The position numbers were made by a program, and so were the translations under genes. This document shows positions 1 through 35,454 of a stretch of DNA of 35,454 nt, in pieces. The notes beneath the pieces are model-generated. The model was given only the letters and a program-made list of their open reading frames with translations, made no database searches and was not told the DNA's origin. The DNA is from a virus (taxonomy: Duplodnaviria; Caudoviricetes). Location: the IMG/VR virus record IMGVR_UViG_3300049192_000018, positions 1-35,454 of that record. One strand, given 5' to 3'. Position 1 is the stretch's first letter; every line of letters begins with the position of its first letter.

Positions 1-1148
1 AGGAAGGCGCGAACGCAGCCGAAACCCTGGCGAACGTCATCGGTGGCGTGGACAGCAACACCGGCCAATACCTGGGCCTGCAGGCGTTGCTGGCTGCGAA
101 GGCCATCACCGGCCAGCAGCCGCGCATCCTGATCGCGCCAGGCTTCACGCATGAGCGTGTGACCGGTGGCGTTATCTCCCTGGCTGGCGCTAACGGCAGC
201 GGCTACACCGATGGCGTCTATGTCATCAACGCGACTGGCGGCACTGGCGGCACTGGCGGCAAAGCACGCATCACCATCACTGGCGGCGCAATCTCCAAGC
301 GCGAAGTGATCGAAAGCGGCAGCGGCTACACCGCAGCGCCGACGTTCACCCTGACAGGCGCTGGCAGCGGCACTGGCGCAACCATCGTCGCAACCATCGG
401 CACCGCTGGCAACGCCGTTGTAGCCGAACTGATCGGCATCGCTGACCGCCTGCGCGCCGTGATCTTCGCAGACGGCCCGAACACCACCGACGCGGCGGCC
501 ATCGCTTACGCTGGCGACTTCGGCAGCAAGCGCGTGTACGTGATCGACCCTAAAGTGGTGAAGTCCGAAAATGGCGCACTGGTCAACCAGTACGCAAGCG
601 CTGGCGCTGCAGGCATCCAGGCCCGCATCGACAACGAACAGGGCTTCTGGTGGAGTCCATCCAACCAGCTGTTTAACGGCATCGTCGGCACCGCTCGCGC
701 AATCGACTTCGCGCTGGACGACGCGAACAGCCGCGCCAACCTGCTGAACGAAGCGAACGTGGCCACCATCGTGCGCGAAGACGGCTACCGCCTGTGGGGC
801 AACCGCACGCTGTCCGATGACCCGAAATGGCAATTCCTGTGCGTTGTGCGCAGCGCCGACATCATCAACGACAGCATCCTGCGCGCGCACCGCTGGGCCG
901 TGGATCGCGGCATCACGAAAAACTACGTGACCGAAGTCGTGGAGAGCGTGAACGCCTACCTGCGCAGCCTGGTGGCAATCGGCGCGATCCTGGGCGGCAA
1001 GTGCTGGGCAGACCCGGACCTGAACACGGCGCAGAACATCGCAAACGGCCACGTGTACTTCGATTTCGATTTCACCCCAGTGTACCCGGCTGAACACATC
1101 ACGTTCCGTAGCCACCTGGTGGGCGACTACATCAAGGAGATTTTCTAA
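1..1148 (+). CDS. Contractile tail sheath protein (P2 gpFI-like), 5'-truncated by window
   Basis: Frame is open upstream of 48 to the window edge; PRILIAPGF, GFWWSPSN, GYRLWGNRT and DFTPVYPAEHITF sheath motifs; followed by tube gene. Confidence 0.95.
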   Translation, partial: EGANAAETLANVIGGVDSNTGQYLGLQALLAAKAITGQQPRILIAPGFTHERVTGGVISLAGANGSGYTDGVYVINATGGTGGTGGKARITITGGAISKREVIESGSGYTAAPTFTLTGAGSGTGATIVATIGTAGNAVVAELIGIADRLRAVIFADGPNTTDAAAIAYAGDFGSKRVYVIDPKVVKSENGALVNQYASAGAAGIQARIDNEQGFWWSPSNQLFNGIVGTARAIDFALDDANSRANLLNEANVATIVREDGYRLWGNRTLSDDPKWQFLCVVRSADIINDSILRAHRWAVDRGITKNYVTEVVESVNAYLRSLVAIGAILGGKCWADPDLNTAQNIANGHVYFDFDFTPVYPAEHITFRSHLVGDYIKEIF

Positions 1149-1655
1149 ATGACCGCACGCGACGTTCGCAAAAATTTCAATCTGTTCGTTGACGGTCGCG
1201 GCTACGCTGGCCAGGTGAACAACGTCAACCCACCAAAGCTGACGAAGAAGACCGAAGAATTCCGGGGCGGCGGCATGAACGCGCCCATCAAGCTGGGCAT
1301 GGGCATGGAAGCCATGGATGCTGATTTCTCCATGATCCAGTTCAGCAAGGACGTGCTGTCGCTGTTCGGACTGGCTGAAGGCCAGTACGTCCCGATCACG
1401 CTGCGCGAAAACCTGGAAAGCTACGACGGCACCGAAACGGCAGTGACGCACGTTTTCCGTGGCCAGATCACCGAGATTGACCAGGGCACCGTGGAAGCTG
1501 GCACGAAGCCTGAAATCAAAATCAGCATGAACCTGAACTACTACCGCCTGCAGCATGGCGACGATGTGGTTCAGGAAATCGACATCATCAACATGATTCA
1601 CATCGTGGATGGTGTGGACGTGATGGCAACCCAGCGCGCAAACCTGGGCATGTAA
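1149..1655 (+). CDS. Tail tube protein (P2 gpFII-like)
   Basis: NFNLFVDG..Y.G, PKLT.KTEEFRGGGM, EIDIINMIHIVDGVD; RBS AAGGAG; directly after sheath. Confidence 0.95.
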   Translation: MTARDVRKNFNLFVDGRGYAGQVNNVNPPKLTKKTEEFRGGGMNAPIKLGMGMEAMDADFSMIQFSKDVLSLFGLAEGQYVPITLRENLESYDGTETAVTHVFRGQITEIDQGTVEAGTKPEIKISMNLNYYRLQHGDDVVQEIDIINMIHIVDGVDVMATQRANLGM

Positions 1656-1709
1656 TCGACAAAGACGGGCCGCACATGACGGCTCGCAATTAAATTCAAT
1701 AGGCGAGAA

Positions 1710-1982
1710 ATGAGCAACAAAAACGTGAAGTATGGCGAAGGCTTTGCAGACATCACCCTGTCGCGTGATTTCGACCTGGGCGGCACGAAAATCAAAGCGC
1801 TGCGCATGCGCGAACCGACCGTGAAGGACCAGCGCGTTGCGTTTAAGTCGTCCGAAGACATGGGCGAGCGCGAAGCGGCAATTTTCCAAAACCTGTGCGA
1901 GATTGCGCCTAGCGATCTGGATCGGCTGCCATTGAAAGACTACGCGCGCCTGCAGGACGCCTACTCGGGTTTTTTCGACTAA
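1710..1982 (+). CDS. Tail assembly chaperone (gpE-like)
   Basis: LRMREPTVKD and L..LPLKDY..LQ.AY..F motifs; lies between tube and tape measure genes. Confidence 0.9.
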   Translation: MSNKNVKYGEGFADITLSRDFDLGGTKIKALRMREPTVKDQRVAFKSSEDMGEREAAIFQNLCEIAPSDLDRLPLKDYARLQDAYSGFFD

Positions 1983-2113
1983 GTGAAGACTACTGCCTGG
2001 ACGGCATCCTGGCGCTGGCATCGCACACCGGATGGGCAGAAGCAGAAATTTTAGCCATGCCGACTTCGCGGTTCATGGATTACCTGAAGCGCTTGAAAAA
2101 ACTGAATGGCTAA
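1970..2113 (+). CDS. gpE+E'-like extension made by -1 programmed frameshift
   Basis: Slippery GGGTTTTTTC at 1967-1976 just before the stop; -1 frame reads RLSEDYCLDGILALASHTGWAEAEILAMPTSRFMDYLKRLKKLNG*, typical of P2 gpE' family; not in ORF track. Confidence 0.85.
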   Translation, partial: FFRLSEDYCLDGILALASHTGWAEAEILAMPTSRFMDYLKRLKKLNG

Positions 2114-4196
2114 TAAGCGTTTAAACACTACGATCACCATCGGCGGGACCGTCAGCAGCACATTGCGTGCTGCTGTCGGCTCCACCACGTCGATGATGCG
2201 CGATCTTGGCAACAGCATCCGCGACCTGGACAAGCGCCAGCGCCTGCTGGGCAACAGCATCCAGACGTTCGGCAAGATGGGCAAGAGCGTTGACGGCCTG
2301 CGCCAGAAGTACGCCGACACCATCCAAACCATCGACAAGCTGCGCACCGCACAGAAGCGACTTGCTGATGCCGAAGCAAAGCACGCCCGCATAAACTCGC
2401 GGGCTGGAGCCGTGCGCAATGCAGGCGTCGGCGTAACCGTCGCTGGCGGCGCACTAGTTGCTTCCGCTGTGCCAGGCGTGAAGGAAGCGAAGCACTATCA
2501 GACCGAACAGGCGCGCGTAACCGCGCTGGGTATGGGCGCAGCAACGAACGAACAGGCATTCAAGTTCGTCAAGGACATGAAGACGTTCGGCACCAGCCAG
2601 CTGGAAAACATGGAACTGATGCGCGACGGCCTGAGCGTGTTTGCTGACTTGCACCACGCCGAAATGGTTGCGCCGCTGCTGTCCAAGATGAAGTTTGCGA
2701 ACAAGGCAGTATTTGGCGTTGAGCGCGGCGAGCAGCAAAGCCAGCAGTTCATGGACATGCTGAAGGTTATCGAGACACGCGGCGGCCTGAAGTCCGAAGC
2801 GGAATTCAGCAAGCAGGCAAACATCATCCAGCAGGTTATCAGCGCCACTGGTGGCCGCGTCAGCGCGACCGAATGGCGGCACATGCTGGCCACTGGCGGA
2901 CTGGCAGGCAAGAGCATGGACAGCGAAGCGCTGTTCTACACGTTCGAACACCTGGTGCAGGAAATGGGCGGCGACCGCGCAGGCACCGGCCTGAATTCGC
3001 TTTATAAGTCGCTGTATCAGGGCGTTGCGAAAAAGCGTTCCGTGCTGAACCTGGAGCGCTTCGGCCTGATCGGCGACAAAACCAAAGTGAAGCACGACAA
3101 GGCGGGCCAGGTATCGAGCATGGAGCCAGGCGCGCTGCTTGGGTCCGACCTGTTCCGCGCCAATCCGTTCGAATGGATGGAAAAGGTGCTGCTGCCGCAG
3201 TTGGCAAAAAAGGGCATCACAGACGAAAAGCAAGTCATCGACACCATCGGCATGATTGTGTCGAACAGCGTCGGCGGTTCGTTCCTGGCTGAAATGTATC
3301 GCCAGCGAGAGAACATCCACCGCGCACGCGACCGCAATAAGGGCGCGCAGAACATCGATCAGCTGTATGGCGAGGGCAAAAACAGCGCGAGCGGCAAGGA
3401 ACTGGAAGCCGAAGCGAAGCTGGCCGACGCCAAGCTGAAAATGGGCAACGAGATTTTGCCGCTGTACACCGCTGCGCTTGAAAAGGGCGCTGAAGCGCTG
3501 AAGACGTTCAACGAGTTTGCGGAAAAGCACGGCACGCTGGTGAAGATTGCAGCAGTCGGCATCACCGGCCTGGGCGCTGCCCTGGTCGTGCTGGGTCCAG
3601 TCCTGACCGTAGCAGCTGGCGGCATGAGCCTTTACGCATCGCTGCAGCTGCGCACGGCTGCGGCAGCTGTGGCGTCTACCACCGCCATCACGGCGCAGAC
3701 GACTGCCATCACCGCGCAGGGCGTAGCGGCGACGACGACGGGCGGAGCACTGGCCGCCATGGCGAAGCGTGCGCTGGCTGTGCTGGCCGTGGCCAACGTT
3801 GCAGACTATGCCGCTGGCAAATTCGGCGTGGGCGGAAAGGCCATCAACCAGTCTCAGGATGATGCGAACTGGAACAGCATGAACTGGTGGCAGAAGATTG
3901 AATCTGGCACCGCACGCGGAATTGAGGGCGTCGGCGGCTTCATCGGCATGTCGAATATGGCGAACGAAGCGCAGGCCAAGCGCATCGCCAAGGAAACCGA
4001 ATACCTGCGCGCGAATGGCCAGCTGCCAGCCCTGCGCGGCGCTGCTTCCACTGGTGCTGGCGCGCCAAATATCAACAACGAATTCAACATCACGCAACAG
4101 CCTGGCGAATCGCAAGAACAGCTGGCGCGACGCATCGCGGACATGATTAAGCGCGACGCCGCCGTTCAGCAGCGTGGATCACTTACGGACCATTAA
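2106..4196 (+). CDS. Tape measure protein
   Basis: 696 aa, Ala/Gly-rich helical, hydrophobic segment near aa 480-510, position after chaperones. Confidence 0.92.
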   Translation: MANKRLNTTITIGGTVSSTLRAAVGSTTSMMRDLGNSIRDLDKRQRLLGNSIQTFGKMGKSVDGLRQKYADTIQTIDKLRTAQKRLADAEAKHARINSRAGAVRNAGVGVTVAGGALVASAVPGVKEAKHYQTEQARVTALGMGAATNEQAFKFVKDMKTFGTSQLENMELMRDGLSVFADLHHAEMVAPLLSKMKFANKAVFGVERGEQQSQQFMDMLKVIETRGGLKSEAEFSKQANIIQQVISATGGRVSATEWRHMLATGGLAGKSMDSEALFYTFEHLVQEMGGDRAGTGLNSLYKSLYQGVAKKRSVLNLERFGLIGDKTKVKHDKAGQVSSMEPGALLGSDLFRANPFEWMEKVLLPQLAKKGITDEKQVIDTIGMIVSNSVGGSFLAEMYRQRENIHRARDRNKGAQNIDQLYGEGKNSASGKELEAEAKLADAKLKMGNEILPLYTAALEKGAEALKTFNEFAEKHGTLVKIAAVGITGLGAALVVLGPVLTVAAGGMSLYASLQLRTAAAAVASTTAITAQTTAITAQGVAATTTGGALAAMAKRALAVLAVANVADYAAGKFGVGGKAINQSQDDANWNSMNWWQKIESGTARGIEGVGGFIGMSNMANEAQAKRIAKETEYLRANGQLPALRGAASTGAGAPNINNEFNITQQPGESQEQLARRIADMIKRDAAVQQRGSLTDH

Positions 4197-4199
4197 ACC

Positions 4200-5084
4200 A
4201 TGAGCGACATCATGATGCGCCTGGGTTCCTTCGGCTTCGGTATCACCACTGCCGCTTACCAGGAACTTCAGCGCAGGACAGCATACAAGTGGGCCAGCAA
4301 TGAGCGCTTCGGACAGGACGACGCGCTGCAGGCTACCGGCTATGGCGCGGACACGATTTCGCTGCCTGGTGTGATCTATCCTGAATTCTTCAGCGGCACC
4401 GAACAAGTGAACGAACTGCGCGACCTGGCCGCGCAGCTGGAGCCGCAAACGCTGATCGATGGGCGCGGCAACATGCTGGGCCAGTGGGTAATCGAAGAAG
4501 TCGAGGAGCGTGGAACGATCTTCGGGCCGCAGGGCGTCGCACTTAAGCAGGAATTCACGCTAAGCCTGCGGCGCTACCAGGACGACGGCGAAGACTTTGG
4601 AAATGCAATCGAGGTAGTCACAAGCGCCATTCCAGTGCCCAGCGCGCTGTCGAGCGCAACGCAGGCGGCTTCGTCAGCAGCGAAAGGAACGACCAGCCTT
4701 GTGTCCAGCCTGACGAGTGCAGTGTCAACCATCACCGGCATGGCTGGCGTAATCGGCGCGCAGGCATCCAGCATCAACGCTGCTGTGCGCAACGGCCTGA
4801 ATGCCGCCAAACGCCTGCAGAACGGCGGGAGCGATGCTTTGCGCATGCTGTCTGGCGTGAAGTCGATTACCAGCATTCCAAGCGCCATGAACAGCCTGGT
4901 GAATGTGGGCGGCGAAGTGTCGCGCGCTGCTGGCGCTGCATCTGGCGTTCTGAAACTGGCGAACATCGCCGACCAGACGGCTGCAAGCGCAGTGCGCAAC
5001 GCCATGATCGATATCAATCGCGTGAACGTGCTGGCCGTCAGCGTCCGCACCAGCGCGCAATCCGTACTGAAGAAAGGCGGCTGA
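4200..5084 (+). CDS. P2 gpU-like tail protein with long Ala/Ser-rich C-terminal extension
   Basis: MM.LG.F.F....AAYQEL.R...W, ISLPGVIYP, G.WVIE.VEE, EFTLSL.RY in first ~126 aa. Confidence 0.88.
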   Translation: MSDIMMRLGSFGFGITTAAYQELQRRTAYKWASNERFGQDDALQATGYGADTISLPGVIYPEFFSGTEQVNELRDLAAQLEPQTLIDGRGNMLGQWVIEEVEERGTIFGPQGVALKQEFTLSLRRYQDDGEDFGNAIEVVTSAIPVPSALSSATQAASSAAKGTTSLVSSLTSAVSTITGMAGVIGAQASSINAAVRNGLNAAKRLQNGGSDALRMLSGVKSITSIPSAMNSLVNVGGEVSRAAGAASGVLKLANIADQTAASAVRNAMIDINRVNVLAVSVRTSAQSVLKKGG

Positions 5085-5293
5085 TGGCCACCTACACCAC
5101 GAAGGCGGGCGAAACCGTCGATTACATCGTATGGAAATACTACGGTGCGCAGGATAACCGCGCCGTCGAACAGGTGCTGGCAGCGAATCCTGGACTGGCA
5201 GACAACGGCCCTGAACTGCCTGCTGGCCTAAACATCGAACTGCCGACGCTGGAAGCGCCGACCGTCAAGCCTGGGCTGAAGCTATGGGATTGA
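5084..5293 (+). CDS. P2 gpX-like tail protein (LysM-like)
   Basis: GETVDYIVWKYYG, VL.ANPGLA..GP.LPAG, C-terminal LWD. Confidence 0.93.
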   Translation: MATYTTKAGETVDYIVWKYYGAQDNRAVEQVLAANPGLADNGPELPAGLNIELPTLEAPTVKPGLKLWD

Positions 5294-6315
5294 TGGCAAC
5301 GTTCAAAGTCGTGGCGAACGATGCCGACATCACGGCAGCCATCGCTTCGCGCTTCATTTCCATGTCGCTGACGGACGAAACCGGCATCACGTCCGACATG
5401 CTGGAAATCGTCCTGGACGACAGCGGCGAGCCGATACAGCGTCCGCCGAAAGGCGCGGAATTGGAAGTGTCGCTTGGCTACGACGGCGAGGCGCAGCCCA
5501 TGGGCATGTTCGTGGTGGACGAAATAGAATACAGCGGCTGGCCGTCGCAAATGGTCATCAGGGCGCGCGGGGCAATCTTCGACAAGACGCCGAAGGGCAA
5601 AGCGAACCTGCAGAGCCAGAAGACGCGCAGCTGGCCGTCGAACACGAAGCTGGCCGACATGGTTTCGAAGATCGCGAAAGAACACGGCATGGAACCAGCC
5701 GTTGCGGCGTCGCTGAAATCAATTGTGCTGCCGCATATCGACCAGTCCGACGAAAGCGACTTGAACCTGCTGGTGCGCATCGGGAAGAACTACGACGCCA
5801 TCGTGAAACCTGCGAACGGCAAGCTGGTGCTGGCCAAGCGCGGCGAATCGAAGTCCGTAGGCGGCCAGACCCTGGCCAGCCTGTCGCTGACATCGAACGA
5901 TGACATTTCGCGCTTCCGCGTGCTTGAAACTGCGCGCGATAGTTCCGGCACCGTCGTGGCCTATTACCACAAGGTGAAGCAGGCCAAGCGCCACGAAGTG
6001 AAGGTGGGCAGCGGCGAACCAGTCACCAGGATGAAGCGCTATTTCCCGACGCAGGACATGGCCCTGGCCGCTGCGAAGGCAGAACTGGCGAAGCGCGACC
6101 GCAAGAAATCCACCCTGTCGCTGACCATGCCAGGCCGACCAGATGCCGCCGCTGAAAGCCCGCTGACCATGATCGGATTCCGCGATGGCGTGGACGGCGA
6201 ATGGATCGTGACGCGCGTTTCGCACCGGCTGGACAAGTCAGGCGGCTACACATGCGACCTGGAAGCGGAAACGCCGACTGAAGGCGGCGCGTCAGTCGAA
6301 GATGAAGCCGAGTGA
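5293..6315 (+). CDS. P2 gpD-like baseplate hub / late control D protein
   Basis: LTD..G..SD.LEI.LDD, LGY, F.VDEIE.SG, HIDQ..ESD.N.L.R; start placed at TGATG overlap with X. Confidence 0.93.
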   Translation: MATFKVVANDADITAAIASRFISMSLTDETGITSDMLEIVLDDSGEPIQRPPKGAELEVSLGYDGEAQPMGMFVVDEIEYSGWPSQMVIRARGAIFDKTPKGKANLQSQKTRSWPSNTKLADMVSKIAKEHGMEPAVAASLKSIVLPHIDQSDESDLNLLVRIGKNYDAIVKPANGKLVLAKRGESKSVGGQTLASLSLTSNDDISRFRVLETARDSSGTVVAYYHKVKQAKRHEVKVGSGEPVTRMKRYFPTQDMALAAAKAELAKRDRKKSTLSLTMPGRPDAAAESPLTMIGFRDGVDGEWIVTRVSHRLDKSGGYTCDLEAETPTEGGASVEDEAE

Positions 6316-6359
6316 GACATTATTATTGTGGACGATTTCGCGTGATTACTTTTCTGGCA

Positions 6360-6624
6360 GGGCACCCTGTGGGGCACCCTGAGTTTTAAGCATCAAGCGA
6401 TTTGCTGTGTAAGTCGTTGATTTTATTGGAGCGGGTGAAGGGAATCGAACCCTCGTATTCAGCTTGGAAGGCTGCTTGCGCCCTATAATCGGCTATAATT
6501 TGGCATCACGGCATCTAACAGCATGCCGTTGATTCACAACGACAATTTGACCTAGCGGGGCAAAACTGCAATGCCTTCAAAGGGCGGTCACTTTGCCGCC
6601 TGGGGCACCCTGAAGGGCACCCTG
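6360..6624. mobile_element. attP: tRNA-derived core flanked by paired integrase arm-type sites
   Basis: GGGCACCCTG at 6360, 6372, 6603 and 6615 (two pairs, 12-bp period) flanking a tRNA 3' half; IHF consensus TAAGTCGTTGATT at 6410-6422; adjacent to integrase. Confidence 0.9.
6427..6474 (-). tRNA. 3' half of tRNA-Gly(TCC) (att core; not a complete tRNA)
   Basis: Minus strand CAGC-CTTCCAA-GCTG-AATAC-GAGGG-TTCGATT-CCCTT-CACCCGC-T-CCA: anticodon arm, T arm, acceptor 3' strand and CCA; no D arm or 5' acceptor strand. Confidence 0.92.
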
Positions 6625-6650
6625 AACCACCAATAACAGAGGGGCATGCA

Positions 6651-7931
6651 GTGCTTACGAAGACACAAATTGATGCCGCGATACGCGACTGCCAGGGCGA
6701 AACCGTGCTGAACGACGGCAACAGGAACAAGGGCGAAGGCAGCCTGCGGCTGCGCATCCGCAAGACCGGCAAGGGCACCACGGCGACCTGGTTCGCGCAC
6801 TGGAAGAAGGAAGGCGAGCGCGGCAAAAAGCAGATCGGGTTCTATCCCGACATGACCCTGGCCGACGCCAGGACGAAGTTCGCCGACGACATCAGGCCAC
6901 TGGTGAAGTCGTCGCCGAAGCCGAAAGCTGCAATTGAATTCATCGGCGAAGCGCCTACCGTCGAAAACCTGTTCAAGAAATACGTAGCGCACCTGAAGGC
7001 GCGCGAAGCTGGCGCTGCTGGTCACGTCGAAAACGTTCTGCTGATCGGCAAGTACAACGCCGCCGACCAGCTGGGCCGCAGCAAGCTGGCGGGCGACGTG
7101 ACGCCAGCGGACATTCGCGCGCCGCTGACGGCAGCAGCCAAGCGCGGCGCACTGCGCACGGCAGACATTCAGCGCACCTACATGTCGTCAGCCTTCGGCT
7201 GGGCCATGAAGTCCACGAACGACTACACCCAGGAAGTGACATACGACTGGGGCATTCAGGTGAACCCAGTGATGGCCGTGCCGAAGGACAAGCGCGCGAG
7301 CAAGGAGCGCAACCGCAATCTATCTCCCGACGAAATGGCTGCTGTGTGGGCGGCGCTGACGGACGAAGGGTCCGGCGACTGCGCGCGCCTGGTGATGCTG
7401 TGCGGCCAGCGTGTGCAAGAAACCATCAAGGTGGACGGCTGCGAAGTCGATACGAAGCGCGCGCTGTGGACCATCCCAGCGCACAAGACGAAGGGCCGGA
7501 AGAAGCCGCACTTCATCCCCCTGCCCACCCAGGCGAACGAAATTTTCAAGCGCCTGAAGCGCTGGCACGGCGACGGCCCGCTGTTCCCAGCGCGCACAGG
7601 ATCGAAGGCCGAGCGCATGGGATTTTTGGCCGTGTCGCACCACATCGCATCGCTGGACTGCTGCGCGCCGTTCCAGGCACGCGATCTGCGTCGCACCTGG
7701 AAATCACGCATGGGCGACGGCGCGGGCGTTGACAGGTTCACGCGCGACCTGATCCAGCAGCACGCGAAGGGCGACACCGGCAGCCGCGTGTATGACCACG
7801 CTGACTATCTTCCGCAGATGCGGGCAGCGATGAAAAAGTGGGAAGCATGGTTTGAATCCAACGTGATAAAATCCGCACTACGATCACGACAAAAACGGAC
7901 AAATGCCAAGCCACAAGCCATTGCTGCCTAA
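6651..7931 (+). CDS. int: Tyrosine integrase with N-terminal arm-binding domain
   Basis: GxYP.MTLA.AR arm domain; CGQR..E, TK, RDLRRT, QH...VYD..DY catalytic pattern; beside attP. Confidence 0.95.
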   Translation: MLTKTQIDAAIRDCQGETVLNDGNRNKGEGSLRLRIRKTGKGTTATWFAHWKKEGERGKKQIGFYPDMTLADARTKFADDIRPLVKSSPKPKAAIEFIGEAPTVENLFKKYVAHLKAREAGAAGHVENVLLIGKYNAADQLGRSKLAGDVTPADIRAPLTAAAKRGALRTADIQRTYMSSAFGWAMKSTNDYTQEVTYDWGIQVNPVMAVPKDKRASKERNRNLSPDEMAAVWAALTDEGSGDCARLVMLCGQRVQETIKVDGCEVDTKRALWTIPAHKTKGRKKPHFIPLPTQANEIFKRLKRWHGDGPLFPARTGSKAERMGFLAVSHHIASLDCCAPFQARDLRRTWKSRMGDGAGVDRFTRDLIQQHAKGDTGSRVYDHADYLPQMRAAMKKWEAWFESNVIKSALRSRQKRTNAKPQAIAA

Positions 7932-8502
7932 GTCGGCAGCGAAAGAAAGAGGCATCCCCAGGTTCTTCACCGGCAAACCATGCGCACGCGGTCACGTTGC
8001 TGACCGCGTGACAGCATCCGGCAACTGTCTTGCCTGCCAGCGACTGGCGAATGCGGACCACTACACAAGGACGCTGAAGCGGCGCAGGCAAACAGAACTG
8101 AAGCCGCGAATTCTTGAGCAAGCGCGAGCGTACAACGCGCGAAACGCCGAGGCCATCAGCGAGAGGCGGCGCGAGCGATACGCGGCAAGGCGCGACGAAA
8201 TGATTGCGCGACGACGCGCCTACTACAGAAACAACCTTCCTGCGATAATCGCCACAAACCGGCGCATGATTGCCCGCAGGCTTCAGCGCATGCCGTCATG
8301 GTTGACCGACGACCAGGTGCGCGAAATCGTGGCCAAGTACCAACTGGCCGCCAAGCTGTCGATTGAAACCGGCATCAAGCACCACGTTGACCATATCGTG
8401 CCGCTGCAGGGGAAAACTGTAAGCGGCCTGCACGTACCATGGAATCTTCAGGTAATCCCCGCGCTAGATAATCTGCGCAAGAGCAATAAGCTGGCGGCGT
8501 GA
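7903..8502 (+). CDS. HNH endonuclease
   Basis: HHVDHIVPL...GLHVPWNLQVI..LDN..KSN; N-terminal FTGKPC..GH...C..C zinc motif; Arg-rich helical linker. Confidence 0.9.
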   Translation: MPSHKPLLPKSAAKERGIPRFFTGKPCARGHVADRVTASGNCLACQRLANADHYTRTLKRRRQTELKPRILEQARAYNARNAEAISERRRERYAARRDEMIARRRAYYRNNLPAIIATNRRMIARRLQRMPSWLTDDQVREIVAKYQLAAKLSIETGIKHHVDHIVPLQGKTVSGLHVPWNLQVIPALDNLRKSNKLAA

Positions 8503-8508
8503 TATAAT
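8500..8508 (+). promoter_or_regulatory. Extended -10 promoter
   Basis: Perfect TG-A-TATAAT overlapping the HNH stop codon. Confidence 0.65.
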
Positions 8509-8513
8509 CGCCG

Positions 8514-8696
8514 CATCTCACACCGATATGGCGACATATCACCCGCGCCACTTTCCAGATAGGACTGGGCGCAACGAAGGCACCAGAGAGGCGATGAAAA
8601 ACTGGTGCGCTGCCTGGCAACAGGTCACGCGGATAGCGTGGGTAACAGAATTCGATCCGTAGTAAGAAAAACCCGCCTTCGTGGCGGGTTTTTTGT
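8514..8696 (+). ncRNA. Candidate structured small RNA
   Basis: Five consecutive hairpins, two closed by GNRA loops (GCGA, GCAA), between an extended -10 and an intrinsic terminator. Confidence 0.55.
8667..8696. terminator. Bidirectional intrinsic terminator
   Basis: AAAAACCCGCC-TTCGT-GGCGGGTTTTTT between convergent units. Confidence 0.92.
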
Positions 8697-8734
8697 TGCT
8701 GCTGCGGGTTTTTATTGTGGTTCACCCGCACCAC

Positions 8735-9169
8735 TTAGTTAAAAGGGATGTCATCGTCGTCAACGGATGCAGGGAGCGTTTGTGCTGGTCGCGGCGCTGG
8801 CGCACCAGCTGCAGGACGCTGTGCTGGCGCTGGTGCGCTGCCCTGGCTTTCGCCGACACGCGGACCCAGTTCGACGTTATCGACGCGGGCCACCAGCTTG
8901 ACGCCTTCGCCATTCTGGCCCTGGTAAGTCTCCATGCGAACGTCCGCCAGGCAGAAGCAGTGCACGCTGCCTTTCGTCAGGTATTGCGCGAGCGCTTCGG
9001 CCTGCTTGCCCCACAGGCTGGCGTCAATCCACTGGCTTGGCGCGTATTGCTCGCCCTGCTTTTTCTGGCCGCAGATGTACGCCAGCGACAGGTTCGCAAC
9101 AGCAGTGCCGTCTGGCAGGTAGCGCACTTCCGCATCACGGCCCAGGCGGGCCAGTCCAATCATCTTCAT
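8735..9169 (-). CDS. ssb: Single-stranded DNA-binding protein
   Basis: RLGRDAEVRY..DG.AVAN.SLA, W.....WGK.AE....YL.KG, acidic tail DDDDIPF. Confidence 0.96.
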   Translation of the reverse strand: MKMIGLARLGRDAEVRYLPDGTAVANLSLAYICGQKKQGEQYAPSQWIDASLWGKQAEALAQYLTKGSVHCFCLADVRMETYQGQNGEGVKLVARVDNVELGPRVGESQGSAPAPAQRPAAGAPAPRPAQTLPASVDDDDIPFN

Positions 9170-9198
9170 GTTGTGTAGTGTCTTTCGTGTGGTTGAAA

Positions 9199-9405
9199 TT
9201 ACTTGCTGCGCCGTGCGTGTTCACGCGCACAGTCTGGACCGCAGAACAATTTCGGCGGCTCCAATTCTTCGCCGCACAGCGGGTTCAGGCATTCGCCTGT
9301 TGCCACCGGCTGCACCGTTGCTGCTGCCTTCGCTTGCTGGGCCAGAAGCGCTGTATGCAGCGCCAGCGCTTCTGTTTCTGATGCCTGGTCGTACAGGTCA
9401 GTCAT
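9199..9405 (-). CDS. TraR/DksA-like C4 zinc-finger protein
   Basis: Start reassigned to MTDLYDQA (DxxDxA motif); CLNPLC...FCGPDC. Confidence 0.75.
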   Translation of the reverse strand: MTDLYDQASETEALALHTALLAQQAKAAATVQPVATGECLNPLCGEELEPPKLFCGPDCAREHARRSK

Positions 9406-9805
9406 GCGCCAAAGCCTTGCATGACCCATGCGGACGGCATGCGGCACACACATCATTGATGTTGTCTGCCTTGCATGCGCCTTCCTTGATAGCCATCCGC
9501 TTGCTAAACGAGTATGGGCCATCCAGGCTTGACGCCCGTTCGTCAGCTGGCACCAATTCGCCAGCCTGGTTGTCGTTCACCGCAGCCGGAACCGGATAAC
9601 GCAATTCCAGCAGCAGCTGCAGTTCGTGCAGGGCCTTTTCAATATCCTGGCGGCCCTTGCCTGTCGGCTTGTCGTGGCGCGTCAGGCGCTTGACCACGCA
9701 GCCTTCCAGGAAGTCCAGGCGGTTTGCCTCGATATACTGGATGGGCTGAATGGCGCAGTCTTTGTAATGCGTGCCGCCAATCTGGACGGACAGAGCAGTG
9801 GTCAT
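9398..9805 (-). CDS. DUF3310-like phage protein
   Basis: QIGG.HYK...IQPI.YIEAN.L.F.EG.VVK...R...K..G..D..KA. Confidence 0.8.
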   Translation of the reverse strand: MTTALSVQIGGTHYKDCAIQPIQYIEANRLDFLEGCVVKRLTRHDKPTGKGRQDIEKALHELQLLLELRYPVPAAVNDNQAGELVPADERASSLDGPYSFSKRMAIKEGACKADNINDVCAACRPHGSCKALAHD

Positions 9806-10020
9806 GTTGGTTTGTCGTCTTTCTTGATGTTGTCGTTTGCCGCTTCCCAGGCTTCCAGTTCAGCGACGGGATAGAGAACCTTCGAACCGCGCTTGATGAA
9901 GGGCGGATGTTTTTCAGGGTGCTGGCTTCGTTGGTTGGCCAGCGTTCCCTTTTTAAAAACACCGCCCCAACGTTCCACCAGTTCGTCGGGCGTGATGTAC
10001 TTCTTTGCTGCTACGGTCAT
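9802..10020 (-). CDS. Excisionase-like HTH protein
   Basis: YITPDELVERW....GTLAN.R....PPFIK.G.KVLYP; small basic protein in operon converging on int. Confidence 0.8.
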   Translation of the reverse strand: MTVAAKKYITPDELVERWGGVFKKGTLANQRSQHPEKHPPFIKRGSKVLYPVAELEAWEAANDNIKKDDKPT

Positions 10021-10035
10021 TGGTCCTGTTCCGTC

Positions 10036-10998
10036 TTAGGCCGCCTGGCCGGAAAGTTCTGCGTTCAAGTCGTCAACCGCAGCCTGGTCAGTGCTGGTGC
10101 GCTGTGCGTCGAATGCAGCGGCGGAATTCTTGAACACGTCGGGGCATTTTCCATCAGGGCTGATGGCCTTGCGGATCGCAGCAGGCAGCGCCTTCCAGGC
10201 ATCGACCAGTGCAGCCATGCCCTGTTCACACACCAGGTTCAGGTTACTGCGGGCGCGCTCCACTTCAGGGTCCAGCTGCTTGGCGCCATCGACCCAGGCG
10301 CGCAGTGCTGCACCGTCAGCGGCGGTGATGTAGCCTTCGCCACGGCCAAGGATGCCGCGCAGTTCGGAGGGGCATTTCAGCACGTCTTGCGACTTGCCCT
10401 CATTCCACATCATGAGCGATGCGGTCAATTCGAAGCAGAAATTTTTCTCCTGAATCGGCATGACGCCTTGCGGTTCATATTCGGTTTTGCCATCGCGCTT
10501 GACCAGCTTCACTTTTTCGCGCGCCCTCATGCAAGCGATGATGTGGAGAGGCGATTGCAGCAGCGCGTTCATGAAGCGCTTGTGTTCGGCCTTCGCCTTG
10601 TTCCACGCTGGGTTCTTCTGGTTGCCCGCGTGCGCGATGTCCTCCAGGCCGCCGATGCCTTCGAATTCATGCGAGACGCTGTCAATCACCAGCACCTCAA
10701 CTCCCACCTTTTCGAACGCAGCGATTGCGTCGATGTAGCGCTGTGGCGAGAACGGCGCAGTAAGATCGCCAATCAGGAAGCGATGCACTTCACCGTTCGC
10801 ATCAACCAGGCTGTCACTATACAGGCGGCCGCGCTTGTTCTCAGAACAAATGAACCCCACCTTTTTGGCGTCGTAGTTCGCCATACCCCAGGCCAGTTGC
10901 AGCGCCGTGTAAGTCTTGCCGCCACCGGACACGCCGCCCAGTCCAACAACCAACCTCGCGCCCTCGCGTTGTGCTTCTTCGATTTGGAAAATAGTCAT
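10036..10998 (-). CDS. AAA ATPase, Sak4-like recombinase
   Basis: Walker A GVSGGGKT, Walker B VLVIDS; between exonuclease and ssb genes. Confidence 0.85.
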   Translation of the reverse strand: MTIFQIEEAQREGARLVVGLGGVSGGGKTYTALQLAWGMANYDAKKVGFICSENKRGRLYSDSLVDANGEVHRFLIGDLTAPFSPQRYIDAIAAFEKVGVEVLVIDSVSHEFEGIGGLEDIAHAGNQKNPAWNKAKAEHKRFMNALLQSPLHIIACMRAREKVKLVKRDGKTEYEPQGVMPIQEKNFCFELTASLMMWNEGKSQDVLKCPSELRGILGRGEGYITAADGAALRAWVDGAKQLDPEVERARSNLNLVCEQGMAALVDAWKALPAAIRKAISPDGKCPDVFKNSAAAFDAQRTSTDQAAVDDLNAELSGQAA

Positions 10999-11027
10999 GT
11001 AGTGATGCTCTTTCAGGGTAGGAAAAA

Positions 11028-12179
11028 TTACGCGACGCCTTCGACCAGGTGCGCGTTACGGTTCATGTGCCAGGCAGGAAGGCTTATCGTTTCCAGCTTG
11101 TCGCTGTAGCATGGCCACTTGTTCGTGCGCTTGCACTCGGCATAGGTGGCCAGGTCCTGGCGATACTTCGCGCGACCAAGTTCGCGGCCCGCTTCGTCCA
11201 GCTGGTACACAGCCACGCCAAGCGGCTGGCCTTCGACAACTCGCGCGGACTTTTCGACAGCGAGGAACACGAACGCACGCAGCGGACGGCCAACAGCGGC
11301 GCAGCCATCGCGATAGAACGCGTCCTGCGTATCGTAGGACCAGTTTGCAATCGATTTGCTGAAGCCTTCGGCGCTGGCGTCTTCCGTTGTCTTCAGGTCC
11401 ACCACGATGTCGTCTTCGCGCCAGAAGTCAGGACGACAGCGGCACAGTTCGCCCGTTGCTTCATCGACCCAGTACACCGACCGTTCGGCCACGCCTGGTT
11501 TGCCAGTGAGCAGCGCCAGCGCAATCGGGTGCGCATGCACAGCGTCGCGCATGTTCATCAACTGGTCCCACTGTTCAGGTTCCAACACGTTGCGATGGCC
11601 GTTGTTCTTCAGCCATTCTGCTTTCAGTTCGGACCACAGTTGGAACTGAACGCCTTCGGCACGCAGCATCGCAGCCAGTTCTGGAATCGTGCCGCTGGTG
11701 GACAGAAGGCCCTGGCGGCCAGTGTTCGCGCCTTCAATGATGGCCTTCAGTTCCGCCAGCTTCATGCCTTCTAGTTCGTCGCTTGGAATGCGCGTGCCTT
11801 CGTCGGCCAGTTGCTGCACTTCCATGATACGCGCCACCAGGTCTGCCTTGCTGCCACTGGTGGACAGCTTCGCCTGGCGTCGTTCGTTCAGCTTGTTGAC
11901 CATCGCCACCAGTTGGTCCCGCCCGTCCACAGCATCAGGGAAATCCGACTGCCGGATACCCAGGCAATATTCGGAATAGAACAACTGCGGTTCCAGCAAC
12001 AAAGCATGGAATGCAGTGCCGATTGCTTGCGCCGCTGTCGGTTCGTTGTCGTTCGCCGCCAACTGTCGCGCACGGAAGTGCAGCGGGCTGCGTCGAATGA
12101 TCGCCAATCCTGAATTACTGATGCCCGCGCCGCCGTGATATTCGGCGTTCGGGATATTGTCGTAGATGCCCGGAGTCAC
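11028..12179 (-). CDS. RecE/exonuclease VIII-like PD-(D/E)xK nuclease
   Basis: YH...GISNSGL, GTAFH.LLLEP, ERSVYW.D..TG..CRCRPD, VDLKT, Q.AFY. Confidence 0.92.
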   Translation of the reverse strand: MTPGIYDNIPNAEYHGGAGISNSGLAIIRRSPLHFRARQLAANDNEPTAAQAIGTAFHALLLEPQLFYSEYCLGIRQSDFPDAVDGRDQLVAMVNKLNERRQAKLSTSGSKADLVARIMEVQQLADEGTRIPSDELEGMKLAELKAIIEGANTGRQGLLSTSGTIPELAAMLRAEGVQFQLWSELKAEWLKNNGHRNVLEPEQWDQLMNMRDAVHAHPIALALLTGKPGVAERSVYWVDEATGELCRCRPDFWREDDIVVDLKTTEDASAEGFSKSIANWSYDTQDAFYRDGCAAVGRPLRAFVFLAVEKSARVVEGQPLGVAVYQLDEAGRELGRAKYRQDLATYAECKRTNKWPCYSDKLETISLPAWHMNRNAHLVEGVA

Positions 12180-12207
12180 GTCAGTTCCTTATCGATTGGA
12201 AAGTTTT

Positions 12208-12216
12208 ATTCTAGCA
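12208..12216 (-). promoter_or_regulatory. Leftward extended -10 promoter for recombination operon
   Basis: Minus strand TG-C-TAGAAT about 30 nt upstream of the exonuclease GTG; RBS AAGGA. Confidence 0.55.
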
Positions 12217-12338
12217 CAACCGTTGCTTGTGGTTATGCTTGTCGATGCAAAATTATTCCGCGTGAATTCTTCGTGCTCCATCGCACTTTTGCTTCGATGC
12301 AAATCATTCGTACACACGCGGATTGCTTTTATTTCCCG

Positions 12339-12752
12339 TCACGATTTCAGCGCAATCCGCTGGGTGTCCATTTTGGACAACATCGCCGATGCTCCGTGGA
12401 TAAGTTGTAAAACTGCATCATTGAGCGCGGCAATTCGCGCGGACACTTCGGGCTTGTGGATCGATATGCACCACTGCTTACGACTATTGGCTATGACCAG
12501 GCCGCGCATTTCCAGGTCGGCAAGTTTGCGCGTCACTGTTGGTCGCGGCATGCCGATGAATTCCGCAAGCTTGCCTGCAGTCATCGGGCGCTGTTCGCAC
12601 TGCCCGATGTAGATTGCCATGCACAGCAGCAGTGCGTCCGCATCCGATGCAGGGTATTCGGAATCCAGGAACGCTGTTGCAATTAGCCTTGCCATGTCCA
12701 GCAACAGCTTCGCTACGACGTAGCCTGGCCTGTCCTTCCTTGCCTTGGGCAT
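12339..12752 (-). CDS. Winged-helix transcriptional regulator
   Basis: PMTAGKLAEFIGMPRPTVTRKLADLEMRGLV; start moved to MPKARK after GGAGG; sits at the divergence point. Confidence 0.8.
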   Translation of the reverse strand: MPKARKDRPGYVVAKLLLDMARLIATAFLDSEYPASDADALLLCMAIYIGQCEQRPMTAGKLAEFIGMPRPTVTRKLADLEMRGLVIANSRKQWCISIHKPEVSARIAALNDAVLQLIHGASAMLSKMDTQRIALKS

Positions 12753-12781
12753 TTCACATCCTCCCACAAATCAGTTAGGCG

Positions 12782-12812
12782 TTGCTCGCGCGCATTGGTT
12801 GCGCGTTATAAT
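12782..12812 (+). promoter_or_regulatory. Rightward promoter with palindromic operator candidate
   Basis: TATAAT at 12807-12812; CGCGCA-N5-TGCGCG palindrome at 12789-12805. Confidence 0.55.
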
Positions 12813-12837
12813 TTCTTATTTCCAAACACACACAGTT

Positions 12838-14247
12838 ATGCAGATACAACTACGCGAAGATCAGGCAGACCTGGTAGGCCGCACACGCGCCGCACTAAAA
12901 CGCAATCGCCGCGTACTTCTGCAGTCACCAACCGGCAGCGGCAAAACGGTGATGGCTTCCTACATCGCAGGCCAGGCAGCGGATAAAGGCGCTGATACCT
13001 GGTTCATCTGCCATCGTGTCGAATTACTGGACGGGACCAGTAAAACATTCGCGAAGTTCCGCATCAACCACGGATTCATTGCCGCAGGCATGCCGATGAA
13101 CACGCGCATGCCAGTGCAAATCTGCAGCATCGACACGCTGAAAGGACGATTAGACAAACTGCGCGCACCACGCATTGCGATCATTGACGAGTGCCACCAC
13201 GGCGGCGCAGCAGGATGGGCTGCCGTCATCAAATGGCTGACGGACAACGGCACGCTGGTCATCGGCCTGTCGGCCACGCCATGGCGGCTTGATGGTGGCG
13301 GACTGGATGCGCACTTTGACGAACTGATACCTGGGCCGACACCAGCGTGGCTGATGCAGCAAGGCTTCCTGTCCGACTATCGCATTTGGGTTCCGAATGG
13401 CGGCATGGACGTATCTGGCGTTGGCAAGCGGATGGGCGACTATATCGCTGGCGAAGTCGAAGCTAAAGTGGATAAGCCGAAGCTGCTGGGCGACATCATT
13501 ACGCACTGGCGCAGGCACGCTAACGACGAACTTACTGTGGGCTTCGCGCCGTCGCTCGCGTTCAGCCAGTACATGGCCGACCAGTTCAACGCCGCTGGCA
13601 TCCCAAGTGCACACCTGGACGGCAACACGGATAAGGGCGAGCGCCGCCGCGTTATCCAGGCGTATGCCGACCGGCGCATTCTGGTGTTGTGGAACAAAGG
13701 ACTATTTGCTGAAGGCTTCGACATCGCCGCAGTCGCGCAGCGCGACGTGACGATTAAAGCCGTCATCGACGCAGCACCGTCAGCATCGCTGTCACAGGTG
13801 ATGCAGCGCTGGGGGCGCGCGTTGCGTCCAGGCGACACTGCCAAGCTGCTGGACCACGCGGGCAACAGCAACCGCCACGGCTTCCCTGATGACGAACGCG
13901 AATGGACGCTGGAAGGGCGCATGAAGACGCCGAAGGCAGCGAACGACAACGCGCCACCGCCGCCAGTGACGTGCGAGCAGTGTTTTATGCAGATACGCAG
14001 GCCAGTTCCTGAGTGCTGCCCAGGCTGCGGCAAGCTACTGGTGAAAGAACACAAGCCGCTGGAATTCGGCGAAGGTGAACTGAAGGAAGCGACCGCCGAA
14101 GACAAGCGCGCAACACGCGCACGACTGCTGGCAGAGCAAGCCGCCTGCAAAGACCTGGGCGCACTCGCCGACCTGGGCCGCAAACGTGGCTACAAAAACC
14201 CGTTGGTGTGGGCTGGCAAAGTCATGGGCGGGCGTCGTCGCAAATAA
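12838..14247 (+). CDS. Superfamily II DNA helicase (DExH) with C-terminal zinc ribbon
   Basis: Q motif LREDQ, SPTGSGKT, DECHH, SATP, Q..GRALR, C..C..C..C; start moved to ATG 12838. Confidence 0.94.
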   Translation: MQIQLREDQADLVGRTRAALKRNRRVLLQSPTGSGKTVMASYIAGQAADKGADTWFICHRVELLDGTSKTFAKFRINHGFIAAGMPMNTRMPVQICSIDTLKGRLDKLRAPRIAIIDECHHGGAAGWAAVIKWLTDNGTLVIGLSATPWRLDGGGLDAHFDELIPGPTPAWLMQQGFLSDYRIWVPNGGMDVSGVGKRMGDYIAGEVEAKVDKPKLLGDIITHWRRHANDELTVGFAPSLAFSQYMADQFNAAGIPSAHLDGNTDKGERRRVIQAYADRRILVLWNKGLFAEGFDIAAVAQRDVTIKAVIDAAPSASLSQVMQRWGRALRPGDTAKLLDHAGNSNRHGFPDDEREWTLEGRMKTPKAANDNAPPPPVTCEQCFMQIRRPVPECCPGCGKLLVKEHKPLEFGEGELKEATAEDKRATRARLLAEQAACKDLGALADLGRKRGYKNPLVWAGKVMGGRRRK

Positions 14248-14260
14248 TTTGCTGATTTAC

Positions 14261-14290
14261 TTGCGCAAATATTTATGGCCGGGTTAGAAT
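14261..14290 (+). promoter_or_regulatory. Sigma70-type promoter
   Basis: TTGCGC-18 nt-TAGAAT in AT-rich intergenic gap. Confidence 0.6.
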
Positions 14291-14345
14291 TGCATCACTG
14301 CAGCAAAACAACTGCAGGTTTTCCGACAAACAACGAAAGGAATGT

Positions 14346-14750
14346 ATGGAAGCGAAGAACTTTGCAGTGGGTCAAATCTGGAAAGCGCGCGACGGTTCGA
14401 TCGCGGAAATCACGGATGTTAGCGGTGTTGAAGGCGCTGACTATCCAGTAACTGCGCACAACATCAATAACGACGAACGAAATTGTTTCACTATGGAAGG
14501 GCGCTACTTCAAGGGCGAGCACGCACAGGAATTCCACCTGGACCTGGTGAAGCGAGTGCCAGATGAAGAAGTCGCCGAAGAAGAAGACCACAAAGCCATG
14601 CTGGAATTTCAGCGCGTCGTTGACGCCCGCAATTTCGCTGACCAGCTGATGCTGGCGCTGGCAAGCAATCCAACCGAAATCATGACGCCCGACGCAATCG
14701 TGCATTACACGCAGTCGGTGCTGGACCTGCGCAAGACGCTGCAGTTCTGA
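14346..14750 (+). CDS. Hypothetical phage protein
   Basis: RBS AAAGGA, codon usage like neighbours; VGQ.WKARDG...YPV motif seen in phage proteins. Confidence 0.8.
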   Translation: MEAKNFAVGQIWKARDGSIAEITDVSGVEGADYPVTAHNINNDERNCFTMEGRYFKGEHAQEFHLDLVKRVPDEEVAEEEDHKAMLEFQRVVDARNFADQLMLALASNPTEIMTPDAIVHYTQSVLDLRKTLQF

Positions 14751-14780
14751 AAACCGCCACCTAAATACTGAAAGATAATT

Positions 14781-15293
14781 ATGCGCCTGACCAATATCAT
14801 CCGCGACGCCTTCGTGCGCGCCGCGATGCAAGACGTACCGCAAACCGACTATGTAGAAGAAATGCGCAAAGTCGCGCAGGACGACGCCGTTGCGCAGCTT
14901 CCGCCGAAGGTTCGCGCGCTGTACCAGGACAAAGAACTGTCGCATTACGTGAACACCGTCTATCGCAGCCACGGCGGCTATGGTGTCAATGTTCCTGGTG
15001 CGGGCGACTTCAGCCTGACCGACAAGGCCAAGGCCAAGATAAGCGAAATGCGTGCCGCGCTTGAAGCGCAACAGGAGCGCATGAAGGGCCTGCAGAACAA
15101 GCTGCGCAACTGCGCATATGGCTGCAAGACACGCAAAGCACTGGTGGACATGCTGCCGGAATTCGAAAAGTACCTGCCAGCTGATGACGCTGCCGCGTGC
15201 CGCACGCTTCCAGCAGTAGCGAACGTGGTCAGCGAGTTTGTGAAGGCTGGCTGGCCGAAGGACGCAAAGAAGCAGACGAAGAAGGCTGCCTAA
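14781..15293 (+). CDS. Nmad5-like (nucleotide-modification associated domain) protein
   Basis: MRLT..IRD N-terminus and T.K.L...LPE C-terminal pattern recalled for this family. Confidence 0.65.
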   Translation: MRLTNIIRDAFVRAAMQDVPQTDYVEEMRKVAQDDAVAQLPPKVRALYQDKELSHYVNTVYRSHGGYGVNVPGAGDFSLTDKAKAKISEMRAALEAQQERMKGLQNKLRNCAYGCKTRKALVDMLPEFEKYLPADDAAACRTLPAVANVVSEFVKAGWPKDAKKQTKKAA

Positions 15294-15343
15294 TCGTTAA
15301 ACGCGCCGCCAGCATGGGGCGCATCCACTTCAAAGGATCACCC

Positions 15344-15505
15344 ATGCTTCACACTCGCAAAGCACAGACCGCAGAAGACCAGGCAGCGATGGCCGAGCGC
15401 AACGCGCGCCGTGTTGAAATTGCCAAACGCAAGCTGGGCCAGCGCTACGCGCACCATCCAGCGAATCACGTGCAGCGCCAGAGCGAGCGCCGCCAGCCTA
15501 CATAA
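15344..15505 (+). CDS. Small basic hypothetical protein (53 aa)
   Basis: RBS AAAGGA then MLHTRK...; stop overlaps next start (TAATG). Confidence 0.7.
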   Translation: MLHTRKAQTAEDQAAMAERNARRVEIAKRKLGQRYAHHPANHVQRQSERRQPT

Positions 15506-16146
15506 TGGCCCGCTACCACGTCCGCTGCCGAAAGTGCGAGGCGCGGCATGTATTCCGAATGATGCCCGATGAATACGTGCGCATTCCGTCGTGCAGAAAC
15601 TGCGGCCAGAAATCGTTTCGCATTGACCGCTGGATGAACCTACGCGACACGAAGGCAACGGCGTGCAGCTGCAACGGCTATGTGGTGCTGACACATCGCG
15701 CACCATGGCCACACCGCATCGGCAGCCCGTACTGCTGGTACAGGAAGGACGGCAGCCAGCGCATGCCTGGCGATGCCGATTTTAAAGACTATCAAATGGA
15801 GCAGACAATGAAAGCATTACCTAAAATCTACGCATTCTCTAACGTGAAGGGCGGCGGCGACGGTATCGCCTACGCGATGGCCGAAGACGGCACTGTGCTG
15901 GGTTCGCACTGGTGCAGCAACGAATGCTATGTGCCTGGCGACCTGGGCGTGACGCCTGGCAGCCGTCCTGATCGGCATGAAGACTTCCGCAAGCACTACC
16001 CATATGGCTACGAAATGGAGTTCGTGCCAGCAGTCAGTGTGATGACGCACGAAGGGCTGGCGAAAGCGTTCAAGCTGAACCAGGAACAGGCAGCAGCGGA
16101 CAAGGCTGCAAACGACAACAATAATTCGTCGGCACAAGCCGTCTAA
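15505..16146 (+). CDS. Cys-rich hypothetical protein fused in frame to a second module (internal start 15808)
   Basis: CRKC...CRNC...C.C...HR..SPYC N-half; GGAG-N7-ATG at 15808. Confidence 0.75.
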   Translation: MARYHVRCRKCEARHVFRMMPDEYVRIPSCRNCGQKSFRIDRWMNLRDTKATACSCNGYVVLTHRAPWPHRIGSPYCWYRKDGSQRMPGDADFKDYQMEQTMKALPKIYAFSNVKGGGDGIAYAMAEDGTVLGSHWCSNECYVPGDLGVTPGSRPDRHEDFRKHYPYGYEMEFVPAVSVMTHEGLAKAFKLNQEQAAADKAANDNNNSSAQAV

Positions 16147-16167
16147 TATTCGGAAGGAGCAAGGACT

Positions 16168-17082
16168 ATGACGAAACCCAGCTGGCGTTCACTGATCGAC
16201 GCCAAGATTATCAAGCGCACCGACAACGGCATGGCAGTTCGGCCCGATGCAATCCGCATCATCGACGGGTTTAACCTGCGCGACACGACGGACCCGGATT
16301 ACCGCGCCGAACTGGACAGCCTGAAAGCACACATCAAGCGCGGCGGAAAAGTGCCACCGCTGGAAGTCGTTGTGTCCGACGACGGCCTGGGCGTAGATGT
16401 CGTGGACGGCCACCGCCGAACAGCAACTTACTGGGAGCTGATCGAAGCTGGCGATCCAATCGAATGGATTCGCATCGAACCGTTCGTGGGCAACGATGTG
16501 GACCGCACGGTGCGCATCATGACCAGCCAGGAAAACCGCAAGCTGAAGCCGCTGGAAATCGCAGCTGGCTATGCCCGCCTGATCGCGTTCGGCCTGTCGC
16601 CTGAAGACATCGCCCGCCGCGTCGGTAAGACCCGCCAGCACGTGGACCAGATGCTGGTTCTGACGAGCGCGCCGCATGCTGTTCAGCAGCTGGTAAAGGA
16701 TGGCAGCGTGTCGGCAACCGAAGCCATCAACCAGGTGCGTGCGCATGGTGACAAGGCCGCCGACAAGCTGGTGCAGGCGAAGCAGGCCAACGGCGGGAAG
16801 AAGGTCACTGCCAAGGCGCTGAAGCCGTGGACGCCGCCAGCAGCTGCTGTGCAGCCTGTTGTCGAAGCGCTGGACGCCCTGCACACGAAGCTGGACCCGA
16901 AAACGCGCATGGCGCTGCTGAACGAACCGGACGAATTCGCGCACGTCAGCATTTCGGCGCGCGTCGTGTATCAGCTGCTGAGCCAGCACGGCTGTATCGC
17001 CGAACTGCGCGAGAAGGCCGAACAGAAGCTGCGCGAGAAGCAGAACCAGGTGGCGCAGGGTGAACTTGCTGAAGGTGCGTGA
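16168..17082 (+). CDS. ParB/Srx-like protein with HTH
   Basis: GFNLR, VVDGHRR, LKPLE.A..Y.RL...G....IARRVGKT..HV.Q.L.L. Confidence 0.88.
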   Translation: MTKPSWRSLIDAKIIKRTDNGMAVRPDAIRIIDGFNLRDTTDPDYRAELDSLKAHIKRGGKVPPLEVVVSDDGLGVDVVDGHRRTATYWELIEAGDPIEWIRIEPFVGNDVDRTVRIMTSQENRKLKPLEIAAGYARLIAFGLSPEDIARRVGKTRQHVDQMLVLTSAPHAVQQLVKDGSVSATEAINQVRAHGDKAADKLVQAKQANGGKKVTAKALKPWTPPAAAVQPVVEALDALHTKLDPKTRMALLNEPDEFAHVSISARVVYQLLSQHGCIAELREKAEQKLREKQNQVAQGELAEGA

Positions 17083-17366
17083 TGGCTAGGAAGGCCACTA
17101 AGAAGGAGTGCCGCACATGCAAGCAGTTGCTGCCGTTCGCATCGTTTCATTCGAACGGTGGCACAAAGGCAGACGGAACGCCGAAACTGAAAGCGGACTG
17201 CAAGGCGTGCTATTCGGCGGCGCGTAGTTCGACGATGCTGCCGCTTGATGCGCGCAGGATCGCACAAGAACTGCACGCCCTGCGCAGCCTGGAAGCTGCT
17301 GTAATTAAAATTCTGGTTGCGCACGGTCTAATACCCGAACCAGACATAAAGAAAAGGAAATCATGA
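17082..17366 (+). CDS. Zinc-finger hypothetical protein
   Basis: KECRTCKQ.LP...FH...CKAC; coupled by TGATG and ATGA overlaps. Confidence 0.7.
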   Translation: MARKATKKECRTCKQLLPFASFHSNGGTKADGTPKLKADCKACYSAARSSTMLPLDARRIAQELHALRSLEAAVIKILVAHGLIPEPDIKKRKS

Positions 17367-17842
17367 ATAAATCCGTTATCGTGTACGGGCCGCAGGGTTG
17401 CGGGAAGACGCGCTGGGCTGAGCGCATTGCAAAGCACTTCGGGCTGACGCGCATCGTGGACGGCTGGGGCTGTTCCGTGTTTTTACCTCACGGCACGTTA
17501 TACCTCACCAACAATGAAGAAGACGTGCGGTTGTGGAATAGCGAAGAAAATTACATGTCGTTCGCCGAAGTCGCCCAGCAGATCAATGATGCTATTCCGC
17601 GCACGCAGTGGTTCCCGATGAGCGCACAGCCAGAGCGCGAAGGCGTCTATGAACTGCGCGTTATAGGGTTTGAGGACTATACGCACTGGTCCGCGTGGAA
17701 GGGCGAGTGGAAGACTACGACCGGCAGCGCACTTAGAGCTGCACCACAGACTGAGCGCAGTTGGGGCGCGCACAACCATTCAGTCAACGACGCATGGCGC
17801 GGCCTGGTCGAAGAACCGATTGTGGTGGAGGGTGCAGCGTGA
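17363..17842 (+). CDS. Short P-loop domain fused to Trp-rich domain
   Basis: VIVYGPQGCGKT Walker A; second half WFP....P.REGVYE...WRGL. Confidence 0.75.
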   Translation: MNKSVIVYGPQGCGKTRWAERIAKHFGLTRIVDGWGCSVFLPHGTLYLTNNEEDVRLWNSEENYMSFAEVAQQINDAIPRTQWFPMSAQPEREGVYELRVIGFEDYTHWSAWKGEWKTTTGSALRAAPQTERSWGAHNHSVNDAWRGLVEEPIVVEGAA

Positions 17843-18249
17843 GTATCGAAGCAATCAAGTCGCTGTTCATCAGCGTTACGCCTGTAGGCAGTCGCGTCAC
17901 ATGCAACCCGCCGCCGAGTGACACAGACCAGGATTATCTGGTACTGGTATCGCCAGAGAAGTGGGGCGACCTGGAAGAAATGTTGAGCGACTGGGATCAT
18001 GACGGCTCTGATGTATCGAGCGATGTGCAGGACGCCGCGCTATCGTTCCAGTACTATTCGCTTGGCGATATGAACATCATCGCCACGAAGTGCACTGAAT
18101 TCCATCGCCGCTTCCTGGCGGCCAGCAGCGTTGCGAAACGCCTCAACCTGCTGAACAAGGCTGATCGCGTTGCGTTGTTCCAGGCTGTGCTTTATGGAAA
18201 CCTTGCGCCAGATCGAGCGCCGATACCAGAGCCTGCCGACTTTCTGTAA
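17839..18249 (+). CDS. Putative minimal nucleotidyltransferase (Pol beta superfamily)
   Basis: GTG start in GTGA overlap after GGAGG; VGS-x11-DQD-YLVLV. Confidence 0.55.
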   Translation: MSIEAIKSLFISVTPVGSRVTCNPPPSDTDQDYLVLVSPEKWGDLEEMLSDWDHDGSDVSSDVQDAALSFQYYSLGDMNIIATKCTEFHRRFLAASSVAKRLNLLNKADRVALFQAVLYGNLAPDRAPIPEPADFL

Positions 18250-18257
18250 TCTGCGGC

Positions 18258-18297
18258 AAACCCACCAGAGGAACGAACAGCCCAGCAAGTTCAAGCT
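18258..18297 (+). promoter_or_regulatory. Activator-dependent promoter candidate A
   Basis: AAACCCACCAGAGG + 20 nt + CAAGCT. Confidence 0.65.
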
Positions 18298-18310
18298 GGG
18301 CTTTTCTTTT
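18279..18310 (+). terminator. Intrinsic terminator
   Basis: AGCCCAGC-8 nt-GCTGGGCT then TTTCTTTT. Confidence 0.8.
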
Positions 18311-18322
18311 ACTGGGGCGGAT

Positions 18323-18769
18323 ATGTCGGAACATCGAATTCAGAACGAAGGCCGGAACGCGCTGGCCCAGCCTGGCATCTTCAACACCCGCGCGAACGTC
18401 GGCAAGGCGTGGACTGGCAGCGAGTGCATCAGGCTGTCGAACGGCGACATGCTGATTAAGAACCCTCGCCCATTCGACACCGGCCTGCCGACTGGTTTCA
18501 CGGACACGTTCGGCGTCACGTCCGAAGTCATCACGCAGGAAATGGTTGGCAGCACCATCGGCGTGGCGCACTTCATCGAATACAAGGATAAATCGCGCGC
18601 GACGCCGAAGCAGCTTGCCTTCCTGCGGGCCATGAATCGCCTGGGCGCACGTGCTGGCGTGGCCAGGTCCGCAGCTGAAGCTGTCGCCATCGCCAAAGGA
18701 CAGCAGCAATGCACGCTTTGCGGCGGCGCAGGACACACGCCTGCGTACTGCCCATGGGGCGCATCGTGA
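18323..18769 (+). CDS. VRR-NUC nuclease with C-terminal CCHC zinc knuckle
   Basis: MSEH.IQN, R.NVG, GLP.GF.D..G, FIEYK, Q..FL..M; start moved to ATG 18323. Confidence 0.88.
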   Translation: MSEHRIQNEGRNALAQPGIFNTRANVGKAWTGSECIRLSNGDMLIKNPRPFDTGLPTGFTDTFGVTSEVITQEMVGSTIGVAHFIEYKDKSRATPKQLAFLRAMNRLGARAGVARSAAEAVAIAKGQQQCTLCGGAGHTPAYCPWGAS

Positions 18770-19086
18770 GACCCGCTGAATTCGCACGGCGGCGCGACCG
18801 CATCATGCACGCGTCGGGCCGCAGCAACGCCTGGCGCAAGCGAGCGCTGCAGCACCTGGCGCGCGAAGCCAATGCCGCAACTGAAACGACTTCAGGGAAT
18901 CGCGTGCTGTCGTGGCGTTTAAACAACGGCCAGCACGTGTGCGCGAAGCATCGCTACGTCAGCGAAACGCAGGCCACCGATGCCATCTGTGAAATGCAGC
19001 GCCAGCATGATGGCAGGCGCAAACCGATTCGCGCGTATGCCTGCTACTACTGCTTCGGTTGGCACATCACTTCGCAGCCGAAGTGA
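18766..19086 (+). CDS. Hypothetical protein with YxCxxCxGWH motif
   Basis: GTGA overlap start; C.K.RY...RAYACYYCFGWHITS. Confidence 0.72.
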   Translation: MRPAEFARRRDRIMHASGRSNAWRKRALQHLAREANAATETTSGNRVLSWRLNNGQHVCAKHRYVSETQATDAICEMQRQHDGRRKPIRAYACYYCFGWHITSQPK

Positions 19087-19124
19087 CGCGCAGTGATCGG
19101 CAATAATTTACATCTAAGTATCCG

Positions 19125-19148
19125 CGCGCATACTTTCTGATGTACAAT
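19125..19148 (+). promoter_or_regulatory. Promoter for HTH/primase operon
   Basis: TACAAT at 19143-19148 in AT-rich gap, CGCGCAT upstream. Confidence 0.5.
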
Positions 19149-19181
19149 TGAGTTTCCAACCAACATTTCATATTGATATTT

Positions 19182-19385
19182 ATGTCCGATCGGAACGAAG
19201 AACTGCGCAAGATCATGCGCGACAACAAGCTGAAGACGCGCGACGTTGCGAAGCTGCTGGGCCGTCAGCCGATCACCGTGCGCATTTGGCTGTGCCAGGG
19301 CGAGAAGACTGACCGCGTGATTCCAGCCGAACAGCTGGACCGCCTGAAAGACAAACTCGCACTGCAGGCAGCCACCAAGAAATGA
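19182..19385 (+). CDS. Cro-like HTH protein
   Basis: LRKIM....LKTRDVAKLLGRQPITVRIW; immediately upstream of primase. Confidence 0.78.
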   Translation: MSDRNEELRKIMRDNKLKTRDVAKLLGRQPITVRIWLCQGEKTDRVIPAEQLDRLKDKLALQAATKK

Positions 19386-21697
19386 CTGCACAGCAACGTC
19401 ACGACTTCAGCGACCTGACGCGCGAAGAAATCAGGGACGCACTGTCCTACATCAACGCGAGCGACCGCGATGCATGGCTGCGCGCTGCGTTTGCGATCCA
19501 GCACGAACTGGGACCGGATGGTTTCGACCTGTGGCACGACTGGAGCCGAACAGGTGATGGCTACAATGAACCCGATGCACGGGCCACCTGGCGTTCGGCG
19601 AAGGCTGGCGGCAACCAAAAAGGCACCGTCACCATCGGTTCGCTGATCGCTGAAGCGCAGGCGTTCGGCTTCAAGTTCAAATCCGAAGACCGCACGCCGA
19701 TTAGCCAGGAAGAAATCGACCGCCGCCAGCGCGAGCGTGACGAACGCGAAGCCCAGGCGAAGGCCGAAGCAGAACGCCGCCGTGCTGATGCATGCCGCAA
19801 GGCCGCTGCCATTTGGGACGCCGCCGAAGACATCGACGGCATGGACCACGCCTACCTGGAGCGCAAGCAAGTTCGCGCCTTCGGGCTGCGCGTCGGCACC
19901 TATCGCGGCATTCCTAACAGCCTGCTGATCCCGCTGCGCCTGATCGACGGCACGCTGGCAAGCCTGCAGGCCATTTTTGAGAACGCCAGCCCGATGCTGG
20001 AAGGGCGGGACCGCGACTACCTGCCAGGCGGCCAGAAGTTCGGCGCGTTCCACATCATCGGCGACAAGCCAAGCGGACTGCAGCCGGTCATCCTGGTGGG
20101 CGAAGGCTATTCGACCTGTGCCAGCGCGCACATGGCCACCGGCTACCCTGTGGCCGTCGCGTTCGACAGCGGCAACCTGCGCAACGTCGGCGCGGCCATG
20201 CGTAACCTGTACCCGAACGCCATCATCATCATGCTGGCCGATAACGACTGCTGGCACGAAGACCCGAACAAGCCGAACGACGGTATGCGCCAGGCAGCAC
20301 AGGCGGCCCAGGTGGCGGCTGCGCTAGTGGCTGTGCCGAAGTTTTCCGACGTGTCGAGCAAGCCGACCGACTTCAACGACTTGCATCTGCTGGACGGCCT
20401 GGACGCTGTGCGCGCGCAGATCGAAGCCGCGCTGCCGAAGAAAGCAGCCAACGACAACGAACCGCTGTATCCGCTGGACGCTCCGATTAATCCGTTCGGC
20501 TACCCGCACCTGTCGGACAAGGGCCAGCCGCTGAACACGGTTGAAAACCTGGAATTCATGCTGGGGCAGTATGGCATCACGGCGCGCTACAACCAGACGC
20601 GCAAGGCCGTGGAAGTCGTGCTGCCAGGCCGTCGCTACACCATCGACAACGCGGCGAACTGCAGCCTGGCCGAACTGACCAGCATAGCCGTGCGCAACCG
20701 CATGCCGCAGTCGAACCTGTCCGACTACACGAAGCTGATTGCCGACCGCAACGCCTACAATCCTGTTTGCGACTGGATCGACAGCCGCCCATGGGATGGC
20801 GTGCCGCGCATCCAGCAGCTGCTGGACACAGTGAAGACTGAAGGCGACCAGGCGCTGAAGGACAAGCTGATGTATCGCTGGCTGCTGTCGGCTGTGGCGT
20901 CCGTGTTCATGCCCTACGACTTCGAAGGACATGGCTGCCTGGTGTTCACCGGACCGCAGGGTATCGGCAAAACTACCTGGTTCCGTCGCCTGGTCCCAGC
21001 CGAACTGCGCCTGGTGCTGACTGGTGCCATGCTGGACCCCGCAGACAAGGACAGCAAAACGCTGGTGCTGTCGCACTGGATTGTAGAACTGGGCGAACTG
21101 GATGCGACATTCAGGAAGGCCGACATTGCTCGCCTGAAATCGTTCATCCCGCTGCCGAGCGACAAGCTGCGCCGTCCGTATGATCGCGTCGAAAGCGAGT
21201 ACCAGCGCCGCACCGTGTTCTGCGCTTCCGTCAACGATGACAAGTACCTGGTGGACGATACCGGCAATCGCCGCTGGTGGACCATTCCAGTGATCTGGAT
21301 CGACTACCGGCACGACATCGACATGCAGCAAGTGTGGGCCGAACTGCTGGTGCATTACCAGCGCGGCGAACAGTTCCACTTGACGCCGGAAGAAAACGAC
21401 GCGCTGGGCAAACTGAACGCTGAACACGAAGCCGTGGACCCAGTAGAGGAAATGATTCTGGCCGCGTTCAAGTGGGACGAAGCGTTGCGCACGTCGCGCA
21501 TGACGGCCAGCGAAGTGCTGGTGGCAATTGGGTTCGACAAGCCGACGAAGGCGAACGCCACGCACGCCAGCAAGGTGCTGAAGAAGCTTACGGGCGGCGA
21601 TCCGAAGAAATCGGGCAGCGCGCGCTACTTCGAAATGCCAGCGCGCACACGTGGCAACAAATCAAATCCGCTGGACGATCCTGACAGGCCATTCTGA
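19382..21697 (+). CDS. DNA primase-helicase (PriCT-2 + Toprim + VirE/VapE-like ATPase)
   Basis: W..WS....Y PriCT-2; YLERK, GEGYST, AFDSGNL, ADND, DFND Toprim; GPQGIGKT, ELGELD, DDTGNRRWW. Confidence 0.94.
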   Translation: MTAQQRHDFSDLTREEIRDALSYINASDRDAWLRAAFAIQHELGPDGFDLWHDWSRTGDGYNEPDARATWRSAKAGGNQKGTVTIGSLIAEAQAFGFKFKSEDRTPISQEEIDRRQRERDEREAQAKAEAERRRADACRKAAAIWDAAEDIDGMDHAYLERKQVRAFGLRVGTYRGIPNSLLIPLRLIDGTLASLQAIFENASPMLEGRDRDYLPGGQKFGAFHIIGDKPSGLQPVILVGEGYSTCASAHMATGYPVAVAFDSGNLRNVGAAMRNLYPNAIIIMLADNDCWHEDPNKPNDGMRQAAQAAQVAAALVAVPKFSDVSSKPTDFNDLHLLDGLDAVRAQIEAALPKKAANDNEPLYPLDAPINPFGYPHLSDKGQPLNTVENLEFMLGQYGITARYNQTRKAVEVVLPGRRYTIDNAANCSLAELTSIAVRNRMPQSNLSDYTKLIADRNAYNPVCDWIDSRPWDGVPRIQQLLDTVKTEGDQALKDKLMYRWLLSAVASVFMPYDFEGHGCLVFTGPQGIGKTTWFRRLVPAELRLVLTGAMLDPADKDSKTLVLSHWIVELGELDATFRKADIARLKSFIPLPSDKLRRPYDRVESEYQRRTVFCASVNDDKYLVDDTGNRRWWTIPVIWIDYRHDIDMQQVWAELLVHYQRGEQFHLTPEENDALGKLNAEHEAVDPVEEMILAAFKWDEALRTSRMTASEVLVAIGFDKPTKANATHASKVLKKLTGGDPKKSGSARYFEMPARTRGNKSNPLDDPDRPF

Positions 21698-22173
21698 TGA
21701 AAACCTTCACCACGTTCGACGGCCACCAGGTTGACGGCAGCAGCGAAGAATGGCGGCACCATTGCGAAGCGCGCACCGTGCTGCGCATGCCGACCAGTGA
21801 GCGTCAGGCGTTCCTGAACCTGGTAGGCAAGCGACGCGGCGACGAAGCGATGAACCAGCTGCGCAATACCGTGCAGCGTATGTGGACCGATGACACAGCG
21901 CGCGAAATCATCGCACTGGCGCGCAAAGACCTGCTGGCGAGCGAACAGCGCCTGGAGCGCATCGGCAGGAACGGAACGCTGGGCGAACGACTTCGCGCTG
22001 GCGTCGAACGAAGGATGCAGGAAATAATTTCAAGCGGCCACACCGCGAGCAATGACAACGACTGGAAGCAACCAGCACCAAAGATGGAAACACCAAAGCA
22101 GCAAACTGCAGCACCACAACGGAAGCCCCATCAGGAACGAGAAGTCCGGGACTGGTGGAACGAAGCAAGTTAG
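21697..22173 (+). CDS. Hypothetical phage protein
   Basis: SEEWRHHCEAR.VL...R..FL..V..RRG motif; TGATG coupling to primase. Confidence 0.78.
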   Translation: MKTFTTFDGHQVDGSSEEWRHHCEARTVLRMPTSERQAFLNLVGKRRGDEAMNQLRNTVQRMWTDDTAREIIALARKDLLASEQRLERIGRNGTLGERLRAGVERRMQEIISSGHTASNDNDWKQPAPKMETPKQQTAAPQRKPHQEREVRDWWNEAS

Positions 22174-22206
22174 AACATTTCATAACCAACGAACTGAAAG
22201 GGAAGC

Positions 22207-23076
22207 ATGAATAAAGTATTTTTTGGTGATTGCCGCGACAGCCTGAAAGAAATGGCGAAAGACGACGTTAGGGTGCAAATGTGCGTTACAAGCCCGCCTT
22301 ACTTCGGTCTGCGCGACTATGGTCATGACGGCCAGGTGGGGCTGGAAGAAACGCCAGATGAATATGTTGCCGCGATGGTAGAAGTATTCCGCGCTGTGCG
22401 CGATGTGCTGGCAGATGACGGCACGCTATGGCTGAATATCGGCGATACCTATGCAGCAAATCGTGGCTACCAGGTTCCAAGCACCAAGGGCGGCGCGAAG
22501 CATGCACCAGCGCAAGGGTTCGAAAACAGCGGAATGAAAGTCCCGCCAGGCATGAAGGCAAAAGACCTGATCGGCATTCCGTGGATGCTGGCGTTCGCCC
22601 TTCGCTCAGATGGTTGGTATTTGCGCCAGGACATCATTTGGAACAAGCCTAACGCGATGCCTCAGAGTGTCCGCGACAGGTGCAACAGCAGTCATGAACA
22701 CATCTTCCTGCTGTCGAAGCGAGGAAAATACTTTTTCGATCACCTAGCAATTCAAGAGCGCGCTGCAAACGACAATGACGGCCAGGCGATGCGCAACAAA
22801 CGTGACGTATGGAGCGTCAACACAAAGGGATACAAGGGCGCACATGATGCAGTTTTCCCGCCAGCGCTTATCGAGCCGTGCATTCTGGCTGGCAGCCGCC
22901 CTGGCGACATCGTACTGGACCCGTTCATGGGCAGTGGCACAACGGCAGCCGTGGCCGTCCAGCATGGCCGCCAGTACATCGGCTGCGAACTGAATCCGGC
23001 ATACGAGCCGCTGCAGATTGAGCGCATCGGCAAGGCGGCCAACGACAACCAACCGAAGGAGGAAGCCGCAGCATGA
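22207..23076 (+). CDS. DNA methyltransferase, N4-C/N6-A beta class
   Basis: VTSPPY catalytic motif before VLDPFMGSGTT SAM-binding motif. Confidence 0.95.
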   Translation: MNKVFFGDCRDSLKEMAKDDVRVQMCVTSPPYFGLRDYGHDGQVGLEETPDEYVAAMVEVFRAVRDVLADDGTLWLNIGDTYAANRGYQVPSTKGGAKHAPAQGFENSGMKVPPGMKAKDLIGIPWMLAFALRSDGWYLRQDIIWNKPNAMPQSVRDRCNSSHEHIFLLSKRGKYFFDHLAIQERAANDNDGQAMRNKRDVWSVNTKGYKGAHDAVFPPALIEPCILAGSRPGDIVLDPFMGSGTTAAVAVQHGRQYIGCELNPAYEPLQIERIGKAANDNQPKEEAAA

Positions 23077-23438
23077 ACAACACACCACACCCTGATGACC
23101 TGGCCGTTGACGCATTCGCAGCGGCCATGAAAGCGAAGATGGCCGACCAGCGCGCGAAAGGATATCAAGGCTGGGAAGACCCCGAACAATGCCCTGCGTC
23201 GCGCCTGCGCCACATGCTGGTGATGCACATCGCCAAGGGCGACCCGGTGGACGTTGGCAACTTCGCCATGATGCTGTTCATGCGCGGCGAACGCACGATG
23301 CGCGAACCGCAGCCATGTGAGGATGCGACCGCACAGCTGGCGCTGGCACGCATCGAAGAACAGCAGGCAAAACGCGACCGCAGGCTGGCAGCTGAGCAGC
23401 GCCGCGATGTGGATCGCCGAAATGCAGGTGCAGCATGA
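23073..23438 (+). CDS. Hypothetical phage protein
   Basis: HPDDLAVDAFAAAMK.K...R.KG..GW...HI.KGDPVDV.NF.MM. Confidence 0.82.
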   Translation: MNNTPHPDDLAVDAFAAAMKAKMADQRAKGYQGWEDPEQCPASRLRHMLVMHIAKGDPVDVGNFAMMLFMRGERTMREPQPCEDATAQLALARIEEQQAKRDRRLAAEQRRDVDRRNAGAA

Positions 23439-23728
23439 AGAATTTCTATGAAGTGGGGCGCGTGTACGTTTGGCAGAACCAGGTGGGCGATTTGGAATGC
23501 TATAACGGCATGGAATGCACCGTGACTGGTCCTGAAGTGGAATTCGTTGCACACCCTGACAACAAAGTCATGGCAGGATGGCCGACAGATACGCCGCTGA
23601 TGCCATGGCATCGTGGCGTGTCAACCTGTCTTTACGCAGTGCCTGGCGACCTACGTCCGAAGAACCCGCCGCCTGGCGAACAGTCCGTGCTGGATATGTT
23701 CAATCTGAACGACCTGGTGGATGCATAG
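23435..23728 (+). CDS. Hypothetical protein
   Basis: ATGA overlap; ends just before terminator. Confidence 0.75.
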   Translation: MKNFYEVGRVYVWQNQVGDLECYNGMECTVTGPEVEFVAHPDNKVMAGWPTDTPLMPWHRGVSTCLYAVPGDLRPKNPPPGEQSVLDMFNLNDLVDA

Positions 23729-23756
23729 CTGGCGCTGTAAGTCGTTTAAACACAAC

Positions 23757-23782
23757 AACCCGCCTCGGCGGGTTTTGTTTTT
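23757..23782 (+). terminator. Intrinsic terminator
   Basis: AACCCGC-CTCG-GCGGGTT then TTGTTTTT. Confidence 0.88.
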
Positions 23783-23802
23783 GCAACAAATCGCGCAAAT
23801 TG

Positions 23803-23833
23803 TTTACACGCGCATATAAACCTGAGGTAGAAT
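23803..23833 (+). promoter_or_regulatory. Sigma70-type promoter
   Basis: TTTACA at 23803 and TAGAAT at 23828, directly after terminator. Confidence 0.55.
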
Positions 23834-23882
23834 GTTGTTCATGGGCGCTGCACTTCGCGGCGCGGAATGAAAGGGCAAGGAA

Positions 23883-24026
23883 ATGAGTGACGCAGAAAAG
23901 ATTGCAATGCTTAAACTTCGTTTGGATCAAATAGTCGGCGAAATCAGCGTCCACGGTTCAATCGACTACCGAGATTGGCGAGTAGAAAAAGCCAAAGAAT
24001 TGCTGGAATTGCTGAAAGCCGCCTAA
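23883..24026 (+). CDS. 47-aa hypothetical protein (below ORF-track cutoff)
   Basis: MSDAEKIAMLKLRLDQIVGEISVHGSIDYRDWRVEKAKELLELLKAA*; purine-rich RBS; first gene after promoter. Confidence 0.7.
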   Translation: MSDAEKIAMLKLRLDQIVGEISVHGSIDYRDWRVEKAKELLELLKAA

Positions 24027-24071
24027 ACCAACCCCGCGCCCTTCGGGGCGCATCATCGAAAGGACAAGAGA

Positions 24072-24233
24072 ATGTACAAGTACAACGTTTATCACCTGGG
24101 CGTGTTCGTTCGCAGCATCCAGGCAAACAGCGCCTATCACGCAATCTCTATGCTCACGAAGGGCCGCTGCGATAAGAGCCAGTACACAGCTATGAACACC
24201 GAAACGCCCTATGTGAACCAGCGCTGGGTTTAG
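24072..24233 (+). CDS. 53-aa hypothetical protein (below ORF-track cutoff)
   Basis: MYKYNVYHLGVFVRSIQANSAYHAISML...QRWV*; RBS AAAGGA. Confidence 0.7.
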   Translation: MYKYNVYHLGVFVRSIQANSAYHAISMLTKGRCDKSQYTAMNTETPYVNQRWV

Positions 24234-24327
24234 CCCGCCCACACCCAGCACCACCACACGCCGCGCACGACGCGGCTTTGTCCGTGAAGGCGTCGGCATG
24301 GGGCTGGCGCGGCAACGAAAGGAATTT

Positions 24328-24744
24328 ATGAAACTCTGCATAGCGTATGCTTCGGGCGGCATGAAGATGCTGGCAACGGTCGATCAGCCTAACGAGTACG
24401 TCGCACACGTGTTTAACAAAGGCGACGGCGATTTTGCCGATGAAATTCTGCAGGCTGTCAACGCACACGACGACCTGGTGGCAAGCAATAAGAAGCTGCG
24501 CGACCGCATCGAAGAAATGAAGCAGTCCGGGCTGGCTATGCTGGAACACGAAGCGAAGCGCACCAGGGAATGCCTGGAACTGCGCGACCAGGTGCAGCAG
24601 CTGATCGATGCGTTGAAACCGCTGATCGAAATCGCGGAAGAACACTGCGATGCTGGCCCGCATGATGAAGGCTGGCAGTCGGATGAACTGCTGGCGAAGA
24701 TCGCTTTTGCGAACGCAGCACTGGCCGCAGCGGGTGCAGCATGA
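24328..24744 (+). CDS. Hypothetical coiled-coil protein
   Basis: RBS AAAGGA before MKLCIAY; AVNAHDDLV and A.AALAAA patterns common in phage accessory proteins. Confidence 0.75.
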   Translation: MKLCIAYASGGMKMLATVDQPNEYVAHVFNKGDGDFADEILQAVNAHDDLVASNKKLRDRIEEMKQSGLAMLEHEAKRTRECLELRDQVQQLIDALKPLIEIAEEHCDAGPHDEGWQSDELLAKIAFANAALAAAGAA

Positions 24745-24851
24745 TGGGCCTGGCTGTGTTTGCTGGCGGTTTCGCCGTCACGTTCGTTGTGCTGGCGCTG
24801 GCTGTGCGGTTGTATTGCCGCATGGCGCGTAAGCAGCACGCTGCGAACTGA
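24741..24851 (+). CDS. 36-aa single-pass membrane peptide
   Basis: MMGLAVFAGGFAVTFVVLALAVRLYCRMARKQHAAN*; ATGA overlap. Confidence 0.6.
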   Translation: MMGLAVFAGGFAVTFVVLALAVRLYCRMARKQHAAN

Positions 24852-24877
24852 AGTCACTTCAACAACCGAAAGGACTT

Positions 24878-25528
24878 ATGGATACCAAACTGAAAGAGGC
24901 TGTGGGGCGTGTGCGGGGATACATGCAGGCACGCGGGCAAAGTTCGCTACTGGACAGGAACGAAATTCACACGATCTATTCGAACGGCTGGCCAGCGTTG
25001 AATATGGATGACCTGCGGGCGCTGGTGGATGGCGTGGAGCAGCGCAGCAAGGACGCCGACAACTGGGCAGGCGCATGTGCTGGTGCTGAAGATGAACGCG
25101 ACCTGGCGCGTGCTGCCTTGGATCGCGCCAGAACCGCCATCAAGGTTGGCATGCCGGAATACAGCCTGGACGACGTGGCGGAAATCATCGAAGCGGGGCT
25201 GGGTGGCCAGGCGGAAAGCGGCAAGCCGTTTACATGGGCGGACCACGTTGCCGTCTTCAATGGCAAGTACAACCAGGTGCGCGACGAAGCGGCGGAATTG
25301 ATCGCGGGGCAGCGCAAGGCCCTGGACGCCTGGAACGACACCCGCACGCAGATTCTGGAAGCGCTGTGCGCGCCTTCGCTGCGTGTTACGCCAGTAGTTG
25401 CGGTGAAGACTTGGCAGGAGCGCGCCGAAGAAAGTGGCGCAGATGCGCTTACCGTAGACCAGTGCATGAAGTTGGCAGAAACGGAAATCGCCGACCTGCG
25501 CGCAGCACTCGCCCAGGTGCGGCAGTGA
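24878..25528 (+). CDS. Hypothetical protein
   Basis: RBS AAAGGA; 216 aa helical ORF in operon direction. Confidence 0.78.
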   Translation: MDTKLKEAVGRVRGYMQARGQSSLLDRNEIHTIYSNGWPALNMDDLRALVDGVEQRSKDADNWAGACAGAEDERDLARAALDRARTAIKVGMPEYSLDDVAEIIEAGLGGQAESGKPFTWADHVAVFNGKYNQVRDEAAELIAGQRKALDAWNDTRTQILEALCAPSLRVTPVVAVKTWQERAEESGADALTVDQCMKLAETEIADLRAALAQVRQ

Positions 25529-25905
25529 TCGACCGAACCGAACGGCTACTGCGCGCCATGCCAGGCACGCACAACGAACTGATCGAGCGCACCGGCATGG
25601 GCAAGTCCACCGTGAAGCGCTGGACGGTGCTGCTGCGGGCCTGCGGATGGGTTCACGTGCCGAAATGGGTGCGCAGTGATGGGCCTGGGCGCATCCAGCC
25701 AGTGTTTCGCGCAGGGCCAGGTGTGAACGTTCCGTGCGACTTGCCTGTGTTGACCCCACAGGAACGCGTCGAGCGGCACCGCAAGCGCGCCAAGCTGTCG
25801 GGCGAACACCAGCACAAGCTGGCCAGGGAGCGAGCGCAGAAGAAAGCGGCTCGCGTTCGAAAACGTGGAAGACCTGCGACGCCGTGGGATGCGTTGATGA
25901 TGTGA
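25525..25905 (+). CDS. Basic winged-HTH protein
   Basis: GTGA overlap start; THNELIERTGMGKSTVKRWT..L...GWVH. Confidence 0.72.
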   Translation: MIDRTERLLRAMPGTHNELIERTGMGKSTVKRWTVLLRACGWVHVPKWVRSDGPGRIQPVFRAGPGVNVPCDLPVLTPQERVERHRKRAKLSGEHQHKLARERAQKKAARVRKRGRPATPWDALMM

Positions 25906-25908
25906 GAG

Positions 25909-25931
25909 AACCCGCCTAGTGCGGGTTTTTT
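25909..25931 (+). terminator. Intrinsic terminator
   Basis: AACCCGC-CTAGT-GCGGGTT then TTTT. Confidence 0.9.
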
Positions 25932-25941
25932 CATGCCCGCA

Positions 25942-26161
25942 AAATCGCTTGTCCCACATTGCCCCTGTCAGTCTCTTGTTTGTCCCAACATAACTATCTG
26001 ATTATTAAGTACTAAGTACTACTTGGGACAAGTGGGACAAGATATTTATAAAAACATAGAAGCTATCGATAGAGAATATGCGCATGCATAATAGCCCGTA
26101 CCCTTTTTTATAAATCGCGTCCCACTTGTCCCTTTGTCCCAAATTGCTGTTGCTTGTCCCA
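25942..26161. repeat. Iteron array, putative replication origin
   Basis: Eight (TT)GTCCC(A) copies in both orientations around an AT-rich core; non-coding. Confidence 0.78.
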
Positions 26162-26247
26162 AACATCACGCATGAAACATTGCGCGTTCGTATCTATTTC
26201 CACTCGCCTATATTACAATTCGGCATCTACATTTCACGGATGCCAAC

Positions 26248-26700
26248 ATGGAATTGCCTGCAAGTGTTCAGGAGATAGCTGACGTTATCGGGCGTGACAA
26301 AGCGTTATTGCTGATCGGGAAATTGCCGAAGGCTTACAGTCGCGACAAGCGATGGCCAGGCGCGCAGAAGTCCACACTGGTGATGTACGTGCCGACCGTG
26401 AAGCGCCTGGGCCTGGACCACTTCCTGGTCAAGACGCTGGGCTACATCGACGCAGTGAAGATGTGCGAAGCGTTCGGCGGCGAAATCATGTATCCGGCCA
26501 GCTGCGCGAACATTCACCGTAAATTCAGGGACGACAGCATTCTGGCGATGATGCGCACTGGAATGCGCGCGCAGACCGTTGCGGCAATCGTCGGCGTGTC
26601 GGATAGGCATGTGCGCAATCTGGTGAAGGAAAACCCACCAGAGGTTTGCCGTCTGGCATCTAACGATAATGCGGAGGTCAACAACGAGGCCGCCGCTTAA
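26248..26700 (+). CDS. Mor/C-like transcription activator (late gene regulator)
   Basis: LP...QEIADVIG...AL.L, A.K.C..FGGE..Y, RD..I......G......A...GVS.RHV..L; directly upstream of lysis genes. Confidence 0.78.
   Translation: MELPASVQEIADVIGRDKALLLIGKLPKAYSRDKRWPGAQKSTLVMYVPTVKRLGLDHFLVKTLGYIDAVKMCEAFGGEIMYPASCANIHRKFRDDSILAMMRTGMRAQTVAAIVGVSDRHVRNLVKENPPEVCRLASNDNAEVNNEAAA
26631..26670 (+). promoter_or_regulatory. Activator-dependent promoter candidate B (lysis/terminase operon)
   Basis: AAACCCACCAGAGG + 20 nt + GATAAT. Confidence 0.72.
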
Positions 26701-26949
26701 ATGGAACAACAGCAGAATGTAGACGCAGCAGTTGCTGCGATTGGGTCTAAGGTCACTTATGCCGGTTCGGCTGGCAGTGTCCTGGGATGGATGGCAACCA
26801 GCGAAGCAGGCGTGCTGTTCGGCATCCTGGCGGCCATCATCGGCCTGGCAGTGAATGTGTTCTACAAGCGCCGCGAAGACCGCAGGCAGCAGGAAGAACA
26901 CGACGAGCGCATGAGGCTGCTACGGGCCGAGGGCGCGCATCATGAGTAG
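26701..26949 (+). CDS. Holin
   Basis: SK.TY.GS, hydrophobic GVLFGILAAIIGLAVNVFY, charged tail; precedes endolysin. Confidence 0.88.
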   Translation: MEQQQNVDAAVAAIGSKVTYAGSAGSVLGWMATSEAGVLFGILAAIIGLAVNVFYKRREDRRQQEEHDERMRLLRAEGAHHE

Positions 26950-27460
26950 GCAGCGGATTGCTGTTGCTGTGCTGTCTATCAGCGCGGCAGCATTCGCTAC
27001 TTGGCAGGCAAGCGAAGGCTTTGCGCCAAAGGCGGAAATCCCGACTAAGGGCGACGTGCCAACAATCGGGTTCGGTTCGACGCGGTATGAAGACGGAACG
27101 CCTGTGCAGATGGGCGACACGATCACGCGGCAACGGGCTGTGCAGCTGGCTAAGAACCTGGCTTCGAAGGATGAAGCGAAGTTCAGGGCGTCGCTCCCTG
27201 GTGTGCAGCTGTACCAGGAGGAATACGACACGTACCTGGACTTCACCGGGCAGTATGGCATCGGCAACTGGCGTGCGTCGAGCATGCGCGGCTATTTGCT
27301 TGATGGGAAGTATGCGGCGGCTTGCAAGTCACTGCTGCGATATCGGTTCGCTGCAGGATACGACTGCAGCACGCTGGTCAATGGCCAACCGAATAAGCGC
27401 TGCTGGGGCGTGTGGGTAAGGCAGAAGCAGCGATTTGATAAATGTATGGCAGCCCAGTGA
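26942..27460 (+). CDS. Endolysin, GH24 lysozyme, probably SAR type
   Basis: Weakly hydrophobic N-terminus, SEGF...GDVPTIGFGST catalytic triad, C.GVW.R...R..KC. Confidence 0.93.
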   Translation: MSRQRIAVAVLSISAAAFATWQASEGFAPKAEIPTKGDVPTIGFGSTRYEDGTPVQMGDTITRQRAVQLAKNLASKDEAKFRASLPGVQLYQEEYDTYLDFTGQYGIGNWRASSMRGYLLDGKYAAACKSLLRYRFAAGYDCSTLVNGQPNKRCWGVWVRQKQRFDKCMAAQ

Positions 27461-27488
27461 TATGGGCATTTTTTATAAGGAAGTCGGC

Positions 27489-27683
27489 ATGAAACGTATT
27501 TATGAGTTTTTAGAGAAGCACGAATTCACCCTTGAACTGCTGATGCTGATCGCATTCGCGGCGGCCTTCGTTCACCAGGTCCATCGTGGGGAAATCGCCT
27601 ACGCTTGCATCAATGCTTTGATGGTGTTGTGGGGCGCTATCGAACTACGCCGCATCCATAAGCGCGCATTGGTGGGCGAATGA
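27489..27683 (+). CDS. Small two-TM membrane protein
   Basis: RBS AAGGAAG; LLMLIAFAAAFV and IAYACINALMVLWGAI; ATGA overlap with spanin. Confidence 0.65.
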   Translation: MKRIYEFLEKHEFTLELLMLIAFAAAFVHQVHRGEIAYACINALMVLWGAIELRRIHKRALVGE

Positions 27684-28240
27684 ACCCGCTGGACGCAATC
27701 AAGACCGCGACGAAGCCCTGGTGGATTCGTCTTTTGCCTTATGCGCTGGCCGTGGCTGCTGTCCTGGCAGCGCTGTGGGCCGCGTACAGCTTCGGCGCTG
27801 ACGTGACCGCAGAGCATTACCAGCGCGTCATCGCGCAGCAGAATGCCGACAACGCAACAGCACTGGCGGCAGAACAGCTGCGCTATCGCGGCCTGGAGCA
27901 GCGCCACGCCATCGACATGGCAACCATTGACCAACATCACCAACAGGAGATTGCCGAACGTGAAGCCATTTCAAACCGCACTATTGCTGACCTGCGCGCT
28001 GGCGCTGTCGGGCTGCGCGACAAGTTCACCACATGCCAACGCACCAGGGGCACAACCGCCCCAGCTGGCACCAGCACCAGCAAGCGTGATGAAGCCGCGT
28101 CCCTCGAACTTCAGCGAGCGGATGCGGAATTTCTTGTTCAGTTCGCCGACGAAGCCGACAGCGTAGCGGACCAGCTGCGGGCGTGTCAGGGCGTTGTGCG
28201 GGCTGATAGGGCGGGCGTTAAGGGGATGCCTAAGCCATGA
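27680..28240 (+). CDS. i-spanin (Rz-like)
   Basis: N-terminal TM, coiled coil, DLRAG...LR, AD....QLRACQ. Confidence 0.88.
   Translation: MNPLDAIKTATKPWWIRLLPYALAVAAVLAALWAAYSFGADVTAEHYQRVIAQQNADNATALAAEQLRYRGLEQRHAIDMATIDQHHQQEIAEREAISNRTIADLRAGAVGLRDKFTTCQRTRGTTAPAGTSTSKRDEAASLELQRADAEFLVQFADEADSVADQLRACQGVVRADRAGVKGMPKP
27960..28166 (+). CDS. o-spanin (Rz1-like lipoprotein) embedded in +1 frame
   Basis: AGGAG RBS, GTG start, MKPFQTALLLTCALALSGC lipobox, Pro-rich mature part. Confidence 0.85.
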   Translation: MKPFQTALLLTCALALSGCATSSPHANAPGAQPPQLAPAPASVMKPRPSNFSERMRNFLFSSPTKPTA

Positions 28241-28377
28241 TGCGCACACCACCACCAGCACCACCGGCACCACCTGTGCGCCATGTGTGCGTTGCATGTG
28301 GCCCGCTATTGGCTGACGGTCGTCATCGTGACCTACTGTGCAGGCTGGTCATTTGGTTGACCAGCAAGGGTAAGTGA
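28237..28377 (+). CDS. 46-aa Pro/Cys-rich hypothetical peptide
   Basis: Fills the gap exactly, with ATGA and TGATG overlaps at its two ends. Confidence 0.5.
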   Translation: MMRTPPPAPPAPPVRHVCVACGPLLADGRHRDLLCRLVIWLTSKGK

Positions 28378-28574
28378 TGCGCATCCCTGTGTTCACCAGC
28401 CTGGGCAAGCGCAAGGACAACGCACAGCGTCGCATCCCTGACCAGGACATCATCTCCATGCGTGACATGGCCAAGCGGCACAGCACTGAACAGGTGGCTG
28501 CCGCCTTCCCTCACGTGAGCAATAGCTATGTGCGTCGCGTGTTGGCAGGCAAGGCAAGGGATGATGTGGCGTGA
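28377..28574 (+). CDS. Small HTH-like protein
   Basis: I...R.......EQVAAAF.HVS.SYVRRVL.GK.R. Confidence 0.62.
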   Translation: MRIPVFTSLGKRKDNAQRRIPDQDIISMRDMAKRHSTEQVAAAFPHVSNSYVRRVLAGKARDDVA

Positions 28575-28602
28575 ATGCAACGTTGTTTTTACGCAACGTT
28601 TT

Positions 28603-28647
28603 GGGTCCTTACTGGCCTTGGGTATATGCGGGGGCATAAGGCCCGCG
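28603..28647 (+). other. Lambda-like cos site (cosQ plus cosN candidate)
   Basis: GGGTCCT (lambda cosQ sequence) at 28603-28609, then GCGGG-GGCATAAGG-CCCGC dyad at 28628-28646, just upstream of terS. Confidence 0.68.
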
Positions 28648-28706
28648 CCGTTTCATATCTGCGTGGGTTTTGAAAACGGAAATTATAATAACCAAAAGAA
28701 ATAAGC

Positions 28707-29210
28707 ATGGGCGTCAAACTTAACCGAGGGCAACTCGCAGACCACATGGGCATTTCCCTGCCAACAGTGGACCGCTGGGTTAAAGAGGGCATGCCAGTCG
28801 AACAGCGCGGCCAGCGTGGCGTGCAGGCGGTCTACGACCTGGCAGATGTAATACGCTGGCGCATCGACCGCGCCGCCAAGGACGCTGCAGCCGACGCGCC
28901 AGACGACTTGTCCGCCATCGAAAAGCGGACGGCCCAGGCCAAGATGCTGACCGCTGAACTGGAACTGGCGAAGAAGAAAGGCGAGGTTGCGCCCGTCCGC
29001 GACTTCGAACGCGCCCAGGCAAAAGTGTTCGCGCAAATCCGCGCCAACGTGATGAACGTCCCGCAGCGTTGCGTCATCCAACTGCTGGGCGAAACCGATG
29101 AAACAATTTTCAAGGACAAGTTGCGCAAGGAACTAACGCTGGCGCTGCAAGCCGCTTCCGAAGCTGACCTTACCCTGGAAGACGAAGACGAAAGCGAGGG
29201 CGACGAATGA
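28707..29210 (+). CDS. terS: Terminase small subunit (Nu1-like)
   Basis: LNR.QLA...GIS..TV.RW...GMP, YD.ADVI.W, coiled coil. Confidence 0.93.
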   Translation: MGVKLNRGQLADHMGISLPTVDRWVKEGMPVEQRGQRGVQAVYDLADVIRWRIDRAAKDAAADAPDDLSAIEKRTAQAKMLTAELELAKKKGEVAPVRDFERAQAKVFAQIRANVMNVPQRCVIQLLGETDETIFKDKLRKELTLALQAASEADLTLEDEDESEGDE

Positions 29211-29410
29211 CGCGCCCGCTGCGTTGCCTGCTTGGCTGGCACAAGTACACCGCGCCACTGGTTCAGGAACTGGCGGAAATTCGCGGCAAGGCGCGCCGCA
29301 TCGTCAACCGCACCGAAACGCGATACTGCATCCACTGCGACCACAGCGATGTCCGCAGCGAGTGGATTAGCAAGCGCGCCTTAAAGCGATTCACCACCAA
29401 CGAACAATGA
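29207..29410 (+). CDS. Small Cys/His protein between terminase genes
   Basis: LRCLLGWHKY...YCIHC; ATGA overlaps at both ends. Confidence 0.7.
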   Translation: MTRPLRCLLGWHKYTAPLVQELAEIRGKARRIVNRTETRYCIHCDHSDVRSEWISKRALKRFTTNEQ

Positions 29411-31452
29411 CTATCGTCGCCGAAGCCTTCCGTAACGCGGATGCCGTGCTGGCCGCCATCCGCCGCGCCGCCGTGAACCTGATCCCGCCGAAGGACATGC
29501 TGCCGTCCGAATGGGCGATGGAAAACGTGCGCATCCCAGTCGGCAATGCGATCCCTGGACCGATCGATTTCGACAACGCGCCGTATCAGCGCGGCATGCT
29601 GGACGCGATCAAAATCCCTGGCATTCGCCGCATCGACTACATGACCGGCGCGCAGCTTGGCAAGACGACTGTGCAGCAGTGCATCACCGGATATTTCATC
29701 GCGCACGAACCACGTTCACAAATCCTGGTGCAGCCGACGCAGGGCGACGTGCAGACGTTCCTGGAAACGAAGCTGCGTCCCATGCTGGACGCAAACCCTG
29801 CCATCGCCGACAAGATGGCGAAGCAGCGCGGGCGCGAGGGCGTCAACAACAGCCGCATCATTTCGTATGTCGGCGGCTGGCTGATGTTCAGCTGGGCCGG
29901 TTCGCCGAAGACCCTGCGCGGGCGTTCCGCGCCGATCACGCAGGCCGACGAAGTGGACGGCATGGACGCGACGCCTGAAGGCGATCCAGTCGAACTGCTG
30001 TCGCAGCGCGCCGCCACGTTCGGCGACCAGGCGCTGAACACGCGCAGCAGCACGCCGACAGTCAAGGGCGCTTCGCGCATTGAAACCGGCTTCGAAGAAG
30101 GCGACCAGCGCCGCTACTACGTGCCCTGCCCTGACTGCGACACGCCGCAATACTTCCAGTGGCAGAACGTCCGCTGGGAAGGCCGCGTGTCCACGAGCGT
30201 CAAGGAATGGGAACTGGATCTGAACCAGGAACACAAGCCGGAAACGGCGCTGTACTGCTGCGAGTATTGCGGCACGCTGTGGGACGACGGCCAGCGCATC
30301 GCCGCCATCCGCAACGCTGAACGCCTGGGTCACGGCTGGAAGGCTGCGAAGCCGTTCAAGGGGCATGCGTCGTTCCACGCTCCTGAAATGCTTTCAACGT
30401 TCCGCCGCCTGCGCGACATCGTGCAGTCCTACCTGGACAAAATCGCCGTGGGCGACATCCAGTCGTTCCAGAACGTCAGCCTGGCGGAAACGTTCGAAGA
30501 AACCGGCGAGAAGGCCGACCCGACCACGCTGCAGGGCCGCGCAGAAGCGCTGGGCTGGATGCAAGGCGACGTGCAAGTTCCAGCTGGTGGCGTGTACTTG
30601 ACGGCGGGCATCGACATGCAGAACGACCGCCTGGAAGTCGAGATTGTCGCCTGGGGCGTCGCAGAGGAAAGCTGGTCCGTCGATTACCGCGTGCTGTGGG
30701 GCGACACCATGCAGGACGATGTGTGGGACGACCTGGACGACTTGCTGGCCGAGCAGTTCACACACGAAAGCGGCGCGTTGCTGTCCATCCAGTCTGCCGT
30801 TCTGGACACTGGCGGCACCGCTGGCCACACGCAGCGCGCCTACGAATACGCAAAGGGCAAGACGGGCCGCCGCCTGTTCGCTGGCAAGGGACAAGGCGGC
30901 TGGGGCATTCCTATCGTGCAGGCACCGCAGCGCCGCCAGTCGGGCAAGCAGCGCCGCAAGGTCGACCTGTTCATTGTTGGCGTTGACGAAGCAAAACTGA
31001 TGGTGATGCGCCGCCTGGCTCAAGCAAAGCCAGGCCCAGGCTACTGCCACGTGCCCGCCGACCGTGACGCCGACTGGTACAAGCAGATCACCGCTGAAAA
31101 ACTGCTGACGCGCTACGTGAAAGGCCAGCCTGTTCGCGAATGGCACAAACCTGACAAGGCGCGAAACGAAGCGCTGGACTGCAGGGTGTACGCCTATGCC
31201 GCACTGAAGATCACGCTGCCGAACCTGAAGAAGATCGCAGAGCGCATGAAATCGTTCATTCCGCCGCAAAAACCGGCTGAAAACAGCGAAAAAACAGCGA
31301 AAAAACCAGTAAAAACGCCCGAAAAACTGCCCGAAAAACAGCAGGAAAACCCACCAGAGGAACCGAAACCGCGCGTCGTTCAAACTGCACAGGTGCGTCA
31401 GTCCGCGCCTGCGAGGGCGACGAAGCGACGCAATTTCGTGAATAACTGGTGA
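29407..31452 (+). CDS. terL: Terminase large subunit (lambda gpA family)
   Basis: PYQ, AQLGKT, ADEVD, STPT, GDQRRYYVPCP.C, LTAGIDMQ, RNEALDC.VYA. Confidence 0.97.
   Translation: MTIVAEAFRNADAVLAAIRRAAVNLIPPKDMLPSEWAMENVRIPVGNAIPGPIDFDNAPYQRGMLDAIKIPGIRRIDYMTGAQLGKTTVQQCITGYFIAHEPRSQILVQPTQGDVQTFLETKLRPMLDANPAIADKMAKQRGREGVNNSRIISYVGGWLMFSWAGSPKTLRGRSAPITQADEVDGMDATPEGDPVELLSQRAATFGDQALNTRSSTPTVKGASRIETGFEEGDQRRYYVPCPDCDTPQYFQWQNVRWEGRVSTSVKEWELDLNQEHKPETALYCCEYCGTLWDDGQRIAAIRNAERLGHGWKAAKPFKGHASFHAPEMLSTFRRLRDIVQSYLDKIAVGDIQSFQNVSLAETFEETGEKADPTTLQGRAEALGWMQGDVQVPAGGVYLTAGIDMQNDRLEVEIVAWGVAEESWSVDYRVLWGDTMQDDVWDDLDDLLAEQFTHESGALLSIQSAVLDTGGTAGHTQRAYEYAKGKTGRRLFAGKGQGGWGIPIVQAPQRRQSGKQRRKVDLFIVGVDEAKLMVMRRLAQAKPGPGYCHVPADRDADWYKQITAEKLLTRYVKGQPVREWHKPDKARNEALDCRVYAYAALKITLPNLKKIAERMKSFIPPQKPAENSEKTAKKPVKTPEKLPEKQQENPPEEPKPRVVQTAQVRQSAPARATKRRNFVNNW
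31347..31386 (+). promoter_or_regulatory. Activator-dependent promoter candidate C (head operon)
   Basis: AAACCCACCAGAGG + 20 nt + CAAACT; phased A-tracts upstream. Confidence 0.7.
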
Positions 31453-31461
31453 TGGGCATAC

Positions 31462-32010
31462 GTGAACGACATTCTTCCAGCAAAAATTAGCGCTGGGCTG
31501 ACATTTTCCAAGCTGGTGACACTGGCATGCTACCCGGCGACGGGTTGGCAGCTGTCCGTGTCTCTGCGCGGGCCTGCCGCCATCGACCTGCAGGGGGTCG
31601 CGGAAGGCGTGGACCATCGCCTGGCGGCGTCGGCCGTCGAAACAGCAGCCTATGCACCTGGCCTGTACGTGTACAGCGCCCGCGTATCGGCTGATCAAGT
31701 CGTTATCGAAGTCGATGCGGGCCGCGTCGAAGTCTTGCCTGACCTGGCGCAGATGCCAGGTGGCAGTGATGTGCGCAGCCACAACCGCATCGTCCTGGAA
31801 AACATCTGCGCCGTTATCGAGAAGCGCGCAACGATGGACCAGCAGCGCTACATCATCAGCACGCCGAACGGCCCGCGCGAACTGTGGCGCACGCCGATCA
31901 AGGATTTGCTGCTGCTTAAGCAAACCTATCAAGCCCTTGTGCGCGATGAAGATGCCGCAGCACGTGGTGGAAATGTCTTTGGGCGCGAAGTGCGCGTAAG
32001 GCTGAAATGA
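31462..32010 (+). CDS. Head completion / head-tail joining protein (gpW position)
   Basis: Between terL and portal; L..I.AVIE.RA..DQ..Y.I...R.L.R.P..DLL.L...Y. Confidence 0.72.
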   Translation: MNDILPAKISAGLTFSKLVTLACYPATGWQLSVSLRGPAAIDLQGVAEGVDHRLAASAVETAAYAPGLYVYSARVSADQVVIEVDAGRVEVLPDLAQMPGGSDVRSHNRIVLENICAVIEKRATMDQQRYIISTPNGPRELWRTPIKDLLLLKQTYQALVRDEDAAARGGNVFGREVRVRLK

Positions 32011-33599
32011 ATTTCTTCAGTATGTTTAAACGCAGTGCGCCGATGCCGGAAGTGGCAGCGCCACTGGCCGACACCCGCCCTACCCGTTCTGGCCTGCGTC
32101 AAGCTGCGCGCGTGATGCAGCGTGCCGTGCGCATGTTCGCATCCGCAGGCAGCGACCGCCTGACGAAAGACTGGGGTAGCACGCCGCTGTCCGCCGACGA
32201 CATCATTCAACGCAACCAGGTGGCGCTGGTTGCCCGCTCGCGCCAGATGGTGGCGAACAACGACCACGCCCGTGCCTTCATTCGCATGTGCCGCCAGAAC
32301 ATCGTCGGTCCTGGCGTGATGATGCAGGCCCAGGTGAAGACTGCCAGGGGCAAGCTGGACGTTGACGTGAACGCCGCCCTGGAATCTGGCTGGAACGACT
32401 GGGGGCACCGACGCAGCTGCACCGTCACCGGCAAGAAAAGCTGGCGAGCAGTAAAGCTTGGCGCTGTGCGCGACGCCGCGAAGGACGGCGAATTCTTCGT
32501 GCGAAAAATCTACGGCAGCGACGCTGGGCCGTGGGGCTTCGCGCTGCAGACCATCGACCCGCAGCGCTGTCCTGTTGACCTGGACGTGCAACGCGTGAGC
32601 GGCGGCACGAATTTCGTGCGAGCAGGTATCGAGTTCAACCGCTTCGGGCGGCCAGTGGCGTACTACTTCACGACCACGGACGAAAGCGAACAGGCATTCG
32701 TGTACAGCGGGCGCAAGCACGTGCGTATCGCCGCCGACGAAATCATTCACGGCTTCCTGGAAGAAATAGAAGGCCAGAAGCGCGGCCTGCCGTGGATGGC
32801 GACCGGCCTGCTGCGCCTGCGCAACCTGCAGGGATACGAAGAAGCCGCTGTGATCGGCCAGCGCATCAGCGCGTCGAAGATGGGCTGGATTGCCTTCGAC
32901 AAGGACACTGACGGGCCAGAATACGACGAAGACAACCCGCCAGAAATCGACGCTGACCCTGGCACGTTCGGCATCCTGCCGAAGGGCGCGCACATCGAAA
33001 CTTTCGCGCCGTCCGCATCGTCCGGTGAATTCCTGCCGTTCACGAAGCACACGCTGCGCGGTATCGCGTCTGGCTGGGGCGTCCCTTACAACGAACTGGC
33101 ATCGGACCTGGAAGGCGTGAACTTCAGCAGTATCCGCCAGGGCACGCTGGATAGCCGCGAACACTGGAAGGAATTGCAGGACTGGCTGGTTGAAAGCCTG
33201 GTGCAGCCAGTCTTCGAGGCCTGGCTGGAATATTCGCTGCTGAAGGGCCGCATTGCCATCAAGGGCAAGCCGCTGCAGGCGTCGAAGATCGACCAGTACA
33301 ACGCCGTTTCCTGGCAGCCGCGCCGCTGGCAGTGGATCGACCCGCGCGCCGACGTGGATGCAGCGATTGAAGCGAAAAATAATTTCCTGAAGTCGCCAAG
33401 CACGATCATTCGCGAGCAAGGCGAAGACCCGCAGTCCGTCTGGATCGAAACGGCCCGCGACATGCGCGCCCAGGTGGACGCGCTGGAGGGCGAAGGCTTC
33501 ACGCGGGAAGAAGCCATGGACCTGATTAAAAACAGCTTCGGAATTCAGCCGAAGCCACCGGCAGCCGCTGCCAAACCGCAACCGAAAGCTACCGAATGA
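32007..33599 (+). CDS. Portal protein, lambda family
   Basis: L.ARSR....NN, NIVG.G, DGE.F, GIEF...GRPVAY, Q.RG.PW, DL.GVNFSSIR, W.WIDP..D. Confidence 0.96.
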   Translation: MNFFSMFKRSAPMPEVAAPLADTRPTRSGLRQAARVMQRAVRMFASAGSDRLTKDWGSTPLSADDIIQRNQVALVARSRQMVANNDHARAFIRMCRQNIVGPGVMMQAQVKTARGKLDVDVNAALESGWNDWGHRRSCTVTGKKSWRAVKLGAVRDAAKDGEFFVRKIYGSDAGPWGFALQTIDPQRCPVDLDVQRVSGGTNFVRAGIEFNRFGRPVAYYFTTTDESEQAFVYSGRKHVRIAADEIIHGFLEEIEGQKRGLPWMATGLLRLRNLQGYEEAAVIGQRISASKMGWIAFDKDTDGPEYDEDNPPEIDADPGTFGILPKGAHIETFAPSASSGEFLPFTKHTLRGIASGWGVPYNELASDLEGVNFSSIRQGTLDSREHWKELQDWLVESLVQPVFEAWLEYSLLKGRIAIKGKPLQASKIDQYNAVSWQPRRWQWIDPRADVDAAIEAKNNFLKSPSTIIREQGEDPQSVWIETARDMRAQVDALEGEGFTREEAMDLIKNSFGIQPKPPAAAAKPQPKATE

Positions 33600-35454
33600 C
33601 CATCAAGACACTGATGACGCGCGACGCCACCGATGGAGTCGCAAGCAAGGCCGTGCAGCGCATGGCAGAACTGGCGAAGAAGCCGCAGCAGCGCGATGCG
33701 GATGTAGGCGCTGTGAACGTCGAGGCTCGCACCGTCGAACTGTCGTTCTCCAGCGAACTGGAATATCGCCGCTGGTTCGGAATCGAAATCTTGGGCCACG
33801 CACCTGGTGAAGTCCGCATGGAACGCCTGCAGGATAGCGCCGCATCGCTGTGGAATCACAACTGGGACGACATGCGCGGTGTCGTGGAGTCCGCACGCAT
33901 CGACAGCGACGGCGTAGGCCGCGCCGTGGTCCGCATCAGCAAGTCGCATGCTGGCGAACAACTGCTGCAAGACCTGGCGGACGGCATCGTTACGAAAGTG
34001 TCCGTTGGCTACATGGTCCACGGCCTGAAGCTGATTGAAGAACGCGAAGACGTTGACGTTTTCCGCGTCATCGACTGGGAGCCGTTCGAGATTTCCTTCG
34101 TTTCCGTGCCAGCCGACCCTTCCGTGGGCGTAGGCCGTTCGCTGGAAAACCCACCAGAGGAACAGCCGAAGAAAAAAACCGATGATGCTGGCAGCATCAA
34201 AGATTCCGCAGCAACGCGGGCAACTACCGAGGAACCAAAACCTATGAAATATCGCTACTTCCGCGACGCCCAAGGCAACATGTGCCGCGTTGCGCAGGAT
34301 GAAAACGGCAAGGATGTGGGCGCGTCCGAAATCATCGAAGCCGCTGGCGCGGACAACCATTCCCGCAGCCTGGGCGAGTCCGCCGAGCGCGCACGTTCGA
34401 ACGCCATCCTGGCGCTGGGCGAGCGCTTCGACGCCCGCGACCTGGCCGCACAAATGGTCCGCGACGGCAAGACCGAAGCCGACATGCAGAATGCCCTGCT
34501 GGACCGCTTCAACGAGCGCACCGCAAAGCCGCTGGGCGAGCAGAACCGCAACGCCGAAATCGGCATGTCCGACGCCGACGTGTCGCGCTTCAGCATGCTG
34601 CGCGCCGCCCGCGCCCTGCACCCGAACGCAACACGCGCCGACCGCGAAGCCGCAGCCTTCGAATTCGAGGTTAGCGAAGCCGCGCAGCGCGCTACCGGCA
34701 AGACCGCACAGGGCATCCTGATCCCTGCCGACGTGCTGGGCACCCGTGCATTCAACGCTGGCGGCATCCCTGGCGCTGGCCAGTCGGGCGCACACCTGGT
34801 TCCGCACACCACTTCCACTTCGTGGATCGACCAGCTGCGCAATCGTTCCGTGATGATGAAACTGGCCACCGTGATGTCTGGCCTGGTTGGCACCATGGAC
34901 ATTCCGAAGAAAACCGACCGCGCGAAGGCTTACTGGCTGGGTGAAGGTCAGGACGCGCAAGAAACCGGCATGGACTTCGGCCAGATCACCATCACGCCGA
35001 AGACTGTTGCGGCCTACATCGACATCACCCGCAAGCTGCTGAACCAGTCTTCGCCTGACGCTGAAATGCTGGTGCGCAATGACCTGCGCGACGCAGTTGG
35101 CGAGGCAATCGACATCGCCGCCATCTACGGCACCGGCACTCAGTACCAGCCGCGTGGCCTGAAGAACTACAACGGCATGAACGCTGTGGACTTCGCCGCC
35201 CAGCAAGCGCCGACCTTCGCTAACCTGGTTGCGATGGAAACCGAGATTGCAGCGGACAACGCCGACGTGAATTCGATGGCGTACCTGATGCACTCGCGTC
35301 TGCGCGGCTACATGAAGACCACGCCGAAGTTCGGTTCGGGCACCGAAACCACCATTTGGGAGCCAGGCAACACCGTCAACGGCTACCGCGCCGAAGTGAC
35401 CAACCAGCTGAACGCTGACGATATGTTCTTCGGCAACTTCGCAGACTTCCTGAT
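33596..35454 (+). CDS. Prohead protease (HK97-type) fused to scaffold/major capsid protein, 3'-truncated by window
   Basis: Open frame from ATG 33596 to window end (absent from ORF track): RTVELSFSSE, LWNHN, VSVGY, WEPFEISFVSVPAD protease; AYWLGEG, ITRKLL.QSS, GTG...QPRG, FFGNF capsid. Confidence 0.94.
   Translation, partial: MTIKTLMTRDATDGVASKAVQRMAELAKKPQQRDADVGAVNVEARTVELSFSSELEYRRWFGIEILGHAPGEVRMERLQDSAASLWNHNWDDMRGVVESARIDSDGVGRAVVRISKSHAGEQLLQDLADGIVTKVSVGYMVHGLKLIEEREDVDVFRVIDWEPFEISFVSVPADPSVGVGRSLENPPEEQPKKKTDDAGSIKDSAATRATTEEPKPMKYRYFRDAQGNMCRVAQDENGKDVGASEIIEAAGADNHSRSLGESAERARSNAILALGERFDARDLAAQMVRDGKTEADMQNALLDRFNERTAKPLGEQNRNAEIGMSDADVSRFSMLRAARALHPNATRADREAAAFEFEVSEAAQRATGKTAQGILIPADVLGTRAFNAGGIPGAGQSGAHLVPHTTSTSWIDQLRNRSVMMKLATVMSGLVGTMDIPKKTDRAKAYWLGEGQDAQETGMDFGQITITPKTVAAYIDITRKLLNQSSPDAEMLVRNDLRDAVGEAIDIAAIYGTGTQYQPRGLKNYNGMNAVDFAAQQAPTFANLVAMETEIAADNADVNSMAYLMHSRLRGYMKTTPKFGSGTETTIWEPGNTVNGYRAEVTNQLNADDMFFGNFADFL
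34147..34186 (+). promoter_or_regulatory. Activator-dependent promoter candidate D (internal, capsid)
   Basis: AAACCCACCAGAGG + 20 nt + GATGAT, then GAGGA RBS and in-frame ATG at 34244. Confidence 0.7.

What the first reader, a model, noticed from the sequence alone, without database searches (positions are those of the whole stretch)
8500..8696. Stand-alone, densely structured candidate ncRNA downstream of the HNH gene
Seen: TGATATAAT, then hairpins GATATG-GCGA-CATATC (8525-8540), GCGC..CCAG-ATAGGA-CTGG-GCGC (8545-8572), GCACCAG-15 nt-CTGGTGC (8580-8608), GCCTG-GCAA-CAGGT (8612-8625), CACGC-GGATA-GCGTG (8626-8640), possible ACC/GGT closing pair, then a terminator. GNRA loops read correctly only on the + strand. 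Two loops expose GGA. The large loop holds an RBS and ATG of a 22-codon ORF (8594-8662). I do not recognise the family. Hypotheses: immunity/antisense RNA (as P4 CI or P1 c4), protein sponge, or RNA partner of the Arg-rich HNH protein.
Basis: partly seen in the sequence, partly recalled or inferred. Interest (0 to 1): 0.7.

Follow-up and report, generated by a model that had tools for sequence, protein, structure and literature searches.

The report
Phage-captured hairpin from host decoy RNA
This bacterial virus carries a predicted 180-base RNA gene whose core is a 28-base hairpin, conserved by compensating base changes in dozens of other phages and repeated in uncatalogued non-coding stretches of Oxalobacteraceae bacteria, often right behind a cold-shock gene, so the phage likely makes a decoy that would soak up a still unidentified host RNA-binding protein.

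Summary
The conserved part is one module at 8545-8572: a stem, a bulged A, six pairs or mismatches, and an AGAUA loop. It covaries strongly (95 sequences) and matches no Rfam family. It lies between the window's only perfect extended -10 element and a terminator. The closest sister phage keeps just promoter, module and terminator.

The module occurs in 64 distinct phage contexts, nearly always singly, and often just before a terminator. It is also in 60 of 151 genomes sampled from the family of Janthinobacterium (E<=0.001), as 1-5 direct repeats. There it sits either in stand-alone promoter-terminator units or in the 3' UTR of one cold-shock-protein clade (23 of 30 genes).

It is not tied to the HNH gene (1 of 68 loci). 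GGA is not conserved and CsrA was not found in five hosts. The other hairpins and the 22-codon ORF have no homologues.

Best reading (0.5): a phage-captured decoy for a host RNA-binding protein, working like CsrB/RsmZ but not a member. The partner is unknown and transcription is not shown.

The parts
8500..8508 (+). Extended -10 element TG-A-TATAAT overlapping the HNH stop codon; predicted start about 8515
   Evidence: Only TGnTATAAT in the window; identical in L002; similar elements at the integrase stop of sister phages. Activity untested.
8515..8696 (+). Predicted small RNA, about 180 nt
   Evidence: Promoter-to-terminator span; transcript not shown
8545..8572 (+). Conserved module: GCGCC/GGCGC stem, bulged A (8550), C-G, pyrimidine mismatches, UCC/GGA stem, AGAUA loop (8557-8561)
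   Evidence: Covariation; model R1 hit 8543-8574, 48 bits, the only significant one in the window (the window is a training row)
8623..8642 (+).
   Evidence: 16 of 20 letters match a natural core; 1 of 1000 shuffles as close; lacks the CAC and the first loop A that 85 of 85 natural copies of that type have
8525..8540 (+). 5' hairpin with GCGA loop; not conserved
   Evidence: Absent from L002; no match in 853 loci
8580..8625 (+). Two further hairpins; not conserved
   Evidence: Pattern scans gave only chance hits
8594..8662 (+). 22-codon ORF with a GAGG upstream; probably incidental
   Evidence: Absent from L002; no convincing homologue
8667..8694 (.). Bidirectional intrinsic terminator shared with the convergent ssb gene
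   Evidence: Sequence; near-identical in L002
7903..8502 (+). 199-aa HNH-type endonuclease gene (PHROG 1035-like); upstream neighbour, not part of the system
6651..7931 (+). Tyrosine integrase; its attP core (3' part of tRNA-Gly, - strand, about 6428-6476) lies upstream, so the RNA region is not attP
8735..9169 (-). Convergent ssb gene bounding the cassette

Best explanation
The region is a predicted 180-base phage RNA whose one conserved part is a covarying 28-base hairpin also found, repeated, in non-coding units of Oxalobacteraceae bacteria, and it likely works as a decoy that would bind and titrate a host RNA-binding protein in the lysogen. Shown: the hairpin's geometry (bulged A, six pairs or mismatches, loop ending GAUA), its covariation, its spread, its repeats in hosts, its link to one cold-shock gene clade, and its independence from HNH. 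Inferred: transcription from the extended -10; that the phage's host is in this family; transfer from host to phage; that a protein reads the bulge and loop; action in trans. The partner is unidentified. A cold-shock-domain protein is my leading guess, about one chance in three given the decoy model.
For: (1) Unbiased pairing test: of 74 distinct IMG/VR contexts of a pattern that leaves the two inner pairs free, 37 have both Watson-Crick (1 in 16 expected). Of these, 29 have an outer stem of 3 or more pairs, against 2 of the other 37. (2) Alignment A1, 95 rows: the pair below the bulge is paired in 95 of 95 with 33 double changes and six pair types; covariation 0.465 against 0.121 shuffled and at most 0.107 slid. 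Frequent G-U pairs mark this strand as RNA. (3) Invariant letters are only the bulge context, the loop and GG, as in a protein-binding site rather than a pairing seed. (4) Host units carry 1-5 direct repeats before one terminator; Collimonas and Herbaspirillum have tandem arrays and several loci per genome. This is sponge architecture. (5) L002 reduces the unit to promoter, module and terminator, about 75 nt, so the module is the payload. (6) Many host copies face a convergent downstream gene, as does this one, which fits action in trans. (7) 23 of 30 genes of one csp clade carry it in the 3' UTR (one match loose), against 0 of 9 nearest csp genes outside the family and 0 of 12 canonical paralogues. 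L508 and L509 keep the csp-like leader without the csp ORF. (8) A complete two-module unit sits among P2-type tail genes in a Collimonas contig (L434).
Against: No binding partner and no transcript shown. Phage copies are single in 63 of 64 contexts, whereas sponges are usually multivalent. 29 of 64 lie within 30 nt of a terminator, which also fits a cis role at the 3' end. About half of the family sample has no match (76 of 151; five re-searched genomes stay empty) although all five have cold-shock proteins, which weakens a universal partner. Three of seven related phages lack the module. The phage's host is not pinned: no close relative of two phage proteins in the family or order samples, and the attP core also matches a genome of the order-level sample.
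Confidence: 0.5

Rival explanations
1. Cis-acting 3'-end element: the hairpin binds a host factor that stabilises its own transcript or tunes the adjacent terminator (csp mRNA in hosts; RNA cassettes or the int-HNH message in phages).
For: 3' UTR position in 23 of 30 csp-clade genes. Terminator within 100 nt in 40 of 64 phage contexts against 11 of 183 random places. A DEAD-box helicase gene (L510) or an IF1-like gene (L458) follows the terminator on the same strand.
Against: Units made only of modules with their own promoter (L002, L508, L387) have little else to stabilise. Convergent downstream genes make readthrough pointless. In several phages the module lies after a terminator or inside tRNA clusters.
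Confidence: 0.22
2. Decoy or inhibitor of a specific nuclease, toxin or defence protein (antitoxin-like RNA) that phages copy as counter-defence.
For: Patchy presence in the family; found in many distinct phage contexts; tRNA genes within 1.5 kb in 23 of 68 viral loci.
Against: No common toxin or nuclease neighbour among 122 flanking ORFs scanned. The csp link points to housekeeping regulation.
Confidence: 0.1
3. Base-pairing sRNA (Hfq-type, or c4/CI-like antisense immunity RNA).
For: Promoter, hairpins and U-tail are the usual sRNA layout. One 13-nt stretch is complementary to the ssb coding region.
Against: Stem letters covary freely and only a 5-nt loop is fixed. Matches within the window are at chance level (2 12-mers against 1.1 +/- 1.5 shuffled). 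No C4 or other Rfam hit. The non-conserved hairpins of this copy could still pair with something.
Confidence: 0.08
4. RNA partner or guide of the Arg-rich HNH protein.
For: Adjacent in the window and in L002.
Against: 1 of 80 HNH relatives has the module. 1 of 68 viral module loci has this HNH within about 1.5 kb. L557/L558 and L159 have the module after a related integrase without HNH.
Confidence: 0.03
5. The functional product is the 22-aa peptide.
For: ATG with GAGG upstream, in a loop.
Against: Absent from L002 and not found in 853 fetched loci. It would not explain the conserved module.
Confidence: 0.03

Closest known systems
CsrB/CsrC and RsmX/Y/Z protein-sequestering sRNAs (recalled; Rfam rsmX RF02144 seen)
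   Same: Host units with several repeated hairpins, their own promoter and terminator, and several paralogues per genome.
   Different: Loop ends in GAUA, not GGA; a bulged A at a fixed distance is invariant; CsrA not found in 5 of 5 host genomes; rsmX scores 22 bits against a cut-off of 56.
RocRp of Legionella plasmid pLPL (10.1101/623074; abstract and section list seen)
   Same: A mobile element carries a homologue of a chromosomal sRNA; there it substitutes for the host RNA.
   Different: No sequence or structure relation tested. Here only a 28-nt module is shared, and the carriers are temperate phages. ProQ-family genes do not track the module in five genomes.
StxS and lambda-type late-leader RNAs (PMC7547250; search listing and start of abstract)
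   Same: A short promoter-to-terminator phage transcript made in lysogens acquires a regulatory job. Many phage copies of the module sit in such short units.
   Different: This copy lies between integrase/HNH and ssb. That the other units are late leaders is my inference: 0 of 32 upstream ORFs matched an annotated antiterminator family.
LIN28 cold-shock domain binding a GAU core in let-7 terminal loops (10.1101/202036; passages)
   Same: A cold-shock domain reads a GAU core, AGAU included, in a hairpin loop. The module's loop is A(N0-2)GAUA and is linked to csp genes.
   Different: Eukaryotic protein. The 5-nt loop here is short. Binding by bacterial Csps is untested. A lead only.
P1 c4 / P4 CI antisense immunity RNAs (recalled)
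   Same: Small structured phage RNAs, sometimes near tRNAs.
   Different: No Rfam hit and no complementary target in the window.

Membership tests
CsrB/Rsm sRNAs | Repeated GGA motifs exposed in loops | tested here: not met
   The invariant loop is AGAUA; the GGA is in the stem and varies
CsrB/Rsm sRNAs | Host encodes CsrA/RsmA | tested here: not met
   PF02599 in 0 of 5 module-bearing genomes; the control rings in 3 of 14
CsrB/Rsm sRNAs | Rfam score above the gathering cut-off | tested here: not met
   rsmX 22.1 of 56 bits; no hit in host loci
CsrB/Rsm sRNAs | Multi-copy hairpin architecture in an independent transcription unit | tested here: met
   Host units with 2-5 repeats; this phage copy has one intact and one possibly decayed
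Protein-decoy sRNAs in general | Binds and titrates a protein in trans | not testable with these tools
   Needs a pulldown and expression in trans
c4/CI antisense immunity RNAs | Rfam match | tested here: not met
c4/CI antisense immunity RNAs | Complementary target sites in the phage's own transcripts | tested here: not met
   Exact matches at chance level; the record is 82% complete and bipartite short seeds would be missed
HNH-associated RNAs (HEARO/OMEGA type) | Consistent linkage of RNA and nuclease gene | tested here: not met
   1 of 80 and 1 of 68
tRNA / tmRNA / attP remnant | Cloverleaf or att core | tested here: not met
   ARAGORN finds 0 genes; the attP core lies upstream of the integrase
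Type III-like RNA antitoxins | Repeat array directly upstream of a toxin gene | tested here: not met
   Downstream genes vary and are often convergent

The most novel reading that the evidence does not exclude
Oxalobacteraceae, in which CsrA was not found, run an undescribed CsrB-like control circuit. An RNA-binding protein (possibly a cold-shock protein) reads a bulged-A/AGAUA hairpin, cold-shock mRNA tails and stand-alone repeat RNAs titrate it, and dozens of temperate phages have captured the minimal site to steer the circuit in lysogens.
Probability: 0.35. Interest if true: 0.85.

Novelty: new variant of a known kind. Interest (0 to 1): 0.68.

Why it matters
It defines an RNA family that Rfam 15 does not hold, with strong covariation, in a widespread family of soil, water and plant bacteria. 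The phage copies mark the minimal functional unit, a 28-nt hairpin that can be synthesised and used directly as bait. Finding its partner would show whether these CsrA-less bacteria have their own protein-titration circuit, whether cold-shock mRNA tails double as decoys, and why temperate phages keep carrying this element.

Tried and rejected
Rfam: nothing at gathering in the window or on the module in 43 host and phage loci; E-value mode gave mostly terminator matches, all far below gathering. BLAST of the region or of a host unit against GenBank phages and plasmids gave terminator-only or short chance matches.

Expression: seven public runs (eight lays), all Logan contigs, were laid on the Janthinobacterium unit L387. 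They cover genes and intergenic DNA alike, so transcription is not shown. One metatranscriptome (X12) has a 144-nt contig lying wholly inside the predicted RNA, a hint only. The window itself was not searched in runs.

Partner candidates: CsrA and RRM not found. ProQ-family genes are in 2 of 3 module-bearing and 2 of 2 module-free genomes. The csp clade is not required: five module-bearing genomes lack it. Single looser matches in host genomes were mostly inside or antisense to ORFs and revealed no target mRNA.

Host assignment by phage proteins failed. A Q-type gene upstream of other phage copies was not confirmed. HNH protein: no Pfam family and no solved relative. A resemblance to the PyrR binding loop and to the 16S 790 loop was recalled, not tested beyond the empty Rfam scans, and set aside.

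Literature: ten full-text searches showed no description in their listings. Motif words were absent from the supplements of PMC7011215 and PMC6337395 and from six files of PMC10690425, where three files could not be searched and may hold the motif. The PMC7011215 table (part 1 of 3 read) lists coordinates only and could not be matched to the motif. Five look-ups in this scan's earlier findings gave nothing on this motif.

Full report
SETTING. The window is a 35,454-base IMG/VR record, 82% complete, of a temperate phage with a contractile tail and lambda-type head genes. The finding lies between an integrase (6651-7931) plus an HNH-type endonuclease gene (7903-8502) and a convergent ssb gene (8735-9169). 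The attP core, the 3' part of a tRNA-Gly, is upstream of the integrase, so the region is not an att remnant. ARAGORN and Rfam find nothing.

OBSERVATION. The z-score of -4.6 holds on both strands and owes much to the terminator. TGnTATAAT at 8500 is the only one in the window. The consensus scanner called neither promoter nor terminator.

WHAT IS CONSERVED. It keeps the extended -10, a 28-nt hairpin and the terminator, and lacks every other hairpin. Its inner pairs are swapped from CC/GG to GG/CC. A complete IMG/VR scan with those pairs left free gave 93 stretches and 74 distinct contexts. 37 have both pairs Watson-Crick (about 5 expected), and 29 of them have an outer stem of at least 3 pairs, against 2 of the other 37. 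A second stem type (CACYRYGC-AGATA-GCRYRGG) gave 32 more stretches, 29 distinct, 24 with an outer stem.

COVARIATION. Alignment A1 has 95 rows. Rows were required to pair at the two inner positions, so those two pairs are circular. I also left out 10 chance-looking rows (6 in the script, 4 from its list), which leans the outer pairs upward. The pair under the bulge is paired in 95 of 95 rows with 33 double changes and six pair types. The covariation score is 0.465 against 0.121 in shuffles and at most 0.107 when slid. The shuffle control ignores relatedness. The motif is: stem, C, bulged A, C, five variable positions, loop, five, GG, stem. In the CACUUU type, two of the middle positions are pyrimidine mismatches. 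Loop variants keep a first A and a final GAUA. The 8626-8640 hairpin may be a decayed second copy.

WHERE IT COMES FROM. Most of the rest do not pair. Model R1 matches 75 of 151 genomes of the J. lividum family at E<=0.05, and 60 at E<=0.001. It matches 6 of 151 in an order-wide sample: four are family members and two are weak. In 401 genomes of the class, closely spaced copies appear only in two family members. Five large family genomes stay empty on re-search.

HOST ARCHITECTURE. Host copies come in three forms. (a) Stand-alone units: an extended -10, 1-5 direct repeats and a terminator. (b) Rod-shaped 90-nt units, tandem up to four or five times, several behind a tRNA cluster. (c) 3' UTRs of one cold-shock-protein clade with AHF[QG]DI in place of AHFSAI. 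The clade is in 34 of 151 genomes; 23 of the 30 genes fetched have the module within 600 nt (one loosely), against 0 of 9 nearest csp genes outside the family and 0 of 12 canonical paralogues within 330 nt. L508 and L509 have the csp-like leader but no csp ORF, and five genomes with stand-alone units lack the clade. The RNA part therefore persists without the protein gene. Other neighbours vary, and many are convergent.

IN PHAGES. 64 distinct contexts, 63 with a single copy. A terminator follows within 100 nt in 40 and within 30 nt in 29 (control 11 of 183). tRNA genes lie within 1.5 kb in 23 of 68 loci, and this HNH family in 1. Six sister phages with 77-92% identical integrase, plus one at 49%, show that the stretch behind the integrase is a variable non-coding cassette that starts at a -10-like element near the stop codon. 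HNH is in 1 of 7 and the module in 4 of 7 (two of these identical). The HNH gene is best read as an insertion ahead of the cassette (inference).

MECHANISM. Fixed bulge and loop letters on freely covarying stems, repeats within one RNA, several paralogues per genome, units made of nothing else, and convergent neighbours together fit a protein-binding site used as a decoy (inference by analogy to CsrB/RsmZ, recalled). CsrA was not found in five hosts, so the partner is another protein. The csp link, and the GAU core read by the LIN28 cold-shock domain (10.1101/202036, passages), make a Csp a reasonable first guess. Against it, Csps are in module-free genomes too. A mobile element carrying a copy of a host sRNA has a precedent in RocRp (10.1101/623074, abstract). 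The main rival is a cis element at transcript 3' ends. Transcription is not shown: only contigs were available. The phage's host is inferred from the module alone.

NOVELTY. No Rfam family covers the module, and ten literature searches plus three supplement searches showed no description (see Tried and rejected; three supplementary files of PMC10690425 were unread, and subscription journals are largely missing). Verdict: a real, new RNA family, of which this is one phage-borne member with private extra hairpins; a likely new variant of protein-decoy RNAs. Interest 0.68.

Noticed in passing
L557/L558:3721-4560, L559:3772-4440, L560:3772-4290, L561:3778-4270: The stretch behind the integrase of sister phages is a 0.5-0.9 kb non-coding cassette of tandem structured modules: tRNA-like pieces, paired-end units that recall C4 RNAs (recalled), and a recurring GACAGCC-hairpin unit. 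Rfam finds only one tRNA there.
   Followed up: partly
L504, L505, L510, L511, L513, L514, L531, L536, L555, L854-L883: A cold-shock protein clade (AHF[QG]DI) with a shared leader, found in 34 of 151 family genomes; close members were not found outside the family in the order sample.
   Followed up: partly
L397, L400, L437, L483: Tandem arrays of 3-5 rod-shaped units (period about 100-137 nt) in Collimonas, Herbaspirillum and Duganella, some directly behind a three-tRNA cluster.
   Followed up: partly
L386, L389: Module-bearing units lie next to Betaproteobacteria toxic sRNA genes (RF02278).
   Followed up: no
L709, L711-L713, L716, L728-L731, L734; L706, L710, L714, L715, L721, L724, L726; L158, L161, L162, L165: Three recurring, mutually different 100-200 nt structured leader types precede the module in other phages; none of those scanned matched Rfam.
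   Followed up: no
window 25940-26165: AT-rich gap with about ten TTGTCCC/GGGACAA repeats in both orientations, upstream of the late activator gene; iteron-like, possibly the replication origin.
   Followed up: no
window 6360-6385 and 6600-6625: Paired GGGCACCC direct repeats flank the attP core on both sides and recur in the sister phages; likely integrase arm-type sites.
   Followed up: no
window 8703-8734: A further inverted repeat between the terminator and the ssb stop codon, absent from L002.
   Followed up: no
window 17079-17366: A 95-aa ORF that resembles the N-terminal zinc-finger-like part of the same HNH family without the nuclease domain.
   Followed up: no

Follow-up and report, generated by a model that had tools for sequence, protein, structure and literature searches.

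What reads a five-residue peptide, A(A/S/V)NDN, that one phage has written into protein after protein? The window, that is, the whole stretch of phage DNA analyzed here (35,454 nt), holds 10 in-frame copies within nine non-virion ORFs. The copies, ORFs and places given in the original prediction were all located, three copies on the minus strand and seven on the plus strand; only the span of the AVNDN copy, given as 9569-9586, is corrected below.

A pentapeptide repeated in non-virion proteins

9569..9583, minus strand: AVNDN in ORF 9398-9805, 3′ of its PHROG-matched domain (PHROG 5839/236)
9829..9843, minus strand: AANDN, 13 residues before the C-terminus of the Xis-like protein (9802-10020), in a tail without an AA end
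12045..12059, minus strand: AANDN, residues 41-45 of the exonuclease VIII-like protein (11028-12179), in a loop between two helices
13936..13950, plus strand: AANDN, residues 367-371 of the helicase (12838-14247), in a disordered linker
16105..16119, plus strand: AANDN in a C-terminal tail that ends in AQAV (ORF 15505-16146)
20444..20458, plus strand: AANDN in the primase-helicase (19382-21697), in the linker between the Toprim and VapE domains
22045..22059, plus strand: ASNDN in the DUF7696 protein (21697-22173), 3′ of the domain
22762..22776, plus strand: AANDN in the interior of the N6/N4 DNA methyltransferase (22207-23076), within the Pfam span
23035..23049, plus strand: AANDN in the tail of the methyltransferase, which is fully tag-like, with an AAA end 13 residues away
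26656..26670, plus strand: ASNDN in the Mor-like late activator (26248-26700), whose tail is fully tag-like, with an AAA end 14 residues away

Seven of the ten copies read AANDN and the others ASNDN or AVNDN, and together they account for 10 of the 11 NDN triplets in all six frames of the window. The 31 non-virion genes (6,063 aa) would be expected to hold 0.07 motifs, and the 18 virion, lysis and packaging genes of this partial window, from which the stretch between the capsid end and the sheath start is missing, have none (4,869 aa; 0.05 expected). Within-protein residue shuffles (2,000) gave a mean of 0.11 and a maximum of 2. Furthermore, AANDN is the 5-mer shared by the largest number of window proteins (6), and the best of any 5-mer in 200 shuffles reached at most 4. 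The copies vary synonymously as had been claimed, with all four Ala codons, AAC/AAT and GAC/GAT present.

Two of the ten sites were modeled, and both are predicted to be exposed: the motif block of the exonuclease has a pLDDT of 79 versus 89-98 across the rest of residues 1-380, and the sole segment of the helicase model with a pLDDT <50, residues 362-372, contains the motif. Six further sites lie outside matched Pfam or PHROG domains, and one methyltransferase copy lies inside a Pfam span. The Xis label is based on PHROG 4745 and on synteny with the annotated excisionase of HeidiAbel; the DUF3310 label given to ORF 9398-9805 found no Pfam support at E ≤ 0.01. Unlike the tag added by tmRNA, the motif is encoded in frame in the phage genes, and no tmRNA gene was found in the window.

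The excess extends across the clade, in which 54 loci (316,759 aa) hold 247 in-frame motifs against 2.2 expected. Among 242 matches in clade DNA, 232 are in the sense frame, 10 fall outside called genes and none is in another frame or antisense, and the wobble bases vary freely. Homologue alignments show the site moving within families, in loops and disordered linkers (three sites in the helicase, six in the primase and two in the exonuclease). The predicted non-virion bias is also seen here, the motif being about 33-fold rarer in virion proteins of the 54 loci (3 copies in 89,997 aa of virion-class protein); the stronger claim, that tail, lysis, terminase, portal and capsid proteins have none, holds for this genome but not for the clade, in which 7 of 27 TerL homologues carry a tail motif. 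Because of the in-frame excess, the wobble variation, the moving sites and the rarity in virion proteins, we conclude from sequence comparison that the motif is a peptide signal, selected at the peptide level.

Across the clade, motif-bearing proteins include terminase as well as Xis, the replication proteins and the late activator. The motif is present in 36 of 53 Xis-like homologues, 34 of 63 primases, 15 of 18 Mor-like late activators and 9 of 11 homologues of ORF 9398-9805 (at four different sites), and 100 of 120 database homologues of Xis, found with a profile built from motif-bearing rows, have it 6-16 residues from the end. The copy in ORF 15505-16146 appears to be a lineage-specific gain or fusion, since only 1 of 29 homologous matches is positive. 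The integrase and the repressor-like proteins lack it:

6651..7931, plus strand: tyrosine integrase, without the motif, yet ending in IAA (motif in 0 and AA end in 61 of 120 homologues)
12339..12752, minus strand: HTH regulator in a CI-like position between the divergent early operons, without the motif (0 of 25 homologues)
19182..19385, plus strand: small repressor-like HTH 5′ of the primase, without the motif (0 of 39 homologues)

Scanning the divergent region for promoters gave no hit. The clade consensus is [A/P/G/S/V]-[A/V/S]-N-D-N with a near-invariant Asn5; of 167 copies, 11 have an aromatic at position 6 and 2 at position 7, where 75 have Pro. Enterobacterial members carry a lineage-specific helicase site, their exonuclease site has decayed and new sites arise among them; flanks have diverged around a retained ANDN. 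VRR-NUC carries the motif in 18 of 66 cases, at a helix end, and some copies are thus within folded domains. A separate scan of viral contigs with one codon set returned about 370 stretches without context and does not enter the counts above.

Phage identity, likely host and integrase

By its gene order and primase similarity, the window phage appears to be a Jilinvirus/Micavirus-like myophage. Its primase is 43-55% identical over most of its length to those of named relatives, and its gene order is that of the Iiscvirinae (Jilinvirus HeidiAbel Bas97), Micavirus, Manovirus, Harrisonburgvirus, Coatlandelriovirus and Foxunavirus, which have 7-12 copies (FoX1 only 2). The lineage is one of uncultured soil phages with close relatives only in metagenomes; five soil metagenome sequencing runs hold matching sequence, with no RNA run among those listed. 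The host was approached through the attachment site:

6427..6474, minus strand: 3′ half of tRNA-Gly(TCC), likely attP core, upstream of the integrase

This layout is that of a Microvirga alba phage contig whose attP is host-identical. The window half is found exactly in 3 alpha genomes of 121 and in none of 301 Burkholderiales or 201 gamma-class genomes; as 4 of 59 gamma-class tRNAs differ from it by just 2 bases, the host call is weak. Among the best 120 closest integrases, the sole chromosome-scale match is from Tardiphaga (77%). Together, the attP-like half and the Tardiphaga integrase give a weak indication of an alphaproteobacterial host, probably of the Methylobacteriaceae or Nitrobacteraceae. 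A close integrase was found in 1 of 121 genomes of the Microvirga family (the known contig only) and in 0 of 120 scored genomes of the Cupriavidus family. The integrase region of Jilinvirus and Persinger has an alpha-type tRNA-Arg acceptor end, found in 1 of 37 gamma-class genomes and 3 of 3 alpha hosts. Host chromosomes contain 2-13 motif matches per 3-7 Mb, many within these phage contigs. In a search for resident relatives in E. coli, 47 of 5,426 genomes matched, and in the one chromosome and one plasmid examined the match was a satellite-like element of 9 kb whose annotated genes lack the motif.

Motif content is associated with the integrase, which is present in 18 of 19 motif-rich versus 2 of 6 motif-poor whole genomes. 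Five integrase-less genomes, on 4-5 separate branches of a quick version of the helicase tree, have 5, 2, 1, 0 and 0 copies against a mean of 8.5. The whole-genome p values (0.002 and 0.005) take no account of phylogeny; with 4-5 independent events, a sign test reaches only 0.06-0.13, and on partial loci the link is not significant (p = 0.087). The exceptions are a Roseomonas prophage (alpha host, integrase) with 2 copies in the 42 kb examined and G645, with an integrase and 1 copy. No single gene family separates the motif-rich genomes from the motif-poor ones completely; those that follow motif content most closely are integrase and Rz. That several lineages have lost the motif throughout the genome points to a single reader acting in trans, of phage or host.

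SspB as the candidate reader

The five residues of the motif are the tmRNA tag head of alphaproteobacteria, as in the Caulobacter tag AANDNFAEEFAVAA (PMC9393093; structures 2QAS and 2QAZ). ANDN occurs in 4 of 4 alpha tags and 2 of 29 gamma-class tags, most gamma/beta tags having ANDD or ANDE (Caballeronia ANDD, Cupriavidus ANDE), with the window's own host a prediction only. The predicted tmRNA-tag mimicry is thus upheld as identity with a tag head, but specifically the alphaproteobacterial one. Compared with the alphaproteobacterial ssrA tag/SspB-alpha/ClpXP system, the motif likewise often sits in flexible tails 8-16 residues from the end, but it is gene-encoded, often internal and usually without an aromatic at position 6/7 or an AA end. 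The E. coli tag AANDENYALAA, as given in PMC9963277 and PMC8138137, shares the A-A-N-D head, the phages having Asn instead of Glu at position 5 and Pro instead of Tyr at position 7. The part of the tag bound by SspB is its first seven residues (PMC9963277), and the E. coli and Caulobacter tag/adaptor pairs have been used orthogonally, according to a review (PMC8138137).

Of 41 alpha genomes, 38 encode SspB, the search for which recovered the E. coli and Caulobacter controls; as expected of hosts under the original prediction, so do 4 of 5 genomes with related phages, the exception being a Flavobacterium MAG. No phage-encoded SspB was detected (no PF04386 match at E ≤ 1 in 17 of 17 virus records). 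The tolerance at positions 1 and 2 equals the SspB consensus that Flynn et al. are said to have given in 2001 (A/P/G/S/V, then A/V/S), and was counted for SspB as the reader.

From these comparisons, we lean slightly toward a reading in which the motif, in exposed loops and tails of pro-lytic proteins, would dock them on host SspB and tether them to ClpXP, making their turnover SspB-dependent. A phage-wide degron program in the ssrA sense, as first proposed, is not supported: of the window copies, 4 of 10 are within 14 residues of the protein end and 2 of 10 have an AA end, across the clade the median distance from the end is 46 residues, with many copies internal, and motif and AA ends are independent (44/233 versus 159/966, p = 0.38), and integrases can end in AA while lacking the motif. 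Where the AA end is missing, as in Xis, a tail would instead behave like engineered DAS+4, stable by itself and degraded once tethered by SspB; internal copies would need a free end elsewhere. DAS+4 combines the head for SspB with a weak C-end, at a spacing similar to that of the Xis tail, and is degraded only with SspB (PMC3064785, PMC9382460); it is synthetic, whereas the phage tails are natural. During lysogeny, Xis, replication enzymes, the late activator and terminase would be kept short-lived, and their clearing by ClpXP would favor the dormant state; ssrA-tagged host proteins would compete for SspB, so that ribosome stalling could tip the balance toward lysis. The RseA sequence that SspB recognizes does not resemble the tag. 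RseA(1-108) is, like the phage proteins, a gene-encoded SspB substrate, and MuA and lambda O are phage recombination and replication proteins turned over by ClpXP, but these are individual proteins whose signals are unrelated, and none is known to share a motif that recurs across a phage proteome (PMC8138137). The review lists cleaved RseA as the sole natural SspB substrate besides ssrA-tagged proteins (PMC8138137).

Several observations weigh against SspB docking, among them the motif-poor yet integrase-bearing Roseomonas prophage and G645, and the VRR-NUC copies at helix ends. Pro7 is frequent and an aromatic there rare, and E. coli SspB contacts Tyr7 of the tag. A broader proposal, in which the pro-lytic proteome is wired via ANDN to host SspB, the ssrA-tagged load from ribosome stalling tunes lysis versus lysogeny and the whole clade, its members grown on E. 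coli, Pseudomonas and Burkholderia included, runs an alphaproteobacterial program, is doubtful; cultured members would then never lysogenize their isolation hosts, because both att site and adaptor code are alphaproteobacterial.

Other readings and implications

It is unlikely that the reader is another peptide-binding protein, be it a phage hub such as an AAA ATPase or a host factor, with the tag likeness due to convergence or ancestry. Such a reader would suit the genome-wide losses, whichever its origin, and the persistence of Asn5 and Pro7 on gamma/beta hosts whose tags differ: phages isolated on E. coli, Pseudomonas, Burkholderia, Ralstonia and Achromobacter retain 7-12 Asn5 copies, which also counts against SspB docking. 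However, no gene tracks the motif perfectly, the virus records lack PF04386, and the identity with the alpha tag head spans five residues. Furthermore, drift in a Cupriavidus prophage falls where the beta tag differs, four homologous sites keeping A-A-N with position 5 drifting (AANDS twice, AANDE, AANES) and three keeping ANDN.

Of nearly the same low probability is SspB as a reader with an outcome other than destruction, whether as a sink that stabilizes host ssrA-tagged or RseA-like substrates, by ClpAP shielding or by ClpX remodeling without proteolysis. Most copies lack the ClpX C-end, SspB blocks ClpAP recognition of tagged proteins (PMC9963277), and it is scarce, at about 50-350 dimers per E. 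coli cell in a table of PMC9382460. A sink, however, would call for a single abundant carrier rather than many enzymes with about one copy each, and leaves unexplained the avoidance of integrase and repressor-like proteins, the depletion in integrase-less lineages and the tag-like spacing of the Xis tail. The titration of SspB originally suggested therefore fits worse than docking for turnover.

Less probable still, the motif might function only in alphaproteobacterial hosts and be a decaying relic in gamma/beta-host relatives, or some copies might be helix caps. The alpha-type tRNA-Arg end, the decayed enterobacterial exonuclease site and the helix-end VRR-NUC copies agree with this, but ANDN has stayed while its flanks diverged, and new sites have arisen within the enterobacterial lineage. 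For the window itself, a relic elsewhere is compatible with SspB docking. Queuosine tRNAs read all N, D and N codons; a queuosine-codon sensor was rejected because Asp, Tyr and His at position 5 are near background (9, 6 and 1). A DNA/RNA signal, despite the recurring AACGACAAC nine-mer yielded by the commonest codons, and chance in low-complexity linkers can be set aside, ruled out by the frame test and the shuffles, respectively.

A literature search found no paper on a phage A(A/S/V)NDN motif; text matches in PMC13712998 and PMC7226468 were to "OceanDNA," "Brandner" and the phosphorothioation SspB, not to the motif. If SspB is indeed the reader, about ten motif proteins per phage genome would constitute proteome-wide mimicry of a host motif, and SspB-dependent turnover, if true, would add a new layer of lysis-lysogeny control. 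The SspB docking hypothesis can be tested at once, because HeidiAbel, a cultured E. coli K-12 phage of the BASEL collection, has seven copies. The BASEL paper calls it enigmatic that Jilinvirus-like phages keep an integrase and a repressor yet have never been seen to lysogenize, and the alpha-type att/tRNA module together with the tag offers a lead on why.

A peptide motif of one phage clade

The original prediction placed ten in-frame copies of A(A/S/V)NDN in nine ORFs of the window. A six-frame scan bears this out: there are exactly ten matches to A-x-N-D-N, all in frame and where predicted, although the AVNDN copy had been given the wrong end and truly spans 9569-9583. Ten of the 11 NDN triplets in the window lie inside motif copies. 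With the genes classed by our own list, the non-virion set (31 genes) holds 10 copies against 0.07 expected, and the virion, lysis and packaging set (18 genes) holds 0 against 0.05 expected. In 2,000 within-protein shuffles, the total reaches at most two copies, and AANDN is common to six window proteins, compared with no more than four for the best 5-mer of any kind in 200 shuffles. The window, a partial virus record of 35,454 bases from soil metagenomes, has two early operons that diverge, and it encodes an integrase and contractile-tail proteins.

The window primase matches Jilinvirus, Harrisonburgvirus, Micavirus, Manovirus, Foxunavirus and phiRSP records. Six relatives were taken as whole genomes and counted with x[ASV]NDN, giving 7 copies in HeidiAbel, an E. 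coli phage, 12 in Mica, 11 in Persinger, 12 in phiRSP, 12 in Mano and 2 in FoX1. A further 11 genome loci and 77 viral loci came from scans anchored on the helicase. The clade set comprises 54 loci with helicase identity of at least 50%, after removal of 11 duplicate or redundant loci (1.12 Mb; 316,759 aa called with our own codon-model caller); clade assignment used a quick tree with the motif masked beforehand. These loci hold 247 in-frame copies of [APGSV][ASV]NDN against 2.2 expected, while Asp and Glu at position 5 occur 9 and 4 times (3.8 and 3.7 expected). Of the 242 DNA matches in the 54 loci, 232 read in the sense frame and the other 10 fall outside called genes; none is antisense or in another frame. 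Loci below 50% helicase identity have 0 or 1 copy. The motif signal is a peptide and a property of one clade.

Motif anatomy and the proteins that carry it

Position 1 is A (140), P (42), G (13), S (8) or V (7), and position 2 is A (182), V (25) or S (10); among unique copies in whole genomes, position 7 is Pro in 75/167 and aromatic in 2/167. In predicted structures, the window exonuclease copy lies in a loop and the helicase copy inside the sole segment with pLDDT under 50. Homologue alignment, suggested earlier as a check, shows that the site shifts within families (three sites in helicase, six in primase, two in exonuclease), and in Mano and three enterobacterial members the usual helicase linker copy is absent and one copy sits elsewhere.

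Motif-bearing homologues by family (denominators include distant loci)
Xis: 36/53
Exonuclease: 41/70
Primase: 34/63
Helicase: 38/85
Mor: 15/18
ParB: 2/43

Among database homologues of Xis the share is 100/120, which is inflated because the profile was built from motif-bearing rows. The motif is found in none of 36 integrases from the scanned loci or 120 from the database, nor in 25 HTH proteins at the CI position or 39 small repressors (denominators again including distant loci). Clade-wide, virion-class proteins have 3 copies per 89,997 aa, non-virion proteins 264 per 239,492 aa and lysis proteins 0 in 5,095 aa. The absence from virion, lysis and terminase proteins noted earlier holds for the window's 18 genes; among relatives, TerL has 7 copies in 27 proteins. 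In 3/12 relatives the motif also occurs in the small tail-fibre assembly protein (at 14704-14718 in locus L002 and 20035-20325 in G649, the closest complete relative), possibly a chaperone absent from the finished virion.

Host tags, integrases and the candidate adaptor

The tmRNA tag is AANDENYALAA in E. coli and AANDNFAEEFAVAA in Caulobacter, as quoted in PMC8138137 and PMC9393093, and SspB is described as contacting the first seven tag residues and blocking ClpAP (PMC9963277). Tags read from genomes are ANDNYA in Microvirga and Aminobacter, ANDNY in two more alpha genomes, ANDDTF in Caballeronia and ANDERY in Cupriavidus; among the 29 best-scoring new gamma-class loci (of 52 matches, 61 genomes), two tags start with ANDN. 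The E. coli SspB consensus of Flynn et al. 2001 reportedly tolerates the same residues as the phage motif at positions 1 and 2, but is also said to want an aromatic residue at position 7, which the phage motif lacks. Of the SspB adaptors, the alpha one would fit the motif best, since ANDN is the alpha tag head, most gamma and beta tags differ and the position-7 aromatic is missing. In Microvirga alba, sspB immediately follows the tmRNA gene (contig G002:C19, locus L119, 218595-219476). A motif-rich clade member with 58% GC, L013, is a 38.7-kb contig binned with a Flavobacterium genome whose tag reads GEGNY and in which SspB has no match; the contig is probably misbinned.

Upstream of the window integrase lies a 48-base tRNA-Gly 3′ half. 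Exact copies occur in 3/121 alpha genomes (Microvirga alba among them) and on one Methylobacterium aquaticum replicon, compared with 0/301 Burkholderiales and 0/201 gamma-class genomes; 4/59 gamma-class tRNAs are just two bases from it. (One unpublished-flagged genome, G044 or G397, enters several alpha and gamma tallies; no claim hangs on either.) The Microvirga alba phage contig has the same layout, with an attP identical to the host tRNA-Arg 3′ half, and 9 motif copies. The sole chromosome-scale contig among the 120 closest integrases is from Tardiphaga (77%, 6.4 Mb); the two E. coli-labelled matches come from contigs 1 kb and 42 kb long. In HeidiAbel and Persinger a full tRNA-Arg, at most 84% like E. 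coli's, adjoins the integrase, and its acceptor end is found in 3/3 alpha hosts and 1/37 gamma-class genomes. From these weak pointers, an alphaproteobacterial host is likely for the window.

Full tRNA-Arg(TCT) of alphaproteobacterial type beside an integrase
22822-22895, phage locus L001
24957-25035, phage locus L003
40253-40312, Microvirga alba phage contig (G002:C7)

Over the compared stretch, the tRNA-Arg(TCT) of Persinger, a phage isolated on Pseudomonas, matches that of the Microvirga phage contig exactly. According to the BASEL paper, Jilinvirus-like phages have shown no temperate behaviour although their integrase and cI genes are intact, and related prophages occur in E. coli and Aeromonas (PMC11990801). 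In G649, a pair of tRNA-Gly 3′ halves, separated by some 1.4 kb (near 11200 and 12570), flank a motif-bearing methyltransferase ORF adjoining the integrase, an arrangement suggestive of cassette capture at the att site. A satellite-like element of 9 kb, with an integrase, a VapE primase and a tape measure, lies beside fis on an E. coli chromosome (L152, 17174-26486), with a plasmid form carrying a related full primase (L153); it matches 47/5,426 genomes, and annotated genes of the two lack the motif.

Two natural experiments bear on the reader. The complete prophage on a Cupriavidus contig retains ANDN at three canonical sites; at four others A-A-N persists but position 5 has changed (AANDS twice, AANDE, AANES), and such drift where the host tag differs is expected if SspB is the reader. 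A Caballeronia phage contig has one copy. Among 26 whole or near-whole genomes, the integrase is present in 18/19 with at least five copies vs 2/6 with at most three (kinship ignored; a genome with four copies belongs to neither group). The five integrase-less genomes, which a portal tree places on four or five distinct branches, have 5, 2, 1, 0 and 0 copies vs a mean of 8.5. On partial loci the link has p = 0.087, and a Roseomonas prophage (alpha host, integrase, 2 copies in 42 kb) and G645, a genome with an integrase and 1 copy, do not fit it.

AA ends and a proposed docking on SspB

AA ends are common in clade non-virion proteins, rare in virion proteins (6/329), and show no coupling to the motif across the clade (44/233 vs 159/966, p = 0.38). 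In the window they occur in 2/9 motif proteins and 7/22 other non-virion proteins, overall 9/31 vs 0/18 late proteins (clade-wide about 17% vs 2%). About half of AA-ending ORFs run into the next start codon, a share no higher than for other genes, so AA ends could be a separate ClpX-type signal. Among integrases, 61/120 end in AA, all without the motif, and cultured phages keep Asn5 in 12/17 gamma and 42/48 beta matches of the four-residue head. These results count against the plain degron programme first proposed.

Other protein ends in the window
21676-21697 (+), primase-helicase end DDPDRPF, like an acidic SSB tail
8735-8760 (-), phage SSB end DDDDIPFN
14230-14247 (+), helicase end GGRRRK, a basic tail like a MuA-type ClpX signal, similar in close homologues

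PF is the second commonest end of ORFs with internal motifs (27), and the primase-helicase end is a possible SSB-tail mimic.

On balance, we lean slightly towards a reading in which the motif would dock pro-lytic proteins on host SspB for putative SspB-dependent turnover by ClpXP. Internal copies would tether the protein, another free end being needed; a role in lysogeny and a response to ribosome stalling are likewise inferred. DAS+4-tagged proteins are described as degraded in an SspB-dependent way (PMC3064785, PMC9382460), and phage Xis tails share the geometry of that tag, the motif lying 6-16 residues before the terminus, which reads AA in only 14/120. Two window tails, with motif and AA end, are complete tag mimics.

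A reader other than SspB is unlikely. No phage-encoded one was found among virus records and gene families of whole genomes, a search that speaks to genes not shared by all clade members; a gene common to all of them may still be one. Scarcely different in probability is SspB as reader with a sink, shield or remodelling as the outcome. An alpha-only relic or structural cap is more doubtful, and a nucleic-acid signal or chance is highly improbable, given the frames of the DNA matches and the shuffles.

Under SspB docking the motif would work like the ssrA tag head, yet it differs from the ssrA tag in being gene-encoded, often internal and mostly without an AA end. No published description was found among open-licence PubMed Central and bioRxiv records. 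The window contributes a motif count for the whole clade, the finding that tags of gamma and beta hosts do not match it, the Xis-integrase asymmetry, the link to integrase loss and the uncoupling from AA ends. With a cultured E. coli phage in the clade, the motif is open to testing.
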